Virus record (IMG/VR): IMGVR_UViG_3300032007_000018 | Location: 72,445-136,444 of that record | Strand: one strand, 5' to 3' | Source: a virus | DNA: 64,000 nucleotides | Shown here: positions 1 through 64,000 of the stretch, one piece after another | Layout of the letters: every line of letters begins with the position of its first letter | How positions within the stretch are numbered: position 1 is the first letter of the stretch | The notes under the pieces: generated by a model | Databases searched by the model: none | Seen by the model: the letters and a program-made list of their open reading frames with translations, nothing else | What the model was told of the DNA's origin: nothing | Translations under genes and position numbers: made by a program

Positions 1-1272
1 AGTATCTACGGTAGAGAACCCAATTTGCACCCATAAATTTATCTGGTTTCTTCGCACCTATACTTTCCCTATACCATCGAATTTCGTATTCCGAACTTGA
101 ATCTTCTCCAAGATTATTTATAAAATCTCTATAAGAAACGGATTGAATGCGGTCATTACCAAAATCATGAATCCAGCGTAATCCAATTTCTTTTTTGTAT
201 AAATCATTATCTGTGAAATATAATTCACCAGTATTTTCATCTTCTCCTGTGGCAACAGGAAAATCATATGTTAAAGTACTTAAAGTAATTAACATACCTT
301 TCTCTTTCTAAAATGAACCTAAATCATATCCAAGACATAGATATGGGTCTCTTAGAAATATATTTGGCAAAATTTGAAAAGCATTTTCCTCTGCATCTAC
401 AACTTCACTTAAGTCTTCTCCATCGCCACCATAGTATTTCTAATCATCGTTATTAGAAGGAATATAAGGTGGAGATTCAATTAATCTTTCTGCTCTATCT
501 TTAAAGTTTCCTTTCTGGTAAAAAAATAGAGCCATAGAAGTTATATACTAATCTTTTAATGAAGATATATCAAAAACGGCTTCTTGAACATAATAGGATT
601 CAAAACTATATTTATCTCCGTAAAAGTCATCACTATCTAAAAAGAAAGTTTTTGTTGATACATCTTCCTCAGATTCTACATCTTCCTCAGATTTTGCATC
701 TGGACGAAAACAAACACGGAGCAATATTCCATAGTTGCCTTCGCAACAACCTAAATTGCTTAACCAAGTAGAAAACTCTCCACGCAATCCTATTCTGTCA
801 TATCCTGTTAGCGCAGCGGAATTACTGTCTTCTGCTGACCAGGTCCAAAATGCGTGTTTATCACGATCAACATTACCTTTATAACCGTGATTAGCCCACA
901 ACCATAGATCTTTATATTCTCCCTCTATTAAATTATTAGTTACATTAACTAAAGTTTCAAAAGGAGACTAAAAAATAGCAGCGGTATTCTTTTTAGTGGC
1001 CTATCGACCAATAATAATTTTAGGCTGACTATAATCATTATTTGGAATAGTAACTAGAACGCCATCATCATTCTTATAGCCTGTTTCTAAAGAATAAGCA
1101 GTAAAAGATACTGAACCATCTGAAACAGTATATTCACCTTCATTGGCTTTTTCATCGTTGACTATTGTGCAAGCAATCGTTGTATCAAAGTTAATTGATT
1201 TAATTCTCTCCTAAAAAAGGATATCCATCGCTTGTAACAAATTTTCAGCAATGTCTTTATTAGCGCCCATCT
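1..1272 (-). CDS. Tail protein encoded just after the tape measure gene. The gene runs off the window start, so its 3' part is missing. TAG-recoded.
   Basis: Minus frame is open from the ATG near 1272 to the window edge if TAG is sense. A Shine-Dalgarno AAGGAGGG sits upstream. Track fragment 548..901 lies inside in the same frame. Position is directly 3' of the tape measure gene. Confidence 0.5.
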
Positions 1273-1350
1273 ACTTTCCCTCCTTTTTCTCATATTTCTA
1301 TAATAACATAATTTTTTTGCGAAGTCAAATAATCTCATTAGGCCAAATAA

Positions 1351-1388
1351 AAAATAAAAAGGGTAGACCTATAAGTCTACCCTTTTTA
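1351..1388. terminator. Rho-independent bidirectional terminator
   Basis: Hairpin GGGTAGACC-tataa-GTCTACCC flanked by an A-run and a T-run. It lies immediately 3' of the TGA stop (1389-1391) of the tape measure gene. Confidence 0.7.
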
Positions 1389-4300
1389 TCAAACCCTAGG
1401 GGTTTTATATGTAATATTTGACGGTCTTGCTGCATATTGAGTTGCGCGATTAATAAGATTATTAAAAGCTTCTTCAATTTCAGTATGATCTGTTGCATTT
1501 GGAAATTCTGCATGAATTGTAACTTCTTGCTCTAACGTCTAATCCAGCCCTCCAAACGAAGGAGAATTGAGTCCCGTTGAAACACTGCTTGCGGCTGCGC
1601 GCAAATCAATGGCAGAGCTAATCTAACGAACCAGCTCAATAGTAGCAAGTATATTAGCAGTGTCTTCTGCGCCAAGGACAAGCTCTTTTTCGTGTAAGAT
1701 AGCTAATTTACCATCTGAACCCCACTCACCAGTATATCCTCCAGAAGCCATGCCGACTATTTCATTATATAATTCTCTTGTAAAATACTTACCAGATAAA
1801 TTAATACCTTTTTGCTATGCAGTCTAAAATATCTATGCTAATTCATCATTAGAAAGATAGCCCGTCGTTCCTTTACTATTACGAGTTCTAGCTAAAGCAT
1901 TATATCTCCCTGAGAACCCATTTGCTGCATACTCATTTGCCATTTCTTGAGAAAAATCTGAAACATTACTAAAGTCATACTAAGTTGCAGCGTCTCTTTC
2001 AGCCATATCCATAGCAGCCGCCAATCGCATATACGCCTGAATCATAGCCATAATCTAATCATATTGTAATGCCCATTCCTTAGTAACATCTGCTACAGAA
2101 GTAAGTAAATTACCAATGGTTGGAATTGTATTCGTAATTAATTCAGTCTTTAATTGTTGATTAGCAAGTTTTAATTCATCAGTTTTCTTCTTTAAATCCT
2201 GCAAGCCAAGAGAAGTGTTATCTGTAACCACTTGTCTATCAGCATCAAGCTAATCCATGGTATCTTTAATTTCTGTGAATGTATCAATGGTATCCTGTCT
2301 ATAATCAGAACCAGCATCAATAACATCTTTATATGCTGTAGTCCAAGCCTCTCTATGATCTGTAGTGGCAACTTCATCTAACCAGCCAAGAGCAGTATAA
2401 TAACTATGTCTCTAAGCCTCAAGCAAATCATCGTAATAAGCCGCCGTCTATAAATACTTTTCATCAAATTCAGCCTAAGTAGTAATTCTGCCCTCTTGGT
2501 AATCAAGAGCTAATTGTTGTAAAGCTTCATACTTCTCACGCTCAATTTGAGTAATCTTTTCTCCATAGTCGTTAGCTTGACCTAAAACTAAATTATAAAG
2601 ATCATTTTGCTTATCAGCAAAGTTCTATTCTGCGTCATTGATTTTATCCTAATCCGCAGTATAAACATAACCATAATTACCTTCGCTATCTCTCTGCAAG
2701 CGCACAATAGACTTAGCATTTTGTGCTTCTTCAAGAGCAATTTGCGCAAGTAATAATTCATAACGTGCTTTAGCAATATCTAAATCACTCTAATTTAATT
2801 TTTCCTACTTTTGCATTTGTTCAATCTCAGTAGAGAAATTCTTTAATTTAGTCTTTGCTGCAACACTATCTGTCTTATCTATGTCTTGAGAGAGCTTTCT
2901 TAATAAAGTGTTAGTTTCGTATATCTAATTAGTTTTTGTTAAATACTCTTCTTGAACGGCTTTAGCTCTTTCCATAGAATCTGCTAAGAAGTCCCATCCT
3001 AATCCCTTTGTTAAAGCATCTTCTCTAGCCGCCATGATTTTATCTAAAGTGTTTTTATATAATTCAACAACAGACTCTAAATAAGCTTCTGCGTCTTCAT
3101 ACATCTTATTCTCTGCTTCACGGGCTTGCGCGATGGCGGGGTCAAGAACGGCTTCTTTGAATTCGCGAGCAGCCTCCTCAGAGACAGCTGGATTATTAAG
3201 TAATTCTTGATAAGTTTTTCTTGCATTATCGGCCTACTCCTGGAACATTTTGTACTCGGCAGTAGATTCTTCTAATGCATTTCTCTCCATTTCAACAGTA
3301 GCTTTAAGAACCGTTTCCATAGATTTATAATCAAATTCCTTACCAGTCAAACTTAATAAATTCTTTAAATGCTCCATAATCTCAACGTGATGAGCCATCT
3401 AATCTGTAAGCTTACGTAATTCTTCAACAGCGCCATCTATAGTATCAGAGTAGAATTGACGCATCTTTTCATTCATATCAAGCAAGCTATCTATAACTTC
3501 ATAAATTCCATCACGTGCGGTTTGAACTGCCTATATAAACTAATCTTGACTAATCTCTTCTGCCTCATAAAGAGCTTGAGCGTTCTTGTAAGCTTCCTCG
3601 TATTCTTTTCCTCTATTGAGGAATGTTGAATACTGGCTATCTATCTTATTATCAGCAGAGAAAAGATTTTTCATTACTTCGACTGTTTTATAAACACTAT
3701 CGCCTAAAATTTTGGCAGCCATCTCTAAACGTTTTAATTGAGATTCATTTAAATCGACTTTAAGATCTAATTCAGTTTGCCACTTCTCAAAATTTAAATC
3801 CTACAACTATCTAAGTTTTTCAGCAAGATCATCATTAGTATCTTGCCAAAGCTCTGAAGTTTCTTTATATTGTTCAATAATATCTTTAATAGCTTCATAT
3901 TGAGCATTATATAATTCCGTTTTACCAGCATTATCCCAAGCTTCCTATCCAGCTGCGTCTAATTTATTATACTCTTCAATTTGTTTATTTTTATAATCTT
4001 CAAGTGCTTGCATTAACTCCTCATAATTTAACAACAAGCCAGTTTCTGTGTCAATTAAAGGCTATATGGTAGTAGCTTCAACAACGCTCATTATGTCAGC
4101 ATAATGTCCAGTTATATTACCTGCTGCGTCTTTTGTAGTATAATAAGCACCAATACCTCTAGATTCATCTGCTGCTATACCAGACATTAAATTATTATAA
4201 TCAATATCTTTATATTTTTTAATTTCATTAATATAATCTTTTGTTTTGCCAATAATTTTATTTAAAGCAGCAGTTTCTTTGTCGATAGCATTAAGTCTAT

Positions 4301-7300
4301 TTGCGCCAAATAAACGATCTTTCTCAGAAGACGCTCTACTATATTCTCTAGATAACTAACCCAATGAAGACTAAACATTTGCATAACGATTTTCTGTATG
4401 CTATTTCTAAGTGGCTTTGGATTTGCTACCTCCACCACCGCCACCTTTAGATCCGCCGCCTCCGCCAGAACGACCAGATGTGCTACTTACTTTACCACCA
4501 CCAGATTTATGTGCATTTGATAATTTAATACCAGTGGCGGTTGTTTGTTTAGTTACTTCATCTGTTACTGTGACAGGAGTAATGGTTTTATGATATTCTG
4601 GGAAGTGAGTAACCTATTTATTTAATTCACCAGTTTCTGTCTCAGTAGAGAAAAACATACCTGGCTTATCAACCACAGTTACTTTTTCATCAAAAGCAGT
4701 ATCCTAATTAACATCGGTAGATTCTGCTGTTACCGTTTTAGTTTCTGCATCAATAGAAGCATTAGCAATAATTGCATCACCTGCGGCCGCAGCTGCATTG
4801 GCAGCATCTTCCATTGAACCCATAAATGGAGTAACATCACAGTCAATATGCATTCCAGAAAGACGTGCTTGAATTTCATCTGCAGTTAATCCAGCCTATA
4901 CCCATGCTTCAAGCATAGCCTATAAAGCTGGACTATTATCAATATCAATAATAGCTCCATCAGCTAAATTTGCTAATTCGCTCTTTAACTGTTCTGAAAT
5001 TTCTGATAAGCCATATTCTTCAGCCTAGGCATCAATAAAAGCATCTCTAAGTTTATCTAAAGCTTCTTGAGCTTTAGTTCCACCTTCAGCTAAATCATTA
5101 AGAATATCCGAATCAATATTAGACATAAAATCAATACTAATTAATTCTTCATTTGTGTCTAATATATCTGCTAAAGTTTTTCTTAATGCTTTATAATTCT
5201 TTTCGCTTGCAACAGTTGCTTTCGCTTCTGCTGTTTCGGCTTTATTTAATCTTTTTATAACTGTTTCATAATCGGTGTAATTATCAGCTAAATCATTAAT
5301 ACCATTATTTAAACGTTTATAACGAGTGGCTGCATCAGCAGCTGCTTCTGCTATATCAGCAGTAATTCGTGCAGTATCTTTTTCTTCTGCGTTTAAATTT
5401 CCTAATAAATCTGTATTTTGACTAAAGATATCTGCTAATACTTCTAATTCATCCGCTTCTAAGCTAAAAGCATCAGCATCTTCAGCGACAGAAGTAGCAA
5501 CTGCTAAATTATGTTCAGCTACTTTAATAGCCTCTTCATCATTACTTCTTAAAGCAGCTTGATAGGCTTCTATTTCTTGTTTAGTATTATCATACTAAGC
5601 AGCAAGAGTGGTTAATGCTTCACCATAAGCCTATTGAGCTTCTCGTGAATTATTAGTTAAACCAGTTAATTCAGAATGACGCTATCCTAATTCTTGCATA
5701 TTTTTAGCAAGAGAAAGATACTAAAAACTTAATCCTTCTAATTTAGTCTACTCTTGTTCTAAACTACTAGTTAATGTATCAATCTCCTGAGTATCAGTTG
5801 CTGTAGCCAACTATGTTTGTGTATTCTAAATATTAGTATCGCTATAAGCAATTTCTCGGCTAAGTTCAGTTTTTCTTTCATTGGTTGCATCATTACGTAG
5901 CTCTTCAGCAGAACCAACCATTGCATAAGAATCATCAGCTTTTTGTCTGAAATATCCTTGCTAGCTAGGACTCAATTCTGCATAATCTTTTGCAGATATT
6001 TCTCCACCAGTGCTTACCTTGTTAATAATTTTTTGAACTTTACCAAATTTTTCAGCAAGTTCATCTACATTGACATTTCTAATTGCTTGTCCAGCAATTT
6101 CTATCTTCTTGGCAAATTGATCAAGATCTACACCAAAATCCATACCAAGACTCTATAAATATTCTTTAAACTATTCAATACTATCAAAATCAGAAAAATT
6201 AACTTTAGAAAAAGCTTCCGCAACTTCTGCCTATAATTCTTCTGGAATCTAATTAATAATTTCAGAAAAATCTGCCTTAATTTCACTATTATTCTTAAAT
6301 AATTCTTTAAGATTAATTAGCTAATCTACAGGTAAACTATGAAAAATATTCTAAATATCTTGAGGCAATGAAGCAAATTCATCTAGTAAAGCGGTTCTTG
6401 CACCTGTAATTGCCGCTATAAATTCATTTCCTGTCATACCTACTAAAGTAGCTATAGCAGATAATTCTGTTTTAGAAATATTTAATACCTCTAAAATAGA
6501 ATCTGTATCTGTCATTTTAGATAACTGATCAGCAGATAGAGAACCTAAAACGTCTGAAAAATTAGCCTATCCGCCATTTCTCATAGCAGATTCAGATAAT
6601 CCATTCGCTAGGTTACGAGCGCTTGTACCAGCACCTACGCCCTCTAATTGTCTAGTGATAAAATCAAAACCTTCTTGAACAGCTTCTCCGGCTGCCTAGC
6701 CTGCTATGGCAAGTTTTATAGTTTCAGCATCGATTGTGTCAATAATATTTCCAGCGGCATCTGTAAATGTATATACAAATTTATTGCCTTCTTTTTTAAT
6801 CGCGACATTCGTCTGATCGACTAAATCTTCACTAAAACCTCTTACACTAGATAAATATTGTTTCTTTAAATCTACAACTTCTGCATTTTTAGAATCTGTA
6901 CTATGACCATAACCTTCTCTAAAGCCATTATAAACTTTACTAAAAGCTTCTTGGCCATATTGGCCACCATAAAATAGCTAGGCTGAATCAGCGGTAATGC
7001 CGTTATTAGCAGCATATTTAATAGCTAAATTATTAGCAGTATCCTAAATTGCCTAATCAATTCTTGTCTATCCCTATTCAACCACATCATTCATATGAAC
7101 ATAGCCCTATGTGGTTGCATTAATCTAAGACACTAAATCTTCTATACTTGCTTTTATTGTTGGATCATCCAAAAATAGATCATTAGAAGCTCGCTCTTCA
7201 TCTGACCGGATTTGTTTAATTAAATCTTCTGTAGTAATCTATTTACCAGCCTATAAGAAATCTTGAATTTCTTCCCAGCTTAATAATTGTGTTCCAGCAA

Positions 7301-10300
7301 CACCACTTAAACCGCCGTAGTAGTCAGATGCAAGTTTACTATAAGCAGTATTATTACTTGCGTATGTAGATACCGTAGTTTCCTTAGAATGATATTTGTT
7401 TGCTCCTGCTGCACGGCCAGCCTCACCAAATTGTGCATATGATAATGCTTGTGCTTTAGTGGTCTCCTAACCAAGAAGTCCTTCAAGTACAGAAAGATTT
7501 AACGTACCATCTGGATTTAAAGCTCCTTCCATAGCTAATAACTATGGATATTTTTGTAAAATTTCATCTGTTTTATCAAGAGCATCCTGTAAAGCATCTT
7601 TCCATTCAGTAGTGCCCTTTGTACACTCTTCAAGTTTATGGACAATATCGCCATAACTATCGAATTCATACTTTAAATCTTTTGCTGCCTATTGAGTTTC
7701 ATCGAGTTCTTCCTTTAACCCTTCCGTCTCTTCGGCGATACTCTTCATTGTCTTATCATAATTAGAAACAGAAATTTTTTTGAGCCAACCAACTAATTTA
7801 ATAATACCAATAATTAAAGCTCCAACAGCAATAACAATTAAACCTATAACTCCTAGAGAGGCAAGCATAGAAGTATTTAATGCATCCGTCGCTCCCTTTA
7901 ATAACCAAGTAGCTGCAGCATGGGCTTTCTTTGCCACTATACCTGTCATATCAGCAGTTGTATTGGCAATTTTAGACAACGTATTAAAGGCAAACGCTCT
8001 AGTTTGTTGATTAGTCAGCGTAGTAATTACTGGAATAATCATTGATAAAGCTGACATAATTTGAATCGCTTTTTCTCCCGCTGATAAAGAATCATTACTA
8101 ATGATTGAATCAATATTGCGAATTGCATTAACAGCAGTATTTACACTCATCAACGCAGAAGCTAAAGCCGTAATCCCCGTTGATACTAAATCTATCTATG
8201 TTGTTAAACCAGCAATAGAATTTTTAGCGCCATCTACAGCGTTCTTATGACGATTTAATCCTTCAGCAGCATCCGTTGCTGCTGAAGCTTCACGCTAAAA
8301 CTATGTTGCTAAACGCTAAGCCATAGCTTCGGCATTCTCAACGCCCATATTTCTTAAAATATTAGTTAAATTTTCTATAGAAGGAGATAATCCTCCATCT
8401 ATATCTATTTTTAAAGTATCTAAAATAGCTATAGCATCATCAAACTAATTATTTATTAATGCGTTATTTAATTCAACTAATTCTTGCTAAAATTCATCTG
8501 TTCCAACACTAGCAGCCTAAAAAGCTTGCACCATTTTCTATAAAGCTTCTTTATTATTCTATATGCCTTTAATGTCCATTGGCATATTAATAATCTTTTC
8601 AGCATAAATACTATATGCTTTTTCAGTTTCGGTATATGCCTATCTTAACTACTTCTATTCTTGTATTAAATAATAGCTTTGACTTTTATTTTTCCCCTAA
8701 ATAGATCCATTTTGCTATCTAATCAGCTGATCTGTTCTTCTTTTTTCTTCATCCGCCGCTTTTCCTAAAGCAATAACTTCCTAACCTAAAGCATTATTAA
8801 TATCCAGAATCATCTATAATTGTTTTTGGCCCTATTCGCCTAAAGTTTTTGCTTTTTCAATTGCCATATCCTGCAGTTCTGCCTGTCCAGAATAAGCAGC
8901 TTTCATCGCATCTCCTTCATTACTCCCAGAAGCTTTAGATGCAATCTCCAGAAGTCCCGCATTAGCATCTTGTCTCAGCTACTAAATTTCAGCTCTTCCT
9001 TTTGCTGTTAAAGAATGTAAATCATTAATAGCATTACGGATAGAATTAGCAATCTAATTGCCGAATACCTAGGTAACAATGCTACCAATCAGAGTTAAAA
9101 GTGGACCGACACCACCAATACCCTCAATAAAATTATCAACAACACTTAAAACTTTTTCAAAGCCATTTAATAATTTTATGAAGAATTTGTCATCTAATAA
9201 ATCATTATAAATGTCTTGTGTTGCAGCTTTTACTCTCTTGCCAGCAGCTTCCCACGATTCTGCATAAATATCAGCCTGCTACTACAAGGTTCCTTCTGAG
9301 CCTTCTGCTAAGGCTTGATTTGCTTGAATCTTTCCGTAGTTATTCATAATAGCCATGAATTGAGCATACTATCTTGTACCAGCAACAGTTTCAGCTAACG
9401 CAACTCGTTGAGCTTCGTTAATTTGATTCCATTTTTCGGCTGTTTCATCAAGTATATCATCCATGACTTTCAATTCACCATTGGCATCAAGAATATTAAC
9501 ACCAATAGTAGCCAAAGCTTTTGAATATTTATTCAAATCTACGCCATCTTCAAGAGTCTCTCCAAGAGATAGGCCCTGGAAACGCGCGAACATGGTCTTA
9601 AAAGCAGTACCAACAACATCTGCACTTTGTCTGGTCTCGGCAACAACGGTAGCGAGCGCTGCAGTAGCTTTTTCATAACTTAAACCAACAGTATCCGCAA
9701 CTGATGCGAACTTTTGCAAACCTTGAGCAATCTCGTCTGAGCTAGAAGCTGTAGCAGCGCCTAACTTGGCAATAACATCAGCATAATATTCTAATGATTT
9801 AGAACCGTCATTAAAATTATTCCAAATGGCGGTCATTTGACTAGACACGTCTTCAGCACTTTGACGAGATACATTTGCAAGTTTCATAGTTACATTTGTT
9901 CTATCTGTAACATCTTTTCCAGTTAAACCTTGCTGATAATAGATCAAAGCGGCATCTGTATATGCAGTAGTTGTCGTACTTAATGCTCTTGCAGCTTTAT
10001 TGGCCTAATCAGCGAATTTAGCCATCTAATCCACTGATTGTCCCGTTACAATTCTAATATTATTTAAAGATTCATTTAAATCTTGAGCATATCCATAAGC
10101 ACCCTATAAAGCACCCATAAAGCCATGTAAAATGCTTGAAGAAATTTGCCATCTTGCAGTATTTCTTAATGTAGTAGCAAAATTAGCCAATAACGTATTG
10201 GAACGTTTCAGAGGGACTTCGGCCTTCATTATAGAAGTAGCTAAATTAGAAAAAGCCTAAGTTCCACTAGGACCTAATGCCATAAGCGCATTTTTATAAT

Positions 10301-10568
10301 CATTAATAGTTGTTTTGCTAGCTCTTAATTCATTATTAAATTTAGTTAAATTTAAATTTCCTGTTGAACTAGTAGCGGATTCTAACTAAACTTTTAGCTA
10401 TGCTGCTAGTGTAGTTGCTTTCTAAATATCTTTAGATAAAGGCATTTGAGAATTTTTCTGCGCAGAAGTCATAAGCTCTGTTAGCTATCTTTGTAAAGCC
10501 TATAATTCCGCTTTAGCCTTACTTGTATCAGCAGTCATAGCTAAATTAATATTTAATTGTTTAGCCAT
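1389..10568 (-). CDS. Tail tape measure protein, about 3059 aa, with many in-frame TAG codons
   Basis: Track fragments 9369..9947 (TMP N-domain-like: MTAIWNNF, TAFKTMFARFQG), 7689..8153 (hydrophobic segments), 5961..6143 and 3540..3722 are all in one frame, with codon high coordinate = 2 mod 3. Each fragment ends at CTA on plus, which is TAG on minus. The frame stays open from the ATG at 10568 (SD GGAG) to TGA at 1389 when TAG is read through. A Gly-rich segment lies near 4440-4500. Confidence 0.8.
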
Positions 10569-10600
10569 TAATTATACTACTCCTTTCTCTCCAAAAATTT

Positions 10601-10646
10601 GATATAAAAAAATAAGGGGATAGGAAAATAATCATTCCTATCCCCG
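10601..10646. terminator. Rho-independent terminator between the chaperone gene and the tape measure gene
   Basis: GGGGATAGGAA-aataatcatt-CCTATCCCC hairpin, followed by a T-run on the minus strand. Confidence 0.6.
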
Positions 10647-10684
10647 ATTACTCCTATAATTTCTTAAAGAAGTAACATATCTAA

Positions 10685-11218
10685 TTAACCAAGTTTGGTT
10701 AGAACATCTTTTAACAGTGTGAGCTGATTGGGATCTGCCATTTTATCTTTTAACGAGTCTGCGTCAAATTCAAGATTACTATAATCCGTTTTCATAGCAT
10801 CAAGAATACCATAGATACTATTACGATATTCATAAATATTTTGCGCGGTCTTACTCAACCACATAACGATACTCTAATATTCTCTCTAAGGCAATACTGC
10901 AAAGAAATCATCAAAGAATCCGCTTCCCGCAAGTAAGTCATAAAGTTTGGCAGGATCTTCTTTTTGCTTTTCTGTAAAACTAATATTACTATATCTAAAA
11001 ACCATTTCCAAATTCATGAAAAGGGCAATTTTTGCTTCATTAATGAAGTTATTATCATCTTGGCATTGATTTAATACTGCCGCAATTAATTCCATCTTCT
11101 CCTGGATTGGTAGATACTACTTAACTTCTACAATCTATCCATTCCAGTCAAAAGATGCTACTTCTGTATTTTTGGTTAAACCAAGTTTTGTAAAGGCTAC
11201 TTTACTCATTATTATTTT
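10685..11218 (-). CDS. Tail assembly chaperone-like protein, TAG-recoded
   Basis: ATG at 11218 with SD AGGAGG. Track ORF 10886..11095 is in the same frame. TAA stop at 10685. Lies immediately upstream of the tape measure gene, and its start overlaps the end of the upstream homing endonuclease gene. Confidence 0.5.
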
Positions 11219-11801
11219 CCTCCTTTATCTCATAAAAACTCCATCTTAAGCGCTCTTTTGTAATAGGGTGTTTTCCAGCGGTTTTTCTTTCTCCATTGCA
11301 ACAACGACTAATTGGAGTGCTATTTTTTAGTCCAGCCCATTCGGCCGCAAGCATCTAACTATCAAAAATTTGATTATTATTTAGACAGATTACTTTTTTC
11401 TTAACTTTCTAATGCATTTTTTCTAGATGCAATCGTAATTTATCTATATTGTTTTTAGCATATTCTTTATTACTTAAACTAATTTTCTATTTAGTTTCTT
11501 TGGATAATTTATATCCAGAATTTCCACCTGTTTTTAAATTATATCCTTTATTACGATTTATTGTATCAAAGTATGAGATATAATATTTTTCTTTTTCATC
11601 AGCTTCTTCAATAGAAAGGTTATCTTCTAATATAATATGCTCAAAATTTTCCCAACCATATTTCTGTATAGCATTATAGAAATAAGAGCAATCTTTGTAA
11701 GAAATAGGGTGCCATCTAATTTTTAAATTACAACTCTATCCAATATAAATTTTCCCATTGACCTTATTTTTATGCATATATATACAATAATCTTTTGCCA
11801 T
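11211..11801 (-). CDS. GIY-YIG homing endonuclease (TAG-recoded) inserted between the tail genes
   Basis: Translation reads MAKDYCIYMHKNKVNGKIYIG[TAG]SCN...YGWENF...GYNLKTGG. A GIY...YIG motif is followed by TAG at the conserved Gln position. Paralogous to 23873..24583 and 60324..61150. SD AAGGAG. Confidence 0.75.
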
Positions 11802-11862
11802 TTATAAACACTCCTTTTTCTCTTTATATCTAAATATATTATAGCAAAAATTTTGATTTATG

Positions 11863-12915
11863 TCAAATATAAATTTTAACATCTTTAACCTACTAAATTC
11901 GTTCTAGCGCAGCGCCTATTTCACCATCTTTTTTCATTAATCCCGATAAAATCTTATTTAATTCAGTACTAATATCTTTATCTAAAACACTACTCATATA
12001 AATTGCTAATTTTGTTGCTACTTCATAAGGAGTTTTCTATTCATTAAAAATTTCTGAATATAACTAAATACCAGTTCGTAAATTCTTTATACTTGATAAA
12101 CGCAATGTAGTATTAGCACTTTTTTCAGTAACACGAGCTTGCTTAACTTGCGTAGAACCGACATCTCCTGCAGCAGTACCTCTTTGATAACCAAGACTCT
12201 CATGCATATGCATCCATACTGTATCAGCTGGCTCATGCCATTTTGAATCTGCATTTAATCTTTCCATTTCAGTCATTCTAGCTTGTAGCATATCAGAAGG
12301 AGTTAAATTTGGATCTTTAGACATTTTATATAATTGCATATGATGTTCCTACAAATGTCTTTCATGTGCTTCAGCTACGTGACCCATATTAATATTACTA
12401 CCCTTATCACCAATATGAATATGATGTTCATTACTCTATACATACATGGCATCTACATATTCACTATAAAGCTTATAATGTTCATTAAATAATTCTAAAA
12501 TTTTTAATTGAGCTTGATTTGTGGTTTCTTTTTCAATGTCTTCTGCTAGTGCTTTTAGATTTAACATCAAACCACTACCATTAGAACGAAGCCAATCAAC
12601 TCTTAAATGATTAGCATAAGAAATTTTACCACGAAAATAAATTGCATAATCAACAGAACTATAAGTTTCAACTTCAATACCGAATTTCTAAATTAAATTA
12701 CGAATCTCAATAGAAACCTAAATAATTCTAGTATATGCCTAAAAAAGATTTGCTACATTTCCTCTTTTTTTAATATTAGAAAGTTCTATTTCTTCTAATT
12801 CATCTACAGCTTTCATTAATCCCTAATAATTCTAACTATTTTTTCTAACTTCATCAATTAAAATTGTAAAATGATCAATTAATTCTGATAAAGAAAAGTT
12901 TTCTGCTTCAGCCAT
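11863..12915 (-). CDS. Hypothetical tail-module protein, TAG-recoded
   Basis: ATG at 12915 with SD GGAGAGG. Track ORF 12064..12339 is in frame. The frame is open to TGA at 11863 when TAG is sense. Confidence 0.45.
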
Positions 12916-12942
12916 ATTGAATTACCTCTCCTTTTTCGCATA

Positions 12943-12977
12943 ATAAAAAAATGGGAGAAGACTTGCGTCTCCTCCCA
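12943..12977. terminator. Rho-independent terminator after the major tail protein gene
   Basis: TGGGAGAAGAC-ttgc-GTCTCCTCCCA hairpin plus a T-run on the minus strand. Confidence 0.65.
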
Positions 12978-12988
12978 TTAAAGTTTCA

Positions 12989-13984
12989 TTAGTCAATGAA
13001 GAATGCATCGTGTGCTACTTCGTGAGCAGTGCGATGACGTACAAGATCGCTGTCGCTAAGTTCGTTAACGATCTGAATAGCAGCGAGAACCTTCTTTGTC
13101 TTATCAAATCTGGTGTAATCTGGGAATGCATCCATCGTAAAGGTGAATGTACTTGGATCGCCAGAAGAAGCCATAGTGAAGGTAAAGTTAGACTGAATCT
13201 TGCAGTTAGGAATAATGAATTCAGCAGGCATATCTACGCCATCAGTGTTGCGGAAGAGGGTAGAAGCCTCAAGATAATAGTTACCGCCAAACTTATCAGC
13301 AGAAATCTCAATTTGCTGAGTGTTAGAAGTCTTTTCAGTGTAATAGTCAACAAGAACAACTGCACCAGGACCAAATACACTTAAATCATCGCCATTGTCA
13401 ATGGTATTAGTGTTAAGAGTAAGCTTCCAAAGTCCAGCAAAATCTCCAGTACCTTCCTCAAGATCACCTGCAACAGCCTCAACAGGAATATAAGGCTCAG
13501 TTGCAACTTCGCCATTTTCCAGAGCCATTACATAAATGTAATCTTCTGTATCTGCAGAAGTAGGAAGATAAGGCTTTTGCTTTACATAAACTTCAACACT
13601 CTGTACAGCATAGTTGCTGGTACCCCAAATACCAGTAGAGGTAATGTGGGTAGCATCAGTTTGCTCGGTTACGTGAACCTTAATTGGCTTAGCTGCAGTA
13701 GCTTCAATAAGACCGGCACCAGAAAGAATCATGAAACCAGCAGGAGAGATAAGAGCATCTTCCATAGTGAAGGTTACTGTACGCTCACCTTCCCAAGCTA
13801 CGAGACGAGCATTACCACGACCACCCTGTGCATAAACAGTAGTAGCAGCACCTTCCATGCTGGAGGTCTTGAGACTATCAAAATAAATAACAGGCTCATT
13901 CTTATAGAAAACCTTATTACCAATCTTTTGAGCGGCCTTAGCCTTAAGGACTACATCGCAAATTTCGCGTACGCCAAATCTCAT
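12989..13984 (-). CDS. Major tail (tube) protein, putative
   Basis: Intact 331-aa ORF with no TAG and higher GC than its neighbours, which suggests high expression. Lies upstream of chaperone and tape measure genes and is followed by a terminator. Confidence 0.5.
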   Translation of the reverse strand: MRFGVREICDVVLKAKAAQKIGNKVFYKNEPVIYFDSLKTSSMEGAATTVYAQGGRGNARLVAWEGERTVTFTMEDALISPAGFMILSGAGLIEATAAKPIKVHVTEQTDATHITSTGIWGTSNYAVQSVEVYVKQKPYLPTSADTEDYIYVMALENGEVATEPYIPVEAVAGDLEEGTGDFAGLWKLTLNTNTIDNGDDLSVFGPGAVVLVDYYTEKTSNTQQIEISADKFGGNYYLEASTLFRNTDGVDMPAEFIIPNCKIQSNFTFTMASSGDPSTFTFTMDAFPDYTRFDKTKKVLAAIQIVNELSDSDLVRHRTAHEVAHDAFFID

Positions 13985-14010
13985 AATTAGTTTCCTCCTT
14001 AAATATTATT

Positions 14011-14720
14011 TTAGTGAATGTTTTTCATCCAGTTGTCAGGTTGATGATCAGGTTTGCCACCAGCCAAACGAGACCGGATATCGAGGTCCCAATTCACATA
14101 AAGCATATATCTTTCAACTAAGTCAAAAAGCTAATACATTGTCAGTTCTCCGCATTCTCTTAACGTCATGGAATTTAACCCAACGGTTAAAACTGACATA
14201 TACTGCGCGAAAACGCTTCCACCGCCATCACTTTTTTGTGCGGCAACGCGCTGTCGCGCACGCATCAGCTTTTCGGCGATTTCTCTAGCTTTTTCTCCTT
14301 GTGGATTAAAAGACTATGTTTCCATAGGACCATTGTTAATACAAAAAATTTTGCCTAAGATATTCTGAAAAGGTTCAAAGTTAGTTTCATCAATCATTAC
14401 ATTATTATCATCGTTTTTTAATATTATTGCTCTTGGAGTTAATAACATTTGATAGTTAGGTAAAATTAATGGAAAAATCTGTCGAACCGCTTCTTTCTTA
14501 TCAAGAGCTTCTTTTTCTTGCATTATCGTCATAAATATCTAAAAATTGTTAGTATTTGCTAAAAGAGTTTCGCCCTAAGCAATCATATTTTTATTCACCG
14601 ACAGAGTTTGTACTCCTGTGAAGAAATCTGAATCCCCTATAAGGGCAATTTCTCGTAAACGAGGTTGATGTACTATTAATTGACATTCTGGAATTGGAAT
14701 ATCAGTGCCGCACATCAGAG
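14011..14720 (-). CDS. Hypothetical neck or tail-terminator region protein, TAG-recoded
   Basis: Track ORFs 14314..14532 and 14575..14832 are in one frame. A likely start overlaps the upstream TGA as a TGATG junction. TAA stop at 14011. Confidence 0.35.
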
Positions 14721-14731
14721 CCAGCCGCATA

Positions 14732-15388
14732 TCAAAGGCCATTTGAAGGATCGTTAAATACCTTATTAAAATTTTCAAATAAGGTTTTATTGCCCTTAGA
14801 ATCCATTGGATACTTAGAATCTTCTCCCTCATAGCCGTGAATAGCCTAATACATTAAGGTTAAACCAGCAAATTCATCTGATAAAACGATTTGATTACAA
14901 CCTAAAAATTGCAATGTTCCAATACCAGTTAATTTTTTATTATTAAACATAGTATCAATTTCACTAGCAATTTTATAAGGTCTAAGTTGAAAATCGCCAA
15001 GATTCCACTGATTAAAATGACAAACAATATCAAAACTGACTATATTATCTCTAAATTCTGGATTTGTCATATTTGGAGTAAAATTATCAAAACTGATAAC
15101 AACATAACACAATTCTGGTCTATCAACCTTCAACTTAGGAATAATTTTTATCTATTGCCCAAACATTGACAAAGATTCTTCCTCAGTTAAATCCCTCCAT
15201 CCTTTACCAAGGATATGCTTTTCTCCAGAATCTTTATAATCTAACCCTGATATTAAAGCGTCAGATGAATCATACCATAATAATCTTTTTAATCGGTCAT
15301 TCTTTAAAAAGTAAGATACGATAATATTCATATCTTTTTCTACTGCTAAAAAAGAAGAATGAGGATACTAAAAAGTCTAAACCTTCAT
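14732..15388 (-). CDS. Hypothetical structural protein, TAG-recoded
   Basis: ATG at 15388 with SD AAAGGAG. Track ORF 14846..15133 is in frame. TGA stop at 14732. Confidence 0.45.
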
Positions 15389-15406
15389 AAGCAAAACTCC
15401 TTTATC

Positions 15407-16477
15407 TCAAAACAACGATTCAACTATAATAGTTTTTGTTGTTGTGCCTTTTATTAAATCAAACTGCCCACTATAACCAGCAGTCCATTCTAATTCAATA
15501 GTGTTTTTATCAATTTCTTTAAATTTTACAGGATATTTTTTATCAATAAACCAATCTCCAGAAGATAAACCGGTATAAGTATAAATATATTTTCCTTTTG
15601 GCTTAATAAAAGTTTCTCCTTCAATACTTTTTTCAGTACGTTCAGAGTTAGGATTCTCTTCCTAAAGAATTAATCCACCTGCAACGCCATTTTCTACATC
15701 GTCTTCAAATTCATTAGCGTAATACTCAACAGCATTTACCTGAAGAATTCCAGGAGTAGATATCCAGTCAATGGCTTCTACTCTCCAGCATACTTTTTTC
15801 TAATCTTCTAATACATAGAATTTTGCATATCGATTAAAATAGTTCAAATTAAACTAATTGGCTGGAAGTAAAATATTTAAAGAATAATTAGGTCTATCAA
15901 CACTAATACCATTTTTTTGAATATAATTTATTTTAGTTTCAACAGGGCCGCGAATTGCGGCATATGTCATATGCTCAATTCCGTCCTCATCTTGAAACCA
16001 AATCGTATATCTACATCTTCTAATTTCACCACGAAAATAAGCAAGTTCAGTTTTATCTTGCAAATAAATTAACCAATACGTATTTGTATTTACCCATTCA
16101 AAAACATCACCAGGCTAATAACCATGTTCATATCCTATTGAAATAATTTTATCATCATAATCCTGTTTTACTTTATCTGGATTAATTAAAGCACGAACAG
16201 GAGGCTAATTACGAAGCATTTCATCAATATTCTCCTCGATGGGAAAATATTTTTTTACAAAAGCTCCCTAATAAGAATAAAGCACGGCTTTATCTAAACT
16301 TCGACGCTTATCTCGGATCATTCGCTCTTGCTGCATCCTACCTCCAGCTTGGCGCAAACGCTAATACATATCAACCACTCCATCGCAAGCGGTAGCGCTA
16401 TTGAATTTTGGGGTAGAAAGTCTTCCTGTACGAGCACCCATTGATCTAATACTGGGACTTGAATAATTATGTTTCAT
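15407..16477 (-). CDS. Hypothetical structural protein, TAG-recoded
   Basis: ATG at 16477 overlaps the upstream stop as ATGA. Track ORF 15854..16063 is in frame. TGA stop at 15407. Confidence 0.45.
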
Positions 16478-16779
16478 TTCATCAACCCCCGTAATAGACT
16501 AATTGATTCAAATACGGTTTTTCTATAAAAATCAAAGTCAGTAGCTCCAACTCTAATTCCTTCTAATTTAGCAAGTAGCTATAAAAATTGCGGGTTCTCA
16601 ATAAAAATCTCATTAAGCCCCGCAATTTCCAGAATTACTGTATTAAGTTGTTTTTCCCAATTCTCACCGTTTTCACGCATGGGAATTAATTTCCACATCT
16701 GATTTGTTAATCGAGTAATATTCTTTTCAAACACGTCAAACGAGAAATTAAAATCGTATTTAGTAGCCATATCTATCAT
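16474..16779 (-). CDS. Small hypothetical protein, TAG-recoded
   Basis: Track ORF 16579..16803 is in frame. SD GGAAGAGG lies before the ATG at 16779. TGA at 16474 overlaps the next start. Confidence 0.4.
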
Positions 16780-17392
16780 AATAGACACCTCTTCCAAATA
16801 CATCCCAATTAGAACGATATATGCCAGTGCTTAAAGGACGTCTACGCTTATATAAGCGCTACATATGAATAGACTATCTTTGACATTCATTTAACAATCC
16901 CATTAATTTCTATAAATGATTTGCCTAAGAAGTCATTTTAAAATCGCTTCCAGAATACTTCATACGAGTATTTTCAATAGAAGTAACTTGTCTCTATACC
17001 CAAGCGCACATCATTAGAATAGCTATGATATTGATTTCTTCTGTTGTTAATTCAAAATTAAACGTAGAAGCATCTACCATAACAACATCTTCTTCTGGAG
17101 AATTTTCACCATCTAATTGCTCTGCTAAATCGTCTAAGACAGGATTATCTAATTCTTCCCATTTAATACGATCAATTACAAAGTCATGATCGTCAATATC
17201 TCCAGCATGTTTAGGAATTACTTTTAATTCATAATTACTTAAATTACACCTTGGGAATTCAAACCCCGGCAAAGCATCAATTAATAAATTTTGTAAGTCA
17301 CGATAAGTATCTTCGGGAGTTAACTCTACATACATATCATCTGTAATTTTTCCAAGAAAGCGATCATAAATAGCACCAAAAGGAGTACCCAT
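16760..17392 (-). CDS. Head-tail adaptor-like protein, TAG-recoded
   Basis: Track ORF 16994..17392 (acidic, DxxxLxxL-like N-terminus). SD AAGGAGGG. The frame extends through TAGs to TAA at 16760. Confidence 0.4.
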
Positions 17393-17421
17393 TTATTTAC
17401 GCCCTCCTTATATTAGTCTGT

Positions 17422-17985
17422 CTATTTGTTGACAACCTTATAGTTAGAAGCAGTACGGCGACCAGAGGTAGCGGTTTCAGTCTTCACTCTACGCTCGGGC
17501 GCAAGTGGCTCAATATGATCTTGCTCCTCTGCCTTTTCCTCTTCAATATGCACAAGAGCCTTATCAACATCAAATCCTGTTTTGTCTTTAAGAGCTTTTC
17601 TCTTATTAAGATCTGTTAAAGGAAGTTTAACAGCCATGGATTTAATAAGATCGATGACACCAAGCGGTGCAAAATCAAGAGCATCTAAGAAGGCATCAAG
17701 AGAGCCACTAATTAGAAGATCTCTTACCTACGCCTCAGACATATCATACTCAATTTCACGATGAACATTAAGGTCATTTGTTACAGCTTCATCAATAATC
17801 TGTAAAAACTGTTCTAACATTTCACGTCCGCCCTGTTGATAAGTAAGCTTCTCAAGTTCCCCAAAAGGAATTCTCTTCACTTCTCCTGGAGCAAATTCAC
17901 GACGCAAATTGCTTTCTGGAATCCTATAAACAACAGTGCTTGCGCTTCTATTCTTTACGTTATACATTGTATCTTGATTAATCAT
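17422..17985 (-). CDS. Hypothetical head protein, TAG-recoded
   Basis: Track ORFs 17728..17985 and 17422..17637 are in one frame, separated by TAG. SD AAAGGAGA. Confidence 0.5.
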
Positions 17986-18015
17986 AATTTTTCTCCTTTA
18001 TCTCTAAATACTAAC

Positions 18016-18052
18016 AAAGAAAAGGGGAGAGGGGAACTTCCCCGTCTCCCCC
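18016..18052. terminator. Rho-independent terminator after the major capsid gene
   Basis: GGGGAGAGGGG-aactt-CCCCGTCTCCCC hairpin plus a T-run on the minus strand. Confidence 0.65.
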
Positions 18053-18064
18053 TACATTTCTTTA

Positions 18065-19171
18065 TTAAATAGTACCACTTGGGCGACCATCATAGGTAGC
18101 TACATTACCACTTACACCATCAAGGTTCCAGGTAATCATCTGGCCGAGAAGTGAAGTATCAACATAGCAGCAAATATTATTAGCAAGGATAGCAGTTACG
18201 CCAACCTTCTTATAAACCTGAACTTCGCGAGAACGATCATAGTTGTTGAATTCATCAACAATTGTGCCGCCTTCAAAAGCGATCTTAACAGGCTTGCCAT
18301 CAGCACCAGTAGGAATTACCCAGCAATAACCAGGATCAATTACCTTACGAGTATTAGTTTCATCCTCGAAACCTTGCTCAAGAATGATAACTTTAGTGCC
18401 CTTGTAGCTTGCAAGACGACCAGTGTTCCAAAGCTCGGTCTTCATTGCTTCGGTATAACGCCAAGCTTCATTAGGAATCATCTTTACAGCAAACTCATAA
18501 GTGCAATAAATGGTTGGAGTGCCATAAGCAGCGGCAATCTGGATTAAGCGATCCATAGCAGCCTCATCGAAACCAACGGCAGCAACGCGGTTAGCAGGTG
18601 GGAGCTGGTTAATAGAAGCCTTGAGAGCAGCAGCAACCTCTTTGTAGATAAGCTCGTCCATACCTTCCATGATAATGCGAGTTACCTCAGCAAAATCAAC
18701 ACGACCATCAAGGAACTCCTCAAAGCCGATCTGAGCAGCTCCGCCGATAGCGCTGGTGCGTACTTCGAAGCTTTCTCTCTCGGCAGGACCGAGCTTGAAG
18801 ACTTCATAAATGCCAGCAAGTCCAACACGTGTTACAAACTGCTTTGCGCGAGCACGTGAATTAAGAGGACGACGGAAAACAGGCTTGTCGCCCTGTGCGA
18901 ATGTCTTAACCTCAGCGAATTGATCGTACTGCTGAGTTACCTTCTTAGGAAGAACTTCATCAAGAGTTTCTTCAATCATAGAGAAAATAAGGTTCTTATT
19001 TTCACGATATTGTGCGTAAGTGCCAGCCAGCTCATTCAACTCATTGCGGAGGGTCTCATTAAGAGCCGCATAGGAGAGTTGCTGATCGCCAAAGGAATAG
19101 GCTACAGGAGCAGAAGGGTCAGCCTTAGCAACTTGCTTCATTAAAGCAACTAAATTAGTTCTATCTAACAT
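18065..19171 (-). CDS. Major capsid protein, putative (lambda gpE-like or HK97-fold)
   Basis: Intact 368-aa ORF free of TAG. Relatively GC-rich and followed by a terminator. Lies downstream of the protease/scaffold gene. The C-terminal SYKG...G region loosely resembles lambda-E-type coat proteins. Confidence 0.6.
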   Translation of the reverse strand: MLDRTNLVALMKQVAKADPSAPVAYSFGDQQLSYAALNETLRNELNELAGTYAQYRENKNLIFSMIEETLDEVLPKKVTQQYDQFAEVKTFAQGDKPVFRRPLNSRARAKQFVTRVGLAGIYEVFKLGPAERESFEVRTSAIGGAAQIGFEEFLDGRVDFAEVTRIIMEGMDELIYKEVAAALKASINQLPPANRVAAVGFDEAAMDRLIQIAAAYGTPTIYCTYEFAVKMIPNEAWRYTEAMKTELWNTGRLASYKGTKVIILEQGFEDETNTRKVIDPGYCWVIPTGADGKPVKIAFEGGTIVDEFNNYDRSREVQVYKKVGVTAILANNICCYVDTSLLGQMITWNLDGVSGNVATYDGRPSGTI

Positions 19172-19189
19172 TACTCTTCTCTCCTTTCA

Positions 19190-20206
19190 TTAAGCGATAC
19201 GCATAATCTTTACGCCAGCCTGGTTGTCGGGCATTGTATAAACTTTAACAACCTGCCACTTCATATCGGTCTGAGCGTCAGCGTTAGCATTTGTACTAAG
19301 AACAAGAATACCATTGGTCTTGCCAGGGATAAGAATCTTGCCAACGGTAAGATCTTCAGCCTTTTCGTCAATTGTATTAGTAGTGAAAATATCACCAACA
19401 TTGGTCTTGAATACGCGAGGAACCATCTGGGTACCAGCTGGCATCTTCTTCTCGCGATAGATACCAAGACGTCTCCAAGGATCGTTAGTGAAGCCCCACT
19501 CATAGATATCTTCAACATCCTTAGTTACATCATCATAAGCATATTCAACAGGAATTTGTACCTTGGAAGTACCATTTTCATCAAGCTCATATTGAGTTCC
19601 CTTGTAAGTAAATACCTTAGCTTCACGAGTAGAAGCAGGAACATAGCCCTCTTCACCCTCTGTGCCTTGAGCAGGAACGTTAATAGTAGCGGTACTTACG
19701 GCATAACGATCGCCACCAATAGTAACAGTTTGACCTTCAACATCAAGAGTTACATACTGGTTAAGAGTCATAGAACCGTTGCCCTTTTCGTCAACACCAT
19801 TCAATCTATGCCAATCCTTATATTCAAGTTCGGCATTCTCATAATCATATGGGCTATAAATACGAGCCTGATAATCATCCTTAATCATTGCAAATTCGCA
19901 GTCCCACTGCTTACTTCCATCAGGATGATCACGATAGAGCTTAATCTCGTTGTAGACGAGCATCCATTCACCTGCACCGGTGAAATCGACTAAGCCAATA
20001 CCATTGCCATTTGCAGCATAATCATACTTTACAAACTGACCTTGCTCTAAAATCTGAATAGATGGATCAGCAGGAAGCTGAGCATAAATCTGACCAGTTC
20101 TTTGAGCAGAAAGATGATTTGGTTCAACTTGGCCATAGCCGAATTCAACGTATTTTGCTTGAGACTTTATTGGAAGACGGCTATTTAAAAAATCTTTAAA
20201 CATCAT
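19190..20206 (-). CDS. Capsid-associated protein (decoration or auxiliary), function uncertain
   Basis: Intact 338-aa ORF free of TAG, between the scaffold and major capsid genes. Confidence 0.45.
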   Translation of the reverse strand: MMFKDFLNSRLPIKSQAKYVEFGYGQVEPNHLSAQRTGQIYAQLPADPSIQILEQGQFVKYDYAANGNGIGLVDFTGAGEWMLVYNEIKLYRDHPDGSKQWDCEFAMIKDDYQARIYSPYDYENAELEYKDWHRLNGVDEKGNGSMTLNQYVTLDVEGQTVTIGGDRYAVSTATINVPAQGTEGEEGYVPASTREAKVFTYKGTQYELDENGTSKVQIPVEYAYDDVTKDVEDIYEWGFTNDPWRRLGIYREKKMPAGTQMVPRVFKTNVGDIFTTNTIDEKAEDLTVGKILIPGKTNGILVLSTNANADAQTDMKWQVVKVYTMPDNQAGVKIMRIA

Positions 20207-20226
20207 CGTTCAGTTTTCCTCCTTCA

Positions 20227-21795
20227 TTAATTTAATGTTTTTGCGGTGTTTAATGCAGCTTTCACCCAAGCTGGGGTAGAGCTATCATCACCTTCATTTC
20301 CGTTAAGATTGTAAGTTACTCCATTCTTGGTTTTATCTTCTTCTGTGGTGAAACTTACCTTATTACGGAAACAAATGACAGAAAGCTTTGCTTCAATATC
20401 ATCAAGAGAATACTGATCAATGTTCTCAAGAACATCTTTCTTATCCTCGTCAGATAACATATAAAATTCAGCAATCTTAGCTTCTTTTTCAGTGCGTTCA
20501 GCAGTATGCTTAAACTCACGTAAAGAAGTAAGCTCGCTATTTAAAGACTCAATAGTGTTATTGAGTTCAGCAACTTGGGTTTCAAGATTACTGTAATTAG
20601 TCTGAAGTTCGACATACTCAGGAATTTCTTCTAAAGTATCATAAGAGAATTTTTTATTCTTTTTCTTATCATCATCTGACTTATCTTCTTCGCCGTCATC
20701 AGACTTTTTACCATCTTCTGATGAATCTTCAGAATCCTTTTTACTCTCTTCACCAGAATTGCCCTTATTTTCTTCTTCTTCATCCTTTTTCTTGGCATAT
20801 TCAGCAATATATGCCTCAACGTCGGCAGCGGCAAACTGGGCCTCAGCAGCAGGAGTGTAGGTCTTGGTAACCTCAACCAGATCGCCCTCTGCCTTAAAAC
20901 CATCTGCTTCAGTAAGGGAGAAGTTTAAACGATAGTATTTCATCTCTGCGCGATTGCAAAGAACTGCGAACTTTTGACCATTCTCTTCAAATACGCCATC
21001 TACAGAATACTTAGAACACCAACGGTTTTCACTGTCAGGGTAAGTAGACTCAATGTAGCTATAAAGCGCAGACCAAAGAGCATCGCCGATTTCAACTGCA
21101 TAAGTATTAAACACTTTCGTTCCTCCTTCTGTTAATAATTCTTTTATCTCATTCATCATAGCGAACATCTTATTCTGGAAAGACTCGTCAATAACTAATG
21201 AGAAAGCAGTAATTTGTGACCCCTCAAAGCAGGGTTCACTTTGTTCCCCTAAAATACAAAGTTTAGAGATAAATGCCTCATTGATAATGAAAAATTGTGG
21301 CTTATCATTCTTATTTTTTGACCAAGTTGCATCTAAAGTTTCTTCGTCAAGTTCCATAGAATGATTATTGCCCTTCTCTGTTATTCTCTTAGCTTCTGGA
21401 TATACATGATCCCATATATATCCTTCGGTGCAGAGATAAAGATGCTCAACTTCTCCATCATCTAAATAAGTGGCGAACCAAATCTTAGCGTCTGTTGGAA
21501 CAAAACCATAAGGAGTTGTCGTATCAGTAATACGCCATTCTCCATTAGAAATATTTATCTAACGATTATGTTCCTCAAAATCGCCATCCTTCTCATTAAA
21601 AAATCCAACAATTGGGCATCCGCGCAAGCTAGGAGCCATTTCACGGGCCACTTCTTTTGTAATGATAGAATGATTACGATTTGGTTCATCGCCAACATAG
21701 CAAACTTTTATCTATACTTTAGAAATAAAAGGACTAATCTTTGTACTTTCGATAAATTCGATAGGAGTTTCTAACAATACACTTGTATGTTTCAT
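20227..21795 (-). CDS. Prohead protease / scaffold protein. An in-frame nested scaffold start is possible at 21357.
   Basis: ATG at 21795 with SD GGAGG. The frame continues through two TAGs into track ORF 20227..21357, which has an acidic Lys/Asp/Glu/Ser-rich stretch and a coiled-coil C-terminus. The arrangement resembles lambda C/Nu3. Confidence 0.5.
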
Positions 21796-21811
21796 TTCAG
21801 ACCTCCTCAAC

Positions 21812-23477
21812 TCATAGACTCTTTGTTCTAAATAGTTTTCTCACTTTTCTAATCATTATCTTTTTCTGGACGACCAGCCTATTTAGTTTCAGCTTTTTTT
21901 ACAGTCGTTTTCTGTTCTTCTGTTTTCTTTTGATTTTTTGAATCACCAGTTTGATTATTTTTACCCAACAAATCGGCCAAATTCATTGTAGAACTTAACA
22001 AATTAGGTAACATCAATTCAGTAAGATGAAGAACTTCGTTTTCAAAGTGAGCAGTATTTAAAATAAAGCTCTGTGAATGTCCAAGAGCAATTTGAGGAAG
22101 AATCTTAGAATGGCCCATTTGTGATTGCTCTTTATATAGTTTAGAAAGATTTTGATAATTATACTACGTAGTTTCAAGCATATAAAATCTAAATGCGTAT
22201 TTCTTTTTCGCAGTATTTCTTTCTTGTACTATTCTATCAAAAAATATTACGAATTGCAACAAAAGATTTCTTACGGTTGACTCATCTTCTAAAATTGATT
22301 TCTCTAAAGCCAAATTACCATCTGTATTAAAGATATTTTTTGAAGTACCGGCTGCCATAAAGACGCCTCGCTCAACCTTTGCTAAGTCATCTCTTGTCAC
22401 TGTAGTATTTTTATCAGACATATCAATACTTTCAACGTCCGCAAATGTAGTTAATACATCAACGCCAATAGCACGCTGCAACATAGCTACCGCATTATTA
22501 TGAATATCTCTAGCTTCATCAACATCAAAAATTAAATCCCCATTTTTATCTAAGGGAAGTTTTTGAATAATAATTTTTAATAGCTATTGCATCTGTTTAC
22601 GTCTATCTAAATCCTAAGCCGCATCTAAATCTAATATATAAGGAATAACATTAATAAATGTAGGCATATCGCTACCATTCATATTAAATTTAAACGCTGC
22701 TCCTGGATCTAATAGATACCAGCCATATCCAATACCTTGATGATCTGGTCCAAGTTTCCCTTGTTTATATAAAGCATACCCCTTCTTAAATTCATCAGGA
22801 AAAAGATTAATAATTCTCATACGATAATTAACATCTCCAAATGTATCAAAGAAAGCCATATTAAATTCAATGGCTGGCATGCCCATTACAGAATATTGAG
22901 TTCGGCAATACTCAATTGGAAGCTCTTGTATAATTATTGCGTCATTTGAAGGAACAATGTATCCATAATAGCATCCATCAACGAGAACTTTAAGTGCCAT
23001 CTCGCCGCAGATTTTTTTAATATAACTATTATCTAAAAAATTAAGCATTTTAGAAAAATCCTTCAATATTTTCTCTTCTTTTACAGTATCATCAAAAATC
23101 TCTGGGACAATATACCAATCGTAACGATACATAAAAGATACATACTAACAAAGTCTTTGATAGATACCACTTGTCTTATAAAAGAATCTTGAAAATTCGC
23201 GCAAAATTTTATAATCATTAGTCATAATGGCTTGATATAATATTCTTTTATCTCCAAATGGAAGAGTTTTTGGCATAATGCGTTTTAAATTTCCTAAATC
23301 AAGAACTGCATCATCTAAATTTTTCATACCAACTTTAATTTTCTTAAATTCATTATCAAGGGTACGAAATTCAATATCTCTACCGCCATGAATCATATCA
23401 AAACCTTTTGAATAAATGGTTTCTTTACGACTTGGCGCAAGCAACCCATCTTGCGCAAGTTGTTTTTCAATTTCCAA
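21812..23477 (-). CDS. Portal protein, TAG-recoded
   Basis: Track ORFs 23145..23477, 22614..23132, 22164..22484 and 21879..22118 are all in one frame, with codon high coordinate = 2 mod 3. They are separated only by TAG. About 555 aa, between the terminase and the protease. SD GAGAGGAGG. Confidence 0.65.
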
Positions 23478-23499
23478 ATGATTTACCTCCTCTCTTTTA

Positions 23500-23856
23500 T
23501 TAATAGCCAGCTTTGTGCATTATATAGTCATAAGAAATTAAATTTTCTTCGGTATAAGGAATTTCAATTAACTTAAAATCATGTAAAGCACAAAATCTTC
23601 GCTTTCGGTTATCATTGTATTGTTGTTGATAGAGGCCACGTTTTCCACCAAACTTCTAGCTAGCCTCATAATGCTACCTACCTTGATATTCTATAATAAA
23701 GTCAATTTGTCCATCATCATCAAATACAACAAAATCAAAACGAAGAGGTCTGCCACTGTCAGCCTTCAAATCTGGAAAGCTATACTCCTCTTTAAAAGTA
23801 AGCCCAGACTCAGCCAGAATTTCTTCAATCTTAATTTCTCCTCTTGAAGCTCGCAT
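23500..23856 (-). CDS. Vsr/DUF559-like (PD-(D/E)xK) endonuclease, TAG-recoded
   Basis: Motif FDFVVFDDDGQIDFIIEYQGR[TAG]HYEAS[TAG]KFGG. This aligns to IRLIEFDGEQHYKPVQRFGG of 30490..31241, and both TAGs align to Gln. SD AAAAGGAGAGG. Confidence 0.6.
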
Positions 23857-23872
23857 AATACCTCTCCTTTTC

Positions 23873-24583
23873 TCATATAAATATCCATCTATATTTTGGT
23901 CCTTTATTTCCTCCGACAGCAATCTAACCATTTGATTTACAACTTTTACTAATAGTAATATTTGATATATTATATTTTCGTGCCGCATCATTTATAGAAT
24001 CAAAAATTTCGCCAGTGTCTAAATTTTTCACTTTTTTTGCTCCAGGCTTTTGTTTTATCTAAGATTGCTCTTTATTTAATAAATCCTATTTTTCAAAACA
24101 CCAATGCAAAGGCTCTTTTGTAATAGGATGTTTTCCAGCAGATAATCTATCTCCTTTTATCTAACTAGCAATATTACTACCACCTGTTGCCGTTAAACCA
24201 GCCCACAATGCAGCCGCAGTTAAAGATTCAAAACACTATCCAGTTTCTTTACAATATACTTTTTTCCTGGCAGTGTAATTTATTGAATGATGAGGAACTT
24301 TTCCTCCAGTTTTTATATTATAGCCTTTTTTAGGGTTTGTTGAATCAAAAACAGCAATCCAATATTTTTCTCTTTCATCTGCTTGCGCACTTGTTAAGCC
24401 CTCTTCAAGAATGAAATGCTCAAAATTCTCCCATCCATACTCTTGAATTGCTTTATAAAAGTGAGAGCACCCCTGATATCCTGATCCTCCTCTAGCACGT
24501 CTTTCTATTGTATCTTTTGTCTATCCAATATAAACTTTTTTAGTAATTTTATTTTTATGTAAATAAATAATATAATTATTCAT
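23873..24583 (-). CDS. GIY-YIG homing endonuclease, TAG-recoded
   Basis: MNNYIIYLHKNKITKKVYIG[TAG]TKD...YGWENFEH...GYNIKTGG. Paralog of 11211..11801; the two share a nucleotide block near 11240 and 24110. SD AAGGAG. Confidence 0.75.
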
Positions 24584-24650
24584 ATACTATTCAACTCCTT
24601 CCATAGAAATATGAAATTAGTTTTAATAGTATTGACTTATACTGTCCAAG

Positions 24651-26405
24651 TTAGTTAAGGAACATCCAATCTTTAGCATTAAATTTCTTTTTTCTCTTCT
24701 TATTATCTTCTTCGACTTTAATATAATACAAGCCATATTCAAACGCAGAAAATTTATCCTTCTTAATTGACTTATTTGCCTATTTAAGAATAATATTTGT
24801 TCCCTCATTTTCTTCTCGGAGATTCATCATCTCTTCTTTTAATATGGAAGTTAAGGTGAATGGTTTTAAATAAATTGACCTCTCTTCAGGTTTCATTGCC
24901 TAACCAACTTTAGTTCCTAATAATTTTATCTTAGCATCTCTTTCTTCAATAAGCATTTTTACTTTACCGGAAGAAAGATTTACTTGAGCATTAGCATGCG
25001 CTTCTGTGTTAATTGGCGCATTCGCTTTGATAATATAAATTGCATTTTCTTCGCAATCAGGAGTTCTATACTTCTTATACTCTTCAGCCGCATCTTCTTG
25101 AGTACCACCATAAACGCCAAAATCAGCAATGGTATCTCCGGTTTCTGGATCAATAGATGGTTTAACCATATAATCAATCAAACCAATACCAAGACCATTA
25201 CCATCGATTACGATACGACGCGCATTATATTTATAATACAACTTCTTAAGCGCAAGAGCCTAATCACCAAAGTGTTCATCAGTTAACGTATAAATATTAA
25301 CAAGAGACTTCAATGAAGGTCCTTGCGGCTGCGGGCTAACTTTAAATACGCAAACAACAGTATCGCATCCCTTACGACCTACATCAACTGCGAGAATATA
25401 ATATTGATTTTTACTTGAACGACCAGATGCTTCATATTCTGGTTGCTTCAAAATTCTTCCACGATTAAACATTTCAGAATTGAAATAAGCATCTTCTACA
25501 TCACCAGTCCAACGAGATTCATATTCACGTTCAAATGAAGCCTCGTTAAATGTTCCTTCATCCTTCTGGTCTTGAATAAATGTTTTACTTTGAAGTCCTA
25601 CTTCAACAGGTAGTCGCCAAGTTCCGCCAAGAACGATGCATCGCTCTGGCTGAGTAACCATACGAACTAAGAAACCAATAAGTCGCTCATAAGGATAAGT
25701 ACCTTTATATCCTGCCGTAGTAACAAATACCTGACTTTTATTCAAAGTTTCCGTTGGCTAAGTTGAACCATCCATACATCTGCGGGAAATAGCCATCGTA
25801 GGAATAATGACTTCGCGCAAGATTTGGTCATCAACGCCAACACACTCTTCGACAAGTCCGCCATGCTTACGCTTACCTCTTGAAGACTCTCTTGCCGCAA
25901 TATTATCAAGAGTGGAACCACTCTTAAATACGTATTTACAATAATCCTTTCCTTCAAGAGTCTTACCACGACGTCGATCAATTTCTCGATCGAACGCAGG
26001 AATCAAGGTACAAATTTCATTTACTTTATCTTTCAGAATGCCTGCAGCCTGTTCTTTACCACCAGACGTTACAAACAAGTTAGCTCGTGGATAAAGAATA
26101 CATCTAATCATTAATGCCATAACTGACAAGAAAGATTTGGAGTAAGCACGAGGGAATACCGCATAAACATACTGATGGCGCATTACACAACGTAAAAATA
26201 CTCGCTGATAAAAATAGAAGTGGAACTCGCCTTCTTTTACCTCTGTGCGAGTTCCTCTTACCATAAAATCTACAAATAAATCAGGATATTCACGCCAAAA
26301 AGCTATGTAATCGCGCAAGTATGGTTTGATAGCATTTATTCTTTCTTCTGAAAGACCAATTTTCTATCGCTTATTATTTAAGTCTAATAAATCTTGAAGA
26401 CCCAT
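24651..26405 (-). CDS. terL: Terminase large subunit, TAG-recoded, about 585 aa
   Basis: Track ORFs 25758..26318 (ATPase region), 25260..25745 and 24900..25241 (RNaseH-like nuclease region) are all in one frame and split only at TAG. ATG at 26405 with SD GAGGAG. TAA at 24651. Confidence 0.85.
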
Positions 26406-26409
26406 TAAG

Positions 26410-27060
26410 TAATCGCTCCTCTCTCATTTTCCTTTGACAGGAATTCTAATAAGTCTGCATCGCTAGCTTCTTCATTATCAAGAAATTCACTATACTCTTC
26501 GAAATCATCATCGTGAAGCTACTCTTCAAGTGCCTCAATATCATCGTCGTCAAGAAGTCCTGTATCAGTATCATCTGCATTAGCATCTGCTTCATCTTCT
26601 TTTTGATTATTTTTAATAGCTTCTTCAATAAGATTTCCTAAGTTAGTTTCTTCTGTTATCAAAGTTCGCGTATAACGCTTCATATCAATAATAGTCTAGT
26701 CAACCTTATCATTAGGTTCACCGACATAATATCTTGGAATAAATCCATCCTTTTCACAGAGCATAACTAATTCGCCAACTGAATCAACATACTCTCCGCT
26801 TTCTGCTTTATTCTGGGCCGCAGTAAACTTACCAGACTTCATTAACTAATCATAAACTCTGCTCATCTTTTGGAAACCCTCAACATCACCTATATCGATA
26901 AGTTGATTTGCTTTTAAAGATGTCTTACATAATAATTTTAAGTTATCTTCGTGTCCAGCACCTTGAATGTCATAAGAGTTCATCATATCATTATATAACT
27001 ATTCAAGTCTTACCCATTCTTCGGGTTTGTAAGTTTTACCCCATTTTAATCGCAGATAGA
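26410..27060 (-). CDS. Acidic protein upstream of terL (possible small terminase), TAG-recoded
   Basis: The frame ends in TAA overlapping the terL ATG. C-terminus is rich in Asp and Glu. Start not resolved. Confidence 0.3.
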
Positions 27061-27076
27061 TTCTATCTTCATCAGT

Positions 27077-27640
27077 TAAATCGATTTCATCATCATCCGA
27101 TGCGCCAGATTGTTCAGCAAAATAATCTTCTTCCCCAGTTGCGAGGAACGGATTCTCTGGCTACGCAGAAAAATCTGGTTTCGGTGCTTCCTCTGGAACA
27201 ACGAAAGCCGCACGCTCATTTGCGAGCGCAATTTGTTGAGCGTCATAGCCTTGCTGCTTCATTATTTGCTCACGCTTGCTTTTTTCCAATTCTTGTAAAA
27301 ATTCAGTATCTTTCCAACGATAATCTTTATATTGATTTAAACGCATTTTGGAAAGATATCTACCAACAATAGTTAATCCAGTAACTTTACTTTTATCTTT
27401 CGCATAAGAAGCCATTAATTTATTCCACTCTTCTGGAACGTATGGAACATCAGCTTCCTACAAAATCCACATAAAAGTATCTGGTTTCCAGTTATCGACG
27501 TGCATTGTCATACACTTTTTACAGATTGGGAATTTGCCATCGTTAGGATATTTTTCTAAGTTATTTGAAGTGTAAAACTAGTCAGCAGCCATCGTTCTAT
27601 TGCATTTTTCGCAATAATATTGTTTTTTTTCATCAGGCAT
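27077..27640 (-). CDS. Zn-ribbon protein, TAG-recoded
   Basis: ATG at 27640 with SD GGAGGAA. Translation verified: MPDEKKQYYCEKCNRTMAAD[TAG]FY...ICKKCMTMH... continues into track ORF 27161..27415. The 3' end is uncertain (TAG at 27161 or TAA near 27077). Confidence 0.5.
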
Positions 27641-27680
27641 AAAAATTCCTCCTTCTATTGAGTCTAGTGTTTATGCCAAC

Positions 27681-28745
27681 TTAAATTGTGCTTTTCTGCC
27701 CAGTTTTAGCATTTCTACAACATTTACATATACTGTAAAAGCCATCTTTACTTGTTTTATTTTTACTGAAATATTTATTGTGAGCTAACTTAAGCTAGCC
27801 ACAGCGACTACATCTTTTATACTTACCGCGCTCAACGTTTAGGTAGTACCAGCTCAAATACTCGTCTTCAGCGGCGGACGCAATCAACTTTGGAATTTTA
27901 TTGCGCCATAAACTTGAAATATATTCAACACTATGTTTAATGCCAAATTCCTATTGTAAAATTTCCTAAATCTCAACATTCTACATACCATCTATTTTAC
28001 ATTCTAATAATCTCTAATATAATGGAAAATCTTCTAATGCTTTATCACATACTCTTTCAAAATCATATAACATATACCAAGTGTCGCCTTCAAATCTGTC
28101 CCAGCTATCTTGCTTTAATTTTGAGTAATTACATAAAATAGCTTCACAAACCTTTGGATTCATTAAACTAAATCCTTCTGGAATAGGATACCCATTTTCA
28201 TCAAAACTATGCGTATTATCGGTTAATTCTATAAAATGACTTGATCGAGTTAATTTATTAAAAACAATTGGAGCTCTATAAGCATTCTTAATTACATATT
28301 GATCTTTTCGCATTTCTATTAACGCTTTTTTGATGGTAAATCGATCTTTACCTTGGACAGTTTTAAGTTTAGCTTCCCAAATATTAATGGTATCGCGCAA
28401 TTGTCGTAGCATTGGAATTTCTTCTAAATCTTTTTTTGTTATTGTTACTTTTGGCTAAAAAATTACTTGTTTATTCTCTGTTATTAAATTATAAATACCA
28501 TCTTCGCCATTTTCTAATTGGGCTACTAGACCTTCGAATGATGTTTCGCGTTTATTTACTGTAGTCATTCGATTATCAGTAAGAATTTTTTTCTCCTTTT
28601 TCTCCTATTTCTCCATAGCGAAAATTAAATAATCAGTTAAGATTTCTAAATATTTTTCATTAGGTTCAGGATTTTCTTCTAAAATTTTCTTAACTAATTC
28701 ATTTCTCTCTTCTGGAGAAGTTAAAGTATAATCGAGTTTTATCAA
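27681..28745 (-). CDS. First gene of the leftward operon. Hypothetical protein with a C-terminal CxxC..CxxC Zn-ribbon. TAG-recoded.
   Basis: TTG start at 28745 with SD GGAGGT. Frame verified through track ORF 28014..28412 and four TAGs to TAA at 27681. Confidence 0.5.
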
Positions 28746-28764
28746 TTTTCTTCTTACCTCCAGT

Positions 28765-28800
28765 CTCTAATCGTATTATAACAAAAAAATTTTTTAGAGT
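28765..28800 (-). promoter_or_regulatory. Leftward sigma-A-type promoter of the structural operon
   Basis: Minus strand TTGACT, 17 bp, tgtTATAAT. Its -35 box is the inverted partner of the rightward promoter's -35 (AGTCAA...TTGACT). Confidence 0.5.
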
Positions 28801-28825
28801 CAAATTTCATTAAGTTGACTTTTTA

Positions 28826-28858
28826 AAAAAATTTTTATATAATATTTATAGAATAAAA
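28826..28858 (+). promoter_or_regulatory. Rightward promoter (class B-like) for 28876..
   Basis: TTGACT, 17 bp, TATAAT, then AAAAGGAGA SD. Confidence 0.5.
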
Positions 28859-28875
28859 CAAAAAGGAGATTTTAT

Positions 28876-29448
28876 ATGATTATCGCCATTATTATTCTTG
28901 GAATTCTTTTGGTAATATCCATTTTGTTTAATCTAGCCTCTTTTAGAACTTTATTCGCAGTAATGCGTGATATCCGAGATCTTGAAAATCTCCGAGAAGA
29001 ATACGATTTTATCAATGGCGATGTTGAAATTGATGAAAATCGTATTGCAAATAAATTTCCAAACACAATTCTACTTTGTCATGTTGAAAAAAATCATGAT
29101 CCTAAAGACACAAGCACAACAAAAGTTGTAGATATATCAAGTTATCCGAAAAATCATGTAATTGGAATAACCTATTTTGTCCAACATCAGTTTTTCTCTG
29201 ATCTCAAAGATAGCGTAAAAATGGACGAATTACGCAATCACCTTCGCGCAGAATTTATTGAGGACCATCCAGAGGAAGATGATTTAGAATTCATTGACAA
29301 GATGATCGATGAAGCAATTCATGAAACATTAGGCGGAGAATATAATATTGATGAAGCGGGAGGCGCAATGACACGTCCACTAATCCCCAACTGCACTGTA
29401 TATCAATTAAAGGACGGTAGATGGCTATGGCGGCAAGAATCATTTTAA
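28876..29448 (+). CDS. Membrane-anchored hypothetical protein
   Basis: Track ORF, intact. N-terminal transmembrane helix. Confidence 0.6.
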   Translation: MIIAIIILGILLVISILFNLASFRTLFAVMRDIRDLENLREEYDFINGDVEIDENRIANKFPNTILLCHVEKNHDPKDTSTTKVVDISSYPKNHVIGITYFVQHQFFSDLKDSVKMDELRNHLRAEFIEDHPEEDDLEFIDKMIDEAIHETLGGEYNIDEAGGAMTRPLIPNCTVYQLKDGRWLWRQESF

Positions 29449-29663
29449 TTATCGCATGGATAATTATGGTGCTCCTTACGCTGACGCAGTATGCTGACCT
29501 CGTGGCGGATTAGGACGTCCCTCGCGCAAGAAAAATTTTAGCAGGTTTGGTATTCATCTTAGGAGCCCCGATATTCTGTGCTTATACAGCACTGTCGGGG
29601 CTTCTTGACTATTTTTTGCCAGAAGGATGGGACGATGATGATGATAGCGAATACAAACATTAA
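29426..29663 (+). CDS. Small two-transmembrane protein with an Asp-rich tail (holin-like), one in-frame TAG
   Basis: MAMAARIILIIAWIIMVLL...ADLVAD[TAG]DVPRARKILAGLVFILGAPIFCAY...DDDDDSEYKH. Ends at TAA. Confidence 0.4.
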
Positions 29664-29674
29664 GGAGAACCATT

Positions 29675-30022
29675 ATGCTTATTAAAAAATCAGATTTACT
29701 TTTTGAAAATCCGTACCGCAAGATTTTTAAGTATCACTTGGAAGAAGGCGGACAGACAACTATCGCCGCATACTGGGGTGAACTTTTAGATATTCAGGTC
29801 CAAGAGGACGATATCGTACTTTGGGCTGCTATAGCTCCATACTATACAGATATCATGGGAGAAGCGCATAAACGTGAAGACAAACCCACGATACTAACTT
29901 TTACGGCTGTAGGAACGGGCTGGGAATATAAAGATCGCAATATCGGCCAGTACTTCAAGACTGTCCAAATGCCTTCTGGATTGGTTTGGCACATTTTCGT
30001 AAAGAAGGGCTCAGAAACATGA
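29675..30022 (+). CDS. Hypothetical protein
   Basis: Track ORF, SD AAGGAGAA. Confidence 0.6.
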   Translation: MLIKKSDLLFENPYRKIFKYHLEEGGQTTIAAYWGELLDIQVQEDDIVLWAAIAPYYTDIMGEAHKREDKPTILTFTAVGTGWEYKDRNIGQYFKTVQMPSGLVWHIFVKKGSET

Positions 30023-30489
30023 GTATAGATGGGCGCATCCTGGACACGGATAATCGCTTTTACGATTACTGTAATACCTTCGGTATTACGAATCCGTTCC
30101 AAGAGGAATAGAAACGATTTGCCGCACGCTGTAAAAAAGAAGAAAAATATACAATAATAGAAAAAGAAAGTCCAGAAGACATAGCATGGCGGAAAGAGTG
30201 GTCCAAAAAAAGAGATGAATACCTGCGGCTGAGCCATACTTTCCGCCTCTGGGACTTCCACTTCTGGATGCCGTGGGAGAGGTTTAAGTGGCATTGTGGC
30301 TTTGATAAAGAATATACGGATGTGAGTATATATATGCCGTGCGACTGCGCCGAACGGCAATGCAGTATGGAGTGCGCATATTTTTTGCACGAGTGTCCTC
30401 GTGCAAAGGGAGAGTTGAAAACTCCTGAAATTTTAGGATTTGACGGACGGTGGGAGTATCATGACAAAGACTATGGAGGTATTTATTAA
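30019..30489 (+). CDS. Cys-rich hypothetical protein with one in-frame TAG
   Basis: The ATGA overlap with the upstream gene marks the start. The frame is open to TAA at 30487 if the TAG at 30109 is sense. Confidence 0.45.
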
Positions 30490-31241
30490 TGGCAGCTAAA
30501 GATTATACTGGGCAACTTTGTGGATGTTGGAAAGTAATTGAAAGAGATTTTCATCCTACTTCAAAATCGCACGAAACTTTTTGGATTGCAGAATGTTAGA
30601 ATTGTGGAAATATAGCAAGCGTACGAAAAACCGATTTAGATAAAAAGCCAGTAAGTTGTAATGAATGCAAGGGCGATTTTTCAAGTATTGCAGAAAGAAA
30701 AAAGTATGACATAAAACCCGGTGATGTTTTTGGATATTTAACAGCTCTTGATAAGCCTCATTCGGCACAAAAACTTGGTTTAACTGATAAACTAAAAACG
30801 AATGAGCCCTATGTAAGATGTAAATGTAAATGTGGAAAAGAATTATATGTGCGTAAAAGTCATCTATTAGGACTTTATAGGCATAGCAGAACAATTTCTT
30901 GCGGATGTGCCTCTATGAGCAGTGGGGAACTAAAAATTCAAACAATTTTAGAAGATGCAAAAATTCCATATGTTTATAATTATGTTATTCCTGAGTTTTC
31001 AAAATCTTCTCCGTTTGATTTTGCTATTTTAGATGAATATGATAATATAATACGTTTGATAGAGTTTGACGGAGAGCAACATTATAAACCCGTTCAACGG
31101 TTTGGTGGAGAAGAGGATTTTATTAAGCAGCAACAATATGACGCAAATAAAAATAAATATTGCGAAGAGCATCATATTGATTTGAAGCGAATTCCGTATT
31201 GGGATTTTGACAAATTGACGGTAGATTATTTGTTGTCGTAA
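30490..31241 (+). CDS. Zn-finger plus Vsr/DUF559-like endonuclease fusion, one in-frame TAG
   Basis: N-terminus CGCW...C[TAG]NCG...CNEC...CKCKCG. Its C-terminus equals track ORF 30849..31241 (FDFAILD...IEFDGEQHY...FGG). Paralog of 23500..23856. Confidence 0.6.
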
Positions 31242-31679
31242 TCCGAAAACGAAAATTGGTTTCAGGATTATTTTGGCCAGACAAAAAGATTTTCGCGAGT
31301 GAAAAAAAATTTTTTCCCGAAATAGTACCCGGAGTACAGCATGTAAAACGTATTGTCGCTTCGCGGAATACGCAAGGCCTACTGTCGCGTCTCACCCCCG
31401 TCAAATAGCCCGGGTCAAATTAAAGTCCCCCCAACATTACTCGCCCACTATTGTTGCTCGCACGGCCGGCGTTGGGCGCGGCGGCCGTTGTTTGCGATAA
31501 CGCAGGCCTTCAGCAATTCACACGCGCACACGTCCCACACACAGCGCACCACACGCACGCCCAAAAGTCAATACACAAAATGCACAAACAATACCCGGAC
31601 ATTTTTGTGCAACATTACCATTGACAACTACCTGCGCCTGTGCTACAATGTAGACAACAAAGGAAAGGAGATACCCCCA

Positions 31680-32033
31680 ATGACTAACTTCTTCAAAGAC
31701 TCCAACACTCGCCCCTTCGCTATCACTATTACCATTCTGTTGGTTATCCTTCTCAGCTTCTGCATCTGGTTTATACTGGACGGCGAGCTTAAGAACGCCG
31801 AGGAGCGCAAGCCCGACTACTACGCGCTGGCCACCACAGTCAACGCCATTGACAGAGATACAGACGTCGTGACCTGCGAGGACAGCACAGGCAACTTGTG
31901 GGAGTTCTACGGCGTGGAAGATTGGCAAGTGGGGGACAACGCCAACCTGCTGATGGACACAATGGGAACAGAGAACATCTACGACGATGAAATCTGCGGC
32001 GCGACCTTCGGCGCGTGGACACTCACCAAGTAA
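31680..32033 (+). CDS. Early small membrane protein. First gene of the GC-rich promoter-cassette array.
   Basis: Class A promoter TTGACA 31621, tgcTACAAT 31641. SD AAGGAG. A transmembrane helix. The track ORF start at 31353 is an upstream artefact. Confidence 0.6.
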   Translation: MTNFFKDSNTRPFAITITILLVILLSFCIWFILDGELKNAEERKPDYYALATTVNAIDRDTDVVTCEDSTGNLWEFYGVEDWQVGDNANLLMDTMGTENIYDDEICGATFGAWTLTK

Positions 32034-32185
32034 ACAACAACAGCGCAGTTAAAAGGCTGCGCTGTTTGTCTATTGTTGGTTATTTAACTAACTAACAGCC
32101 GGACGGCATTGTTAAAAAACTAACGCTTGACAACACCGTGCGATTGTGCTATTATAATGATAGAAAGAGAAAGGAGATTAAAACA

Positions 32186-32326
32186 ATGTACGAATACGAA
32201 ATCTACAACGAGCGCACCAACGAGCATGACTTCATCCACGGCTACAACCGCGAGGACGCTTGGGCGCGCAACAAGTGGGCAGACCGCCGCGAGTGGCGCA
32301 TCATCCACACCGAATACATCGACTGA
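32186..32326 (+). CDS. Early small protein (46 aa)
   Basis: Own promoter (TTGACA 32127 / TATAAT 32153). SD AAAGGAGAT. Terminator hairpin after the stop. Confidence 0.5.
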   Translation: MYEYEIYNERTNEHDFIHGYNREDAWARNKWADRREWRIIHTEYID

Positions 32327-32587
32327 GAGGACGCGCAAGCGTCCTTTTTCTTTTGCCTATACATTGTTAGTTAATTAACTAACGAATGCCGATGACGAGC
32401 GCGCGGCCGCGAACTTCACCGCGCTAAAGTGCTACAGTAATAAATTACGCAAATGATTGTTAAATAACTCACAATCAGCCATCCCGAAACTACATTGTTA
32501 AAAAAATAATTATTAAAAAACTCTTGACATTTATCCGGTTGTATGTTATTATAATTACAGAAAGAAAAAGAAAAGGAGAACAAAAAA

Positions 32588-32746
32588 ATGAAAAAGCACA
32601 TCACTTACATGAATTGCGAAACGGGCGAAATCACTGAGATCCACAAGGACGCGATGGAATGGTATCGCGCGGGCGTTGAGGTGGCGCTGATGGACTACAG
32701 CGAAACGCTTGGCGAATGGGTAGAGAGAGGGCGCTGGATTCACTAA
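32588..32746 (+). CDS. Early small protein (52 aa)
   Basis: Promoter TTGACA 32524 / TATAAT 32550. SD AAAAGGAGAA. A terminator hairpin overlaps the 3' end. Confidence 0.5.
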   Translation: MKKHITYMNCETGEITEIHKDAMEWYRAGVEVALMDYSETLGEWVERGRWIH

Positions 32747-32869
32747 TCCAGCGCTTTTTATCCGGGTGCTTGTTAGTTAATTAACTAACAAAGTATTTTG
32801 AAAAAAACGCTTGACAAATAATCCGGTCTATGCTATACTATAATCAGAAAGAGCAAGGAGGAAATAAAA

Positions 32870-33052
32870 ATGACGCACACTGACTACTTTATCACCGCGT
32901 TTCGTTTCAATGAGACTTTCGATACTGAAGCCAAAGCCCGCAAACGTTTTGAAGAAGTCAAAACCCGCTTCACCTACTGCGAGTTGAAGCAAGCGGAAAC
33001 TGACGATGAAACCTACTACTACGCCAAAAGTCTGGAGATTTATCGCAAGTAA
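32870..33052 (+). CDS. Early small protein
   Basis: Track ORF. Promoter TTGACA 32811 / tgcTATACTATAAT 32831-44. Confidence 0.6.
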   Translation: MTHTDYFITAFRFNETFDTEAKARKRFEEVKTRFTYCELKQAETDDETYYYAKSLEIYRK

Positions 33053-33135
33053 GTCTCCAGACTTTTTCAAAAAACACTTGACATTTTCCCGGCTTTGTGC
33101 TATTATAATTATAGAAAAAGAAAGGAGATACTAAA

Positions 33136-33254
33136 ATGTTTTACTGGTACACTTTTGAAGATGGCTATGCGGTCTGCGTCAAGGGCTTTTCCAAGAACGA
33201 GCTTATCCGCGAGACGCGCAAGCATGGTTGCATTGTTTCCAAGGTTCCCGCGTG
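33136..33254 (+). CDS. Early small protein (39 aa)
   Basis: Promoter TTGACA 33078 / TATAAT 33104. SD AAAGGAGAT. Confidence 0.45.
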
Positions 33255-33345
33255 AACCTTGGAAATTTTTTTTAGATTTTTTTGAAAAAAGTCTTGACAT
33301 TCTGCGCCCGGTGTGCTATAATACAATCAGAAAGGGGATAGAGAA

Positions 33346-33513
33346 ATGAACGAATTCCGTGAAAAGCTGATTGACCGAATGATTAAGCAATTCGGGTTTG
33401 AGCATCCCAACACCATCGCCTTTGCTAACCTGTGCGAAGCCACTTGGATTAGTGACGAAGCCCTTGAGAAAGCGGTGGAACACCACGAAGCCAACAGCAT
33501 CTTTGAGGACTGA
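33346..33513 (+). CDS. Early small protein (55 aa)
   Basis: Promoter TTGACA 33294 / TATAAT 33317. SD AAAGGGGAT. Confidence 0.5.
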   Translation: MNEFREKLIDRMIKQFGFEHPNTIAFANLCEATWISDEALEKAVEHHEANSIFED

Positions 33514-33692
33514 GAAATCAGCCCTCTTTTTTATTCCAATAGCAAGATTGTTAGTTAATTAACTAACGAGCGTGCGCCCGGGCGGATTCACCGACTGCCG
33601 CAGATTGTTAAAAAAATAATTATTAAAAAATGCTTGACATTTTGCCCGGTCTGTGCTATTATAATTACAGAAAGAGAAAGGAGGCCACTAAA

Positions 33693-33800
33693 ATGGCTAT
33701 GACGATTGAATACTTTGAGACCATGGGCGATGCCCTTGATGAACTCCGCGACTGGGAGGCCTACGAGGCCGACATCGCCGATAGCGACCCCTGGGCCTAA
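33693..33800 (+). CDS. Early small acidic protein (35 aa)
   Basis: Promoter TTGACA 33634 / TATAAT 33660. SD AAAGGAGG. Confidence 0.4.
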   Translation: MAMTIEYFETMGDALDELRDWEAYEADIADSDPWA

Positions 33801-34071
33801 GCCCGGGGGATTTTTAATTCGTTTTTTCGGGCGCGCCGCCCACGACCCAGCCGGCGCGTTTTCGCACTAAATCAGTAGTTCGATAATTTGTTAGCGTTTT
33901 AGTGCGCTAAAGCGCTAACGTGCAATGTCCCGAAATGAATAATCATACATGGAAAATGAATAAAAATTTTTTTGCCAAATTGCATTTTGGGGGTTGACAT
34001 TCCCGGATAATCTGGTATAATAGGTTACAGAAAGGGCAAGGAAAAGCCCCCAAACCAGAAAGGAAAAAACA

Positions 34072-34224
34072 ATGTACTCTGTGTGGATGACCGATGACCT
34101 CTGCTGCGACGATGTGATGGTGTTCGAAGGAACCCTCGCTGACTGCCTCGCCTACACCGCCGATGACGAATTCGACGAAATGTACATCGTAGAGCCAGAT
34201 GGTTTCACCGTGTACGGTGACTAA
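34072..34224 (+). CDS. Early small acidic protein (50 aa)
   Basis: Promoter TTGACA 33994 / TATAAT 34016. Conserved leader ACAGAAAGGGCAAGGAAAAGCCC..AAACCAGAAAGGAAA, shared with 35277. Confidence 0.45.
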   Translation: MYSVWMTDDLCCDDVMVFEGTLADCLAYTADDEFDEMYIVEPDGFTVYGD

Positions 34225-34244
34225 TCCAAAAGGAGGACAACTCA

Positions 34245-34421
34245 ATGACCACTTTCTTCAACCGCACCCCTGCCGAGCAGGAAATCATCCGCAAGGCTTA
34301 CGACTTTGAAGTCGCCGCCATTGAAGCGGAAAGCTCCGAACGTAACCCCTACTTTGAAGCCCTACAAACTATGGGGCTGTGGGAAGCCGTCAATGAAGCG
34401 CTGGAAATGCGCCACAACTAA
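34245..34421 (+). CDS. Early small protein (58 aa)
   Basis: SD AAAGGAGGA. Co-transcribed with 34072. Confidence 0.45.
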   Translation: MTTFFNRTPAEQEIIRKAYDFEVAAIEAESSERNPYFEALQTMGLWEAVNEALEMRHN

Positions 34422-34706
34422 GAGAGCCGAGCCAATCGACTCTCTTTTCATTTGTCCAAGAGGATAAATAGCCACACGTGAGTAATGAATAATTATTCAT
34501 CGGCCGGCCGCCCACGCGCCATGCGGCCGGTTTTTCCATTATACCACAGCCCCAGTAATTTGTCAATAGACAATTTGCACAAATTTTCAATACACCGGGC
34601 GCCCGAAATTTGTGCATTTTGCCAAGAGTAGAAAATGAAAAAATAGTTGACAAAATGCCGCGCATCTGCTATACTGTTATCAGATAAGGAAAGGAGATAC
34701 AAAACG

Positions 34707-35153
34707 ATGAAAATTTGGTTTGACATGGATGGGACGCTGGCTGACCTGTACGGCGTTGATAACTGGCTGGATAAGCTCCGCTCTGGCGACCCCTCCCCCT
34801 ATATGGATGCCGCGCCGTTACTCCGCCTGTCCGCTCTGGCGCGAGTGCTGAATCGCCTGCTCCGCGAGGGCAACGAGGTCAGCATCGTGAGCTGGCTGTC
34901 TAAAAACAGCACCCCCGAATATGACAATATGGTGACTGCGGCAAAACACGCATGGCTGGCGAAACACCTGCCGAGCGTCAAGTGGACTGCGGTGCGGATT
35001 GTCCCCTACGGCACACCGAAAAGCGAGGTTGCCGAGCTTGACCCCCACGACGTGCTGTTTGACGATGAAGAAAACAACATCATCGAATGGGAAGAAGCTG
35101 GCGGTTGGGGCTTTGACCCCTCCGAGATTATGAGTTTTCTGCGGGCGGCATAA
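34707..35153 (+). CDS. HAD-superfamily 5'(3')-deoxyribonucleotidase-like (NT5C family) hydrolase
   Basis: MKIWFDMDGTLADLYG, which is HAD motif I DxDGT. Promoter TTGACA 34647 / TATACT 34670. The track ORF has an N-terminal artefact extension from 34647. Confidence 0.6.
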   Translation: MKIWFDMDGTLADLYGVDNWLDKLRSGDPSPYMDAAPLLRLSALARVLNRLLREGNEVSIVSWLSKNSTPEYDNMVTAAKHAWLAKHLPSVKWTAVRIVPYGTPKSEVAELDPHDVLFDDEENNIIEWEEAGGWGFDPSEIMSFLRAA

Positions 35154-35276
35154 GCCCGCGGGGCGCTCGCCCGGGCTGAAAAAAATTTTCAAAAACCCCT
35201 TGACATTTCCGGGAAACCTGCTATAATAGATTACAGAAAGGGCAAGGAAAAGCCCAAAAACCAGAAAGGAAACGCT

Positions 35277-35465
35277 ATGTATACTCTGATTATCACCCGC
35301 ACTTGCGGCGAGACCCCCACCGAGGTCAACTTCCCCATCTCCGGCTGCGATGCGGCTTATACCGCATTCCGCATGGCTTGCGAGCTGTGCGATCTCGCGG
35401 GCGGCGGTGTCTACCTGACAGATGCCAATACGGGCGAGATTCTCGCCGACAACTCCGAGGACTAA
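35277..35465 (+). CDS. Early small protein
   Basis: Track ORF. Promoter TTGACA 35209 / TATAAT 35221. Shares its leader with 34072. Confidence 0.5.
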   Translation: MYTLIITRTCGETPTEVNFPISGCDAAYTAFRMACELCDLAGGGVYLTDANTGEILADNSED

Positions 35466-35654
35466 TCCTCGGAGTTTTTTTGAGCCGCGCGTGCCCGGGC
35501 GCCACGCGCGGTTTTTGCATAATTATACGTCATTTATGAATTTTTATTCATTACACCTAGTAATCAAAAATTTTTTCATTTTTCCTAAAAAAGTTCTTGA
35601 CATCCGGGCGCAAGTGTGCTAATATAGTATCAGAAAACGAAAGGGGATAAAAAA

Positions 35655-36140
35655 ATGACTATCATCACTTCTGAACTGCCTATCAGCTTCATCTATGACC
35701 CTGCGCACAATCGCGCCCGTTATTCCATCAATAATGGCGAAAGCTGGATGAATCACGGCGAATTTTGTGAGCGCATGGCAAAAGTCATTCTCGGCTTCAG
35801 CCCCGACAAGGATTCCGTGGCTTTTGATAAGGGATATGACATTCCCGAACTCAAGGCGAGCGTTAAGTCCTATAAGTGCGGCCTCAGCAACTGCAAGGAC
35901 ATGCCTAAGACCCCCACCGAGTTCATGGCTGAGTTCTGGAGACGCGATATTGCCGAGCTCCACATATATGTCTGTGACCATGGCGATTATATGGCGCTCT
36001 ATATAATGAACACGCCAGAATTTCAGCGGTTCATTGAGCACTTCGCCAAGTGGGAAGAGGACACTCACAACTTCAGAATGTATACCTGCGACAGCAAGGT
36101 TGAACGGTGGTTGACAAATAATTATGCAGAGGATGAATAA
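35655..36140 (+). CDS. Early hypothetical protein (161 aa)
   Basis: Track ORF. Promoter TTGACA 35597 / TAATAT 35620. A palindromic terminator lies at 36122-36165. Confidence 0.65.
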   Translation: MTIITSELPISFIYDPAHNRARYSINNGESWMNHGEFCERMAKVILGFSPDKDSVAFDKGYDIPELKASVKSYKCGLSNCKDMPKTPTEFMAEFWRRDIAELHIYVCDHGDYMALYIMNTPEFQRFIEHFAKWEEDTHNFRMYTCDSKVERWLTNNYAEDE

Positions 36141-36400
36141 TCCTCTGCATAATTATTCATTTTCCGGCGGCGCGCTCACGGGCCTGGCGCGCCGACTTTC
36201 ACGCGCTAAAGTGCTAAAGTAATAAAAATTTGGATTATCACGCTTTCGCACGTTAAAGTATTAATTCCCGAAAGTAGTCCATCGCTGGACTATCCAAGAG
36301 TGGCGAAGATTGTTAAAAAAAAGATTATTAAAAAAGGGGTTGACACCCGGGCGATTGTGTGCTATACTGTTACCAGAGTTAAGGAAAGGAGATAACCACC

Positions 36401-36850
36401 ATGACTACCTACACTATCAACCGCCCCGCCGCCGCCCCGAAAAATGAGGGCATCGCCCGCGAATGGGCTCTGTGTGCCTACTATAAGGTTACCCGCACGT
36501 CACACGACAGCCTTGCCTATGACAAGGGCAGCGACCTTGACGCGGGTAGCAAGCATATCTCCATAAAGGCAAGCGCGTTCACTCTGATGGCGGGTTGTCT
36601 GTGTGAGGGTCTGACCTCCTTTGACGCCATCTGGAATCTTTATGCCAGCAAGGTGCATAGCAACACCTTCGCCTATGTCACCGCGGACTTCACCGTGTAC
36701 GAGATGAACCTTGACGAGTTCAAAAAGTTCGTATATGCTTTCGCTCATACCGAACGCGAGAGCGAGAAAAACGGCGGTCAGGTCAAGATTCGCCTCCGCA
36801 AGGAAAGCGGCAAGATGCTCAAGTGGCTGGCCAATATGGCCGCCGCTTGA
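36401..36850 (+). CDS. Early hypothetical protein (149 aa)
   Basis: Track ORF. Promoter TTGACA 36340 / TATACT 36364. Confidence 0.65.
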   Translation: MTTYTINRPAAAPKNEGIAREWALCAYYKVTRTSHDSLAYDKGSDLDAGSKHISIKASAFTLMAGCLCEGLTSFDAIWNLYASKVHSNTFAYVTADFTVYEMNLDEFKKFVYAFAHTERESEKNGGQVKIRLRKESGKMLKWLANMAAA

Positions 36851-36929
36851 ACGCCCCGCAAAAATAATGCTTGACAAATCAATGAATATATGCTATAATA
36901 CAAATAGAAAATGAAAAGGAGATAAAAAA

Positions 36930-37127
36930 ATGAGAGATATTAACAGAATTATGCCGCTGATGGAACAGCTCGGCAATGTTTGGGAGCAGTTTCCCGACCT
37001 GCGCTTTATGCAGTTCATCGTCAACTTCCAGTCGTGGCTCGGCTCCGATGGCTTCTATATGGAAGATGACAAATTGATCGAGAAGATTTGCGAGTTCGCA
37101 ACCGAAATGAGAAAGGGGTACTTCTAA
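36930..37127 (+). CDS. Early small protein
   Basis: Track ORF. Promoter TTGACA 36871 / TATAAT 36894. Confidence 0.55.
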   Translation: MRDINRIMPLMEQLGNVWEQFPDLRFMQFIVNFQSWLGSDGFYMEDDKLIEKICEFATEMRKGYF

Positions 37128-37393
37128 TGGCTATCACAATCAAGCGCGAAAAGAACAACCGCGGCGTTCCTCTGCGCGGTCTGCGAGTTGGCGAAACTTT
37201 CCTATATGACAACCGCGTGGGCGTAGTGGTCGAGCGCAATGGGCATCAGTTCTATCTTGACCTGACCACCTGCCACAACTTCCGCAAAAGCAATGACCTG
37301 CGGTGGGACACTTATTACAAAAACAGCGAGCTTGACCCCGATACCCTTGTCCTGCCTGTGGAAATTGAACTTACTTACAAGGTCGTGGGCTAA
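37127..37393 (+). CDS. Early small protein (88 aa)
   Basis: TAATG overlap with the upstream gene. It is the C-terminal part of track ORF 37088..37393. Confidence 0.5.
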   Translation: MAITIKREKNNRGVPLRGLRVGETFLYDNRVGVVVERNGHQFYLDLTTCHNFRKSNDLRWDTYYKNSELDPDTLVLPVEIELTYKVVG

Positions 37394-37496
37394 GCCTGCG
37401 ACCTTTGGCCCGGGCGGCGCGAAAAAAATTTAATTTTATGCTTGACATTTGCTTACACCTGTGGTATATTAGTTATAGAAAGAGAGGTTGATTGAA

Positions 37497-37619
37497 ATGC
37501 GTGATTACTTCAAGCGTATTCGTTGCAAAGGTCGGTATTGCCGCTATGAGATTACGAACAAAACTGTTCGTAGCGTGGCAAAGAATGAAACTAAAAAGGA
37601 GATGGCGAAACGTGGATAA
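37497..37619 (+). CDS. Small basic Cys-containing protein (40 aa), tentative
   Basis: SD GAGAGG, 7 nt, ATG. Promoter TTGACA 37442 / TATATT 37465. An alternative overlapping frame is track ORF 37492..37761. Confidence 0.3.
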   Translation: MRDYFKRIRCKGRYCRYEITNKTVRSVAKNETKKEMAKRG

Positions 37620-37761
37620 GGAACTGAAAGCCTATCGGCAGAAAATGAGCGCAGAAGATTTACAGATGTATCTGCATTTCAAGAAGCGCGGGAGCAAGGT
37701 TGCCGCAAAGAAAGGCAAAGGGTCGTATGACCGCAAGGACTTTAAGAAAGGGGTTGCGTAG
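37609..37761 (+). CDS. Small basic protein, tentative GTG start
   Basis: SD AAGGAG, 8 nt, GTG. It is the C-terminal part of the track ORF. Confidence 0.3.
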   Translation, partial: NVDKELKAYRQKMSAEDLQMYLHFKKRGSKVAAKKGKGSYDRKDFKKGVA

Positions 37762-37762
37762 A

Positions 37763-37957
37763 ATGATGGAATGGCAGAAGAAAATGCTTGAGGGTATGCG
37801 CCTGATGCAGGAAGCCTGCGCCGAGGTCGGTTCTTGGAATGACTGTCGCAAATGCCCTTTTGGTCGGTATTGCGATACGCTCATGGAGAACGATGACATT
37901 GATTCCTTCATGGGATTGCAAGACAAAGAATGGATTGGCGATGAGAAAGTCGATTGA
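37763..37957 (+). CDS. Small Cys-containing protein (64 aa)
   Basis: MMEWQKK... is the C-terminal part of track ORF 37700..37957. Confidence 0.4.
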   Translation: MMEWQKKMLEGMRLMQEACAEVGSWNDCRKCPFGRYCDTLMENDDIDSFMGLQDKEWIGDEKVD

Positions 37958-38157
37958 TTTTTTCAATCGGTTTTTTACTTTGTTCCATTTTTGGCCCGCG
38001 CGGCGACGGTCGCTGGGCAACCGAGGCGCGCGGTATTCGCGCCGGGCGCGCGTTTTCAACAAATTTTGAGCGCCAAGTTTGTTCATAATTACCAGTTGAC
38101 ATTTCCCAAAAGGTGTGCTATACTCTAATTGTAATTTGAAGAAAGGACACCAAACCA

Positions 38158-38820
38158 ATGTATGATTTTGACATTTTCGAGCGATTTATCGTGGTAGATA
38201 CTGAAACCACGAATACGCTTGACGAGCCTATCTGTTATGATGTGGGCTTTGCGGTTGTTGACAGATTCGGCGCGGTTTACGAGAAGTTTTCTTTCGTAGT
38301 TGCCGAAGTGTTCCTTGACCGCGAGTTAATGTCTTACGCCTATTACGCCGACAAAATCGAGCAGTATTGGCAGGACATTAAAGCAGGTCGGCGCAAGCTG
38401 GCGAAATTCTCCACCATTCGGCGCGTTTTCGCTGATGCTTGCAAGCGAAATCAAGTGAAAGTTGTGCTTGCCCACAACGCCCGCTTTGATAACCGCTCCC
38501 TCAATCTGACACAGCGTTATCTGACCGCCTCAAAGTATCGCTATTTCTTTCCTTTTGGCTTGCAAGTATGGGATACGCTGAAAATGTCGCGTGAAGTGCT
38601 GAAAAACGATGATGACTATGGCGCGTTCTGCTACAACAACGACTTTCTGACGCAACGCCTTTGCAAGCAATTTACCGCCGAAGTGCTTTTCCGCTTCATC
38701 ATTGGCGAGATTGATTTTGAGGAATCGCACACAGGGCTTGAAGATGTGCTGATTGAAAAGGAAATTTTTGCCTATCTCATGTGGCGCAAGCCCGAAATCT
38801 GCGGCAAGCTCTGGGGTTAA
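38158..38820 (+). CDS. DnaQ-like DEDDh 3'-5' exonuclease
   Basis: VVDTETT (Exo I), AHNARFD (Exo II), HTGLEDV (Exo III). Promoter TTGACA 38096 / TATACT 38119. Confidence 0.7.
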   Translation: MYDFDIFERFIVVDTETTNTLDEPICYDVGFAVVDRFGAVYEKFSFVVAEVFLDRELMSYAYYADKIEQYWQDIKAGRRKLAKFSTIRRVFADACKRNQVKVVLAHNARFDNRSLNLTQRYLTASKYRYFFPFGLQVWDTLKMSREVLKNDDDYGAFCYNNDFLTQRLCKQFTAEVLFRFIIGEIDFEESHTGLEDVLIEKEIFAYLMWRKPEICGKLWG

Positions 38821-38940
38821 TTACCCTAGGGCAACCGCCCGGGCGGCCGGCAAATTGCACAATCAGCACAAGGAAAAAATCTTATTCTTTGTGTATTTTG
38901 CCTATTGTAATTTTCGTAGGGCTATGCTATACTATAATTG

Positions 38941-39037
38941 TTCCAAGGGAAAGGGAACGCAAGCCGAACCAAGGTCGGGAGAATTGAGAACCATCCGAGG
39001 CCGCTCAAAAAAATCCGAAAAAAAATGAAAAAAAGGC
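38941..39037 (+). ncRNA. Promoter-driven ORF-less structured RNA (about 100 nt). Shares its 5' end with the RNA at 46262.
   Basis: Promoter TTGTAA 38905 / tgcTATACT 38928. Begins AUUGUUCCAAGGGAAAGGGAACGC, with hairpins GUUCC..GGAAC and CCGA..UCGG. No ORF. The next promoter starts at 39038. Confidence 0.4.
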
Positions 39038-39118
39038 TTGACAAATCCCCAAACCTGTGGTACAATAAAATCACAAAAGGAGAGCTGAACTCCACAAACA
39101 GAGAAAGGGTTGATACCA

Positions 39119-39489
39119 TGACCACTTCCAAGACCACCAACAAGACCGCCCTTCAGTTCGCGCTGGACAATCTGCCGAACGCTCCCGCCGATGTGCGCGA
39201 GAAGTGGCAGAAGATGATCGACCAGCTCGACAAGAAGAACGCCGCACCCAAGAAGCTGACCGCCCAGCAGGAGAAGAATGTCGCCATGAGCGGCGAGGTG
39301 CTGGACTTCCTGCTCGACCACGAGGGCGAGGGCTTCACTGTGAGCGACCTGCTCAAGTCTGTGCCTGTCCTTGAGGGCGACAGCAACCAGCACGCCTCTG
39401 CGCTGATGCGTGCGCTTGTGCTGGCTGGCTCTGTGGAGAAGTACACCGACAAGCGGCGCACCTACTTCCGCGCGGTGACTGCCGCGTAA
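39119..39489 (+). CDS. Early protein, paralog family 1 (with 45643 and 59848)
   Basis: Promoter TTGACA 39038 / TACAAT 39061. Shares ...KRRTYF... C-terminus and ATGACC start context with its paralogs. Confidence 0.6.
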
Positions 39490-39649
39490 TCCCCAGCGGC
39501 AGGGGGGGCAATAGCCCCCCCAATTCTTTTACCCTGCCACTTTAATACTTTAGCGCGCGAGCGCGCCCGGGCGACGGTTTACATAATAATTTTCTGCTTG
39601 ACATTTTCCAAAAGGTATGCTATACTATCCACAGAAAGGAGAGATAGCT

Positions 39650-40012
39650 ATGACCGAAAAGGAAATTCTTCACGCGATGAAAACCCTTGACTTGACCCGC
39701 GAAGAAGCGATTGAAATGCTCCAAGAGGATGAAGCAATCGACCGCGGCGCTGACCCGCACCCGCTGACCCCCGAACAGGAGAAAGCAAGTAAAGCGGCGC
39801 GTATTGTCTCTACTGGACCGCGCACCGCCCAAGTAAAGCGAGAGCGCAAGCCGAATGAGGACAAGCGCGAACTGATTGCGGCGATTGAAGAAATGCTGAC
39901 TTACAGCGACATTCAAGCCGAGAGCGTCACCATCACCAACCCCGAGCGTCAAATCGACTTTGAATTCCGCGGCAATCGCTACCGCGTAGTGTTGAGCGCC
40001 CCGCGCAAGTAA
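39650..40012 (+). CDS. Early protein, paralog family 2 (with 42632)
   Basis: Promoter TTGACA 39598 / TATACT 39621. SD AAAGGAGAGAT. Shares LT.EQEK...ERKPN motifs with 42632. Confidence 0.6.
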   Translation: MTEKEILHAMKTLDLTREEAIEMLQEDEAIDRGADPHPLTPEQEKASKAARIVSTGPRTAQVKRERKPNEDKRELIAAIEEMLTYSDIQAESVTITNPERQIDFEFRGNRYRVVLSAPRK

Positions 40013-40100
40013 GCGCGGGGTAATTCGCCCGGGCGCAAGTTAAAAAAATAACTTTTAAAAAACTATTGACATTTAGCGCCCCCTGTGCTATACTAGAGTG

Positions 40101-40440
40101 GCCATTGACCGAGGAACTGTGGAGGGAAGCCAACATCAACCCTGCGAGTACCAAAGAATGTGTGTTGGTGATGATTACACGATGAAGTCGGCCTGCGGAC
40201 AAAAGTTTTCTTAAATGGGAGAAAGGTTATAGATGCAGCAGGAACGATGAATTTTTTAGGCAGTTTGTTTCCTGTCGGTGAAAAGGAAAAAAGACTCCCC
40301 CTTGAGGGGGCGGTGAGCAAAAATGGCAAAAGACTTAGTAGTGAGCGAGCGAGTCTTCAACTCTCAACACGCAAAAGCGAATGGTGAGCCAGAAAGCAAG
40401 AGACGCCCCCAAGAAAGGGTAAAAAAAAATGAAAAACCTA
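40101..40440 (+). ncRNA. ORF-poor transcript of about 340 nt immediately upstream of the tRNA (candidate structured ncRNA or tRNA leader)
   Basis: Promoter TTGACA 40066 / TATACT 40089. No plus-strand ORF in the track. Hairpins CCCCCUUGAGGGGG and AAGACU..AGUCUU. One weak 42-codon ORF ends at a TAG inside the next -35. Confidence 0.35.
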
Positions 40441-40474
40441 TTGACAAATAGCCAAAAGTGTGCTATACTATAAT
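40441..40474 (+). promoter_or_regulatory. Class A promoter driving the tRNA
   Basis: TTGACA, 17 bp, tgcTATACTATAAT, ending 9 nt before tRNA position 1. Confidence 0.6.
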
Positions 40475-40482
40475 CACAACAA

Positions 40483-40558
40483 GGGAATGTAACTCAAATG
40501 GTAGAGTAGCGGATTCTTACTCCGAAGGTTGCGGGTTCAACTCCTGTCATTCCCACCA
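40483..40558 (+). tRNA. tRNA-Lys (anticodon CUU) with encoded CCA
   Basis: Cloverleaf: acceptor GGGAATG/CATTCCC (7 bp); D-arm ACTC-AAATGGTA-GAGT; anticodon stem GCGGA/TCCGA (one G.A); loop TTCTTAC with U33-CUU-A37; variable AGGTT; T-arm GCGGG-TTCAACT-CCTGT; discriminator A, CCA. Confidence 0.75.
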
Positions 40559-40729
40559 ATGTTTCTAATCTCCTTTCTATTCCTCTCTTTCTGTGCAGGG
40601 CGGCTCCTATTGGGGCCGCTTTGTGCGCCCGGGCGGGCGATTGTTAAAAAATAAACTTTTGAAAAAAGTATTGACAAAACGCATCAAAGATGCTATACTA
40701 TAATCACCAAGAGAAAAGGAGATAAAAAA

Positions 40730-40942
40730 ATGTTCAATGATGCTATTCTCGTAGGTCGCAACTGCCCCTTCTGCGGCGAGTACCATGAGGTCATGGTCAG
40801 CGAAGCTGACTATGTCGCGTGGCAGAGCGGGGAACTGGCGCAGAACGCCTTCCCCTACCTCTCCGCCGATGAGCGTGAAATCCTCATCAGCGGCATCTGC
40901 CCCAAGTGCTGGGCAAAAACTTTCGGGGAGGAGGATGAATAA
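40730..40942 (+). CDS. Small Zn-ribbon protein
   Basis: Track ORF with CPFCG...CPKC. Promoter TTGACA 40671 / TATAAT 40699. Confidence 0.6.
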   Translation: MFNDAILVGRNCPFCGEYHEVMVSEADYVAWQSGELAQNAFPYLSADEREILISGICPKCWAKTFGEEDE

Positions 40943-41208
40943 TGAAAGCAACTGGAATTGTGCGCCGACTGGATGACCTCGGACGCATCGTGCTCCCCAA
41001 GGAGATTCGCCGCACTCTCAATGTTCACGAGGGCGACGCAATGGAGATTTGGGTGGATGATGAACACAAGGGCATCGTCCTCACCAAGTACAACTGCGAC
41101 GAAAACGCGGTAACGCTTCTCAAGCAGGCTGCGCAGATGCTGGAGGGCAGCGAGAACGCCGCTTATCGCGACCTTATTTTCCACATCGCATCTAAGCTGG
41201 GGGAATAA
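40942..41208 (+). CDS. AbrB/SpoVT-family (swapped-hairpin) DNA-binding regulator
   Basis: VRRLDDLGRIVLPKEIRRTLNVHEGDAMEIWVDDE matches the AbrB N-domain signature. ATGA overlap with the upstream gene. Confidence 0.7.
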   Translation: MKATGIVRRLDDLGRIVLPKEIRRTLNVHEGDAMEIWVDDEHKGIVLTKYNCDENAVTLLKQAAQMLEGSENAAYRDLIFHIASKLGE

Positions 41209-41343
41209 TTACCCCCAGCTAACCGCCCGGGCAAAAGATTGTTAAAAAATAAACTTTTCAAAAACCTATTGACAAAACAAAAAAGGTATGCTATACTATA
41301 ATCACATTGAGGGTGATGACCGAACATCGAAAGGAGATACAAA

Positions 41344-41673
41344 ATGACTTATCTTGTTAAGAGGGAAATGACAAGAGCGTGGAAGCGTTTTTCAACTTTC
41401 GCATTTCTCGACCAGTACCTGCGCGCCCACGTGGGCGACACTTTCACAGTCCGCGACCTGCGGGCTATCTGCCCCGACATCTGCCCGAACACCGCTGCCG
41501 CTTGGCTGAGCGACTACGCCAGAGCTTTCGGCGTCAAGGTCAGCGTGAGCAATACCTACATCGAACTTGACAAGCCCATCAAGATTGACAGCTGGGGCGG
41601 GCGCGCTGTCTACATTGAGGGGTATAAAGCCCACCTGTACCATGTGGACGCGCTCGACCCCACCTGGGAGTAA
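41344..41673 (+). CDS. Early hypothetical protein
   Basis: Track ORF. Promoter TTGACA 41269 / TATAAT 41297. Leader GGGTGATGACCGAACATCG. Confidence 0.6.
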   Translation: MTYLVKREMTRAWKRFSTFAFLDQYLRAHVGDTFTVRDLRAICPDICPNTAAAWLSDYARAFGVKVSVSNTYIELDKPIKIDSWGGRAVYIEGYKAHLYHVDALDPTWE

Positions 41674-41864
41674 TTCCCACGAGAACATCACCGACATTCA
41701 CGACAGCCCGCTTTTCAAGAGTCTGTTTGGGGAGTAATCCCCAGCGGGCTCTGCCCGGGCGATTCGTCAGAATCAATAAATCCAAAAGCAAAAGTTTGTG
41801 TAACATTCTAAATTGATTTTTATAAAAAATTATGTTATTATAATAATAGAAAGGAGAATGAGAA

Positions 41865-42038
41865 ATGAGATTGTTAATGTTCGTATTTTGTGGGCTTCTG
41901 GCTCTGCGCTTCGTGTGGGACTTCTCCCAAATGTCCAAAAGCAAAGACGCAACAGCCTTTACAAGAGGGTTAATGTCTGCGGCGTTTGATGCCGCTGTGA
42001 TTATCCTGTTTGCAATTATTGAGAAAGGAAGATGGTAA
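41865..42038 (+). CDS. Small membrane protein (57 aa) in an AT-rich islet
   Basis: Class B promoter TTGATT 41814 / TATAAT 41839. SD AAAGGAGAA. Two hydrophobic segments. Confidence 0.45.
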   Translation: MRLLMFVFCGLLALRFVWDFSQMSKSKDATAFTRGLMSAAFDAAVIILFAIIEKGRW

Positions 42039-42039
42039 A

Positions 42040-42516
42040 ATGAAAATGTTGATTATTTTTGCCCTTGCTACTCTTTTGAATGTGGTGCTTGCCACTATCA
42101 AAAGTGTAATGACAATCAAGGGGACTAAAATTTCTGCGGCGGTGTGGAACGCGCTGTCTTTCGGTCTGTATTCCTACATCGTCATTTTGACCGCCACCGC
42201 TGATTTAACCACGCTTGAAAAAGTTGTTGTTACTGTGGTGTGTAACCTCATCGGCGTGTATGGCGTCAAGTGGGTTGAGGAAAAAATGCGGAAAGACAGA
42301 ATGTGGAAATTAGAAATGACTGTGCTTTCTGCCGAAGCGGACACAATGCACCGCGCATTGGAAGATGCTAACATTCCTAATCACTATGTAAACGCAGGGC
42401 GTCACGCCGCTTTCAGTTGCTACTGTGCAACTAAGGCAGACACCGATGCCGCCCTTGCGATTGGTGAAAAGTTTAACGCAAAAACCTTTGCGGCTGAAAC
42501 CCATTTAGCGCCCTAA
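42040..42516 (+). CDS. Membrane protein (about 3 transmembrane helices) with a soluble C-terminal domain
   Basis: Track ORF 42010..42516 with ATG at 42040 (MKMLIIFALATLL...). Co-transcribed with 41865. Confidence 0.55.
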   Translation: MKMLIIFALATLLNVVLATIKSVMTIKGTKISAAVWNALSFGLYSYIVILTATADLTTLEKVVVTVVCNLIGVYGVKWVEEKMRKDRMWKLEMTVLSAEADTMHRALEDANIPNHYVNAGRHAAFSCYCATKADTDAALAIGEKFNAKTFAAETHLAP

Positions 42517-42631
42517 TAGTTTAGGGCGCTAAAGCGCCCGGGCCGCGATTGTTAAAAAACTAACGCAAAAAATCTCTTGACAACTGTTCCAAAGTGTGCT
42601 ATACTGTATTACAGAAAGGGGGATAAAGCAC

Positions 42632-43015
42632 ATGGCAGAAACGCAAAAAGAAAAAATCATGCGCGTTCTGCAAGTGGACAGCCGACAGGCCGATGAAATC
42701 CTTGCCTATGACAAAGCGGTGGAGCGCGGCGAGAAAACACCCTATGACCTCACCGCCGAGCAGGAAAAGGAAGTCCGCAAGTATCGGCAGGCTGAACGCA
42801 AGCCCACGCTTTACAAGTGGGACACCAAAAAGCGTGAGCGTAAACCCAACGCCACAAAAGAGGGAATTGTCGCAGAAATCGCAACTTTTCTCAAAGAAAA
42901 CAGCGATTTTGACACAAAAGATGTGGAAATCACGAACAAAAATCGCGAGATTACTTTCCAAATCTCCGACGATACCTTTACTGTGACACTGGTGCAGAAG
43001 CGCAAGCCCAAATAA
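42632..43015 (+). CDS. Early protein, paralog family 2
   Basis: Promoter TTGACA 42577 / TATACT 42600. SD AAAGGGGGAT. Confidence 0.6.
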   Translation: MAETQKEKIMRVLQVDSRQADEILAYDKAVERGEKTPYDLTAEQEKEVRKYRQAERKPTLYKWDTKKRERKPNATKEGIVAEIATFLKENSDFDTKDVEITNKNREITFQISDDTFTVTLVQKRKPK

Positions 43016-43161
43016 TGCGGAAAAACCGCGGTTTTCGCAAGAAAATCGCGGTTTTTCTAACTTTTTTCGCATTTTTTAACGATTTACTGCGCGAAAGTGC
43101 GCCGCCCGGGTTGATTTTGTAAAAAATTTTTTGTATAATAATAATGTAAGGAAGTGAAAGA

Positions 43162-43413
43162 ATGAATGTGGTAAAGAAAATGGATGACATTGGAAGAATT
43201 GTCATTCCCCAAGATTTGCGGCGTTCATTGCGTTGGATGGGCGGAGATGAAATTGAAATCATTTCAAACAATGATGGAAGTCTTACTTTGCGCAAGCACG
43301 AAAATGATACTGCCAAAAGATTAAAAGAAATAAGTTTGGAATGGTCTAATGACATTGATGTTGAACAGCAATTCACTGAACTAATCAAACTAATTGAAAG
43401 TAAAACAAAATAA
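43162..43413 (+). CDS. AbrB/SpoVT-family regulator (second copy)
   Basis: MDDIGRIVIPQDLRRSLRWMGGDEIEI. Class B promoter TTGATT 43111 / TATAAT 43134. AT-rich islet. Confidence 0.65.
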   Translation: MNVVKKMDDIGRIVIPQDLRRSLRWMGGDEIEIISNNDGSLTLRKHENDTAKRLKEISLEWSNDIDVEQQFTELIKLIESKTK

Positions 43414-43429
43414 CGGAGGAGCCAAAGCA

Positions 43430-43546
43430 ATGTCTATTGAATTGTTAGAAGCCCTAATCTTAATTGTCAAACACTGTTTGGAATCAAACGGTTGCGATGA
43501 TTGTATTCTAAAGGGTTTCTGTGGTAAGTTGCCAAAAGACTGGTAA
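43430..43546 (+). CDS. Small Cys-rich peptide (38 aa)
   Basis: SD GGAGGAG, then ATG. CLESNGCDDCILKGFCG. Confidence 0.35.
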   Translation: MSIELLEALILIVKHCLESNGCDDCILKGFCGKLPKDW

Positions 43547-43716
43547 CCGACACCGGCCGCAGTGCGGTCGAATTTTCACGAGGCAAGCCCTTTGGCTCTT
43601 TTTGTTTTGATTGCCCGGGCCGCAGGTTTACATAATAATTTTCCCGAAAAAAACTGTTGACAAACCGCCAAGAGTATGCTATACTATAATCACCAAGAGA
43701 AAAGGAGATAAATCAA

Positions 43717-44007
43717 ATGGCTACTAGGTATTCTGCGCGTTGGCGCTGGGAGGGTAAGGACAGCGAAAGCATTGCGCTTTTCTCTGCTGATGTTCCGCAG
43801 GAAGTCCTTGTTGACTTCGTGGATTCCCTCTGGGCGAATGCCGCAAACTGGCAGGCTGGCGAGGGCGAAGACATTCGCTGGGTTGACTGCATCGACATGG
43901 AAACTGGCGAGGTCATTGCCGAGCGTTCCGACTGGGACGAACCTGACAACTGCGACGACGATTGCGGCTTCGACCCCTACATGGGTTGCTATACCGATGA
44001 CTGCTAA
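43717..44007 (+). CDS. Early small acidic protein
   Basis: Track ORF. Promoter TTGACA 43657 / TATAAT 43685. Confidence 0.6.
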   Translation: MATRYSARWRWEGKDSESIALFSADVPQEVLVDFVDSLWANAANWQAGEGEDIRWVDCIDMETGEVIAERSDWDEPDNCDDDCGFDPYMGCYTDDC

Positions 44008-44020
44008 GGGGGGTGGAACT

Positions 44021-44167
44021 ATGACCTTGATGCAATGTTATAGTAAAATCATCAGCGAGGTATTCTGGCGCTCCATCTATTTCGGCGTCCCTTTCTCGCA
44101 GGTTTGGCCTCTGCCTGTCATCCTCTGCGTAGCAATCACTGTTTACCACTTCATCACGCGAGAGTGA
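44021..44167 (+). CDS. Small hydrophobic peptide (48 aa)
   Basis: ATG after GGGGGGTGG. It is the C-terminal part of track ORF 43772..44167. Confidence 0.35.
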   Translation: MTLMQCYSKIISEVFWRSIYFGVPFSQVWPLPVILCVAITVYHFITRE

Positions 44168-44261
44168 TGAAGTGGCCCGGGCCAAAATTTTTTTTGAAAA
44201 AGGTATTGACAAATAAACACAAGTATGCTATACTGTATTCAGAAAGTGAGGGATACAGAAA

Positions 44262-44570
44262 ATGAAAAACGAAGTGAAATACAAAGATTATCGCATCGGG
44301 CGTGATGTGTACACTGTAAAACTGACCTATTCTCCGCAAGGTAGCCTTTTCGGCCCTGAAGTGCGTGTGGAAGTGATGAAATGGCATCAGCCGCCCCGCA
44401 ACCTGTGGGAGCGCATCACCGAATGGTGGAAATATTATCTTTCTGGTTGGGTATGGAACCCCGCTTTGACAAATGCTTCGCTTAATGCTTACTGCATTGA
44501 CAAGTGCAACTATGAAGCAGCACAACGCCTCGCAATAGAGAGGGGCGACAAGGAATGGGAGGCTATGTGA
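44262..44570 (+). CDS. Early hypothetical protein
   Basis: Track ORF. Promoter TTGACA 44206 / TATACT 44229. Confidence 0.6.
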   Translation: MKNEVKYKDYRIGRDVYTVKLTYSPQGSLFGPEVRVEVMKWHQPPRNLWERITEWWKYYLSGWVWNPALTNASLNAYCIDKCNYEAAQRLAIERGDKEWEAM

Positions 44571-44611
44571 GCCTCCCTGCCGCCCGGGCGCGATTGTTAA
44601 AAAACTAACGC

Positions 44612-44643
44612 TTGACAATAGGCCAAAAGTGTGCTATACTATA
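44612..44643 (+). promoter_or_regulatory. Representative class A promoter (one of about 34)
   Basis: cTTGACAatag...tgTGCTATACTATAAT. Preceded by a GCCCGGGCG box and an A-tract (GATTGTTAAAAAACTAACG). Confidence 0.6.
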
Positions 44644-44684
44644 ATCACATTGAGGGTGGTGGCCTACACTAAGGAGATTTTTCT

Positions 44685-45311
44685 ATGGAAAAGCACAAAT
44701 TTTTTGAGCGTGAAATCTTGCTTCTTGAAAGTGAAGATTTGCGCGACTTCGCCCGCTGGTATCTTGACAATCATGTGGGCAACTGGTTCTGGAAGTCTGG
44801 CGCGTCCGCAAGTGGGAAGTATCATCCCTCTTTCACTCATGGCGAGGGCGGGCTTGTGCGTCACACTCGCGCGGTGTGTATGGTCTGCGAGGAACTTCTG
44901 CGCATGAGCGGCTACGCATACATGAAAGCGGAATACAAAGACTTTGCGCGGCTTGCCTGCCTGCTCCACGATACGCGCAAGTATGGAAGCGGCGACGAGG
45001 AAGATAAGAGTTATTATCCGCGACATGGTGAAGCCGCCGCAAATGATGTTGGCGTTGCGTGGCGTGAGTTTTTCCACAGTCATTCCTGCCCCGAATTGCT
45101 CTTGATGGCTATTCGCTCCCACATGGGACAGTGGACTGAAAACCGCGATGACCGCCCCTTTACCAACATTGACCGCCTTGTGCATCTGTCGGACTACATT
45201 GCAAGCCGCCCATTTTGGGACATTCCCGAACTGACATCGCAGTATTACGAGGACGCGGCGCGAGAAATTCTTGATGCCCCGCCTGCTGGTATGGTGGACT
45301 ACCCCTTTTAA
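44685..45311 (+). CDS. HD-domain phosphohydrolase
   Basis: KYHP...H...LLHDTRKY motifs. Track ORF. Confidence 0.6.
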   Translation: MEKHKFFEREILLLESEDLRDFARWYLDNHVGNWFWKSGASASGKYHPSFTHGEGGLVRHTRAVCMVCEELLRMSGYAYMKAEYKDFARLACLLHDTRKYGSGDEEDKSYYPRHGEAAANDVGVAWREFFHSHSCPELLLMAIRSHMGQWTENRDDRPFTNIDRLVHLSDYIASRPFWDIPELTSQYYEDAAREILDAPPAGMVDYPF

Positions 45312-45642
45312 TGGGGGTAGTCCGCGCCCGGGCAGCCGGCAAATTGCACAAAAGGGGTCTAAAATTTTAACACTTTTTGTGCAAAATCCCATCTTGCAAT
45401 TTTCTGAAAATCTGCTATAATAATAATTGTCAAGAGGCGGTGGACACCGCAGAACAAAAACGAGAGGCGCGGACAGCGGTGAACAGTGCGGAGCGCCCAG
45501 CCCGAAAAAATTTTTCAAAGAAATTTGAAAAACCTCTTGACAAACAGCGCGAAGTGTGCTACAATAAGAATGTAAGCAAGAGGGAAACAAAACCCCTGCT
45601 AATAAAATGGGTGGTGACCGACACCAGAAAGAGGTAGATACT

Positions 45643-46044
45643 ATGACCAAGACTGAAAAGATGACCAACCGCAAGGCTCTGACCTACTGCATTGACAACT
45701 GCGACCTGCCCGCCGATGTTGCGGAGAAGCTGACCGCCATGGTCGCCGCGCTGGATAAGAAGTCCACCGCCGAGCGCAAGCCCACCGCCAAGCAGGGCGA
45801 GAACGCCACTGTGCGCGCCGCTGTCGTGAAGTTCATCAACGACAACGCCGAGGGCGACGGCTTCACCTGCTCCGACCTTATCAAGGCCTGCCCCGCTGTT
45901 GAGGGCAAGTCCAACCAGTATGTCTCCGCCATCCTGCGTCAGGCGGTGCTGGCTGGCGAGATTTCCAAGGGCACTGTGAAGCGTCGCACCTACTTCGCCC
46001 CTGTGGGCGTCTACGCCACCGCTGACGAGGACGAGGGGGAGTAA
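45643..46044 (+). CDS. Early protein, paralog family 1
   Basis: Promoter TTGACA 45537 / TACAAT 45560. Leader hairpin UGGUGACCGACACCA directly upstream. The track ORF has an upstream extension. Confidence 0.6.
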   Translation: MTKTEKMTNRKALTYCIDNCDLPADVAEKLTAMVAALDKKSTAERKPTAKQGENATVRAAVVKFINDNAEGDGFTCSDLIKACPAVEGKSNQYVSAILRQAVLAGEISKGTVKRRTYFAPVGVYATADEDEGE

Positions 46045-46261
46045 TCCCCCTCCCCTCACAAGGGGCAAGCGCCCCTTTACATGGGCCGTCGGGGGGTCAG
46101 GCCGCGAAAGTCAACGCTTGCCTGTGGCGTTGATAAGTAGTGCCCTTGGGCGGTCGATGTAAGGGGGCGCTTGCGCGCCCGGGTGATTGACAAAAACTTA
46201 ACGAAAATTTTTTTGAAAAAAGTATTGACAAAAGCAGACCTGTGTGCTATACTATAATTGT

Positions 46262-46545
46262 TCCAAGGGAAAAGGGAGCGCGGCGAGGGCTAACAGCGAC
46301 GAGTGGACGCACTTAGGACACCTTGACCGCGCAGGAACATTCAAGGTCGCCACGCGACCAAAAGAGCAAAAGGCAAGATGTGAGAAAGGACGAGCTTACA
46401 ATGGGTTTGCCGATGTGTTATCCTAAGTGGTGGAAGTGACCCACCCGCCAAAAAGAGGTCACCGCCTGTGGCGTCCAAAACCGCAGGTGTTGGATAAGGG
46501 GTCGTTGCCGCGAGGAGTTGCTAACCTTGCGGCAGTCGGCCCGGG
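46262..46545 (+). ncRNA. Promoter-driven ORF-less structured RNA (about 285 nt)
   Basis: Promoter TTGACA 46225 / TATACTATAAT 46248-58. Begins UUGUUCCAAGGGAAAAGGGAGCGC like the RNA at 38941. Stems GGUCGC-cac-GCGACC and UGCCGCGAGG-aguugcuaa-CCUUGCGGCA. No credible ORF; track ORF 46244..46426 starts inside the promoter. Confidence 0.45.
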
Positions 46546-46637
46546 TGATTGTTAAAAAAATAATTAGCAAAAAAGACTTGACAACGACGTAGTTATCTGC
46601 TATACTATAATCACCAAGAGAAAAGGAGATAACTAAA

Positions 46638-46862
46638 ATGTTCAGAGGTTGGTTTGACGATTTGGAAAGGGCAATCGTGGCGTTTCGTGCGCTTGGGATT
46701 GATGACCTGTTTTGCTCCATCAGTGTCAACCTGTATGGCGATTTTGTTTTTGAAATTGCCGAAGGTGTCAAATACTTCGTGAAGCATGACAGCCTTGGCA
46801 ACTACAGCGTGTGGCGCAACTTCGGGGATTGGAGAAATCCCGATTGGAGGGAAATCAAGTGA
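46638..46862 (+). CDS. Early small protein
   Basis: Track ORF. Promoter TTGACA 46578 / TATAAT 46604. Confidence 0.6.
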   Translation: MFRGWFDDLERAIVAFRALGIDDLFCSISVNLYGDFVFEIAEGVKYFVKHDSLGNYSVWRNFGDWRNPDWREIK

Positions 46863-47011
46863 CTGTCAAAGAACTAATCAAAAAGTTGGAAACCATGCCA
46901 CAAAATGTGGAAGTCATTTTTTGGAATGAACAGCCCGAAACATGGTATTCCACTAAGACCTGCGAAATCTCTGTTAATTCGCACACAGGTTATGTCGATT
47001 TTGAAATCTAA
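46859..47011 (+). CDS. Early small protein (50 aa), GTG start
   Basis: GTGA overlap with the upstream stop. C-terminal part of track ORF 46811..47011. Confidence 0.4.
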   Translation: MTVKELIKKLETMPQNVEVIFWNEQPETWYSTKTCEISVNSHTGYVDFEI

Positions 47012-47029
47012 GAAAGGAATCTGATTACT

Positions 47030-47221
47030 ATGACGAACGAACTGAAATGCCCCAAGTGTGGCGGAACGCACATCATGGAAGATGACTGCTATGACGTCAT
47101 CGGCGGAGCGGAAAACACCATCAAAGAACTGATGTGCGGTTGCTGTGAGGACTGCGGTGCTGATGTTCAATGGGAAAGGGTTTATAAATTCATTGGCTAC
47201 GATGGCATCGAGGAGGGCTAA
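47030..47221 (+). CDS. Small Zn-ribbon protein
   Basis: Track ORF with CPKCGG...CGCCEDCG. Confidence 0.6.
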   Translation: MTNELKCPKCGGTHIMEDDCYDVIGGAENTIKELMCGCCEDCGADVQWERVYKFIGYDGIEEG

Positions 47222-47320
47222 GCCCTCTTCGGTCGCCCGGGTCATTGTGAAAAAACTAACGCTTGACAAAATGCCGCTAATGTGCTATACTAAGAGCGTA
47301 AACAGAAAGGGGATAACAAA

Positions 47321-47542
47321 ATGATTGACGAAGAACTTATTTACAAAGCACAGCGTATACTTAATGACAGATGCCTCTGGTGGGAAGATAGCTGGCGCAA
47401 GCTTTCCATAAAAGGTGAAACAGAGGCAAGTGCGCGGTCTGCGGCTCGCGCAAATGCTTATAAATCCGCATGTGATATTCTTCTCGCGGCGGTGCAGGGA
47501 AATAAAGAAGTTTTGAAGGAGTTTGATTACTATGCTGACTAA
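47321..47542 (+). CDS. Early small protein
   Basis: Track ORF. Promoter TTGACA 47264 / TATACT 47286. Confidence 0.6.
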   Translation: MIDEELIYKAQRILNDRCLWWEDSWRKLSIKGETEASARSAARANAYKSACDILLAAVQGNKEVLKEFDYYAD

Positions 47543-47783
47543 AAAGTTTTTCTGCCCTGTGAATGGCTGGGACTGCCCCTACTTCAAAAAGGATGGTTCT
47601 TGCTCCATGATTGACAAGGGGCTTGACCCCGAGGACGAGTGCGACGATGCCGCCTGCTTTTTGGAGGACGAGGATGATTGCCCCTGCGTGTGGGAAGATG
47701 AAAATGGCAATCGCTATGATGTTGATGAACTTCTTGCGCAGGGGTATCGCTTCGCCAATGGTGAGCCTGTGTTAGCCGAGTAA
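47532..47783 (+). CDS. Small acidic Cys-containing protein
   Basis: Track ORF 47523..47783. The ATG at 47532 is the preferred start. Confidence 0.5.
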   Translation: MLTKKFFCPVNGWDCPYFKKDGSCSMIDKGLDPEDECDDAACFLEDEDDCPCVWEDENGNRYDVDELLAQGYRFANGEPVLAE

Positions 47784-47883
47784 ACCTCGGCTAACCTCCC
47801 GGGCGCAAGTTAAAAAAATAACGCTTGACATTTTCGTTTTTGTATGCTATACTATGTATAGAAAACGAAAGGAGATAACAAAA

Positions 47884-48255
47884 ATGTTTGACATTAAAAA
47901 CTGCCCCGATGAAGCGTGGAACTATGAGTTTATCGTCTGCGAGACCCGCGACGATGGACTGGTTTTCAACAGTTACCACAAGAGCGGCTGTGCCGCTGAA
48001 ACTGTCGCAAGCCATCTGAATTGTGGCGTCGTCGTTCACAATGTCCGCATCCAAGGCTACAAGGACCCCGCTCCTATGAAGCGCTTCACCTTCAGCGGCA
48101 AGTGGTATTGGGACTGCTTCGCGCATGACATTGAAGAGGCAAAGCAGAAGTATTCCGATGAATCCTACCCCGAAGACATTTACATCGCCAACTATGATGA
48201 TGTAGAGGTTGAAGAGTGCGATTCTGCCGCAAATGAAAAGGAGATAAAAAGATGA
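47884..48255 (+). CDS. Early hypothetical protein
   Basis: Promoter TTGACA 47825 / TATACT 47848. SD AAAGGAGAT. The track ORF is extended upstream. Confidence 0.6.
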   Translation: MFDIKNCPDEAWNYEFIVCETRDDGLVFNSYHKSGCAAETVASHLNCGVVVHNVRIQGYKDPAPMKRFTFSGKWYWDCFAHDIEEAKQKYSDESYPEDIYIANYDDVEVEECDSAANEKEIKR

Positions 48256-48575
48256 AGATTGAATCTAAAATCAGCGGTTGGAGCATCACTGATGTGAGCA
48301 TCAAGATTTTTCCCCACCTGCGCAGCGAAATCGTGACGCTGAACGACATTGACAAGTTATCCCAGCGTTCGGCACAGTGGATTTTTGACCACTACAACCT
48401 CGTGGGGCTGAACGCCGAAATTGCGGGATGCCATTTCGGTGTGCTTATGTCGCATGATGACATGTGTAAAGTCTCCATCATGGAGAGCTACCCCGAAATT
48501 GAAAAGGAACTTGCGGATTATTTCAATCCCTCTTTCGGGGACTGGACAAAGTGCTACTTGCGGTTTGGGCACTAA
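48252..48575 (+). CDS. Early hypothetical protein
   Basis: Track ORF, ATGA overlap with the upstream gene. Confidence 0.6.
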   Translation: MKIESKISGWSITDVSIKIFPHLRSEIVTLNDIDKLSQRSAQWIFDHYNLVGLNAEIAGCHFGVLMSHDDMCKVSIMESYPEIEKELADYFNPSFGDWTKCYLRFGH

Positions 48576-48682
48576 GCCCAAGCCGCGGTAGCCCGGGCGC
48601 AAAATTTTTTCAAAAAACCTCTTGACAACCTCGCGTAAATGTGCTATAATCAAGGTACAAAAAACGAAGGGAGACTTCAAAA

Positions 48683-48955
48683 ATGACTTTGGTTCTGAAT
48701 CGCGACTGGGGCGGCTACTCTCTGCCGCAGGACTTCTGTGATGCCTATGGTATCGGCGATGCGTGGGATGCGCCTGTCGAGCGCGATGACCCCCGTCTTA
48801 TCAAGTGGGTGCGCGACCACGCCGATGGCCGCGGCAAGTGCGGCGACCTCGCCTGTGTGGAAATCCCCGACAACTGCACCGACTACAAGATCGATGACTA
48901 CGATGGCATGGAATCCGTCATCTATGTGGTGGACGGCAAAATCTATCACGCCTAA
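48683..48955 (+). CDS. Early hypothetical protein
   Basis: Track ORF. Promoter TTGACA 48622 / TATAAT 48645. Confidence 0.6.
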   Translation: MTLVLNRDWGGYSLPQDFCDAYGIGDAWDAPVERDDPRLIKWVRDHADGRGKCGDLACVEIPDNCTDYKIDDYDGMESVIYVVDGKIYHA

Positions 48956-49071
48956 GCAGGGGGCAACCCCTGCCGCGGCCCGGGCGGTTTACATAATAAT
49001 TTTCTGCTTGACATTTTGAAAAAGGTATGCTATAATCAGTGTAGAAAATGAAAAAGGGAGGGTTTGCTGTA

Positions 49072-49220
49072 ATGACGCTTGATGAGATGAAAGAAAAAGC
49101 CATTGAAAATTTCATCAATGCTTGGGACGAGCTTACGATGCTTGGTCTGATGGTCTGCGACGATGTTACTAAAGAGTACATTGACAAAGACGACATTGAT
49201 GTGCGCGAAGTGGAGGGTTG
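49072..49220 (+). CDS. Last small gene of the GC-rich array (49 aa)
   Basis: Promoter TTGACA 49008 / TATAAT 49031. SD AAGGGAGGG. Confidence 0.4.
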
Positions 49221-49436
49221 ACATAACCCTCCTCGCGCCCGGGTGATTTCGCCGGGCCGCTGACGCAGGCAGCTGGTCCGTTCTTCGCCCCCAAAACACA
49301 TATGCAAATTTTTTCGTCACACGAGTGGCATATGCCGCGATCCCTATTACTCCCGAAACCCCCGGTCGGGGGCCGATACCTAGCATATGGCCTTCCGGCC
49401 TTGACTTTTATAAAAAAATATGTTATAATATAAAAA

Positions 49437-49523
49437 AAAGACATATGCCAGGAGCAGACACACAAACCCCGGCCGGGGCAAGCGCAAAACTAAAAATCCC
49501 AAGCGTCAGCGCAGGGATTTTAT
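49437..49523 (+). ncRNA. Candidate small RNA (about 85 nt) with its own promoter and terminator
   Basis: Class B promoter TTGACT 49401 / TATAAT 49424. Transcript carries hairpin CCCCGGCCGGGG. Intrinsic terminator AUCCC-aagcgucagcgca-GGGAU plus UUUUAU at 49496-49523. Confidence 0.45.
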
Positions 49524-49593
49524 AGTTCAAAATGCCTCGTTTGCTATGCCCTAGCTCCATTGAAATCTAATCAACGTCTTTTTCTCCGTTGGC

Positions 49594-49622
49594 TTGATTT
49601 TCATAAAAAATTTTGATATAAT
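49594..49622 (+). promoter_or_regulatory. Representative class B promoter
   Basis: TTGATTTTCATAAAAAATTTTGATATAAT, then TTATATAGAAAAT, then AAGAGG SD. Confidence 0.5.
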
Positions 49623-49654
49623 TTATATAGAAAATAAGAAAAGAGGTAAACCAT

Positions 49655-50113
49655 ATGAATTATACTAACGACATTCTTATCCGTCTACAGCACGGCGAGG
49701 ATGTAAACACAATCGCAACCGAACTCACCAAGAGCATCAACGATGCCAACAACCGCTATAAGGCGGAGATTGAGGCCAAGAGAAAGGCAGAACAGGAAGC
49801 CAAGCTCAAGGCCGCCGCAGAGGAGGCCGAGCGCAATGACAAGGTTAAGGCGTGCGAGGATCTGCTCGACGCATTCTATGCGATAGTCGTAGCCTGGGAG
49901 ATTGATAGCGACCTGCTAGATGAAATCGAGCACTATGACGCGGCCGAACTCGCCTCTCAACTGGATGATATCATCCCTGCCATCCAGAAGTGGGCAGAAT
50001 TGGTGGATATGCTGCGCGCGGACGATGAGTTGCGGCCGACCCCGGTCGGGGACAGCTCTGTGAAGAAAGCATCCAGTCCCATTGAAGAGTTTTTGAATAA
50101 GTACGTGCGATAA
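49655..50113 (+). CDS. Coiled-coil hypothetical protein
   Basis: Track ORF. Followed by a strong terminator. Confidence 0.6.
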   Translation: MNYTNDILIRLQHGEDVNTIATELTKSINDANNRYKAEIEAKRKAEQEAKLKAAAEEAERNDKVKACEDLLDAFYAIVVAWEIDSDLLDEIEHYDAAELASQLDDIIPAIQKWAELVDMLRADDELRPTPVGDSSVKKASSPIEEFLNKYVR

Positions 50114-50121
50114 TAAGTAAA

Positions 50122-50160
50122 AAGAAAAACCCCCTAGACTAATGTCTAGGGGGTTTTATT
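50122..50160. terminator. Bidirectional rho-independent terminator
   Basis: AAAAACCCCCTAGAC-taat-GTCTAGGGGGTTTT between convergent genes. Confidence 0.75.
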
Positions 50161-50200
50161 ATTTGTATTATAAACGATGACGGTCACGGAGAAACGAACA

Positions 50201-50410
50201 TCATATTTGACACCGGTCGGGGGCACGCAAACTCCACTCAAAACATCTTTCTCTGGCTGGAATTGCTATTCTCATATTCCTATACTTCATTAATTTTTTA
50301 TACATATCATATGCTGTTTTATTCGCAAACAAATGACCTTGGTATCTGTATACTTTATTTTCCCCACACCAAGGAATTATACGCTTAAGCTGGCATCGAT
50401 TTCGTCCCAT
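50201..50410 (-). CDS. Small hypothetical protein
   Basis: Track ORF. Confidence 0.4.
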   Translation of the reverse strand: MGRNRCQLKRIIPWCGENKVYRYQGHLFANKTAYDMYKKLMKYRNMRIAIPARERCFEWSLRAPDRCQI

Positions 50411-50799
50411 AGTTTATCCAGTCCTTTGAAAAAGTCATCAACAACCTTACTATATGCACCATAACCAAACTCCACGTTGAGTGCTGACGCACTCAGGTCA
50501 AGCTCGGGAACTTCCTTTTGTTGCGGAGCAACAAAAGGCTTCTTATCTTGCGGCCAACGATAGTTTCTGCTCCCATCGAACAGGGTGACATTACCACCAT
50601 CGGTCATCTCTCCAATAAACTTACCCTCGAGCACAAGTTCAAGATTCTGATGCTTCGCATCAGTTCTCACCGCATAGATGGTATCTTTATCATACTTCCA
50701 CTCAGGCTCTAGGTCTCCGTAGGAGACCACATAAACATCATGTCCTCTGTATTTTCCAACTATTCCATTTTTATCTCGATATCCCATAGTTTCCTCCAT
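50377..50799 (-). CDS. Hypothetical protein (140 aa)
   Basis: Track ORF, intact. Confidence 0.55.
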   Translation of the reverse strand: MEETMGYRDKNGIVGKYRGHDVYVVSYGDLEPEWKYDKDTIYAVRTDAKHQNLELVLEGKFIGEMTDGGNVTLFDGSRNYRWPQDKKPFVAPQQKEVPELDLSASALNVEFGYGAYSKVVDDFFKGLDKLWDEIDASLSV

Positions 50800-50916
50800 A
50801 TGTTTTTGATTCGATTTTTCAATTCACTTCTTCTATCTTCTACTTATATTATATCAAATTTTTCAAAATAATTCAAGTTCATTTTCCTCTAAAAACATAT
50901 TTGGAATGATTTTCTC

Positions 50917-51093
50917 CTATGTTTCCTTTTTTATTCCATAATGCTTCAATTCATAGGCTTCTAAATCACCTTTACCAACGAAGTATATTGCTCCACTATC
51001 ATCTACAAATACTTCTACTTTCTCTGGATTTCTTTCCATCATAGCATCTATCCTATCGGCAGATACGCTATAAAACTTTACTTGTCTAGACAT
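50917..51093 (-). CDS. Small hypothetical protein
   Basis: Track ORF 50917..51117. The preferred start is MSRQVKF, which has SD GGAGATAAAGGA. Confidence 0.45.
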   Translation of the reverse strand: MSRQVKFYSVSADRIDAMMERNPEKVEVFVDDSGAIYFVGKGDLEAYELKHYGIKKET

Positions 51094-51229
51094 TCCTTTA
51101 TCTCCAATCATTCGCAAGAGGATTTAGAAGGCCCGAATGGGACTTCTAAAGCCTCTATTTAAAAAACTATTTAGTAACATATTTATATTTATAAGGATAC
51201 TATTTTTTTAACAACTCTATATAAAAATG

Positions 51230-51292
51230 CCGAAAATTTTTAACACTAGGCGTCTAAATTTTTAACACTAAGCGTCTAAATTTTTAACACCT
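51230..51292. repeat. Iteron array 1 (3 direct repeats of GCGTCTAAATTTTTAACAC, about 22 bp period)
   Basis: Copies at 51234, 51250 and 51272. Confidence 0.7.
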
Positions 51293-51406
51293 TCAAATTT
51301 CAATATAGTTAGTTAAAAAGTCAATCTAATAAACCGTTCTAACGTCTTTATATTCAATGTTTTCCTACTGTAAAGTAGTTAAATGATATTTAATTAAACC
51401 AATTTT

Positions 51407-51922
51407 CTACAATACAAACAAAATATTATTAATAACTTCATCATTACTTCTTGTTGTAGTACATATACCAATATGCTTCTTCACGTCGCTTAATAAAAAA
51501 GTAAATGGTTTTTCATCATTAGCGACATATCTCATTAATAAATATAAATAAGCAGAAATACAATGCTCGCTTAATGTGTCATTAATCAGTTTTAAAGTGG
51601 GCTCCGGAATCAATCCAGCCGCCTCCGCAGGTAATATACTTAAATAATACCTACCCCTACTATCGGGAAACTCTGATACCAATTTTAATTTAACTAAATT
51701 CTAAAATTTAGTAGATGCTGTTTGACGACTAATACCTAATAATTTACCTATTTGGCTAAAATTAATTAACGACTTTTCAATATATCTCTAATGTCCCTAT
51801 ACGCCATCCCATTGTGAATGCTCTTGAAGATAGCCATAAAGTATATCGTGATATTTTTTATCAGCACAAATTTTTTCTATTTTAGGAATTTGTCTAGTGT
51901 CTAATCCTTTTAAATTTTTCAC
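51407..51922 (-). CDS. Helix-turn-helix DNA-binding protein, TAG-recoded, flanked by iteron arrays (candidate replication initiator or iteron-binding regulator)
   Basis: Track ORF 51407..51682 extends upstream in frame through 4 TAGs. HTH motif: INFSQIGKLLGISRQTASTKF[TAG]NLVK. A possible GTG start lies near 51922. Confidence 0.45.
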
Positions 51923-51964
51923 GAGTTAATACACATCCTTTCATAGTATCTTCAATTTTTTGTT

Positions 51965-52160
51965 AAATATTTTAACACTTCATACCCAAACTTTGTAATA
52001 CCCAGTAAGACCGTGTAATACAGGGTCTAAAATTTTAACACATTTTTTTAACAGTTCATATATCGGTCTAATTTTTTAACAATTAATTAGTGCGTCTAAA
52101 ATTTTAACACACTCAGTCTAAAATTTTAACAATTTATATAAGCGTCTAAATTTTTAACAT
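51965..52160. repeat. Iteron array 2 (6-7 copies of GTCTAAAATTTTAACA)
   Basis: Copies at about 51965 (half), 52024, 52065, 52093, 52116 and 52143. Two GTAATAC repeats at 51996 and 52014. Confidence 0.7.
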
Positions 52161-52312
52161 ACGACTATCCAAAATTACCTATAATTTTTACCCATCCGTT
52201 CCTGCGGCGACCCCGTCTCAACGCTCCTCACACCGAGCACAGCCGCATCCATTTGACTTTTATAATTTTATATGTTATAATATATATAGAAAAATAGGAA
52301 AGGAGTATAAAG

Positions 52313-52612
52313 ATGCTACCATTTATCGCTAAAGTTCATTACTACAATGAGGCTACATATCCGGCAACCCTGGAACATACCAGCGTTCTTCTTTATGGCG
52401 ATAGTTTCGCACAAGCAACTCAAATCATGGAAGATTACTTCGGCAACGATATAGAGAGTATAAAGCTCACTTGCGTTGCCTGTGAGGGAACTTTCTTTGA
52501 GGTTCCCAATCACATCGCAGAGGTTTTTATTGCTGGTGAAGGTGATTTCCGCAATGGTAAAAAGAATCTCAAAATGATTAAGGAGGACGAGAAGAATGAG
52601 TTACACACCTGA
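52313..52612 (+). CDS. Hypothetical protein
   Basis: Track ORF. Class B promoter TTGACT 52254 / TATAAT 52276. SD AAAGGAG. Confidence 0.6.
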   Translation: MLPFIAKVHYYNEATYPATLEHTSVLLYGDSFAQATQIMEDYFGNDIESIKLTCVACEGTFFEVPNHIAEVFIAGEGDFRNGKKNLKMIKEDEKNELHT

Positions 52613-52949
52613 AGCAGTCGTTCTTGCTGGATATAAAATCTCTCCAGAGGTTTGGGCGTATGCCTGGAGCAAGTATGAAGATGGTTATGATAACTATCCC
52701 GGCTGGATTGAGGATATGTTTATTGACGCAAACCCGGCAACCGGCAGAGGTCCACTGTTTTTCGGTTCAATTATTCATAACGTTGCAGAAGATTGCGAGC
52801 CTGTTGAGTTCGATTCCATCCTCGCCGACTCTGAAACCATCAACCGCACTCTCGTAGCGTTCACAAGCCTCTTCGAAGAATACTACAAACAGCACCCCGA
52901 AGAGAAAGTGCCAAAGTTCACGAAATATCTTTTCTGTCGGTGGATGTAA
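52596..52949 (+). CDS. Hypothetical protein
   Basis: Track ORF, SD AAGGAGG. Confidence 0.6.
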   Translation: MSYTPEAVVLAGYKISPEVWAYAWSKYEDGYDNYPGWIEDMFIDANPATGRGPLFFGSIIHNVAEDCEPVEFDSILADSETINRTLVAFTSLFEEYYKQHPEEKVPKFTKYLFCRWM

Positions 52950-53188
52950 TGTTCCAGAAGAAATGTAGTACCTGCCATCTATATCTGCCGCAGCAACTAA
53001 CCTGCCAGATTATGATACAACAAATGCAGGGTAAAATCAAACCAGACGATTATTGCTCTCAACACAACGACCATATCCCCCAGTGCGAATCTTGCGGCGC
53101 TGGGTTGTTGGAGCCTATCATCGTAGTAGACGAACAAAAACACGGACATTATTACTGTCCGCAATGTTATAGAATTAAAAATCCGTGA
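52949..53188 (+). CDS. Zn-ribbon protein
   Basis: Track ORF 52940..53188 with CSTCH...CSQH..CESCG...CPQC. Confidence 0.55.
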   Translation: MFQKKCSTCHLYLPQQLTCQIMIQQMQGKIKPDDYCSQHNDHIPQCESCGAGLLEPIIVVDEQKHGHYYCPQCYRIKNP

Positions 53189-53302
53189 CGGTTTACGAAT
53201 GATTCCGTGACGATTCGTGAACCTTTTCAAAGCCGGAAAGCCAATTTTTCGGCTTTGAAACTACATTTTGATAATTTCATCCAAAAAAAAGGAAATTTCA
53301 AT

Positions 53303-53740
53303 ATGCCTGATAATATCAAAACCGAAAACCAGATTATGATGGAACTCAATCAAAAGATCGTGCGCGAGGTCGAAGAGTTTATCTCCTACTTTGATGGTAC
53401 ACAGGATAATTTCCTTCACGGAAATTGTTTCTGGTTCGCGGTGATTCTTAAAGAGCGTTTCAATCCATGGTACGTCTGTAATATTATGTATAACCCCGTC
53501 GATAATCATTTCGCCGCTTATATTCATGGTATGCTCTTTGATGCAGGTGGCCTGCGGCCGGAGCAATGCCCGTTTGACGGTTGGAGGCTGTGGGAGAAAT
53601 TCGAAAAAGAGGAATATATCGAAGCAAGACGTATCTATCGTGATTGCGTCTACCATATGACTCCGGAACAGTGGGAGAATCTGTCCTTCAGTCAGCGGAA
53701 TGGCGCAGTTCATCACGCATCCTATATCTCATCTCACTAA
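53303..53740 (+). CDS. Hypothetical protein
   Basis: C-terminal part of track ORF 53207..53740. SD AAAAAGGAAAT. Confidence 0.55.
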   Translation: MPDNIKTENQIMMELNQKIVREVEEFISYFDGTQDNFLHGNCFWFAVILKERFNPWYVCNIMYNPVDNHFAAYIHGMLFDAGGLRPEQCPFDGWRLWEKFEKEEYIEARRIYRDCVYHMTPEQWENLSFSQRNGAVHHASYISSH

Positions 53741-53792
53741 AATAATTATATCATAATAATTCACATAAGTCAATCCAGGAGGGAGAATCTAT

Positions 53793-54083
53793 ATGATCGT
53801 TTGTGCGGCACTTAAAATTCGCGATGGTATATATGAATATACTGTTTGCGGCTTGCGGCATAGTGACTGCTATGCCACACTATTTGATTTAAATAAAGAA
53901 CTTTCTAAGAAAGCCAGAGCGAGTTCTGCTGTCATTGAAGGTTTCTTAACTACCGATAATGAGTTCCTTGACCGCTATGAGGCATATGAACACGCCAAAG
54001 CTTGCGGCCAGATACCTGCGCAATTACGATATGATAAAGGAGTAAAGCATGAAACAGTCCTGTATTCCGAAGATCTCTACTAA
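53793..54083 (+). CDS. Hypothetical protein
   Basis: Track ORF. Confidence 0.55.
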   Translation: MIVCAALKIRDGIYEYTVCGLRHSDCYATLFDLNKELSKKARASSAVIEGFLTTDNEFLDRYEAYEHAKACGQIPAQLRYDKGVKHETVLYSEDLY

Positions 54084-54315
54084 AATGACACTTCGAGACA
54101 TACTTGAAGGTCATCCTCCTGTAAAATATTGTCAGGAGAGAACCAACTTCGCAGACGAACCTGATGGTATTTTTACCGGTTCTTGCGAATGGACTGGGAC
54201 AGAGCTTCTTCCTTTAGACGGAGATTGCTATTCTCTTGATGTAGAAATTTACCGATATGAATGGGAAGAAGATGGCTCTTTGACGTATTGGGTTTGGTCT
54301 AACTGGATCACCTGA
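54049..54315 (+). CDS. Hypothetical protein
   Basis: Track ORF, SD AAGGAG. Confidence 0.5.
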   Translation: MKQSCIPKISTKMTLRDILEGHPPVKYCQERTNFADEPDGIFTGSCEWTGTELLPLDGDCYSLDVEIYRYEWEEDGSLTYWVWSNWIT

Positions 54316-54407
54316 TAATCATATCCAAAAAATTTTTCTTCTTTTGATTTTTATAAAAAAATAATATATAATATATATAGAAAATGAATGAAAGGGGGTT
54401 TTCAGAA

Positions 54408-54671
54408 ATGTTCCGTGATATCGACAGATGGAGAAAGTACTTTGCCGAGGCCGTTCGCATCGCGCAGGAGCAGGATTACCTGTCCGATATGGACTATTTC
54501 GATATGGGGCTTGAAGACGCAGTAAGAAATGCCCCCAATGAAGACTGCGAAAACGCTATCTATGAAGCGTTTGAGAACGAAAAGCGCGACATGTTCCGCC
54601 AGGTCTTCGGTGAAGACTGGTACAATCAGTTCCCGTTTAAATCTCCGTATGAGGAGGATGAAGATGGTTGA
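54408..54671 (+). CDS. Acidic hypothetical protein
   Basis: Class B promoter TTGATT 54345. SD AAAGGGGG, then the ATG at 54408. Track ORF 54384..54671. Confidence 0.5.
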   Translation: MFRDIDRWRKYFAEAVRIAQEQDYLSDMDYFDMGLEDAVRNAPNEDCENAIYEAFENEKRDMFRQVFGEDWYNQFPFKSPYEEDEDG

Positions 54672-54936
54672 GTTTATCAAAGTAACAGCAAAAACTCCCT
54701 ACGGAGATACAAACGACTATCTCTTTATGGGCGATTTAGATGATTATGACGATCAAGTGCGCTTCACTAAATTCATGCTCGACTGCTGCGATGACTGCGC
54801 CGACCGCTTCTCTGCGCCAGATGAGTGGGACCCTAAAGATTGGCGCGACCAGACTAGCGCAATGTGGGAGCCGATGGAGACAAAACGAGATAGTTTTGGA
54901 GATTGGCCTGGTGTATTTACGAAAGGAGTGTTCTAA
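54668..54936 (+). CDS. Acidic hypothetical protein
   Basis: ATGG overlap with the upstream gene. C-terminal part of track ORF 54529..54936 (MVEFIKVTAKTPYGD...). Confidence 0.45.
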
Positions 54937-55650
54937 ATGGTAGCAAAATCCTATCAGAGCCTTGAGGTGGTAGGCGATGTTTACATCTCTAAAGGCCGTC
55001 AGTATGTGCAGGTTCGCACCAAGAATGGCGCCCTGAAGCCTGTCCGTTGGTATACGGATAAGGAGTACGCCAAGATGTACCCCGACGATGTAAAACCGAA
55101 TACTATGCAGCTGAAGACTCAGAAGGAAATCCTCGGCTTTGAGAAGGGTTATATTACCATTTTCAAGGGCAACACCTACGAAGACAAGGATTATTTCAAG
55201 TATAATTCGGCTCGCTATGCTCGTCCCTGGGGTTGGTATTTCATCTCTACCGAAGAGCTTCCCGATGATATTCCGGACGATGTTGAGCCTGTGCGCCTGC
55301 CCTGGGAACTTGTCGGCAATGAAGATGGAACTCTGAAGCCGGAGAATGTGGTTGCGGCCGCCGTTGAAACGCTTATCTACGACGAGGACGAAAGCGAATG
55401 GCAGGGTGAAATTGGCGATAAACTCGAACTTATCGTGACGATTGAAAATGCTATTCTGCTCGATGGATACTATGGTCCGAGTACCATGCATATCATGCGG
55501 GACTATGATGGCAACTGCTATGTCTGGACAACTGCGGCCAGGTCCTGGAGTGCCGGCACCGAGCATCACATCATAGGAACCATTAAGGAACTCAAGCAGT
55601 ATAAGGGTACTAAGCAGACCGTGCTGACCAGATGCAGGGAGGTTGACTAA
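54937..55650 (+). CDS. Hypothetical protein (237 aa)
   Basis: Track ORF. Confidence 0.65.
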   Translation: MVAKSYQSLEVVGDVYISKGRQYVQVRTKNGALKPVRWYTDKEYAKMYPDDVKPNTMQLKTQKEILGFEKGYITIFKGNTYEDKDYFKYNSARYARPWGWYFISTEELPDDIPDDVEPVRLPWELVGNEDGTLKPENVVAAAVETLIYDEDESEWQGEIGDKLELIVTIENAILLDGYYGPSTMHIMRDYDGNCYVWTTAARSWSAGTEHHIIGTIKELKQYKGTKQTVLTRCREVD

Positions 55651-55929
55651 ATGGCAGCTTTTGCTTTTACGCTCGCATCCATCAAGTTCTTCGCCGTATA
55701 TTTCATCATCATCGGCGTTCTCATCTATCTATGGTGGGATCTCTGGCATTCTAATATAAAAAATGCAAAGTATTCTGGCAAAAAGACCGAGACATTTTTC
55801 ATGTATTGCCTCGGCCCTGTAAATAAAGCCAGAATGTTCTGCAACTGGTTTGTGGTAATCGTCTTTCTGTTCAATATCTTTCGACTGATTTGCACAATTA
55901 TTTTCGGGTTTGCCCCGCCTGTGGCATGA
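55651..55929 (+). CDS. Small membrane protein
   Basis: Track ORF with two or three hydrophobic helices. A terminator hairpin follows at 55932-55975. Confidence 0.6.
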   Translation: MAAFAFTLASIKFFAVYFIIIGVLIYLWWDLWHSNIKNAKYSGKKTETFFMYCLGPVNKARMFCNWFVVIVFLFNIFRLICTIIFGFAPPVA

Positions 55930-56039
55930 AGAAATGCCTTTTGGAGCATAAATCCAAAAGGCATTTCTTCATATAGTATTGCTTTTTATTAAAAAATAAT
56001 GTATAATATATATAGAAAATAAAAAGGAGTATTCTCTAT

Positions 56040-57254
56040 ATGAAAGATTTGAAGAAAATTGTAGATAGAGTTCAGCTCCTCGACGATTTTGCTGGTGCTG
56101 TTGCAGATAAGCTCTATAGAAAAATGCCGTATCCCGACTGGCGCAATCTTGCGCATCGCTCGGACAAGTACATTGGCATTGTTTATATGATCGACACTCA
56201 TTCGTTCAAGGTATATACCTTGAATCTTACGGGTGGCATCAACGAAGTCCTTGGGGAGTTCAAAGATACCGACAATAGTTTCGGTTGTTACCTACATGTA
56301 AAATGGGATAGAATTACTCCTGTACAAGGAGGCTTTTTAGGTACTTTGAGTAGCAACTATTACTGCGATACCCCAACCGCATCCAATGCCACCGTTCTGA
56401 ATGGTGCATCGTATGCTGGAAATACTGCTGGAAATACTGTAAGTTCAACCACTTACCCCCTTGACTATAGTACATATAGTGGCAGTATTTCCCTTTGCGA
56501 CACACTTATCAATGAAGAAAAATGTCGTAAATTTATTCGAGAAGAAATTGAAAAAGATAAAAATAAAAATGAGGAGACAAGTAAAATGAATACCAATGAT
56601 CTGTTCCACTTCGAGTTCGGCCCCGTATCCAGCAACATTTTCCGCATGAGTCCTTATGGTCTGGCTGTTCGCACTGAGAAGAATGGCTGGATCGCCTACA
56701 ACGCCAAGACTGGCGACCTGATGGATGTTGAGGTTCTCAACTTCGACATTTCCAAGATGATCTACAAGATGCCTGTTGCGCTTTCCGCGATTGCGCCCGG
56801 CGATATCCTGATGCACGGCGGCAAGCCTGTGTTCGTACGCGATATCGGCACTGGTACTATGGCAGGCCCGACTGTGAATGTCATTGACTACGCGACTGCG
56901 TCTGTTATGGACATTCTGCCTGTGAAGAGCCCCTTCGGCTTCAACTTCTTCACCAAGGTTTGCCCGCTGATCGATATGAGCGGTATGACCGCTAATCCCG
57001 ACAATCCTTTCGGCAATATGCTTCCGTTCCTGATGCTCAACGGTGAGAATAACGATTTCGATCCGACTCTGCTCTTCCTGGCTGGTGGCATGAACAACAT
57101 GGATTTCTCTAAGAATCCCATGATGCTCTACTTCCTGATGAACAGAAAGGATAAGGGTGATCTGCTCCCTTTCATGCTGATGATGAATGGCGGAATCCCT
57201 GGCTTGACGAAGGCCACATCTGGTACACAGCCCGCAGTCACGGTGCTCAAGTAA
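56040..57254 (+). CDS. Hypothetical protein with a Met/Leu/Asn/Gly-rich repetitive C-terminus
   Basis: Track ORF. Class B promoter 55978-56007. SD AAAAAGGAG. Confidence 0.6.
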   Translation: MKDLKKIVDRVQLLDDFAGAVADKLYRKMPYPDWRNLAHRSDKYIGIVYMIDTHSFKVYTLNLTGGINEVLGEFKDTDNSFGCYLHVKWDRITPVQGGFLGTLSSNYYCDTPTASNATVLNGASYAGNTAGNTVSSTTYPLDYSTYSGSISLCDTLINEEKCRKFIREEIEKDKNKNEETSKMNTNDLFHFEFGPVSSNIFRMSPYGLAVRTEKNGWIAYNAKTGDLMDVEVLNFDISKMIYKMPVALSAIAPGDILMHGGKPVFVRDIGTGTMAGPTVNVIDYATASVMDILPVKSPFGFNFFTKVCPLIDMSGMTANPDNPFGNMLPFLMLNGENNDFDPTLLFLAGGMNNMDFSKNPMMLYFLMNRKDKGDLLPFMLMMNGGIPGLTKATSGTQPAVTVLK

Positions 57255-57356
57255 AGTGCGCCGGTTATGACTGTAAGAATTGCAGTATATGGACCACTTG
57301 TGATAAGTGGCGTTTCTAAATAAACACCTTACAAAGGGAGAACAAAAGTTCTCCCT

Positions 57357-57386
57357 TTGATTTTTATAAAAAATTATAATATAATA
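57357..57386 (+). promoter_or_regulatory. Class B promoter preceded by a terminator hairpin (57340-57360)
   Basis: TTGATTTTTATAAAAAATTATAATATAATATATATAGAAAAT. Confidence 0.5.
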
Positions 57387-57419
57387 TATATAGAAAATGA
57401 AGAAAGGGGGCAACTTGAG

Positions 57420-57959
57420 ATGGAACTTATTAACCGTGTCAATAAGGCTATCGAGGACTTCCTCGCTCCAATCGGTGGAGAAGTAAGAATCTCTTGTGAC
57501 CTCGATTTCGCTTATTTTGAGAGTGGATTTGAAGATGAGGCAGATGAAATCACGTGGTCTTTCCTTACCACTGAGCGTGCTGATCGTAATTTTAGCCGGT
57601 TCTTTGAAGAAGAGTTGAATTGCCATATGAATTTGTTTATCTACAGTATTTTCCATGAATACGGCCACAAAGTTACAAGAACCTGTTTTGACACAAAAGC
57701 ATATAATTATTACCATAAAACCGTCGAAGATCTCGATGTAATCGAAGATGCAGATGAGCGCGACAATATTTATTTTCATCTACCCCTTGAAATGGCTGCT
57801 TCTAAATGGGCTGCTGATTATATCAATAATCATTTCCAAAGTATCGTTGATTGGTGGAATAATGTTTTAAGCCCTTTGATGAATGAATTTCTGTCCAACA
57901 GCGAAGCGGTTCGTGAGATAACCGACATTTTAGAATCAGACGAAGAAGCTTTCTTATGA
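57420..57959 (+). CDS. Small HExxH (putative Zn-metallopeptidase-like) protein
   Basis: IFHEYGHKV motif. SD AAAGGGGGC. Start chosen as the ATG 63 nt into track ORF 57357..57959. Confidence 0.45.
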   Translation: MELINRVNKAIEDFLAPIGGEVRISCDLDFAYFESGFEDEADEITWSFLTTERADRNFSRFFEEELNCHMNLFIYSIFHEYGHKVTRTCFDTKAYNYYHKTVEDLDVIEDADERDNIYFHLPLEMAASKWAADYINNHFQSIVDWWNNVLSPLMNEFLSNSEAVREITDILESDEEAFL

Positions 57960-58038
57960 GAGAAAAAGAGCTTTCTTTGATTTTTATAAAAAATTATTGT
58001 ATAATGTATATGTAAGATGAAAAAAGGAGATATTGCTG

Positions 58039-59736
58039 ATGCTGATTGATAAAATTACTCCCGACGAAAGAGAAATCATTGATATTCTGCGAAATAGTGT
58101 GGAGGAAGAAGGAAGTGATTTCTTCACTGGTCAATTCGCTGATCTTCCTACCTTTCTGCGTTTTTGGGAGAATGCTAAGGCTCCTATCGCCAAAGCTTTC
58201 GGTGGCGAGTTAATTTTGAAGAAAAAAATCAAGTCTGTCGTCGAGGACGATGAGCTGTATGATAACATGCGGCGAATTTTCTGGAGCTCTGACTACGAAT
58301 ACATTAGAAATAAACTTTTTGAAATTTTGGAAGAGACCAACGGAAAAGACTGGCACTGTAGTGTATTTCGCAAGAGCGATGGCGGCCGTGGATATAGTAT
58401 GGACTTTTCCATTCGCCAATGGCTTCTCAGTGCTGATAATTGGGTTTCCAATCGTTATGATGGACCTACATTTGAAATCAAACTGCCCAATAATCAGGTT
58501 TACAAACTCATTGAGGGCTGTAAAGTTATGAAAGCTCTTGGTCGCATCATTAAGGGTTGTAATAACGCTGAAATGTCTTCTCGTTTCGAGAATCTGCGCC
58601 TGCGTCAGTCCCAGATTATGAATGAGGCTAATATCCAGGCAACGCTGTGCATCAGTATCCACCCTCTCGACTATATGACCGCCAGCTATAACGCGAACGA
58701 CTGGAGCTCTTGTATGAACTGGGAAGATGGCGAATTCCGTCGTGGCGTCATTGAAATGATGAACTCTCCGATGGTTGTTGTGGGCTATATCAAGTCTGAT
58801 TCCAATAAGCTGAGCTGGGATAGCGACGACTATGGCACTATCACCTGGAACTCCAAAAGATGGAGAGAGTTCTTTATCGTCAATGAAAACATGATTGCTG
58901 GTATCAAGGGTTATCCCTATTGGAACCGCACCTTGGAAGACGAGGTTATCATGTGGCTCCGCGAGCTCTTTGTAAAGAGCACTGGTCGAAAGTATCTGGA
59001 TAAGATTGTCAACTGGCATTATCCTGATACCTGGGGCAGTCGTCCAACCTATAAGGATGATCATGTTGATGTCAAGCTCGGTTTTGAATGCGGTCCCGCT
59101 ATGTATAATGACTTCTACGGAGGAAATGATTATCATTTCATCTTCGTTGATGGTCTTGAAGGCGAAATTTATACCAGTTATTCCGGCGAGAGCGAATGCG
59201 TGTGCTGCGGCGATGCTTATAGCGATTTTGATGGTGAAAGTGCTTTAGTCTGTAACAACTGCATTACTGTCTATTCTTGCTGTAAATGCGGCGATACTAT
59301 TACCAGCGAACACGATCTCATTGAATGTAATGGTAATTATTACTGTCGTTATTGCTTCGAGCAGTTAGATAATTGTGATAATTGCGGCGAAGTGATGGAC
59401 GTGGATAATGACGATTGGAGTTATGCCTTTGTTGTTGGACGTGACGGTGAGACTGAAACCGATGTTTTGCGTGAAGCAGTAACTGAAGATAGTGTCTTTG
59501 GTCGTTATGATATGACTTCGGTTATCGTTATTAAAGTCTGCGAAAATTGCGCTCCCTCCATTTTCAAAGATTGGGAAAACTTTCAACACAAGCGCTTAAA
59601 TGATTTTAATGATTGGTATCATTACTATCCAATTGTGCCGATTGACGATCTTACTGAAGCAGGTCTGGCTCTTATAGACCCCGAGGATCTTGAATACTTC
59701 AAGTCGGGCAAAAGCTACCGAGAAAATAGCGCATAA
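58039..59736 (+). CDS. Large hypothetical protein (about 565 aa) with a Cys-rich C-terminal region. Paralog of 63291.
   Basis: Track ORF. HPLDY...W.SC...WNSKRWR block is shared with 63291. Multiple CxxC pairs. Confidence 0.65.
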   Translation: MLIDKITPDEREIIDILRNSVEEEGSDFFTGQFADLPTFLRFWENAKAPIAKAFGGELILKKKIKSVVEDDELYDNMRRIFWSSDYEYIRNKLFEILEETNGKDWHCSVFRKSDGGRGYSMDFSIRQWLLSADNWVSNRYDGPTFEIKLPNNQVYKLIEGCKVMKALGRIIKGCNNAEMSSRFENLRLRQSQIMNEANIQATLCISIHPLDYMTASYNANDWSSCMNWEDGEFRRGVIEMMNSPMVVVGYIKSDSNKLSWDSDDYGTITWNSKRWREFFIVNENMIAGIKGYPYWNRTLEDEVIMWLRELFVKSTGRKYLDKIVNWHYPDTWGSRPTYKDDHVDVKLGFECGPAMYNDFYGGNDYHFIFVDGLEGEIYTSYSGESECVCCGDAYSDFDGESALVCNNCITVYSCCKCGDTITSEHDLIECNGNYYCRYCFEQLDNCDNCGEVMDVDNDDWSYAFVVGRDGETETDVLREAVTEDSVFGRYDMTSVIVIKVCENCAPSIFKDWENFQHKRLNDFNDWYHYYPIVPIDDLTEAGLALIDPEDLEYFKSGKSYRENSA

Positions 59737-59847
59737 AAACTTCCCATTGATTTTTTAAAAAAAATAATATATAATATATATGTAAGGTAAAGAAAGAAAC
59801 CCTTACAAAATCAAAAAATATTTTGGGTGGCGACCGACGCCAGAAAG

Positions 59848-60246
59848 GTGAATACCATGACCAATACTGATAAGCTGACCGACCGCAAGATTTACACCGC
59901 CATCGTTGAGGGTACCTTTGATGACCTCGACACCGATACCATCGTGGCTTGGGCTGAGAAGAAGATCGCCCAGCTCGACCATAAGGCTGAGAAGGCCAAG
60001 GAGACCGCCGCGAAGAAGAAGGCCGATGGCGACGCTCTTACCAATGCCGTTATTGCGGCTGTGGGCGAGGATTTTGAGTCTATCGCTGACATCGCGGCCC
60101 GCATCGAGGGCGAAGATGTAAGTCTGTCTAAAGTGGCCTACCGCCTCAACGCTGCCGCCAAGGCAGGGACTCTGGAAAAGGGTGAGCTCACTCTCGTTGG
60201 AGAGGGTAACAAAAAGCGCAAGGTCGTTGCGTACCGCAAAGCTTGA
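59848..60246 (+). CDS. Paralog family 1 protein (third copy)
   Basis: Leader hairpin UGGCGACCGACGCCA covaries with the one at 45612. ATGACC start context. Confidence 0.55.
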   Translation: MNTMTNTDKLTDRKIYTAIVEGTFDDLDTDTIVAWAEKKIAQLDHKAEKAKETAAKKKADGDALTNAVIAAVGEDFESIADIAARIEGEDVSLSKVAYRLNAAAKAGTLEKGELTLVGEGNKKRKVVAYRKA

Positions 60247-60323
60247 TTTTCCACAACCTGTCGGGCAAAAGTAAATAAATTACCTCCTCTAAAACGCAAT
60301 ATGTTTTAGAGGAGGTAATTTTT

Positions 60324-61150
60324 ATGATAGGAATTTATAAAATCACAAATAAAATTAACCAGATGGCCTATATTGGATAGTCTATTCGAATAGAGTAGAG
60401 ATGGCAGGAGCATATCGCCGGAAATAAAAATTCATATATTCATAATGCGATAAAAAGATATGGTGTTGCTAATTTTAGTTTTGAAATATTGGAAGAGTGT
60501 CCTAAAGAATTATTAGACGAAAGAGAAATTTATTGGATAAAATATTATAATACTTTTGAGAATGGATACAATCTAACAGTTGGTGGCAATTCTGGTTTTC
60601 ATTATAATATTGACGCTATTTTTGAGGATTATTAGAAAACTAACAGTCTAAGTGAAACCGCTAAACATTTCAATTGTCATTATAATACCGTAAAAAATAT
60701 ACTTAAAATCTTTGGTTGCGAGAATTTCGGAGAGTGGCAAGAAGAAAAGCCAGTAGAACAAATAGATCCTAAAACATTGACTGTTATTACTACATACCCG
60801 TCGTTGCGTGCGGCAGGAGAGGCATTTGGCTGTTCTTGGACTGCTATATAGGCTGCGGCCGCAGGTAAACACAAAAGTTCTTGTGGATTTTACTGGAGAT
60901 ATGTTGGAGATAACAATAAGATTTTTGAAAAAGTAAATAGCACACGCAGTTAGAAAACTCCAGTTATTTAGTTGGATTATAATACACTAGAAGAATTAAA
61001 CTATTTCGAATCTGCTACAGAGGCAGCAAGAGCTTTAGGAAAAACAGTTGGAAAGCCAGGCTCTTGTATTACTGCTGCGTGTAGAGGCTCTGCAAAATCA
61101 GCCTATGGATTTAAATGGAAATATGCAGATTCTTCATATTTTTAGGCGTA
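60324..61150 (+). CDS. GIY-YIG homing endonuclease with a NUMOD-like C-terminal repeat region, TAG-recoded
   Basis: MIGIYKITNKINQMAYIG[TAG]S...RW[TAG]EHIAGN...YGVANF...GYNLTVGG. Repeated G(C/K)SWTAI-like modules. SD GAGGAGG. The 3' end is uncertain: a terminator hairpin lies at 61164-61202. Confidence 0.7.
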
Positions 61151-61306
61151 ATCAACGCCACAATCAAGAGCCGAGGGAATTATCCCTCGGCTCTTTTTGT
61201 CTTTAACCTGCTCGCCGCGCCAGCGCACGTGCCTACCGTCCGCAGAAATAAAAGTTGCATTACCTATTTTTTTTTGTTATAATTATAATATAAGGGAGTG
61301 ATTATT

Positions 61307-62134
61307 TTGAAATTTATGGTTTCTTGTCGTCAGCCTTTAACTTTTTTAAAATAGGTTTAGGAAATTAGGGTTGATTATAAAGATATAGAGCGTCTCAAAG
61401 ATTTTATATCTGATGATTGGACTTGCGCCGCTGATATTGTAATATATATTCCAAAAGATTAGATTATTGATTGGAATACACTAAATTTGTATAAAGGCTT
61501 GCTTAATATTATAATTGCCGCTGAAGATTCTTCAGTTATCAAAGAAGCTCACGAAAATGGATATAAGGCATTTTGGTCTTATCCCGCTTCTACGTTCTGG
61601 GAGCTAAGAGGACTTTTAGATTTACAAGTGAATTAGGTTCTACTTGATGCGCCATTATATTTTAATTTAATGAAAGTAAAAAATATTTGCGGCGATGTTG
61701 AAATTAGATTAGTTGTAAATAAATGTATAAACAGCTATATGGTGCGTAAAAATGGAATTTGCGGGACATATGTACGACCAGAAGATGTAGAGGTATATGA
61801 AGAATATGTTTCGCATATGGAATTTGACACATCAGATTTACAAAATGAAAGGACACTGTATAAAGTTTATGCAGAATAGAAAAATTGGCCTGGAAATTTA
61901 AATCTTTTATTAACTTATCTAAATGAAAATGTTGATAATCGCGGTTTTGAATTATTGCCAGTAGAGGATGATGATAAACACTATTTTGCACATCGACGTC
62001 TTAACTGCGGCCAGCGCTGTCAGGAAGATCCAACCAGATGTAGTTACTGCGTAAAGGCCTTTAATTTAATCAATGCCATAGATAAAAATAGTAAAAGGAT
62101 TCTCGAACAGATAGAAAAAGTAGAAGCAAAGTAA
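61307..62134 (+). CDS. Hypothetical protein with 5 in-frame TAG codons
   Basis: A single frame is open from TTG/ATG (61307/61316) to TAA at 62132 only if TAG is sense. Track ORF 61670..61879 is an internal fragment. SD AAGGGAG. Confidence 0.5.
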
Positions 62135-62194
62135 TATATATAGTTGATTTTTATTAAAAAATATAATATAATATATATAGAAATAAGAAGAAAG

Positions 62195-63283
62195 GTGCAA
62201 AAGAATATTGTGACTAGATGGACTGATACGGATCAAGCATTATTCAATACAATCGCAAGAATGTCACAGACTGCTCTTATGCGGTCAATGAAGAATTTTT
62301 TGAATAAATATTACACTAAAAAGAATATTGATATAACCAAGGATTATATTCTTTGTGAAGGCGATATTCCTATTGTTTTAGTGGCCCACATGGATACAGT
62401 ATTTAAAACTCCGCCGGAGAAAATTTATTATGATTCAAAATATCATGTTATGTGGTCTCCTCAAGGGCTGGGCGCAGATGATAGAGCAGGAGTATATCTA
62501 ATTTGGAGAATAGTGCAGGCCGGTTATCGTCCTCATATTATTCTTACTACGGATGAAGAAAAAGGCGGATTAGGTGCAATCGCTCTCGTTCATCAAATTC
62601 CAGAAGTGCCATTTGATGTAAAGTATATAATTGAACTTGATCGTCAGGGCATGAATGACTGTGTATTTTATTCTTGTGCTAATGATGAGTTTGAGAAATA
62701 TATTGAAAATTTCGGATTTGTAACCGATTGGGGAACTTTTAGCGATATTAGCGATATATGCCCGGCATGGAAAATTGCTGGTGTAAATCTTTCTGTTGGG
62801 TATTTTGGAGAGCATAGAGAAACTGAAACTTTAAACACAAGTGCTATGATGAGTACTTATAATAAAGTAATTAATATGCTGAATTCAGCGAATGATGCTC
62901 CTCATTTCGAATATATTCCCGATATGCTTGAAAAGTATTATTTTTCTCTAGGTAGAAAATATATGACAGCATACGGATATCCTCTCGATGATGAAGATGA
63001 ATGGGAATATGAACGCAAACTCGGTGGTTATTTTCCAGCGGCTAATTCCATTGCTTCAGAAAAATGTCAATGTTCTAAATGTGGAAAAATTTATGACAAA
63101 GATGACGTTTTTCTTGTTAAGGCTAAAGACTTTGAGGGATCTTTATATTACTGCGTTGATTGCATTGACACCAACATCAACTGGTGCAAAAAATGCGGCG
63201 AACCCTTTGAGGTGGAACATGAAGATGATGAAATTTGTCCCGACTGCGCTGGAAAAAAGAGAGTAAAGACTGTTGTAATGTGA
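62195..63283 (+). CDS. M20-family metallopeptidase-like domain fused to C-terminal Zn-ribbons
   Basis: AHMDTVF and GLGADDRAGV (M20/ArgE-type metal-binding motifs). C-terminus CQCSKCG...CVDCID...CKKCG...CPDC. GTG start after class B promoter 62145. Confidence 0.5.
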   Translation: MQKNIVTRWTDTDQALFNTIARMSQTALMRSMKNFLNKYYTKKNIDITKDYILCEGDIPIVLVAHMDTVFKTPPEKIYYDSKYHVMWSPQGLGADDRAGVYLIWRIVQAGYRPHIILTTDEEKGGLGAIALVHQIPEVPFDVKYIIELDRQGMNDCVFYSCANDEFEKYIENFGFVTDWGTFSDISDICPAWKIAGVNLSVGYFGEHRETETLNTSAMMSTYNKVINMLNSANDAPHFEYIPDMLEKYYFSLGRKYMTAYGYPLDDEDEWEYERKLGGYFPAANSIASEKCQCSKCGKIYDKDDVFLVKAKDFEGSLYYCVDCIDTNINWCKKCGEPFEVEHEDDEICPDCAGKKRVKTVVM

Positions 63284-63290
63284 GGTTGTA

Positions 63291-64000
63291 ATGGAACAGC
63301 ATTTTGATATAGAGCAAATTAAACAAGATGTGGCCGAAGTCCTAAGTTATTCTTAGGGCTTCGACAGCAAATTAGATGGAATTTCATCTATTATTGACGA
63401 TTGGCTTAAAAATAAACAATTTTTTATTGAAAAAATGGGCGGTAATCTAATTTATCAGTGCGATGAACCAGTTTCCTTTGAGCTGGACAATGAGGCTAAG
63501 TGTGATAAATTGGATCATTTTGCCAATCAAGTCGATGAACATTATAATAACTTTCCATTAAGTAATTTCCTTAGTAGTCTTAGTGTTGAAGACTTTTATA
63601 ACAATAAGACGAGCAAAGAATATATTACATATTATAAAGATGTGATTATTCCTAAAAACTATAAAGTTGTAAAAGCATTTAAATTCTTCGAGAAGGACGT
63701 TGATAGACTTAAACAACTACAAAGCGAAGCAAGCAGAATCATTCAAGAGAATATTATCTCTGGATATTTATGCTTCTCAGTTCATCCTTTAGATTATTTA
63801 AGTATAAGCGAAAATGCTCATAACTGGCGTTCATGCCACGCCCTAGATGGGGAATATCGTTCTGGTAATATGAACTATATGGTTGATGATACTACAGTTG
63901 TATGCTATCTGCGCGCAGATAAACAAGCTATTTTACCACATTTTCCAGATACAATTCCGTGGAATTCTAAAAAATGGCGAGTTTTATTGTTCTTTTCCAA
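63291..64000 (+). CDS. Paralog of 58039..59736, TAG-recoded. The gene runs past the window end, so its 3' part is missing.
   Basis: ATG at 63291. In-frame TAG at about 63355. HPLDYLSISENAHNWRSC...WNSKKWR aligns with 58039. Confidence 0.55.

What the first reader, a model, noticed from the sequence alone, without database searches (positions are those of the whole stretch)
1..31241. Stop-codon reassignment: TAG is read as a sense codon (probably Gln) in late genes on both strands, while the early module avoids TAG entirely
Every large structural gene (tape measure, terminase large subunit, portal, protease/scaffold, neck and tail genes) is cut into six-frame-track pieces only at TAG, and the pieces stay in one frame. 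The track ORFs at 7689, 9369, 24900, 25260, 21879, 22164 and 28014 all end at TAG. These genes terminate at TAA or TGA instead, for example TGA at 1389 for the tape measure gene and TAA at 24651 for terL.

The amino-acid identity is supported by three internal alignments. In the two DUF559 paralogs, FIIEYQGR[TAG]HYEAS[TAG]KFGG aligns to LIEFDGEQHYKPVQRFGG, and both TAGs fall on Gln. All three GIY-YIG genes carry TAG in YIG[TAG]S/T, where YIGQT/S is a common consensus.

None of the roughly 45 early genes between 31680 and 49220 contains an in-frame TAG or ends in TAG.

This matches the code-15-like late-gene recoding reported for some gut phages, here in what looks like a siphovirus-like genome with a very long tail. 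Recoded genes also occur on the plus strand at 29426-31241, 51407-51922 (minus), 60324-62134 and 63291+.
Basis: partly seen in the sequence, partly recalled or inferred. Interest (0 to 1): 0.9.

Follow-up and report, generated by a model that had tools for sequence, protein, structure and literature searches.

The report
Phage late genes read TAG as glutamine
This is part of a large gut or rumen tailed phage whose late (virion) genes use the stop codon TAG as a glutamine codon while its early genes avoid TAG entirely; this is real, but it is a trick already described for this phage group.

Summary
A 3,059-codon minus-strand frame (1389-10568, tape measure) holds 94 in-frame TAG and no TAA or TGA before its terminal TGA. 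Reading TAG as sense raises ORF coverage of 1-31.3 kb from 61% to 96%. None of 79 independently called genes ends in TAG.

Glutamine is the best-supported meaning. In a codon alignment of 51 related TerL genes, several columns hold only TAG, CAA and CAG. Against three standard-code phages, Gln is the most likely residue.

The 38 called early plus-strand genes (31680-48575) have no TAG, either in frame or as a stop.

The window belongs to the phAss-1-like / SPbeta-like siphovirus group, which NCBI lists as a 'code 15 clade' and which was published in 2023. It is therefore a new member of a known kind.

The suppressor tRNA was not found in the 73 kb of this genome that I could read (16 tRNAs, none CUA). 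The closest relative (TerL 91%) carries two tRNA(CUA) genes with Gln-like acceptor ends.

Two modest extras emerged. TAG-bearing genes are AT-rich (median GC3 0.25) and TAG-free genes are GC-rich (0.59). The major capsid gene is nearly TAG-free across the whole clade.

The parts
1389..10568 (-). Tape measure protein gene, 3,059 codons, 94 in-frame TAG, terminates at TGA
   Evidence: PF10145 PhageMin_Tail on the ENA call
2..1309 (-). Tail protein gene downstream of the tape measure gene; runs off the window start; 8 in-frame TAG
10685..17985 (-). Neck and tail genes, each with 1-11 TAG except the tail tube gene 12989-13984 (YomU_Tube), which has none. Includes a GIY-YIG homing endonuclease at 11202-11801 with YIG[TAG]S
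18065..20206 (-). Major capsid gene (YonB family, 18065-19171) and the adjacent 338-aa gene (19190-20206). Both have zero TAG and higher GC (0.41-0.45)
   Evidence: TAG-poor across the clade
20227..23396 (-).
23500..24583 (-). Two homing-endonuclease-type genes. The DUF559/DUF2726-like gene (2 TAG) has both TAG facing Gln of its paralog at 30489-31241. The GIY-YIG gene (6 TAG) carries YIG[TAG]T
24651..26405 (-). Terminase large subunit gene, 584 codons, 5 TAG, ends TAA
26405..28616 (-). YonG_N-family gene (7 TAG) and a 311-codon gene (7 TAG), both upstream of TerL
28876..31241 (+). Five plus-strand genes. Three have one TAG each: 29421-29663, 30019-30489 and 30489-31241
31680..48575 (+). Early module: 38 called small genes, GC3 mostly 0.5-0.85, no in-frame TAG and no TAG terminator
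40483..40558 (+). tRNA-Lys(CUU), the only tRNA in the window
50863..51922 (-). AT-rich minus-strand block. The HTH-like gene 51293-51922 has 6 TAG and the gene 50863-51117 has 1 TAG
52313..60246 (+). TAG-free plus-strand genes behind sigma-70-type promoter motifs
60324..63998 (+). GIY-YIG gene (7 TAG, YIG[TAG]S), a 272-codon gene (5 TAG), a TAG-free peptidase-like gene, and a partial gene with 1 TAG

Best explanation
The window is 64 kb of a roughly 155-175 kb SPbeta-like siphovirus from the phAss-1-like group. In this phage UAG is a glutamine codon in most late genes.

Inferred mechanism. Early genes are written in a form any standard-code host ribosome can read: they have no TAG and are GC3-rich. 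They sit on the plus strand, where host-type promoter motifs (TTGATT-N17-TATAAT) occur between 41.8 and 62.2 kb. The phage also carries a large tRNA array. By analogy with its closest relatives, that array should include one or two Gln-type tRNA(CUA). Once these accumulate, UAG is decoded as Gln and the AT-rich late genes can be made full length. These include terminase, portal, neck and tail genes, the tape measure gene and several homing endonucleases. Before that point the late genes would be truncated. TAG is never used as a terminator anywhere in the window, so read-through does no harm. The genes needed in the highest copy number (capsid, its neighbour, tail tube) avoid TAG, presumably because suppression competes with release factor 1.

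Shown: the in-frame TAGs, their Gln equivalence, the early/late partition, the absence of TAG stops, and the tRNA(CUA) genes in relatives.

Inferred: the timing, the competition with RF1, and the presence of the suppressor tRNA in this genome.
For: - Open frame: 94 TAG and no TAA/TGA in 3,059 codons, chance about 1e-112.
- Coverage of 1-31.3 kb is 61% under table 11 and 96% with TAG as sense.
- 0 of 79 genes end in TAG, against 14 of 91 in standard-code relatives.
- Gln is the best-fitting residue against three standard-code phages.
- TerL columns in 51 relatives are purely TAG/CAA/CAG at window TerL positions 382 and 502, and all but 3 Arg codons at 542.
- Both TAGs of the DUF559-like gene face Gln in its paralog.
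- Early genes: 0 TAG against 68 CAA+CAG (Fisher p = 6e-15).
- The nearest named relative, phAss-1, is a published TAG-to-Gln phage with three tRNA-Sup(CUA) and a 3,149-aa tape measure protein.
- tRNA(CUA) genes occur in 8 contigs of the TerL 65-72% set.
- Two tRNA(CUA) genes occur in the closest relative, Ga0310697_10000051, with TerL 91% identical. Their acceptor ends and G73 match that phage's own tRNA-Gln(CUG) and tRNA-Gln(UUG).
- This genome's tRNA array starts 2.7 kb past the window end.
- Three independent assemblies agree at 99.995-100% identity.
Against: - No tRNA(CUA) was found in the window or in the next 9.3 kb of the same genome. Sixteen tRNAs were seen and no CTA anticodon hairpin.
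- About 100 kb of the genome could not be read.
- Some recoded relatives in the literature lack a detectable suppressor tRNA.
- No protein-level data exist.
- 'Early' and 'late' are assigned from gene content, strand, composition and promoter motifs, not from expression data.
- Only 16.7% of distant-homolog residues facing TAG are Gln. That is somewhat below the 24.9% seen for true Gln codons in the same alignments.
Confidence: 0.88

Rival explanations
1. TAG is a sense codon but stands for an amino acid other than glutamine, for example Lys, Glu, Asn or pyrrolysine (ARAGORN labels CUA tRNAs 'Pyl').
For: - At distant-homolog positions facing TAG, A, E, K and R are also common.
- At the GIY-YIG YIG+1 position, homologs have K about as often as Q.
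- Whole-sequence similarity of the relatives' suppressor tRNAs does not single out tRNA-Gln: identity to many tRNAs is 0.64-0.71.
Against: - Likelihood over empirical substitution rows favours Q by 25.5 log units over N and by more over E, K and R.
- Several TerL columns hold only TAG, CAA and CAG.
- CAG to TAG is a single transition.
- The acceptor end and G73 of the relatives' tRNA(CUA) match their own tRNA-Gln genes.
- tRNAscan-SE assigned Gln identity to the suppressor in phAss-1.
- No pyl genes were seen.
Confidence: 0.05
2. TAG is read as Gln, but this particular genome has no suppressor tRNA of its own. It would depend on a host amber suppressor, a co-infecting relative, or some other way of weakening RF1.
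For: - None of the 16 tRNAs in 73 kb has a CUA anticodon.
- In this genome, a 1.3 kb ORF-free structured stretch sits where relatives have tRNA-Ala and tRNA-Asp.
- Orthologs of the genes flanking the suppressor in relatives could not be traced to this genome's contigs.
- The literature reports recoded relatives without a detectable tRNA-Sup.
Against: - Only about 40% of the genome was read.
- In relatives the suppressor lies about 14 kb beyond the last gene shared with the stretch read, which is outside what I could fetch.
- Every close relative examined there has two tRNA(CUA): L240 and L244-L247.
- The failed tracing is limited by how the look-up tools list cluster members.
Confidence: 0.1
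3. The TAGs are genuine stops. On this reading the late genes are fragmented pseudogenes of a defunct phage, or the TAGs are assembly errors.
For: Table-11 callers (JGI) do produce fragmented genes here.
Against: - Only TAG interrupts the frames, never TAA or TGA, across 187 sites.
- Homology runs through the TAGs in single alignments.
- The same pattern appears in dozens of related contigs from different samples.
- Three independent assemblies are identical or nearly so.
- No gene terminates with TAG.
Confidence: 0.01
4. The absence of TAG in the early module is a by-product of its different base composition or origin (GC-rich DNA has few TAG), not of selection for translation before a code switch.
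For: - Early genes have GC3 of about 0.6, against about 0.25 in late genes.
- Out-of-frame TAG is also rarer there: 22 in 10.8 kb against 341 in 26.6 kb.
Against: - Out-of-frame TAG is still present (22), whereas in-frame TAG is exactly zero among 3,556 codons.
- TAG is also never the terminator in these 38 genes.
- TAG-free genes of intermediate GC, such as capsid and tube, sit inside the AT-rich late operon.
- The same partition is described for other recoded phages.
Confidence: 0.12

Closest known systems
Phage phAss-1 and the proposed 'Phassvirus' group (Babkin et al. 2023, PMC10607447; NCBI 'Caudoviricetes code 15 clade')
   Same: - TAG is read as Gln in TerL, portal, tape measure and tail genes.
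- The tape measure protein is about 3,100 aa.
- The genome is a large siphovirus type with dozens of tRNAs.
- TerL is homologous (42% identity), and its gene is split into three 'hypothetical proteins' in the table-11 GenBank annotation.
- MCP is free of TAG.
- Base composition is uneven, with AT-rich and GC-richer stretches of the genome.
   Different: - TerL is only 42% identical, and there is no nucleotide-level match to any INPHARED record.
- The genome is probably larger: contigs are 155.5 kb, or 103.9 + 71.7 kb.
- In phAss-1 the tRNA-Sup genes sit beside nrdD. In this phage's close relatives they sit after a Thg1-like gene in the tRNA array.
- The suppressor has not yet been seen in this genome.
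Stop-codon-recoded gut phages in general: crAss-like, Lak, Garnet, Topaz and others (Borges et al. 2021/2022; Peters et al. 2022, PMC9523058)
   Same: - The hosts use the standard code.
- Recoded codons are concentrated in structural and late genes.
- The reassigned stop is depleted as a terminator.
- Standard-code close relatives exist within the same clade.
   Different: - The virus lineage is different: an SPbeta-like structural module with YonB, YomU, YomW, YonG and YonD families.
- Lysis genes, which are central to the published model, are not in this window.
SPbeta-like large siphoviruses that use the standard code: Enterococcus phages VRE9_4 and EF1, Geobacillus virus E3, Alicyclobacillus phage KKP_3916
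   Same: - The packaging, head and tail module is syntenic, and TerL is 44-46% identical.
- The tape measure gene is very long.
- Homing endonucleases lie next to TerL.
   Different: - They use TAG as a terminator (14 of 91 genes) and have no in-frame TAG.
- Their base composition is uniform, at 0.25-0.36 GC.

Membership tests
Code-15-type (TAG to Gln) recoded phage | Conserved genes are interrupted only by in-frame TAG, and the frame and homology continue across them | tested here: met
   187 in-frame TAG in 22 genes, with no TAA or TGA interruptions. Single alignments run through the TAGs
Code-15-type (TAG to Gln) recoded phage | TAG positions correspond to Gln in homologs | tested here: met
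   Gln is the maximum-likelihood residue. TAG/CAA/CAG-only columns occur in 51 TerL genes. The paralog pair also agrees
Code-15-type (TAG to Gln) recoded phage | TAG is not used as a terminator | tested here: met
   0 of 79 genes, against 15% in standard-code relatives
Code-15-type (TAG to Gln) recoded phage | The phage encodes a suppressor tRNA with a CUA anticodon | tested here: inconclusive
   Absent from the 73 kb of this genome that was read. Present, in two copies, in the closest relative and in many others
Code-15-type (TAG to Gln) recoded phage | Peptides show Gln at TAG positions | not testable with these tools
   This needs metaproteomics of the source sample
phAss-1-like / SPbeta-like large siphovirus group | Homologous TerL and a syntenic packaging-head-tail module | tested here: met
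   TerL is 42% identical to phAss-1 and 44-46% to Enterococcus, Geobacillus and Alicyclobacillus phages. Gene order matches VRE9_4. YonB, YomU, YomW, YonG and YonD Pfam families are present
phAss-1-like / SPbeta-like large siphovirus group | A tape measure protein of about 3,000 aa and a large tRNA set | tested here: met
   The tape measure protein is 3,059 aa. One tRNA lies in the window and 15 more lie within 9.3 kb beyond it
Recoding as a late or lysis timer (Borges model) | Recoded codons are confined to late genes, and early genes are compatible with the standard code | tested here: met
   Early module: 0 TAG in 3,556 codons. Late genes: 172 TAG
Recoding as a late or lysis timer (Borges model) | Lysis genes are preferentially recoded | not tested
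   No holin or endolysin could be identified in the window. The lysis cassette is expected beyond the window start

The most novel reading that the evidence does not exclude
The phage may run two complete translation regimes, not just a codon switch.

- Early genes are GC3-rich and TAG-free, and would be read with the host tRNA pool.
- Most late genes are AT3-rich and TAG-bearing, and would be read with the phage's own tRNA array, including tRNA-Gln(CUA).
- The highest-copy virion proteins (capsid, its neighbour, tail tube) are held outside the recoded regime across the whole clade.

On this reading suppression would be a deliberately limiting, dose-setting step. Homing endonucleases that carry TAG would be locked into recoded phages.
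Probability: 0.3. Interest if true: 0.55.

Novelty: new member of a known kind. Interest (0 to 1): 0.33.

Why it matters
In practice, any table-11 annotation of this genome and its many relatives shatters the late genes. JGI's calls for the same contig do exactly that. Even PHROG families of 'unknown function' match separate halves of TerL.

Biologically, the window adds a well-resolved case of the early/late code partition in a Firmicutes-type SPbeta-like siphovirus lineage. That lineage appears to be very abundant: thousands of homologs of its accessory genes are in public metagenomes. It also contains standard-code, lightly recoded and heavily recoded members side by side, which makes it a good system for studying how recoding arises. 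The phenomenon itself is not new.

Tried and rejected
- Nucleotide search of 18-27 kb against INPHARED found no match.
- Pfam on the structural proteins gave almost nothing with the local library. PHROGs and the precomputed Pfam hits were informative.
- Exact window-end patterns were not found in IMG/VR.
- The partial tail protein found no relatives in IMG/VR.
- A table-11 fragment of the tail gene was not on record.
- Two guessed starts of the 62.2 kb gene failed before the third worked.
- To find the suppressor tRNA in the same genome I tried:
  - one metagenome scan, which found relatives but not the source contig;
  - three protein searches;
  - three cluster listings;
  - several further look-ups.
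  None led to ENA contigs k141_2168197 or k141_312279 beyond window-equivalent 73.3 kb.
- The long minus-strand ORFs inside the early module, such as 44154-45932 (592 codons with 3 TAG), were considered as recoded genes and rejected. Their translations are low-complexity antisense products of GC3-rich plus-strand genes, and no caller reports them.
- An odd tRNA-like gene with a 24-nt anticodon arm was examined as a possible unconventional suppressor and rejected, because it has no CUA.
Full report
**What is in the sequence**

The window has 39.9% GC. TAG trinucleotides are over-represented on the minus strand. With TAA and TGA as the only stops, a 3,059-codon minus-strand frame opens at 1389-10568. 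It has 94 in-frame TAG. That frame has no TAA and only its terminal TGA. The other two frames of the same stretch carry TAA+TGA at 0.081 per codon, so chance is excluded at about 1e-112.

Greedy ORF coverage of 1-31,300 rises from 61% under table 11 to 96% with TAG as sense. Median ORF length rises from 89 to 140 codons.

**Independent gene calls**

[quoted passage not shown] A gene near the window end lies on ENA contig k141_2168197 (71,749 bp). Both ENA contigs are 100% identical to the window where they overlap. The JGI contig differs at 1 base in 21,107.

The ENA genes were called with recoding: TerL is 584 aa and the tape measure protein 3,059 aa. JGI's table-11 calls are fragments.

Mapped onto the window, the ENA calls give 79 genes. 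Their stops are 56 TAA, 23 TGA and 0 TAG. Twenty-two genes hold 187 in-frame TAG. Standard-code relatives terminate 14 of 91 genes with TAG, so 0 of 79 is not a sampling accident.

**What the phage is**

PHROG and precomputed Pfam hits identify these genes:
- portal;
- TerL;
- a YonB-family major capsid protein;
- a YomU tail tube protein;
- YomW, YonG_N and YonD_N proteins;
- a PhageMin_Tail tape measure protein.

This is an SPbeta-like siphovirus module. It is syntenic with Enterococcus phage VRE9_4.

By TerL, the nearest named genome is phage phAss-1 at 42% identity. Its TerL gene is split into three 'hypothetical proteins' in GenBank. NCBI files phAss-1 under 'Caudoviricetes code 15 clade'. 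The describing paper reports TAG read as Gln, three tRNA-Sup(CUA), a 3,149-aa tape measure protein and a wider group of related gut contigs, only some of them recoded.

IMG/VR holds at least 99 contigs with TerL 65-91% identical to the window's.

**Which amino acid**

The window's late proteins, with TAG masked as X, were aligned to three standard-code phages: VRE9_4, Geobacillus E3 and Alicyclobacillus KKP_3916. Of 174 residues facing TAG, Gln is the commonest at 16.7%, against a background of 5.4%. Using the substitution rows observed in the same alignments, Gln is the maximum-likelihood identity, 25.5 log units ahead of Asn.

Closer relatives give sharper evidence. In a codon alignment of 51 distinct TerL genes, 45 columns contain TAG. 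The other codons in those columns are 38% CAA or CAG. Several columns are purely TAG/CAA/CAG. The window's own TerL TAG positions show:
- position 382: 34 TAG, 9 CAG, 8 CAA;
- position 502: 12 TAG, 32 CAA, 7 CAG;
- position 542: 5 TAG, 34 CAA, 9 CAG, 3 Arg codons.

The two TAGs of the DUF559-like gene (23500-23856) face Gln in its paralog at 30489-31241. All three GIY-YIG genes have YIG[TAG]S/T. The GIY-YIG point is weak, because homologs show Q, K or S at that position.

**Partition of the genome**

The 38 called plus-strand genes at 31680-48575 have no in-frame TAG in 3,556 codons and no TAG terminator. Late genes other than capsid, its neighbour and tube have 172 TAG against 239 CAA+CAG (Fisher p = 6e-15).

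Three abundant virion genes have no TAG either (p = 5e-10 against the other late genes):
- major capsid, 18065-19171;
- its neighbour, 19190-20206;
- tail tube, 12989-13984.

This holds across the clade. In recoded relatives, capsid orthologs average 0.31 TAG, with 42 of 55 having none. Portal averages 7.8 and TerL 6.8.

TAG use tracks base composition. Median GC3 is 0.25 in TAG-bearing genes and 0.59 in TAG-free genes (Spearman -0.74). phAss-1 also has uneven composition along its genome, whereas standard-code relatives are uniform.

A strong sigma-70-type motif (TTGATT-N17-TATAAT) occurs eight times, always on the plus strand, between 41.8 and 62.2 kb. This fits host-polymerase transcription of the TAG-free genes.

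**The suppressor tRNA**

The window has one tRNA, Lys(CUU) at 40483-40558, by both ARAGORN and Rfam. The same genome could be read for 9.3 kb past the window end (locus L213). A tRNA array starts 2.7 kb beyond the end and holds 15 tRNAs in that stretch. None has a CUA anticodon, and no CTA anticodon hairpin exists there or in the window.

Relatives do carry one:
- Eight contigs of the TerL 65-72% set have tRNA(CUA).
- The closest relative, Ga0310697_10000051 (TerL 91%, four TAG in TerL), has two tRNA(CUA). They lie just downstream of a Thg1-like gene, about 6.5 kb past tRNA-Gln(UUG) and tRNA-Gln(CUG).
- Four other related contigs show the same arrangement.

Each of the two suppressors shares its acceptor-stem end and G73 with one of that phage's own tRNA-Gln genes.

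In relatives the suppressor lies about 14 kb beyond the last gene shared with the stretch I read. That is outside what I could fetch for this genome. Repeated attempts to reach it failed. Presence in this genome is therefore inferred, not shown.

No release-factor or aminoacyl-tRNA-synthetase gene is in the window.

**Evolutionary context**

Among 57 loci around related TerL genes, about ten gain nothing from code 15 and so use the standard code. The rest gain 0.09-0.37 in coverage. TerL TAG counts run from 0 to 14. This gradient fits the published model, in which a rare terminator is lost and then reappears as a sense codon in late genes.

**Verdict**

The phenomenon and the clade are already described, so this is a new member of a known kind.

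The modest additions are the clade-wide exemption of the capsid gene from TAG, the tight coupling of TAG use to AT-rich codon usage within one genome, and homing endonuclease genes that themselves carry TAG.

Noticed in passing
whole window; GC by 2-kb bins and per gene: Base composition is bimodal. AT-rich late genes have GC 0.27-0.37 and GC3 0.14-0.33. Early genes at 31.7-48.6 kb mostly have GC 0.42-0.62 and GC3 0.5-0.85. TAG density correlates with GC3 at Spearman -0.74. phAss-1 also has uneven composition, and standard-code relatives do not.
   Followed up: partly
window 18065-19171, 19190-20206, 12989-13984 (minus strand): The major capsid gene, its neighbour and the tail tube gene have no TAG, although they sit inside the recoded late operon. 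Capsid orthologs are TAG-poor across recoded relatives (mean 0.31 TAG, against 7.8 in portal).
   Followed up: yes
window 41813, 49401, 49594, 54344, 57357, 57977, 59747, 62144 (all + strand): A conserved promoter-like motif, TTGATTTTTATAAAAAA..TATAAT (a consensus -35, 17-nt spacer and -10), occurs eight times and only on the plus strand. Three copies share a 40-nt version. No matches are expected by chance.
   Followed up: partly
window 11202-11801, 23873-24583, 60324-61151 (GIY-YIG); 23500-23856, 30489-31241 (DUF559/DUF2726-like): Five homing-endonuclease-type genes are scattered through the window. All contain in-frame TAG, so these selfish genes are adapted to the recoded code. One sits next to TerL, as in Enterococcus phage VRE9_4.
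   Followed up: partly
window 44154-45932 (minus strand) and similar ORFs in 31-50 kb: Very long antisense ORFs appear when TAG is not a stop, up to 592 codons and free of TAA/TGA. They are artefacts of GC3-rich plus-strand genes and could mislead a code-15 gene caller.
   Followed up: yes
L213 18750-20000 (same genome, window-equivalent about 71.0-72.3 kb): An ORF-free, GC-rich, apparently structured 1.3 kb stretch lies inside the tRNA array, where relatives have tRNA-Ala and tRNA-Asp. Only weak Rfam hits were found: HDV-like ribozyme of F. prausnitzii (31.4 bits, E 0.009) at 19396-19452, and YrlA (24.7 bits) at 19319-19382.
   Followed up: partly
L213 15909-15986; also L217 about 7969-8047 and L218 about 6723-6802: A tRNA-like gene has normal acceptor, D and T arms but a 24-nt segment in place of the 17-nt anticodon arm. 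That segment contains the conserved hairpin CCCC-TCGTAATCT-GGGG. It is conserved among close relatives and has no CUA anticodon.
   Followed up: partly
L244 10001-20021, L240, L245 (relatives; outside the window): In relatives the suppressor tRNAs lie near a Thg1-like tRNA-His guanylyltransferase gene, a DUF2828/DUF7788 protein gene and a vault-like (MVP shoulder) protein gene. Public metagenomes hold more than 7,000 close homologs of the Thg1-like and DUF2828 proteins, so the clade is very abundant.
   Followed up: no
window 24651-26405 (TerL): The two halves of TerL match two separate PHROG families of 'unknown function': phrog_15503 at residues 12-234 and phrog_24618 at residues 354-583. 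This suggests the database families were built from split TerL genes. The splits could come from TAG or from an HNH insertion, as in Enterococcus phages EF1 and EF5.
   Followed up: no
window 40483-40558: A lone tRNA-Lys(CUU) sits in the middle of the early module, 26 kb from the main tRNA array. In relatives, tRNA-Lys(CUU) lies about 1 kb downstream of the suppressor pair.
   Followed up: no
window about 52200-52340: The two ENA contigs that together cover the window overlap by about 141 bases here (the assembler's k). Together they would span about 175 kb, whereas the JGI contig is 155.5 kb. Genome size and ends are unresolved.
   Followed up: no

What the first reader, a model, noticed from the sequence alone, without database searches (positions are those of the whole stretch)
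1389..10568. Exceptionally long tape measure gene (about 9.2 kb, about 3059 codons)
Frame continuity is supported by four independent track fragments, all with codon high coordinate = 2 mod 3, and by manual translation of 1389-1740, which is open apart from TAG. At about 0.15 nm per residue this predicts a tail of roughly 450 nm. The gene carries a Gly-rich flexible segment near 4440-4500 and hydrophobic helices at 7700-8150. It may also harbour extra enzymatic domains, such as a peptidase or lysozyme, as some long tape measure proteins do.
Basis: partly seen in the sequence, partly recalled or inferred. Interest (0 to 1): 0.6.

Follow-up and report, generated by a model that had tools for sequence, protein, structure and literature searches.

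The report
Giant TAG-recoded phage tape measure gene
This is a real 3,059-codon phage gene for the protein ruler that sets tail length, readable only if the stop codon TAG is taken as glutamine; it predicts a tail of roughly 430-490 nm, but it is a normal-sized member of a large, already described family of giant tape measures.

Summary
On the minus strand, ATG at 10568 to TGA at 1389-1391 is one 3,059-codon frame with 94 in-frame TAG, no TAA and no internal TGA (chance about 1e-112). Code-aware gene calls on two other assemblies record the same 3,059-aa product.

It is a tape measure protein (TMP). It matches PF10145 and TIGR01760 well above their cut-offs. It sits in an SPbeta-like siphovirus tail module, between a YomU-type tube gene and the distal tail gene. 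TAG as Gln is supported by homologue alignment.

"Exceptional" holds only against textbook phages. Among the top 150 representative homologues, 113 are at least 2,500 aa, 39 are longer than this one, and the maximum is 3,985 aa. Published precedents are phAss-1 (3,149 aa, TAG-recoded), Tsamsa (3,123 aa, 440 nm tail), Enterococcus phage VRE9_2 (2,673 aa) and P23-45 (5,002 aa).

No enzymatic domain was found with Pfam, NCBIfam, PHROGs, or PDB sequence and profile searches.

Verdict: a new member of a known kind, of low to moderate interest. Side observation: in close relatives using three different genetic codes, this same gene is interrupted by a single in-frame stop.

The parts
1389..10568 (-). 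Tape measure protein gene: 3,059 sense codons plus TGA, with 94 in-frame TAG read as Gln. Product 335.5 kDa, pI 4.6.
10580..10585 (-). Shine-Dalgarno-like AAGGAG, 11 nt upstream of the ATG
   Evidence: sequence read
10616..10645 (-). Intrinsic-terminator-like hairpin plus T-run between the YomO-like gene and the TMP start. A possible attenuator that lowers TMP expression relative to the tube and chaperone genes (inference).
   Evidence: 1 found against 0.2 expected
9378..10001 (-). PF10145 PhageMin_Tail domain (aa 190-397), inside TIGR01760 tape_meas_TP901 (aa 152-490 = nt 9099-10115). Free of TAG (aa 189-399).
9063..9131 (-). Hydrophobic helix, aa 480-502
7788..8216 (-). Cluster of hydrophobic, transmembrane-like helices: aa 785-816, 834-852 and 901-927 (the strongest, KD19 = 3.0)
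4506..7787 (-). Poorly conserved middle region (aa ~928-2021). Amphipathic and helical, with no recognisable domain. aa 1659-1847 is predicted all-helical. In relatives the stops and frame changes fall mostly in the part corresponding to window aa ~1530-1970, with L004's TAG just past the Gly run at aa ~2077.
4416..4505 (-). Gly-rich linker SGGGKVSSTSGRSGGGGGSKGGGGGGSKSK (aa 2022-2051). The poly-Gly tract is conserved in the family consensus, directly before the C-module.
1392..4415 (-). Conserved C-module (aa 2052-3059, 114 kDa). It includes the ERYH...AKDRAFG block (nt 4269-4406) and the LAEIALEEAQNAK...RD.EGN.GYVYTAD block (nt 2589-2921).
1425..1745 (-). Conserved C-terminal end (aa 2942-3048, GGYTGEWG...LHEKELVL...AEFPNATD). 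It is shared with TMPs of Enterococcus VRE9/EF1, SPbeta-like and Tsamsa-like phages. Presumed docking end in the tail-tip hub.
1353..1390 (-). Intrinsic-terminator-like hairpin (17 pairs) plus T-run, overlapping the TGA stop
   Evidence: 1 found against 0.1 expected
10685..11209 (-). YomO-like / phrog_30570 gene (174 aa, 4 TAG) directly upstream of the TMP in all relatives. A candidate tail assembly chaperone (inferred from position only).
12989..13984 (-). Tail tube gene (331 aa, 0 TAG), PF27173 YomU_Tube, phrog_2729
1..1309 (-). 5' part of the post-TMP distal tail gene (ATG at 1309, runs off the window). Homologous to the 1,218-1,952-aa post-TMP genes of relatives.

Best explanation
The gene encodes the tail length tape measure protein of an uncultured SPbeta-like siphovirus from an animal-gut metagenome. 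Its late genes are written in genetic code 15 (TAG = Gln). Shown here: it is one 3,059-codon frame; it carries the TP901-type TMP domain near the N-terminus; it has hydrophobic helices, a long amphipathic helical body, a family-conserved poly-Gly linker and a conserved C-module and C-terminal end; it lies between the tube/YomO-like genes and the distal tail gene; and homologues have Gln at the TAG positions. Inferred from established knowledge of lambda gpH, TP901-1, SPP1 and T5 tape measures: late in infection a TAG-decoding tRNA-Gln lets ribosomes read through the 94 TAG codons. That tRNA is phage-encoded in phAss-1 and was not located here. The conserved C-terminal end docks in the tail-tip hub. 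The YomU-type tube protein polymerises around an extended bundle of TMP helices and stops at its N-terminal end, fixing the tail at about 430-490 nm (about 110 tube rings). On infection the TMP is ejected first, and its hydrophobic helices help form the channel through the host envelope. The heavy TAG load (47% of Gln codons) makes synthesis of the ruler depend on the code switch, so tails cannot be built early.
For: Single open frame with statistics. The same 3,059-aa call on ENA and Logan contigs, with identical DNA. PF10145 at 103.8 bits against a cut-off of 33.2, and TIGR01760 at 111.3 against 28.8. The top PHROGs are all TMP families. The window is syntenic with relatives whose genes carry SPbeta Pfam families, and the window's own tube, YomW, YomV, YonD and YonB carry them too. 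The PHROG order is the same as in cultured Enterococcus phage VRE9_2, whose TMP is 2,673 aa. 97 giant homologues match both the N- and C-ends. Helical periodicity is present in 53% of windows against 5% expected. The family profile hits only coiled-coil proteins and the SPP1 TMP gp18 in PDB. AF2 secondary structure is all-helical, at low confidence. TAG = Gln: Q sits at 31% of TAG columns against a 6.8% background, and at 10 of 34 in a standard-code relative. No late gene ends in TAG. ORF coverage of the late module rises from 0.32 to 0.94 with TAG as sense. Length-to-tail calibration comes from Tsamsa (3,123 aa, 440 nm; PMC3903500) and P23-45 (5,002 aa, 800 nm; bioRxiv 10.1101/2022.12.01.518664).
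Against: No virion, electron microscopy or proteomic data exist for this phage, so the tail length and the full-length product are inferences. No CTA-anticodon suppressor tRNA was found in the 64-kb window or in the 15-tRNA array within 10 kb of its right edge; about 80 kb of the genome could not be examined. In several relatives the homologous frame is interrupted in the middle, so a two-polypeptide organisation is possible in the family. Tsamsa's TMP runs as two virion bands (PMC3903500).
Confidence: 0.85

Rival explanations
1. Two-piece ruler. The N-module (aa 1-2021, 219 kDa) and the C-module (aa 2052-3059, 114 kDa) act as separate polypeptides, either cleaved at the conserved poly-Gly linker or encoded separately in relatives. 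In that case the tail length would not simply equal 3,059 aa times 0.15 nm.
For: The poly-Gly tract followed by a conserved C-module is a family feature. Relatives L002, L004, L005, L006 and L007 have the frame broken between the equivalents of window aa ~1530 and ~2080. Database entries such as P0121 (994 aa) consist of the C-module alone. Tsamsa's TMP appears as 280 and 100 kDa virion bands (PMC3903500).
Against: 113 of the top 150 representative homologues are single products of at least 2,500 aa, and 97 match both ends. The breaks in relatives are not at one homologous site, and two lie inside conserved blocks, which points to read-through or error rather than a gene boundary. Tsamsa's 440 nm tail fits its full 3,123 aa.
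Confidence: 0.15
2. Leaky gate. Some of the 94 TAG codons still terminate part of the time, so the gene yields a ladder of truncated products. Only a small full-length fraction would be made, and that would tune TMP dosage.
For: TAG makes up 47% of Gln codons in the TMP but 0% in the capsid, tube and 338-aa proteins, the likely most abundant virion components. Terminator-like hairpins bracket the gene. Standard-code relatives carry single in-frame stops in this gene.
Against: With 94 sites, even 95% read-through per site would leave under 1% full-length product, so decoding must be close to complete. The conserved C-terminal end needed for assembly lies after all 94 TAGs.
Confidence: 0.08
3. 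The protein hides an enzymatic or effector domain, such as a lysin, peptidase or polymerase, as in SPbeta YomI or P23-45.
For: There is precedent. SPbeta-like YomI homologues are annotated as transglycosylases, and the P23-45 TMP carries an RNA polymerase (bioRxiv 10.1101/2022.12.01.518664). About 2,000 aa of the protein have no assigned family. Helix periodicity is weaker in the aa 1801-2100 block (20% of windows above the threshold) and from aa 2701 to the C-terminus (14%).
Against: Nothing was found in Pfam at E up to 0.1, NCBIfam, PHROGs, PDB phmmer, or a 31-sequence family profile against PDB. The same holds for the TMP pieces of L002, L005 and L007.
Confidence: 0.07
4. Assembly artefact or pseudogene: two or more genes joined by a mis-assembly, or a dead gene.
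For: Related contigs do show frame changes (L006, L007).
Against: Three assemblies are identical over the region. The frame has no TAA or TGA in 3,059 codons. Both ends are conserved against many full-length homologues.
Confidence: 0.01

Closest known systems
phAss-1 / proposed Phassvirus tape measure proteins (3,149, 3,150 and 3,209 aa; Babkin et al. 2023, PMC10607447; OQ749652)
   Same: A giant TMP in a gut-metagenome siphovirus-type phage of about 135 kb with TAG read as Gln. The gene is shattered into fragments in standard-code annotation (17 'hypothetical proteins'). Homology is detectable at the N-terminal domain (31% identity), across aa 1751-2849 (22%) and at the C-end (35%).
   Different: Identity is only about 22-35% and there is no nucleotide-level match, so it is not the same genus. 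phAss-1 has three identified suppressor tRNA-CTA genes; none was located for this phage.
Enterococcus phage VRE9_2 / EF1 / EF5 / H1 tape measure protein (PP680568, CDS 14929-22950, 2,673 aa, phrog_34405)
   Same: This is the closest cultured counterpart. It falls in the same top PHROG family and is preceded by the same PHROG order (31155, 6123, 4051, 2729 tube, 30570). The N-terminal domain is about 35% identical and the C-terminal end 38%.
   Different: It uses the standard code, is 386 aa shorter, and its middle region cannot be aligned with this one.
Bacillus phage Tsamsa tape measure protein (3,123 aa, measured tail 440 nm; PMC3903500)
   Same: It is in the same size class and belongs to a giant Firmicutes siphovirus, which gives an experimental length-to-tail calibration. 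The C-terminal end motif is shared with the Tsamsa-like phages Nate and Thrax2 (37% over about 85 aa).
   Different: It uses the standard code, comes from a cultured temperate phage, and shows only end-domain similarity. Its TMP is seen as two virion bands.
Bacillus phage SPbeta YomI and the SPbeta structural module
   Same: The window's capsid, tube, YomW-, YomV- and YonD-like proteins carry the Pfam families defined on SPbeta. The YomI N-terminal domain is 23-25% identical, and the C-end is 44-45% identical over 71 aa.
   Different: YomI homologues are annotated as lytic transglycosylases, and no such domain is found here. From memory rather than a test here, YomI is shorter at about 2,285 aa. 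SPbeta uses the standard code.
Thermus phage P23-45 / P74-26 tape measure protein (5,002 aa, tail about 800 nm to 1 um; bioRxiv 10.1101/2022.12.01.518664, PMC10034513)
   Same: It shows that much longer tape measures and tails exist, with a similar nm-per-residue ratio (0.16).
   Different: It carries an N-terminal RNA polymerase domain. Its host is a Gram-negative thermophile. No sequence relationship was tested or expected.
Lambda gpH / TP901-1 TMP (the mechanistic paradigm)
   Same: Ruler principle, TP901-type domain (TIGR01760), hydrophobic segments, and a position between the tube/chaperone genes and the tip genes.
   Different: This protein is about 3.5 times longer than gpH (853 aa, from memory). 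No overlapping G/GT-type frameshifted chaperone pair was recognised upstream, and this was not specifically tested.

Membership tests
Phage tail tape measure protein, TP901 / PhageMin_Tail type | Match to PF10145 above the gathering score | tested here: met
   103.8 bits against 33.2, aa 190-397, full profile 1-201
Phage tail tape measure protein, TP901 / PhageMin_Tail type | Match to TIGR01760 tape_meas_TP901 above the cut-off | tested here: met
   111.3 bits against 28.8, aa 152-490
Phage tail tape measure protein, TP901 / PhageMin_Tail type | Gene lies in the tail module, after the tube and chaperone-position genes and before the distal tail genes | tested here: met
   Tube at 12989-13984, YomO-like at 10685-11209, TMP, then the post-TMP gene syntenic with relatives
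Phage tail tape measure protein, TP901 / PhageMin_Tail type | Predominantly alpha-helical or coiled-coil body with hydrophobic segments | tested here: met
   Helix periodicity in 53% of windows against 5% expected. The profile hits only coiled-coil PDB chains and SPP1 gp18. AF2 secondary structure is all-helical, at low pLDDT. Hydrophobic helices are present.
Phage tail tape measure protein, TP901 / PhageMin_Tail type | Protein length determines tail length, and the protein is present in the virion | not testable with these tools
   This needs electron microscopy, virion proteomics and deletion mutants
SPbeta-like siphovirus structural module | Capsid, tube and neck proteins belong to the SPbeta-defined Pfam families (YonB, YonD_N, YomW, YomV_2nd, YomU_Tube) | tested here: met
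   Precomputed Pfam hits on proteins identical to the window's. The local Pfam copy lacks these models.
SPbeta-like siphovirus structural module | YomI-type TMP carrying a lytic transglycosylase or peptidase domain | tested here: not met
   No such domain in the window TMP or in the relatives' TMP pieces
Code 15 (TAG = Gln) recoded phages | In-frame TAG restores full-length late genes, and TAG is not used as a terminator in them | tested here: met
   Coverage rises from 0.32 to 0.94. All 20 complete late genes end in TAA or TGA.
Code 15 (TAG = Gln) recoded phages | TAG positions align with Gln in homologues | tested here: met
   Q at 31% of TAG columns against a 6.8% background, and at 10 of 34 in the standard-code relative P0038. 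Some homologues were themselves translated with Q, so the pooled figure is partly circular.
Code 15 (TAG = Gln) recoded phages | Phage-encoded suppressor tRNA with a CTA anticodon | tested here: inconclusive
   None in the window or among the 15 tRNAs just beyond its right edge.
Proposed genus Phassvirus (phAss-1 group) | Nucleotide identity of the order reported among members (80-86%) | tested here: not met
   No megablast match for the TMP region or for 30-50 kb. TMP amino-acid identity is 22-35%.
Tape measure proteins with a fused enzyme (P23-45 RNA polymerase type) | Recognisable catalytic domain within the TMP | tested here: not met

The most novel reading that the evidence does not exclude
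In this clade of SPbeta-like gut phages the tape measure gene may be the recurrent checkpoint for genetic-code switching. The window phage loads it with 94 TAG codons while keeping capsid and tube free of TAG. Close relatives that otherwise use the standard code (L002, L005, L007) or a TGA-recoded code (L004) each carry exactly one in-frame stop in this same gene, two of them inside conserved blocks. If these stops are real and are read through by phage suppressor tRNAs, then making the ruler, and therefore any tail, is gated by the code switch. The relatives would then be snapshots of how recoding begins or is lost.
Probability: 0.15. Interest if true: 0.6.

Novelty: new member of a known kind. 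Interest (0 to 1): 0.25.

Why it matters
There are three practical points.

1. Standard-code annotation shatters this 9.2-kb gene into dozens of fragments, as on the JGI contig and in the GenBank record of phAss-1. Such phages therefore look as though they lack a tape measure, and any tail length or morphotype predicted from gene size will be wrong unless code 15 is used.

2. The gene predicts a very long flexible tail of about 430-490 nm for an uncultured animal-gut phage. The family search shows that giant tape measures of 2,500-4,000 aa are common in metagenomes, not a curiosity.

3. The protein's size and high TAG count make it a good target for proteomic confirmation of TAG = Gln.

None of this changes current understanding of how tape measures work.

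Tried and rejected
- **Whole-protein word-indexed search.** It failed internally.
- **C-terminal word-indexed search.** My query began with the poly-Gly run, which hijacked the word index, so it returned only one hit.
- I therefore used P0121, a database homologue of the C-module, and a TAG-free stretch of the window protein instead.
- **Structure models.** Both were single-sequence and of low confidence (pLDDT 43.8 and 54.3). I used only their secondary structure and ran no fold search, because the matches would have been meaningless.
- **Local Pfam copy.** It lacks the PF27xxx SPbeta families, so scanning the neighbours gave nothing. I relied on the precomputed hits instead.
- **Extending past the left edge.** An exact 40-mer from the window's left end found nothing in viral contigs or metagenome contigs.
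- **Extending to the right.** This reached a tRNA array but no CTA suppressor.
- **Conserved read-through site.** I considered that the single in-frame stops in relatives mark one conserved programmed read-through site. I rejected this because they map to six different positions, window aa ~1529 to ~2077. Same-frame adjacency across TAA also occurs by chance in these loci.
- **Recent tandem duplication as the cause of the length.** Rejected: self-BLAST and TRF found no internal repeats.
- **A third genetic code in the 29-50 kb block.** Rejected: its real genes are small standard-code genes on the plus strand, and the long minus-strand ORFs look like antisense artefacts.
- **Tail length of VRE9 phages.** A literature search found nothing relevant.

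Full report
**Observation**

Under the standard bacterial code, window 1389-10568 contains only ORFs of 212 aa or less. If TAG alone is treated as sense, a single stop-to-stop frame of 3,061 codons appears on the minus strand at 1389..10571. The gene starts at ATG 10568, preceded by AAGGAG 11 nt upstream, and ends at TGA 1389-1391. It has 3,059 sense codons, 94 of them TAG.

The frame holds no TAA and only the terminal TGA, while the other two frames on the same strand hold 125 and 372 TAA+TGA. At the off-frame rate of 0.081 per codon, an open run of this length has a probability of about 1e-112. Shuffled sequence never gave more than 199 open codons.

The gene is not peculiar to one assembly. 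Contigs from JGI (155.5 kb), ENA (104 kb) and Logan (57 kb) are 100% identical to the window over 15.7-21 kb, including the first 2,526 codons and 78 TAGs. The ENA and Logan gene calls, made with a code-aware caller, list one 3,059-aa product with PF10145, whereas the standard-code JGI calls shatter it. These assemblies may derive from related read sets, so this shows agreement between assemblers, not necessarily between samples.

**Genetic code**

- Treating TAG as sense raises coverage of the 1-29 kb minus-strand module by ORFs of at least 100 aa from 0.32 to 0.94. No other reassignment does this.
- All 20 complete late genes end in TAA or TGA, never TAG.
- In alignments with 120 homologues, the window's 36 N-terminal TAG positions face Gln in 31% of cells. 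The background is 6.8%, and genuine CAA/CAG positions reach 45%.
- In P0038, which comes from a relative with no TAG in its first 1,651 codons, 10 of 34 aligned positions are Gln.
- TAG supplies 47% of the Gln codons in the TMP but none in the capsid, tube and 338-aa proteins.

No tRNA with a CTA anticodon lies in the window, whose only tRNA is Lys-CTT at 40483-40558. None is among the 15 tRNAs of an array starting about 2.7 kb beyond the right edge. About 80 kb of the genome was out of reach, so the decoding agent is inferred by analogy with phAss-1, which encodes three (PMC10607447).

**Identity**

The protein matches PF10145 (103.8 bits, cut-off 33.2, aa 190-397) and TIGR01760 tape_meas_TP901 (111.3 bits, cut-off 28.8, aa 152-490). 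Its best PHROGs are all tape measure families, led by phrog_34405 and phrog_4211, whose profiles are 2,675 and 2,625 positions long.

The surrounding minus-strand genes form a head-to-tail module:

| Window coordinates | Gene |
|---|---|
| 27681-28616 | sigma-like |
| 24651-26405 | terminase |
| 21807-23396 | portal |
| 20227-21795 | YonD-like |
| 18065-19171 | YonB-type capsid |
| 14732-15388 | YomW-like |
| 14011-14832 | YomV-like |
| 12989-13984 | YomU-type tube |
| 11863-12915 | 350-aa gene |
| 11202-11801 | GIY-YIG homing endonuclease |
| 10685-11209 | YomO-like |
| 1389-10568 | TMP |
| 1-1309 | large distal tail gene, runs off the window |

The SPbeta Pfam families are precomputed on proteins identical to the window's. 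The module is collinear with relatives L002 and L003, with the capsid 87% and the tube 59% identical to L002. No sheath gene is present. By homology to SPbeta, which is a siphovirus (my own knowledge), this is a long non-contractile tail.

The cultured Enterococcus phage VRE9_2 has the same PHROG order ahead of a 2,673-aa TMP in phrog_34405.

**Anatomy**

- The N-terminal ~490 aa are the conserved TMP domain and are free of TAG over aa 189-399.
- Hydrophobic helices lie at aa 480-502, 785-816, 834-852 and 901-927.
- The stretch from aa ~930 to ~2020 is poorly conserved. It shows strong amphipathic-helix periodicity: over the whole protein, 53% of 70-aa windows exceed the shuffled 95th percentile.
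- A Gly-rich run at aa 2022-2051 (nt 4416-4505) is conserved as poly-Gly in the family consensus. A conserved C-module of about 1,000 aa follows directly, ending in GGYTGEWG...LHEKELVL...AEFPNATD at aa 2942-3048.
- That end is shared with the TMPs of Enterococcus VRE9/EF1, SPbeta-like, Tsamsa-like, Sundance and PMBT69 phages. It is 58-69% identical in the closest relatives.
- There are no internal repeats.
- Poly-Gly tracts are a common TMP feature (PMC13585406).
- Terminator-like hairpins on the coding strand bracket the gene at 10645-10616 and 1390-1353.
- The product is 335.5 kDa with pI 4.6.

**Extra domains**

None was found. Pfam at E up to 0.1, NCBIfam, PHROGs and phmmer against PDB showed nothing beyond the TMP domain. 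The TMP pieces of three standard-code relatives were also clean. A profile built from this protein plus 30 giant homologues hit only coiled-coil or helical-bundle chains and the SPP1 tape measure gp18.

Single-sequence AlphaFold models of a TAG-free middle stretch (aa 1659-1847) and of a C-module homologue (P0121) were of low confidence but all-helical. Deep-alignment modelling of the actual protein could not be run, because the tools refuse TAG=Q translations.

**How unusual is the length?**

An exhaustive phmmer search with the C-module homologue P0121 found 2,227 representative clusters at E up to 1e-3. Of the best 150:

- 113 are at least 2,500 aa;
- 50 are at least 3,000 aa;
- 39 are longer than this protein;
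- the maximum is 3,985 aa;
- 97 match both the N-terminal domain and the C-terminal end of the window protein.

Published cases:

| Phage | TMP length | Notes | Source |
|---|---|---|---|
| phAss-1 and relatives | 3,149-3,209 aa | TAG-recoded | PMC10607447 |
| Bacillus phage Tsamsa | 3,123 aa | measured tail 440 nm | PMC3903500 |
| Thermus phage P23-45 | 5,002 aa | tail about 800 nm | bioRxiv 10.1101/2022.12.01.518664 |

The length is therefore large by textbook standards but ordinary for this family. Applying the Tsamsa ratio, the alpha-helix rise and the P23-45 ratio gives 431, 459 and 489 nm.

**Mechanism**

The shown and inferred steps are set out in the best explanation. In brief, the protein is a ruler translated only once TAG is decoded. 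Its conserved C-end is anchored at the tail tip, and the tube polymerises along it to its N-terminus. On infection it is ejected, and its hydrophobic helices help form the channel. These steps rest on established knowledge of lambda gpH, TP901-1, SPP1 and T5 and were not tested here.

**Side observation**

Database calls of about 1,580-1,683 aa for relatives are truncations of the same giant gene:

| Locus | Code | Interruption | Total frame |
|---|---|---|---|
| L002 | standard | one TAG at codon 1652, frame then open | 3,236 codons |
| L005 | standard | one TGA at codon 1581, then 1,275 more codons | 2,856 codons from the ATG |
| L007 | standard | one TAG at codon 1604, then a frame change | not a single frame |
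| L004 | TGA-recoded | one TAG at codon 1656 | 2,649 codons from the ATG |
| L006 | TAG-recoded | TAA at codon 1683, then a frame change | not a single frame |

The downstream pieces are homologous to the window's C-half. The breaks map to six different places, window aa ~1529 to ~2077, two of them inside conserved blocks. They may be sparse recoding, real splits, defective genomes or assembly errors, and I could not decide between these.

**Verdict**

'Exceptional' and 'extra enzymatic domains' are not supported. This is a new member of a known kind.

Noticed in passing
L002:10001-19711, L004:2702-10651, L005:10001-18571, L007:7692-17091, L006:4255-13688 (equivalent to window aa ~1529-2077 of the TMP): In close relatives the homologous giant TMP frame is interrupted once in its middle. 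L002 and L007 (standard code) have a single TAG. L005 (standard code) has a single TGA. L004 (a TGA-recoded relative) has a single TAG. L006 and L007 also have a stop followed by a frame change. The downstream pieces are homologous to the window's C-half. The breaks fall at six different positions, two of them inside conserved blocks. Database 'TMP' entries of about 1,600 aa are therefore truncated calls. The cause is unresolved: sparse recoding, read-through, split genes or errors.
   Followed up: partly
L002-L007 compared with window 10685-21795: One clade with near-identical structural modules (capsid 80-87% identical to the window's) contains phages that use three different codes in their late genes: standard (L002, L005, L007), TAG as sense (window, L003, L006) and TGA as sense (L004). 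In L002 all 13 other genes in the locus end in TAA.
   Followed up: partly
window 18065-19171, 19190-20206, 12989-13984 (minus strand): The capsid, the adjacent 338-aa protein and the tail tube have zero TAG codons and higher GC (0.41-0.45). In the other complete genes of the late module TAG supplies 18-67% of Gln codons, and GC is 0.27-0.39. This may reflect selection for efficient translation of the most abundant proteins, or recent exchange with standard-code relatives.
   Followed up: partly
window ~29000-58000: This block has GC of 41-51%, against about 34% in the late module, and opposite skews. It encodes small standard-code genes on the plus strand, including an exonuclease-like gene at 38158-38820, a deoxyribonucleotidase-like gene at 34647-35153 and a phrog_5889 gene at 44685-45311, plus tRNA-Lys(CTT) at 40483-40558. 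The long minus-strand ORFs there look like antisense artefacts. There is no nucleotide match to any phage record. The sharp compositional split between the early and late regions is unexplained.
   Followed up: partly
window 11202-11801, 23873-24604, 23500-23991 (minus strand); 60324-61151 (plus strand): Three GIY-YIG homing endonuclease genes and one HNH gene are inserted in or next to the structural module. The one at 11202-11801 sits between the 350-aa gene and the YomO-like gene and is absent from L002. All of them contain in-frame TAG codons (2-7 each), so these mobile genes are themselves written in the recoded code.
   Followed up: partly
L014:14464-20867 (about window coordinates 66.7-73.1 kb, just beyond the right edge): There is an array of 15 tRNA genes by ARAGORN (14 by Rfam). 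None has a CTA anticodon. One Rfam tRNA at 15909-15986 has an atypical anticodon arm that ARAGORN did not resolve. The array runs to the end of the fetched sequence.
   Followed up: partly
window 10616-10645 and 1353-1390 (minus strand): Intrinsic-terminator-like hairpins with T-runs bracket the TMP gene, and the downstream one overlaps its TGA stop. They might lower TMP transcription relative to the tube gene.
   Followed up: no
window 27681-28616 (minus strand): A sigma-factor-like gene (phrog_5767, E = 8.5e-49) with 7 in-frame TAG codons sits at the head of the recoded late module, next to the strand switch at about 29 kb.
   Followed up: no
(contig size classes): One contig in the 0.2-1 Mb size class carries the identical capsid and tube proteins. 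It could be a prophage in a bacterial contig, which would name the host, or a mis-assembly. It was not among the places shown.
   Followed up: no

What the first reader, a model, noticed from the sequence alone, without database searches (positions are those of the whole stretch)
28826..62200. Two distinct consensus promoter families partition the genome
Class A is TTGACA...TGCTATACTATAAT. It serves the GC-rich genes plus the tRNA and the ncRNAs.

Class B is TTGATTTTTATAAAAAATTATnnTATAATATATATAGAAAAT. It sits at about 28826, 41814, 43111, 49401, 49594, 52254, 54345, 55978, 57357, 57976, 59747, 61253 and 62145 and serves the AT-rich genes. These include the two AbrB-type regulators and a membrane-protein pair, which lie as AT-rich islets inside the GC island.

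Both families look sigma-A dependent. They may mark temporal classes, or could be told apart by a phage-encoded factor that recognises the conserved extra sequence downstream of the -10 (ATATATAGAAAAT).
Basis: seen in the sequence. Interest (0 to 1): 0.6.

Follow-up and report, generated by a model that had tools for sequence, protein, structure and literature searches.

The report
Two promoter families, TAG-recoded phage
The non-structural half of this gut or rumen phage, which reads the stop codon TAG as an amino acid, is organised by two sharply distinct families of host-type promoters: one copies the host's own tRNA-gene promoters and drives dozens of tiny early genes, and the other is phage-specific and heads larger genes and the phage's tRNA arrays.

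Summary
Class A has 34 copies, all on the + strand, at 31621-49036. It reads UP-like A-tracts, TTGACA, 17 nt, TGn, then TATACT or TATAAT. Class B has 12 + strand copies (28815-62172) and one - strand copy. It reads TTGAYT, an A/T-only T-tract/A-tract spacer, TATAAT, then ATATATAGAAAAT. There are no intermediates, and matches are 30 vs 0.19 and 14 vs 0.00 expected by chance.

The window is a TAG-recoded (code-15-like) phage distantly related to phAss-1. Both classes serve TAG-free genes. The leftward structural arm has 19 TAG per 1000 codons.

Class A is identical to promoters of chromosomal tRNA genes in Ruminococcus. Its genes have host-like GC3 (0.65). Class B is about ten times rarer in the bacterial loci than in phage loci. 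It heads a 15-tRNA array just beyond the window, and suppressor tRNA(CUA) genes in relatives. Both families and their layout recur in hundreds of IMG/VR loci.

Best reading: two sigma-A regulons. Class A is immediate-early and factor-independent. Class B is a second wave that re-tools translation before the TAG-rich late genes. Timing is inferred, not shown.

This is a new member of a known kind, of moderate interest.

The parts
31621..31649 (+). Class A promoter (-35 to -10), serves 31680-32033
32127..32155 (+). Class A promoter, serves 32186-32326
32524..32552 (+). Class A promoter, serves 32588-32746
32811..32839 (+). Class A promoter, serves 32870-33052
33078..33106 (+). Class A promoter, serves 33136-33255
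33294..33322 (+). Class A promoter, serves 33346-33513
33634..33662 (+). Class A promoter, serves 33693-33800
33994..34021 (+). Class A promoter (16-nt spacer), serves 34072-34421
34647..34675 (+). Class A promoter, serves 34707-35153 (5'-nucleotidase-like)
35200..35227 (+). Class A promoter (16-nt spacer), serves 35277-35465
35597..35625 (+). Class A promoter, serves 35655-36140
36340..36368 (+). Class A promoter, serves 36401-36850
36871..36899 (+). Class A promoter, serves 36930-37393
37442..37470 (+). Class A promoter, serves 37497-37619
38096..38124 (+). Class A promoter, serves 38158-38820 (exonuclease-like)
38905..38933 (+). Class A variant (TTGTAA -35), followed by a non-coding unit of about 100 nt
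39038..39066 (+). Class A promoter, serves 39118-39489
39598..39626 (+). Class A promoter, serves 39650-40012
40066..40094 (+). Class A promoter followed by about 370 nt with no convincing ORF (leader or ncRNA)
40441..40469 (+). Class A promoter whose -10 ends 13 nt upstream of tRNA-Lys(CUU)
40483..40558 (+). tRNA-Lys (anticodon CTT), the only tRNA in the window
40671..40699 (+). Class A promoter, serves 40730-40942 and the AbrB-family gene 40942-41208
41269..41297 (+). Class A promoter, serves 41344-41673
42577..42605 (+). Class A promoter, serves 42632-43015
43657..43685 (+). Class A promoter, serves 43717-44167
44206..44234 (+). Class A promoter, serves 44262-44570
44612..44640 (+). Class A promoter, serves 44685-45311 (HD domain)
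45394..45421 (+). Class A variant (TTGCAA, 16-nt spacer), followed by the non-coding unit 45425-45545. The 5' end of that unit pairs with the -35 region of the next promoter.
45537..45565 (+). Class A promoter, serves 45643-46044
46225..46253 (+). Class A promoter followed by about 330 nt that look non-coding
46578..46606 (+). Class A promoter, serves 46638-47221
47263..47291 (+). Class A promoter, serves 47321-47783
47825..47853 (+). Class A promoter, serves 47884-48575
48622..48650 (+). Class A promoter, serves 48683/48741-49019
49008..49036 (+). Class A promoter (the last one), serves 49048-49221
34538..34566 (-). The only - strand consensus promoter in the island (TTGACA-17-TGGTATAAT). It is followed by a GC-rich non-coding sequence. 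The same type recurs in relatives.
28815..28843 (+). Class B promoter, serves 28876-31241. It lies back to back with the promoter of the sigma-like gene.
41813..41841 (+). Class B promoter inside the island, serves the two small hydrophobic proteins 41865-42038 and 42040-42516
43111..43139 (+). Class B promoter inside the island, serves the AbrB-family gene 43162-43413 and 43430-43546 (GC 0.35)
49401..49429 (+). Class B promoter with no ORF behind it (possible short RNA)
49594..49622 (+). Class B promoter, serves 49655-50113
52253..52281 (+). Class B promoter, serves 52313-54315
54344..54372 (+). Class B promoter, serves 54408-55929
55979..56007 (+). Class B promoter (TTGCTT), serves 56040-57254
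57357..57385 (+). Class B promoter (exact consensus), serves 57420-57959
57977..58005 (+). Class B promoter, serves 58039-59736
59747..59775 (+). Class B promoter, serves 59857-60246, which is followed by the GIY-YIG gene 60324-61151
62144..62172 (+). Class B promoter, serves 62261-63283 (peptidase-like)
50848..50876 (-). Class-B-like promoter on the - strand, serves 50377-50787(-)
31409..49243 (.). 26 copies of CCCGGG (core of cgCCCGGGcg), all inside the island and none elsewhere in the window. About 19 lie 27-67 nt upstream of a class A -35 and are often followed by ATTGTTAAAAAA.
   Evidence: 12% of class A promoters in relatives have it, against 0.1 per kb background
28775..28803 (-). Sigma-A-type promoter (TTGACT-17-TATAAT) of the leftward arm, upstream of the sigma-like gene. 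The divergent pairing with a class B promoter recurs in many of the 78 related loci that carry the gene.
27681..28745 (-). First gene of the leftward arm (354 aa, 7 in-frame TAG). Matches phrog_5767 'sigma factor', but the sigma identity was not verified.
1..28745 (-). TAG-recoded structural (late) arm: terminase 24651-26405, portal 21807-23477, a 3059-aa ORF at 1389-10568 with 94 TAG. It has neither promoter family.

Best explanation
Both families are promoters read by the host's housekeeping (sigma-A) RNA polymerase. They define two regulons in the rightward, non-structural half of a TAG-recoded phage whose host is probably a Ruminococcus- or Oscillospiraceae-like Clostridium.

Class A is a copy of the host's own stable-RNA promoter design: A-tract UP-like element, perfect TTGACA, 17 nt, TGn, TATACT, ATAAT. 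It is repeated about every 500 bp as an intergenic cassette, often with a hairpin and a cgCCCGGGcg box. Each cassette drives one or two very small, mostly orphan genes, several non-coding units, or tRNA-Lys(CUU). These genes are TAG-free and have host-like GC3. I infer that they are expressed at once, at full strength and without any phage factor, and are translated with host tRNAs. That would make them immediate-early accessory or takeover genes.

Class B keeps TTGA-17-TATAAT. It replaces the spacer with a conserved A/T-only T-tract/A-tract, has weaker upstream A-tracts and has an all-AT discriminator. This design is rare in the bacterial loci sampled. It drives larger TAG-free genes, one AbrB-type regulator, the phage tRNA array and, in relatives, suppressor tRNA(CUA). 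I infer a second wave (delayed-early or middle) that re-tools translation towards AT-rich codons and TAG=Gln. After that the TAG-rich leftward arm can be translated. That arm starts with a TAG-containing regulator-like gene under its own sigma-A promoter.

Shown: the motifs, their discreteness, their targets, their conservation and the host match.

Inferred: the order of expression and any factor that separates the two classes.
For: - **Motif statistics and discreteness:**
- **Code 15:** long ORFs on the - strand appear only with TAG read-through.
- **TAG density:** 19.4 per 1000 codons in the late arm. It is 0 in class B genes at 49.6-60.2 kb and 1.5 in the island calls, where all five TAGs sit in calls I judge doubtful.
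- **GC3 tiers:** 0.65, then 0.51/0.45/0.33, then 0.24.
- **Host match:** the exact class A 34-nt pattern is found mostly in Ruminococcus, Oscillospiraceae and Eubacteriales genomes. In nine loci it lies directly upstream of single tRNA genes. Two of these loci have chromosomal neighbours such as a GH10-dockerin xylanase, TsaD and a sortase.
- **Class B is rarer in bacterial loci:** 4 matches in 0.81 Mb of bacterial loci against 51 in 0.99 Mb of phage loci that were not selected for class B.
- **tRNA array in this genome:** the source contig continues with six more class B promoters, no class A, and 15 tRNAs. The first tRNA lies just downstream of a class B promoter.
- **tRNA link in relatives:** class-B-seeded loci hold 195 tRNAs per 1.01 Mb, including 6 Sup(CTA). 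Class-A-seeded loci hold 28 per 0.99 Mb with no Sup. Capsid-seeded loci hold none in 1.5 Mb. Sup(CTA) sits directly behind class B or class-B-like promoters in L258, L271, L206 and the closest relative L236.
- **Family-wide conservation:** over 119 and over 118 IMG/VR loci match the two patterns. There are co-directional arrays of 15-26 class A promoters, followed in L108 and L118 by class B. 140 class B instances anchored only on the 19-mer still show TTGA at 17 nt and the T/A-tract spacer.
- **Not a duplication artefact:** few island genes are paralogues. The invariant hexamers flank variable spacers, which indicates selection on the elements.
Against: - There is no expression or binding data of any kind.
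- Both classes look competent for unaided sigma-A initiation, so nothing in the sequence forces different timing.
- First genes behind both classes are equally TAG-poor across relatives: 1.35 and 1.14 TAG per 1000 codons.
- The GC contrast between the classes is strong here but weak family-wide (0.40 vs 0.36). The codon-usage tiering may therefore be lineage-specific.
- One tRNA in the window and two tRNAs in one related locus (L170) are behind class A.
- The tRNA and class B association in relatives comes partly from loci selected through the class B motif. The source-contig case is free of that bias.
- No suppressor tRNA was seen in the 73 kb available for this genome.
Confidence: 0.55

Rival explanations
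1. Mosaic origin without regulatory meaning. The two families mark two gene pools. One is a hyper-variable accessory array whose genes travel with PeSL-like class A cassettes and come from GC-richer relatives. The other is the AT-rich backbone with its own class B promoters. Both classes fire at the same time.
For: - Promoter class tracks the composition of the gene behind it, even for islets inside the island (43162-43546 has GC 0.35 behind class B).
- The CCCGGG box is confined to the island.
- Island gene order differs among relatives. For example, L182 joins the homologue of 44175-44645 to that of 38179-38775, with the junction inside a promoter cassette.
- Island genes are mostly orphans.
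Against: - Class A is not tied to GC-rich DNA in relatives (L191 and L192: 20-23 copies at 35-36% GC).
- Ends of homology fall in cassettes only slightly more often than expected (29.5% vs 20.8%).
- The strict split of cargo between the classes is not explained by origin alone. The tRNA arrays and suppressor tRNAs are with class B, while class A matches the host promoter design.
Confidence: 0.25
2. A phage-encoded DNA-binding factor separates the classes. Either a repressor or shut-off factor acts on the class A cassettes, for example through the cgCCCGGGcg palindrome or the UP region. Or an activator or repressor acts on the conserved palindromic A/T spacer of class B (TTTTTATAAAAA). This would be the mechanism behind the temporal split and is compatible with the best explanation.
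For: - Class B is conserved across its whole 42 nt, including the spacer. Total information is 61.8 bits against 55.3 for class A, whose spacer is uninformative.
- Class B is about ten times rarer in bacterial loci.
- 26 CCCGGG boxes are positioned 27-67 nt upstream of class A -35 elements.
- Two AbrB-family regulators are encoded, one in each class.
- There is a precedent in the distantly related SPbeta, where the repeated element SPBRE in early promoters is the operator of the master repressor MrpR (PMC10516654).
Against: - No factor has been tied to either element.
- The CCCGGG box accompanies only 12% of class A promoters in relatives. It also precedes two class B promoters in the window.
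- A/T palindromes arise easily in A/T-only sequence.
Confidence: 0.3
3. Class B is read not by sigma-A but by the phage's own sigma-like protein (27681-28745).
For: - phrog_5767 'sigma factor', E = 5e-55.
- The gene is conserved in 78 related loci and sits next to a class B promoter.
Against: - Class B has a canonical -35/-10 at 17 nt.
- The protein has no Pfam or NCBIfam sigma domain.
- There is no structural match to sigma factors, though the model has pLDDT 68.
- The gene carries 7 TAG codons, while class B drives suppressor tRNAs in relatives. That dependence would be circular.
- Class B genes are TAG-free, as early genes are.
Confidence: 0.07

Closest known systems
Early promoters and PeSL cassettes (promoter-early stem-loops) of T4-like phages (PMC2839356, PMC4122927)
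   Same: Many near-identical, very strong host-sigma promoters with upstream A-tracts. They are combined with hairpins into short intergenic cassettes that flank small, variable, mostly orphan genes in a plastic region. Gene order differs between relatives.
   Different: The host here is Gram-positive-type and the promoter design has an extended -10. The cassette carries a GC-rich palindrome. Evidence that recombination occurs at the cassettes is weak here. The second class keeps a -35 instead of a MotA box.
Early-promoter arrays of large phages of low-GC Gram-positive bacteria, such as the SPO1 host-takeover module (from my own knowledge, not checked in papers here) and Enterococcus phage EF1
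   Same: Dense co-directional arrays of consensus sigma-A promoters drive small early genes. In EF1 the array lies divergently from the same sigma-like gene and the structural arm.
   Different: EF1 shows one merged type (TTGACA with the ATATAGAAAGGAG leader). The window has two discrete types, and its genome is TAG-recoded.
Host stable-RNA promoters with UP elements (Ruminococcus tRNA-gene promoters)
   Same: Class A is identical over the scanned 34-nt pattern (TTGACA-N14-TGCTATACTATAAT) and has the same tttttGAAAAAA-type upstream tract.
   Different: Bacterial genomes have scattered copies. The phage has 34 in 17.4 kb, and they drive protein genes with short purine-rich leaders.
SPBRE/MrpR of Bacillus phage SPbeta (PMC10516654)
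   Same: A short element repeated in the promoter regions of early genes of a distantly related phage group. It is the operator of one master repressor, which is a model for the CCCGGG box or the class B spacer.
   Different: The sequences are unrelated. No binding protein is known here. The lifestyle of this phage is unknown.
Code-15 (TAG to Gln) phages: phAss-1 (PMC10607447) and experimentally validated code-15 phages (PMC9523058)
   Same: TAG is used as a sense codon mainly in structural genes, early genes are code-neutral, and relatives carry suppressor tRNA(CUA).
   Different: The text search of the phAss-1 paper found no mention of promoters. The link between promoter class, codon usage and tRNA genes is new here and is inferred.

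Membership tests
Sigma-A/sigma-70 housekeeping promoter (class A) | -35 TTGACA, 17 +/- 1 nt spacer, -10 TATAAT-like hexamer | tested here: met
   TTGACA in 32/34. Spacer is 17 nt in 31 and 16 nt in 3. The -10 is TATACT, TATAAT or TATTAT.
Sigma-A/sigma-70 housekeeping promoter (class A) | Extended -10 (TGn) and upstream A/T-tract (UP-like element), typical of strong Firmicute promoters | tested here: met
   TGn in 34/34. Consensus upstream is aaat..tt.taAAaaAac. The same is seen in 853 instances from relatives.
Sigma-A/sigma-70 housekeeping promoter (class A) | Correct position and orientation before a gene, with RBS and start codon or an RNA gene | tested here: met
   Median leader is 33 nt to an RBS-preceded start. 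tRNA-Lys starts 13 nt after the -10.
Sigma-A/sigma-70 housekeeping promoter (both classes) | Transcription initiation by host holoenzyme | not testable with these tools
   Needs in vitro transcription or 5'-end mapping.
Sigma-A/sigma-70 housekeeping promoter (class B) | -35-like hexamer, 17-nt spacer, -10 TATAAT | tested here: met
   TTGATT, TTGACT or TTGCTT; 17 nt in 12/12; TATAAT in 11/12. 140 instances anchored only on the -10 block keep TTGA at 17 nt.
PeSL-type mobile regulatory cassette | Composite terminator or stem-loop plus early promoter between small ORFs of a variable region | tested here: inconclusive
   Hairpins are visible before many cassettes. The generic terminator scan is not above shuffles, at 32 vs 25.8.
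PeSL-type mobile regulatory cassette | Cassettes are the points of exchange between otherwise unrelated genes in related genomes | tested here: inconclusive
   One clear rearrangement has its junction in a cassette (L182/L183). Ends of homology fall in cassettes at 29.5% vs 20.8% expected.
Code-15 (TAG-recoded) phage | Conserved phage genes are intact only if TAG is read through, and TAG is not used as a stop | tested here: met
   Summed - strand ORFs of at least 200 aa rise from 3,596 to 14,048 aa with TAG read-through. Terminase, portal and others were recovered. In the standard-code call, island gene ends coincide with the TAA/TGA ends of the code-15 call.
Code-15 (TAG-recoded) phage | Suppressor tRNA(CUA) | tested here: inconclusive
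   None in the window or in the 9 kb beyond it. Six are present in related loci, including the closest relative L236.
Sigma factor (for the protein 27681-28745) | Sigma-70 region 2 and region 4 domains, or a sigma fold | tested here: not met
SPBRE-like operator set | Short element repeated in the promoter regions of one gene class | tested here: met
   There are 26 CCCGGG boxes, all in the island, and about 19 lie 27-67 nt upstream of class A -35 elements.
SPBRE-like operator set | Bound by a phage repressor | not testable with these tools
   Needs binding assays.

The most novel reading that the evidence does not exclude
Transcription class, codon usage and genetic code are coupled into one timer.

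1. Class A genes are host-mimic promoters with host-like codons and no TAG. They run on the unmodified host.
2. Class B promoters are a phage-specific design. They then deliver the phage tRNA arrays, including suppressor tRNA(CUA).
3. Only then can the leftward arm be translated. Its first gene is a regulator-like protein with 7 TAG codons behind an ordinary sigma-A promoter.

On this reading the switch to late expression is gated by translation rather than by transcription. The CCCGGG boxes and the small RNAs that pair with the next promoter's -35 region would be further layers of control over the class A array.
Probability: 0.3. Interest if true: 0.7.

Novelty: new member of a known kind. 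Interest (0 to 1): 0.5.

Why it matters
How stop-codon-recoded phages time their switch of genetic code is an open question. It has been argued mainly from which genes contain recoded codons.

This family offers concrete handles that can be synthesised:
- two short, discrete promoter designs, one identical to host tRNA-gene promoters and one phage-specific;
- a physical link between the second design and the tRNA and suppressor-tRNA genes;
- a TAG-laden first gene of the late arm.

Reporter fusions and in vitro transcription could test the order of events without culturing the phage. The class A cassette is also a ready-made strong promoter for Ruminococcus-type Clostridia. If the two classes turn out to have the same kinetics, the finding reduces to an ordinary early-promoter array.

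Tried and rejected
- **Megablast, island against INPHARED phages:** no match.
- **Close relatives of the two class B first genes (28876-29448 and 49655-50113) in IMG/VR:** one weak hit and none.
- **Pfam on 30 window proteins:** almost nothing.
- **Rfam:** only the tRNA was found, both at gathering threshold and at E up to 1 in the island. The ncRNA-like units belong to no described family.
- **A third, late promoter motif in the leftward arm:** the intergenic gaps are short. The gap after the sigma-like gene shows no conserved motif in about 60 relatives.
- **Terminators:** the consensus scan is not enriched.
- **Cassette-bounded recombination:** only weak enrichment.
- **Gene duplication as the source of promoter similarity:** rejected. 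There are only four paralogous pairs among the roughly 40 island genes.
- **Chance or low complexity:** rejected by shuffles.
- **The block downstream of the -10 as the class discriminator:** rejected, because yAGAAA leaders occur in both classes and in phage EF1.

Full report
**What the window is.** On the - strand of the left 28.7 kb, long ORFs exist only if TAG is read through. Summed ORFs of at least 200 aa rise from 3,596 to 14,048 aa, including one of about 3,060 aa at 1389-10571. With TAG read as Gln, this arm encodes terminase (24651-26405), portal (21807-23477) and virion proteins. A structural protein is 51% identical to one of phage phAss-1, which NCBI places in the 'Caudoviricetes code 15 clade'. 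It is 41% identical to one of Enterococcus phages EF1/VRE9. A text search of the phAss-1 paper found no mention of promoters (PMC10607447). The window is part of a 71.7-kb ENA metagenome contig. So this is a TAG-recoded phage of a Firmicute-type host. It has a leftward structural arm and a rightward non-structural arm that diverge at about 28.8 kb.

**Check of the observation.** Both families are real.
- TTGACA-N14-TGCTATACT with up to 2 mismatches occurs 30 times against 0.19 expected.
- A degenerate class B pattern occurs 14 times against 0.00 expected.
- A generic scan gives 34 class A promoters, all on the + strand, from 31621 to 49036, about one per 510 bp.
- It gives 12 class B promoters on the + strand, at 28815, 41813, 43111, 49401, 49594, 52253, 54344, 55979, 57357, 57977, 59747 and 62144, plus a class-B-like one at 50876(-).
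- The two sets do not grade into each other. Class A has TTGACA in 32/34, TGn in 34/34 and spacer GC of 24-71%. Class B never has TTGACA, has spacer GC of 0-12% and has TATAAT in 11/12.
- One of the two AbrB-family genes (40942-41208) is in a class A unit, not behind class B.

**Anatomy of class A.** The hexamers and TGn are invariant, while the 14 spacer positions between them carry no information. That is the signature of selection on the elements rather than of recent copying. Only four paralogous pairs exist among the roughly 40 island genes.

Upstream lie A-tracts of the tttttGAAAAAA type. In this genome there is also a GC-rich palindrome. CCCGGG occurs 26 times in the window, all between 31409 and 49243. 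About 19 copies lie 27-67 nt upstream of a class A -35 and are often followed by ATTGTTAAAAAA.

The targets are short, TAG-free and mostly orphan. They include a deoxyribonucleotidase-like, an exonuclease-like and an HD-domain protein. Class A also drives tRNA-Lys(CUU), 13 nt after the -10, and several stretches without ORFs.

**Anatomy of class B.** Conservation runs through the whole 42 nt: TTGAtTTTTatAAAAAAtTattaTATAATATatATagAAaat. I also took 140 unique instances from other phage contigs, anchored only on the 19-mer at and after the -10. These keep TTGA exactly 17 nt upstream and keep the T-tract then A-tract spacer, with GC of 13%. Upstream A-tracts are weaker than in class A.

The yAGAAA start and purine-rich leader also follow many class A promoters. 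They also follow the TTGACA-type promoters of Enterococcus phage EF1.

**What each class serves.** In the window the first genes behind both classes contain no TAG, whereas the late arm has 19.4 TAG per 1000 codons. There, TAG makes up 39% of CAG + CAA + TAG.

Synonymous composition falls in tiers:

| Gene set | GC3 |
|---|---|
| Class A genes | 0.65 |
| Class B genes at 49.6-60.2 kb | 0.51 |
| Class B islets inside the island | 0.45 |
| Class B genes at 28.9-31.2 kb | 0.33 |
| Late arm | 0.24 |

Beyond the window, the same contig carries six more class B promoters, no class A, and 15 tRNA genes. The first tRNA lies just downstream of a class B promoter.

In related IMG/VR loci the tRNA counts differ by how the loci were seeded:

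| Loci seeded by | tRNAs | Sequence | Sup(CTA) |
|---|---|---|---|
| Class B motif | 195 | 1.01 Mb | 6 |
| Class A motif | 28 | 0.99 Mb | 0 |
| Capsid gene | 0 | 1.5 Mb | 0 |

Suppressor tRNAs sit directly behind class B or class-B-like promoters in L258, L271 and L206. The same holds in L236, which comes from a contig whose capsid-type protein is 95% identical to the window's.

**Conservation.** Several contigs hold both patterns. Relatives show co-directional arrays of 15-26 class A promoters with small ORFs, followed in L108 and L118 by class B.

The divergent pair at 28.8 kb recurs in many of the 78 related loci that carry the sigma-like gene. It consists of a class B promoter pointing rightward and a TTGACw-17-TATAAT promoter pointing leftward into the gene 27681-28745. 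In 50 of those 78 loci that gene has at least one in-frame stop.

**Link to the host.** The exact 34-nt class A pattern is found mainly in Ruminococcus, Oscillospiraceae and Eubacteriales genomes. In nine loci it lies directly upstream of a single tRNA gene. Two of these loci are clearly chromosomal, with a GH10-dockerin xylanase, a sortase and TsaD as neighbours. Class A is therefore the host's own stable-RNA promoter design.

Class-B-like matches are 4 in 0.81 Mb of these bacterial loci. I judged three of the four to lie in phage-like contigs. The comparison figure is 51 in 0.99 Mb of phage loci not selected for class B.

**Mechanism.** Shown:
- there are two discrete sigma-A-type designs;
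- one is identical to host tRNA promoters and the other is largely confined to phage;
- their cargo differs;
- both are conserved.

Inferred: class A is the immediate-early, factor-independent set that runs on host tRNAs. Class B is a second wave that brings tRNAs and, in relatives, the suppressor. The TAG-rich arm can then be translated. I give this 0.55.

Nothing in the sequence forces different timing, and first genes of both classes are equally TAG-poor across relatives. Three rivals remain:
- A purely mosaic origin (0.25).
- A phage factor acting on the class B spacer or on the CCCGGG box, which would be the mechanism of the split rather than an alternative (0.3). The precedent is SPBRE/MrpR in SPbeta (PMC10516654).
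- Recognition of class B by the phage's sigma-like protein (0.07). That protein has only a PHROG label. It has no sigma domain in Pfam or NCBIfam and no fold match.

**Comparison with what is known.** The closest analogues are:
- the early promoters and PeSL cassettes of T4-like phages (PMC2839356, PMC4122927);
- the early-promoter arrays of large phages of Gram-positive bacteria;
- host UP-element promoters.

Membership as sigma-A-type promoters is met on every sequence criterion. PeSL-type exchange is inconclusive: one rearrangement has its junction in a cassette, and homology ends fall in cassettes at 29.5% against 20.8% expected.

**Verdict.** The promoters themselves are a new member of a known kind. 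Interest is moderate and comes from the setting. In a recoded phage, the second promoter family is physically tied to the tRNA and suppressor genes, which gives a testable route to the timing of the code switch.

Noticed in passing
window 1-28745 (- strand); also 29421-31241, 60324-62134, 63291-64000 (+): The phage uses TAG as a sense codon. There are 181 in-frame TAGs in about 9,300 late-arm codons, including 94 in one 3,059-aa ORF (1389-10568). Three abundant-looking structural genes (12989-13984, 18065-19171, 19190-20206) have none and are GC-richer.
   Followed up: yes
window 27681-28745 (-), promoter 28803-28775 (-): The first gene of the late arm has 7 TAG codons and matches phrog_5767 'sigma factor'. 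No sigma domain or fold could be confirmed. It sits behind an ordinary sigma-A-type promoter, so its production may be gated by TAG suppression. 50 of 78 homologues in relatives also carry in-frame stops.
   Followed up: partly
window 31409-49243 (26 sites): CCCGGG (core of cgCCCGGGcg) occurs only inside the GC-rich island. It is almost always intergenic, lies 27-67 nt upstream of a class A -35, and is often followed by ATTGTTAAAAAA. Only some related genomes have it.
   Followed up: partly
window 38934-39037, 45425-45545, 46254-46577; relatives such as L083, L205, L267, L437: Short non-coding units lie behind class A promoters and start with TTGT(T)C(C)AAGRGG. In 18 of 33 unique units across loci the exact reverse complement (CCYCTTGACAA) lies 66-147 nt downstream. 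In 16 of those it is the -35 region of the next promoter (control 1.2%). The window example 45425-45545 folds with an 11-bp closing stem (-41.8 kcal/mol). There is no Rfam match.
   Followed up: partly
window 51252-52159 (7 copies) and 45357-45372: Iteron-like repeats GTCTAAAWTTTTAACA (9 matches vs 0.36 expected) flank the AT-rich divergent region around 51293-51925. This is a possible origin or operator cluster. One more copy sits just upstream of the variant promoter at 45394.
   Followed up: partly
window 34540-34650, 38850-38905, 45335-45394: Inverted TTGCACAA / TTGTGCAA motifs bracket the variant promoters (TTGTAA or TTGCAA -35) and the only - strand island promoter (34566-34538). That promoter is followed by a GC-rich non-coding sequence. 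The same arrangement recurs in L118 and L192.
   Followed up: no
window 11202-11801 (-), 23873-24583 (-), 60324-61151 (+); 30489-31241 (+), 23500-23856 (-): Three paralogous GIY-YIG homing-endonuclease genes and two HNH-type genes are scattered in both arms. They contain TAG codons. The one at 11202-11801 has its own hybrid promoter (11866-11838, -).
   Followed up: partly
L441 11740-21023 (window-equivalent 64.0-73.3 kb): The source contig continues with six class B promoters and 15 tRNA genes (Tyr, Asn, Trp, Leu, Met, Phe, His, Ile, Leu, Ser, Val, Gly, Leu, Phe, Leu). There is no suppressor tRNA before the contig ends.
   Followed up: yes
window 49401-49480: A class B promoter with no ORF behind it is followed by a short GC-rich hairpin (CCCCGGCCGGGG). 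This may be a small RNA.
   Followed up: no
window 39118-39489 / 45643-46044 and 39650-40012 / 42632-43015: There are two paralogous gene pairs in the island. The first pair is part of a duplicated module: variant promoter, non-coding unit, class A promoter, gene.
   Followed up: partly
window 40483-40558: The single island tRNA reads AAG. AAG makes up 59% of Lys codons in class A genes and in class B genes at 49.6-60.2 kb, against 33% in the late arm.
   Followed up: partly

What the first reader, a model, noticed from the sequence alone, without database searches (positions are those of the whole stretch)
38941..39037. Family of promoter-driven ORF-less structured RNAs (38941-39037 and 46262-46545) with a shared 5' end
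Both transcripts start 6-8 nt after a class A -10 with the same sequence, (A)UUGUUCCAAGGGAAA(A)GGGA(A/G)CGC. Both fold into GC-rich stems. The second runs about 285 nt and includes a 10-bp stem, UGCCGCGAGG/CCUUGCGGCA, with a G-U pair. Neither has a credible ORF. In an array of otherwise tightly packed tiny genes, these are the only cassettes with no coding capacity.
Basis: seen in the sequence. Interest (0 to 1): 0.65.

Follow-up and report, generated by a model that had tools for sequence, protein, structure and literature searches.

The report
Shared promoter leader; one real RNA
The two "RNAs" share only a promoter-plus-leader module that this group of stop-codon-recoded gut and rumen phages places in front of many different units: the short one is a spacer between two tandem promoters of a DNA-binding-type gene, and the long one is a real, undescribed structured RNA that also carries a conserved 12-codon mini-gene.

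Summary
The sequence observation holds. TGCTATACTATAAT is followed by TTGTTCCAAGGGAAA(A)GGGA(A/G)CGC at 38938 and 46258, and nowhere else in the window. After about 24 nt the two units are unrelated, so they are not one RNA family.

The shared part is a clade-wide promoter and leader module. In metagenomes it precedes about 95 distinct units: several ORF-less structured RNAs absent from Rfam, long 5'UTRs, and ordinary mRNAs.

The short unit (38938-39037) folds no better than shuffled sequence and has no terminator. It lies between promoter P1 and a second promoter P2 (39038) of a winged-helix gene (39118-39489). Every paralog and ortholog examined has this tandem-promoter layout. It is most likely the 5' end of a long 5'UTR.

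The long unit (46258-46545) is a complete cassette:
- a 5' domain closed by the leader;
- a Shine-Dalgarno site plus a mini-ORF (MGLPMCYPKWWK), conserved in frame in five of six lineages;
- a core with covarying helices compatible with an H-type pseudoknot that holds the stop codon;
- a 10-bp hairpin with an invariant GUCCAAA loop;
- the usual cassette-end hairpin and CCCGGG.

Its function is unknown. The host phage reads TAG as a sense codon (phAss-1-like).

The parts
38849..38902 (+). Imperfect inverted repeat GGCAAATTGCACAA / TTGTGTATTTTGCC just upstream of the -35 of P1. It looks like an operator.
   Evidence: 14-nt arms, 86% complementary. The same motif lies upstream of P1 of other copies of the gene family.
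38905..38938 (+). Promoter P1 of the short unit: weak -35 TTGTAA, 17-nt spacer, TG-extended TATACT overlapping TATAAT.
38938..38960 (+). Leader copy 1, TTGTTCCAAGGGAAAGGGAACGC. GUUCC (38940-38944) can pair with GGAAC (38954-38958).
38961..39037 (+). Variable spacer (small hairpin UUGAG...CUCAA) followed by an A-rich tract that serves as the upstream element of P2. There is no terminator and no ORF.
39038..39066 (+). Promoter P2 (TTGACA, 17-nt spacer, TG-TACAAT) of the same gene.
39118..39489 (+). Gene X1 (123 aa), a multi-copy early gene family with a winged-helix C-terminal half. It is the gene that P1 and P2 serve.
45394..45565 (+). Equivalent tandem-promoter region of the paralog X2: P1' (TTGCAA / TATAAT, 45394-45421), an ORF-less GC-rich spacer with the leader variant TTGTCAAGAGG, and P2' (45537-45565). 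The X2 gene is at 45643-46044.
46225..46258 (+). Promoter of the long unit (TTGACA, 17-nt spacer, TG-TATACT overlapping TATAAT).
46258..46281 (+). Leader copy 2, TTGTTCCAAGGGAAAAGGGAGCGC.
46259..46340 (+). 5' domain. UGUUCC (46259-46264) pairs with GGAACA (46334-46339), enclosing the stem GCGCGG (46278-46283) / CCGCGC (46327-46332). This domain is found only in the window, L155 and L112.
   Evidence: z = -3.2; L112 has GCAAGG / CCUUGU, with two pairs changed on both sides
46345..46359 (+). Small hairpin GGUCGC-CAC-GCGACC.
46385..46439 (+). Shine-Dalgarno site AAAGGA (46385-46390) and mini-ORF ATG...TGA (46401-46439), encoding MGLPMCYPKWWK.
46429..46462 (+). Conserved core. Stem S1 is GGUG (46429-46432) / CACC (46442-46445), extendable to GGUGG / CCACC at 46429-46433 and 46441-46445. 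Stem S2 is GUGACC (46436-46441, holding the UGA stop) / GGUCAC (46457-46462). The invariant single strand CCCGCCAAAAAGA lies between them. The two stems are compatible with an H-type pseudoknot.
46463..46489 (+). Hairpin H2: a 10-bp stem with the invariant 7-nt loop GUCCAAA (46473-46479).
   Evidence: 9 of 10 pairs changed on both sides and kept
46499..46560 (+).
   Evidence: (z = -4.1)

Best explanation
The two loci share a modular promoter and leader unit, not a common RNA body.

The module. In this clade of TAG-recoded, phAss-1-like phages of Firmicutes, a strong host-type promoter (TG-TATAcTATAAT) is fused to a nearly invariant initial transcribed sequence, (A)UUGUUCCAAGGGAAA. The module is placed in front of many different units. 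Inferred: the leader gives each transcript a structured, purine-rich 5' end. It forms a small UUCC/GGAA or GUUCC/GGAAC hairpin at the very 5' end. In many of the RNAs it is the 5' strand of a closing helix with a downstream ...GGAACA... or ...CCCUUGGAA... segment. In a Gram-positive host that would protect the RNA from decay starting at the 5' end, and it defines the RNA's terminal helix.

The short unit (38938-39037). This is the transcribed spacer between an upstream, probably regulated promoter P1 and the strong promoter P2 of a winged-helix gene (39118-39489). P1 has a weak -35 and an operator-like inverted repeat upstream. P1 transcripts most likely read through P2 into the gene, so the unit is the 5' part of a long 5'UTR and not an RNA gene.

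The long unit (46258-46545). This is a self-contained accessory cassette that expresses a composite RNA, made of:
- a leader-closed 5' domain;
- a ribosome-binding site and a translated mini-ORF of 12 codons;
- a conserved core in which the last codons and the stop codon of the mini-ORF are built into two short helices (a likely H-type pseudoknot with an A-rich loop);
- a 10-bp hairpin with the invariant loop GUCCAAA;
- the standard cassette-end hairpin plus CCCGGG.

Inferred, with low confidence: ribosomes that translate the mini-ORF open the pseudoknot, so translation sets the conformation or stability of the conserved C-rich and A-rich single strand and of the hairpin. Those are the parts that act, either on a partner RNA or protein or on read-through into the next cassette.
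For: Leader is generic:
- After removing chance hits inside genes, 88 units could be judged. 56 have no ORF within 200 nt, 17 have an ORF 70-200 nt downstream behind a second promoter, and 15 are ordinary mRNAs with a Shine-Dalgarno site and ATG.
- At least four different RNA bodies follow it. None is in Rfam. One of them (family B) shows clear covariation.
- Beyond the leader the two window units share no similarity.
- Exact complements of 8 nt or more to the leader occur downstream in 9 units, against 2.4 in shuffles.
- The variant leader CGUCCCAAGG in L162 is matched by CCUUGGGG downstream.
- L112 carries the long RNA without the promoter and leader, so the leader is separable from the body.

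Short unit:
- Folding z-scores are +0.7 and +1.0.
- There is no intrinsic terminator and no CCCGGG element between P1 and the gene.
- All 14 copies of the gene family examined, in 10 loci and the window, have 2-3 tandem promoters separated by short ORF-less spacers of unrelated sequence.
- The product is a winged-helix protein (pLDDT 87; MepR, ArsR and Z-alpha matches).

Long unit:
- It has its own TTGACA promoter and the same hairpin-CCCGGG-GATTGTTAAAAAA end as 25 other cassettes.
- The covariance model finds 9 core copies, 8 of them distinct, in 6 lineages.
- 94-98% of cells are paired and 10-11 pairs are changed on both sides and kept. 0 of 500 shuffles reach this, and structures slid by 1-3 columns pair only 29-54%.
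- The core sits behind at least four unrelated 5' domains.
- A Shine-Dalgarno site lies 7-10 nt before the ATG in every lineage.
- The ORFs are 10, 12, 12 and 14 codons, all in frame with the conserved AAG-UAA/UGA. The L082 ORF is in the same frame but stops 6 codons earlier.
- Between the window and L017 or L059, the changes GGT>GGA, TTG>CTC and TAT>TAC are synonymous, ATG>CTT/TTT is conservative, and TAA becomes TGA.
Against: - No transcript ends are mapped. The start site, read-through at P2 and the 3' end at CCCGGG are all inferred from sequence.
- The 5'-protection role of the leader is an analogy to Bacillus 5' stabilisers and was not tested.
- The leader is invariant over 16-24 nt across phages whose proteins are only about 30% identical (L002 against the window). 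That is more than a simple hairpin needs, and it points to sequence-specific recognition, as in the operator or RNA-tag rival.
- The core alignment has only 8 distinct sequences. Stems S1 and S2 each rest on a single pair changed on both sides. S1 needs a one-column register shift in the window and L112.
- The mini-ORF peptides differ strongly between lineages (MGLPMCYPKWWK, MFWSGFRSYPVGVK, MYFNPMYFSGFL). In three sequences of two lineages the ORF stops 5-6 codons early, so the peptide itself may not be the functional product.
- No target or partner of the conserved single strand was found in the window.
- The core is absent from most syntenic relatives.
Confidence: 0.6

Rival explanations
1. 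One reading: the two units are members of one family of non-coding structured RNAs defined by a common 5' end.
For: The first 24 nt after an identical -10 are the same. In relatives the same leader mostly heads ORF-less units.
Against: There is no similarity beyond the leader. The leader also heads 15 ordinary mRNAs. The short unit has no excess structure and varies freely among relatives. The long unit's closest homolog, in L112, lacks the leader altogether.
Confidence: 0.05
2. The invariant leader is a sequence-specific recognition site that makes all units carrying it one regulon. It could be a DNA operator at +1 to +16 for a phage or host regulator that switches a subset of early promoters. 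It could instead be a 5' RNA tag read by a phage protein for processing, protection or anti-termination.
For: The leader is identical over 16-24 nt across phages whose proteins are only about 27-60% identical. It contains TTCC-N3-GGAA dyad symmetry. An unrelated S. thermophilus phage has TATACTATAATTGTTCCAAGGAACAA at its cro promoter, where the palindrome sits in the operator position. Only 2 of 36 window promoters carry it, as expected for a sub-regulon.
Against: No candidate binding protein was identified. The exact scan selected for invariance. In loci fetched without regard to the leader, variants occur (CGTTCCAAGGGG, CGTCCCAAGGGAG, GTTCCGAGGG). The S. thermophilus match has E = 0.3 and may be chance. 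Many units use the leader as one strand of an RNA helix, which speaks for an RNA-level role.
Confidence: 0.25
3. The long unit is simply a very small protein-coding gene (7-14 aa) with a long structured 5'UTR. The 'core' is just the ordinary hairpin architecture found at cassette ends.
For: A Shine-Dalgarno site and ATG are conserved, the frame is kept in five of six lineages, and substitutions are synonymous. In ordinary cassettes of this region the stop codon also sits in or next to a GC-rich hairpin followed by CCCGGG, for example CCCCGCGC-AAGTAA-GCGCGGGG at 40000-40030.
Against: The RNA after the stop (CCCGCCAAAAAG.GGU and the GUCCAAA loop) is invariant while the peptide is not. Ordinary cassette hairpins are not conserved in sequence. 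Two lineages truncate the ORF yet keep the downstream RNA.
Confidence: 0.15
4. The mini-ORF and core form a cis-acting leader-peptide attenuator. Ribosome progress on the mini-ORF decides between alternative helices (S1 or P1 against S2 or H1), and so controls termination at H2 and read-through into the next cassette.
For: The two helices overlap when fully extended. The stop codon lies inside one of them. In L082 and in L162 copy 2, H2 is followed by UUGUUUU(U)G, like an intrinsic terminator.
Against: The downstream gene has its own strong promoter and differs between relatives. In the window, L122 and L162 copy 1, H2 is not followed by a U-run. The two helices can also coexist as a pseudoknot. 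Neither alternative touches H2.
Confidence: 0.12
5. The ORF-less units are decaying or empty cassettes left by recombination between the repeated promoter and terminator junctions, like T4 PeSL elements, and have no function of their own.
For: The region is an array of cassettes with repeated junctions: 26 CCCGGG sites and 36 promoters. Cassette order differs between relatives. The content of the short spacer is not conserved.
Against: The tandem-promoter layout before the gene family is conserved in every relative. The core of the long unit is conserved with compensatory changes across lineages that are otherwise very divergent.
Confidence: 0.08

Closest known systems
5' mRNA stabilisers of Gram-positive bacteria and their phages: the aprE leader 5' stem-loop, the polypurine stabiliser of phage SP82 early RNA, and STAB-SD of cryIIIA (references 106, 109 and 179 in PMC3997798)
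   Same: A short structured or purine-rich, Shine-Dalgarno-like sequence at the extreme 5' end of transcripts from strong promoters. It can be fused to any downstream RNA.
   Different: Here the sequence is nearly invariant across a whole phage clade and is used mostly on non-coding units. No half-life data exist. The resemblance is in how it may work, not in sequence.
PeSL (promoter-early stem-loop) cassettes of T4-type phages (PMC2839356, PMC4122927)
   Same: Arrays of small early genes are each flanked by a conserved stem-loop plus early-promoter junction. The junctions allow modules to be shuffled. The position of the long RNA core differs between relatives, as PeSL modules do.
   Different: The junction sequence is different (hairpin, cgCCCGGGcg, gATTGTTAAAAAA, A-rich tract, TTGACA). 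The host is a Firmicute and the phage lineage is unrelated. Canonical U-tract terminators are not enriched.
Leader-peptide attenuators and ribosome-stalling leaders (trp, ermC, cat)
   Same: A Shine-Dalgarno site and a very short ORF whose 3' end is embedded in RNA helices. A GC-rich hairpin follows.
   Different: No regulated ORF follows on the same transcript. The downstream gene has its own promoter and varies. The helices need not be mutually exclusive.
H-type pseudoknots with an A-rich third loop (preQ1-I riboswitch, viral frameshift and read-through pseudoknots)
   Same: Two short stems in pseudoknot topology and an A-rich strand (GCCAAAAAGA) crossing stem 1. The element sits at the end of a reading frame.
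   Different: There is no Rfam match to preQ1 or any other model. The stop codon lies inside stem 2 instead of upstream of the knot. No slippery site lies in frame. The pseudoknot itself is only inferred.
Phassvirus / phAss-1 group of TAG-recoded gut phages (PMC10607447)
   Same: TAG is read as a sense codon in late genes. The large terminase is 42.5% identical. A Clostridia-type host is inferred. Relatives carry many tRNA genes.
   Different: The published description covers ORFs and tRNAs only. It does not mention promoters, intergenic repeats or non-coding RNAs. The window has no nucleotide-level match in the deposited phage collection.

Membership tests
Any Rfam family (4227 models) | Match at or above the family's gathering score | tested here: not met
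   The whole window gave only tRNA at 40483-40555. Both loci searched at E <= 10 gave only noise such as miRNA and snoRNA models. Twenty related loci gave only tRNAs.
tRNA / tmRNA | Cloverleaf, or a tRNA-like domain plus a tag reading frame, detected by ARAGORN | tested here: not met
   ARAGORN finds only tRNA-Lys(CTT) at 40483-40558. The mini-ORF has its own Shine-Dalgarno site and AUG, unlike a tmRNA tag frame.
One homologous ncRNA family comprising both window units | Alignable sequence or structure beyond the promoter-proximal leader | tested here: not met
   nhmmer with each unit finds its own relatives but never the other unit. Sequences diverge after about 24 nt.
Discrete small RNA gene (short unit) | Own terminator or defined 3' end, and a structure more stable than chance or conserved | tested here: not met
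   No terminator-like site and no CCCGGG between 38938 and 39118 on the plus strand. z = +0.7 and +1.0. Only one pair changed on both sides among three close relatives. The content is unrelated in more distant relatives.
Structured RNA with conserved fold (long unit core) | Helices kept through compensatory substitutions in independent lineages | tested here: met
   H2 has 9 of 10 pairs changed on both sides. Overall 94-98% of cells are paired, against 29-54% when slid by 1-3 columns, and 0 of 500 shuffles reach the observed values. Caveat: only 8 distinct sequences, and the alignment was fitted to the model.
Protein-coding small ORF (long unit) | Ribosome-binding site, conserved frame, and a substitution pattern biased to synonymous changes | tested here: inconclusive
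   A Shine-Dalgarno site lies 7-10 nt upstream in all six lineages. The frame to the conserved stop is kept in five of them (10, 12, 12 and 14 codons, plus L082 with an early stop). Window against L017 or L059 shows three synonymous codon changes and one conservative change. There are too few sequences for a formal test, and the peptides diverge between lineages.
Leader-peptide transcription attenuator | Mutually exclusive terminator and anti-terminator helices, and a regulated gene on the same transcript | tested here: not met
   The alternative helices do not involve H2. The next gene has its own TTGACA promoter at 46578 and is not conserved among relatives.
preQ1-I riboswitch | Match to the RF00522 consensus, and a location upstream of queuosine or transport genes | tested here: not met
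   No match even at E <= 10. No such gene lies downstream. Only the general hairpin and A-rich-tail layout is similar.
PeSL-like shuffling cassette array | A repeated stem-loop plus early-promoter junction between small genes, with module order varying between relatives | tested here: met
   All 26 CCCGGG junctions lie in 31.4-49.3 kb, and nearly all sit at cassette ends behind a hairpin. There are 36 promoters. The long-RNA core lies after X2 in the window and L155, between the HD gene and X in L161-L163, before X in L122, and elsewhere in L112. This is a resemblance of architecture, not sequence membership.
5' stabiliser (aprE / SP82 / STAB-SD type) | A structure or Shine-Dalgarno-like element within a few nt of the mapped 5' end that lengthens RNA half-life | not testable with these tools
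   A 5' hairpin (UUCC/GGAA or GUUCC/GGAAC) and the purine run AAGGGAAAGGGA are present. The transcription start and half-lives are unknown.

The most novel reading that the evidence does not exclude
The invariant leader is a dedicated 5' tag that marks a regulon of phage-encoded structured RNAs. These comprise at least five undescribed families, including the window's long RNA. The tag would be read by a phage or host factor. The mini-ORF and pseudoknot module would be a portable, translation-coupled RNA device that reports or manipulates ribosome or termination status. That could be relevant to a phage that must switch the cell to reading TAG as glutamine before late genes are expressed.
Probability: 0.12. 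Interest if true: 0.8.

Novelty: new variant of a known kind. Interest (0 to 1): 0.5.

Why it matters
Phages that recode stop codons are common in gut and rumen, but their early programme is almost unknown. The published description of this group lists only ORFs and tRNAs. This window shows that the early region is an array of about 36 promoter-driven mini-cassettes. A conserved promoter and leader module there drives a set of structured RNAs that are in no database. One of them carries a portable module: a mini-ORF whose stop codon is built into a conserved RNA fold.

That gives concrete, testable candidates for phage riboregulators in Firmicutes hosts. It also gives a ready-made search handle, the 18-nt leader, for finding them in metagenomes.

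The result also carries a caution. A shared 5' end after a promoter does not by itself define an RNA family.

Tried and rejected
- Rfam, at gathering score and at E <= 10, on the window and on 20 related loci: only tRNAs.
- ARAGORN for tmRNA or odd tRNAs: nothing at either locus.
- Megablast and blastn of the region against deposited phages: no relative. The only hit was a 27-nt promoter and leader look-alike in S. thermophilus phages.
- Single-protein searches of viral contigs with the flanking genes: nothing.
- Scans for the core motif in viral and genome collections: one real hit (L122). The 22 genome hits equal my own rough estimate of the number expected by chance (about 20), and all lie in unrelated, mostly coding, sequence.
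- Covariance-model search of 116 loci: the core is present in only 8 loci plus the window.
- A second small ORF starting at the GUG in H2 (MASKTAGVG): rejected. Its length and sequence are not conserved and simply follow the covarying stem.
- The 38-aa TTG ORF (46323-46439) and the 60-aa GTG ORF (46244-46426): rejected. Neither has a usable ribosome-binding site, and relatives have in-frame stops.
- The in-frame ATG at about 39026 in the A-tract: rejected. It has no Shine-Dalgarno site, it spans P2, and it is TTG in L112.
- Minus-strand ORFs over both loci: rejected. All genes in 31-50 kb are on the plus strand with their own promoters.
- Search for a target complementary to CCCGCCAAAAAG in the window: not above chance.
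- Read-through or frameshift at the mini-ORF stop: no slippery heptamer in frame, and the extended frame would run through the next promoter.
- Pfam and PHROGs on ten neighbouring proteins: only an HD domain (44685-45311) and an exonuclease-like PHROG match (38158-38820).
Full report
WHAT IS IN THE SEQUENCE

The window holds a dense array of host-type promoters on the plus strand between 31.6 and 49.6 kb. There are 36 of them. The extended -10 TGCTATACTATAAT occurs nine times exactly, and 15 times with up to one mismatch, against 0.45 expected. Two copies, at 38925 and 46245, are followed by the same sequence, TTGTTCCAAGGGAAA(A)GGGA(A/G)CGC. These are the only exact matches to TTGTTCCAAGGGAAA in the window. 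The other copies carry other leaders. CACCAAGAGAAAAGGAGATAA occurs three times and CACATTGAGGGTG twice, each running into a Shine-Dalgarno site and an ATG. After about 24 nt the two units of the finding have nothing in common.

It is part of a 17-bp hairpin (z = -4.1). In the near-identical contig L155 the U is a C, so the pair becomes G-C.

CONTEXT

Reading TAG as a sense codon raises long-ORF coverage of 1-30 kb (minus strand) from 24% to 94%. The late genes therefore use genetic code 15. The early region at 30-50 kb uses the standard code and has 45-51% G+C, against 30-36% for most of the rest.

The large terminase (24651-26423, minus strand) is 42-46% identical to those of Enterococcus phages EF1 and H1, Geobacillus virus E3 and the gut phage phAss-1. 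phAss-1 is the type of a proposed group of TAG-recoded phages of Clostridia that carry 28-36 tRNA genes. The paper describing it says nothing about promoters, intergenic repeats or non-coding RNA (PMC10607447).

In the early region every cassette has the same build:
- a promoter;
- a short leader;
- a small gene whose stop codon sits in or beside a GC-rich hairpin;
- cgCCCGGGcg;
- gATTGTTAAAAAA;
- an A-rich tract and the next TTGACA.

All 26 CCCGGG sites of the window lie in 31.4-49.3 kb. Canonical U-tract terminators are not enriched (17 found, 12.3 expected). This architecture resembles the PeSL junctions of T4-type phages (PMC2839356, PMC4122927).

THE SHARED 5' END IS A GENERIC MODULE

About two dozen are chance matches inside unrelated genes. 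In all the others the motif sits directly after a TTGACA-17-TG.TATA.TATAAT promoter.

Of 88 non-redundant units that could be judged:
- 15 run straight into a Shine-Dalgarno site, an ATG and an ORF;
- 17 have an ORF 70-200 nt downstream, behind a second promoter;
- 56 have no ORF within 200 nt.

The ORF-less ones fall into several unrelated bodies.
- Family A is about 165 nt and acts as a long 5'UTR ending in a Shine-Dalgarno site.
- Family B has a helix in which 5 of 6 pairs are changed on both sides and kept.
- Family C is about 170 nt and is followed by promoter-driven tRNA genes.
- Others were seen but not classified.

None of them matches Rfam.

The leader is therefore enriched on non-coding units but does not define one family.

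Many bodies contain a segment complementary to the leader, such as ...GGAACA......CCCUUGGAA... or CCCAUUGGAACAAU. Complements of 8 nt or more occur in 9 units, against 2.4 in shuffles. A variant leader, CGUCCCAAGG, is matched by CCUUGGGG downstream. In the window's long RNA, UGUUCC (46259-46264) pairs with GGAACA (46334-46339) and closes an 82-nt domain (z = -3.2).

I infer that the leader supplies a structured, purine-rich 5' end and often the 5' strand of a terminal helix. It would then work like the 5' stabilisers known from Bacillus and its phage SP82 (references in PMC3997798). This is an analogy and was not tested.

The leader is identical across phages whose proteins are only about 30% identical. 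That is more than a hairpin requires and keeps a sequence-specific operator or RNA tag in play as a rival. An S. thermophilus phage cro promoter carries TATACTATAATTGTTCCAAGGAACAA, with the palindrome in the operator position. That match may be chance (E = 0.3).

THE SHORT UNIT (38938-39037)

Its promoter P1 has a weak -35 (TTGTAA). It is preceded by an inverted repeat, GGCAAATTGCACAA / TTGTGTATTTTGCC (38849-38902). The transcribed stretch folds no better than shuffled sequence (z = +0.7 and +1.0). No terminator-like site and no CCCGGG element follows it. Its 3' third is an A-tract that forms the upstream element of a second, consensus promoter P2 (39038-39066). P2 serves the gene at 39118-39489.

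That gene belongs to a multi-copy early family. There are 375 homologs in metagenomes and several copies per genome. The predicted structure (pLDDT 87) has a winged-helix C-terminal half that matches MepR, ArsR and Z-alpha domains.

The window's second copy (45643-46044) has the same layout: P1' at 45394-45421, an ORF-less GC-rich spacer with a variant leader, and P2' at 45537. So do all copies examined in ten related loci. Each has two or three tandem promoters separated by spacers of 30-90 nt, whose sequences are unrelated except among close relatives. Among three close relatives the window-type spacer has one pair changed on both sides.

The simplest reading is a compound regulatory region. 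A probably regulated upstream promoter produces transcripts that carry the leader hairpin and read through P2 into the gene. The unit is then the start of a long 5'UTR, not an RNA gene.

THE LONG UNIT (46258-46545)

This is a full cassette, with a consensus promoter and the normal hairpin-CCCGGG end.

nhmmer and a covariance model built here find its central 120 nt in nine places, eight of them distinct in sequence, from six lineages. The core sits behind at least four unrelated 5' domains:
- the window type (window, L155, L112);
- a family C RNA (L017, L059);
- a family A-like RNA (L162, 3440-3713);
- a further type (L082; L161-L163);
- L122 has yet another upstream sequence, which I did not compare with the others.

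In L112 the core has no promoter or leader of its own. It is absent from most syntenic relatives and from bacterial genomes. It is therefore a portable accessory module.

The module begins with a Shine-Dalgarno site 7-10 nt before an ATG and a tiny ORF:

| Locus | Peptide |
|---|---|
| window, L155, L112 | MGLPMCYPKWWK |
| L122 | MGLPMCCPMGVK |
| L161, L162, L163 | MFWSGFRSYPVGVK |
| L162, second copy | MGRSYPVGVK |
| L017 | MGLPLCY |
| L059 | MGLPFCY |
| L082 | MYFNPMYFSGFL |

In the first four rows the ATG is in frame with the conserved AAG-UAA/UGA, and the length differences are multiples of three. The L082 ORF is in the same frame but stops 6 codons earlier. The frame cannot be compared in L017 and L059, which carry a 1-nt insertion before that stop.

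Between the window and L017 or L059 the differences are GGT>GGA, TTG>CTC, TAT>TAC, ATG>CTT/TTT and TAA>TGA. They are synonymous, conservative or stop-to-stop.

The RNA is nevertheless better conserved than the peptide. CCCGCCAAAAAG.GGU and the 7-nt loop GUCCAAA are invariant, while the stems covary:
- H2 (46463-46489) has 9 of 10 pairs changed on both sides and kept.
- Overall, 98% of cells are paired, and 0 of 500 shuffles reach that.
- When the structure is slid by 1-3 columns, only 29-54% of cells pair.

Two short helices precede H2. Each has one pair changed on both sides. Trimmed by one pair each, they are compatible as an H-type pseudoknot whose A-rich third loop is GCCAAAAAGA. In that model 94% of cells are paired. 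The last sense codons form stem 1, and the stop codon lies in the 5' strand of stem 2. A ribosome finishing the mini-ORF must therefore melt the knot.

What this achieves is unknown. My preferred guess is that translation controls the conformation or stability of the conserved single strand and hairpin, and that these act on a partner. A plain attenuator is unlikely. The next gene has its own promoter and differs between relatives, and neither helix competes with H2. A plain micro-protein gene is possible, but it does not explain the invariant downstream RNA.

VERDICT

The two loci share a promoter and leader module that is characteristic of this phage clade. They are not one RNA family. The short locus is ordinary: a tandem-promoter spacer. 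The long locus is an undescribed composite RNA with a conserved mini-ORF and a covarying core. The related phages hold several more undescribed structured RNA families behind the same leader.

All statements about transcript ends, translation and function are inferences from sequence. Transcript mapping, ribosome profiling and structure probing would decide them.

Noticed in passing
window 1-30000 (minus strand) and 50000-64000: Late genes read TAG as a sense codon (genetic code 15). Coverage by ORFs of at least 200 codons in 1-30 kb rises from 24% to 94% when TAG is read through, and a 3060-codon ORF appears at 1389-10571. No suppressor tRNA lies in this window; the only tRNA is tRNA-Lys(CTT).
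   Followed up: partly
window 30000-50000 against the flanks: The early, standard-code region has 45-51% G+C, while the recoded late regions have about 30-36%. This is a sharp compositional split inside one phage genome.
   Followed up: no
window 31409-49243 (26 sites): Nearly every early cassette ends with a GC-rich hairpin that often holds the stop codon in its loop. It is followed by cgCCCGGGcg and often by gATTGTTAAAAAA before the next promoter. Canonical U-tract terminators are not enriched. This could be a non-canonical terminator, a processing site or a recombination junction (PeSL-like).
   Followed up: partly
window 40066-40440: Another promoter-driven, ORF-poor unit of about 340 nt, with a different leader, lies just upstream of the promoter-driven tRNA-Lys cassette. 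It contains a Shine-Dalgarno site plus a 5-codon mini-ORF (ATGCAGCAGGAACGATGA, about 40234-40251) and a doubtful 46-aa ORF. No Rfam match.
   Followed up: no
window 45394-45565: A third ORF-less spacer between tandem promoters, with the leader variant TTGTCAAGAGG, lies in front of the second copy of the winged-helix gene (45643-46044).
   Followed up: yes
window 38849-38902 and 45341-45402: Operator-like inverted repeats (GGCAAATTGCACAA / TTGTGyAtTTTGCC) lie immediately upstream of the weak -35 of the P1-type promoters. They are conserved in relatives (L111, L112, L097, L082). They may be the binding site of the winged-helix proteins encoded downstream (autoregulation).
   Followed up: partly
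window 39118-39489 and 45643-46044; L112 (3 copies), L097 and L082 (2 copies each): A multi-copy early gene family of about 125-145 aa has no Pfam or PHROG family. The predicted structure is an N-terminal helical part plus a C-terminal winged helix (MepR, ArsR and Z-alpha-like). There are 375 metagenomic homologs, on contigs of up to 197 kb.
   Followed up: partly
L015 3958-4127, L005, L009, L043 and others (family B); L034, L071, L077 and others (family A); L013, L015 1398-1570, L017 and others (family C): At least three further ORF-less RNA families sit behind the same promoter and leader in related phages, and none is in Rfam. Family B has a strongly covarying helix and a likely long-range pairing (CCAUG/AUGG, ACAUG/AUGU, CUAUG/AUAG). 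Family A is a structured 5'UTR of about 165 nt. Family C precedes arrays of promoter-driven tRNA genes.
   Followed up: partly
L146 (Streptococcus phage A0, MF580765.1) 590-625: The cro promoter of S. thermophilus Moineauvirus phages reads TATACTATAATTGTTCCAAGGAACAA, which is 25 of 27 identical to the window's -10 plus leader. The inverted repeat TTGTTCC-AA-GGAACAA sits in the operator position. This may be chance (E = 0.3), but it is a precedent for a DNA-level role of this sequence.
   Followed up: partly
L017 and L059, about 190-320 nt downstream of the core (L059 3063-3194): A weak second match to the core model contains GCCAAAAAGUUGC. The 3' part of family C RNAs has a similar motif of a hairpin ending in CCC followed by GCCGAUAAAAAG. 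The 'CCCGCC...AAAAAG' element may therefore recur in several RNAs of these phages.
   Followed up: no
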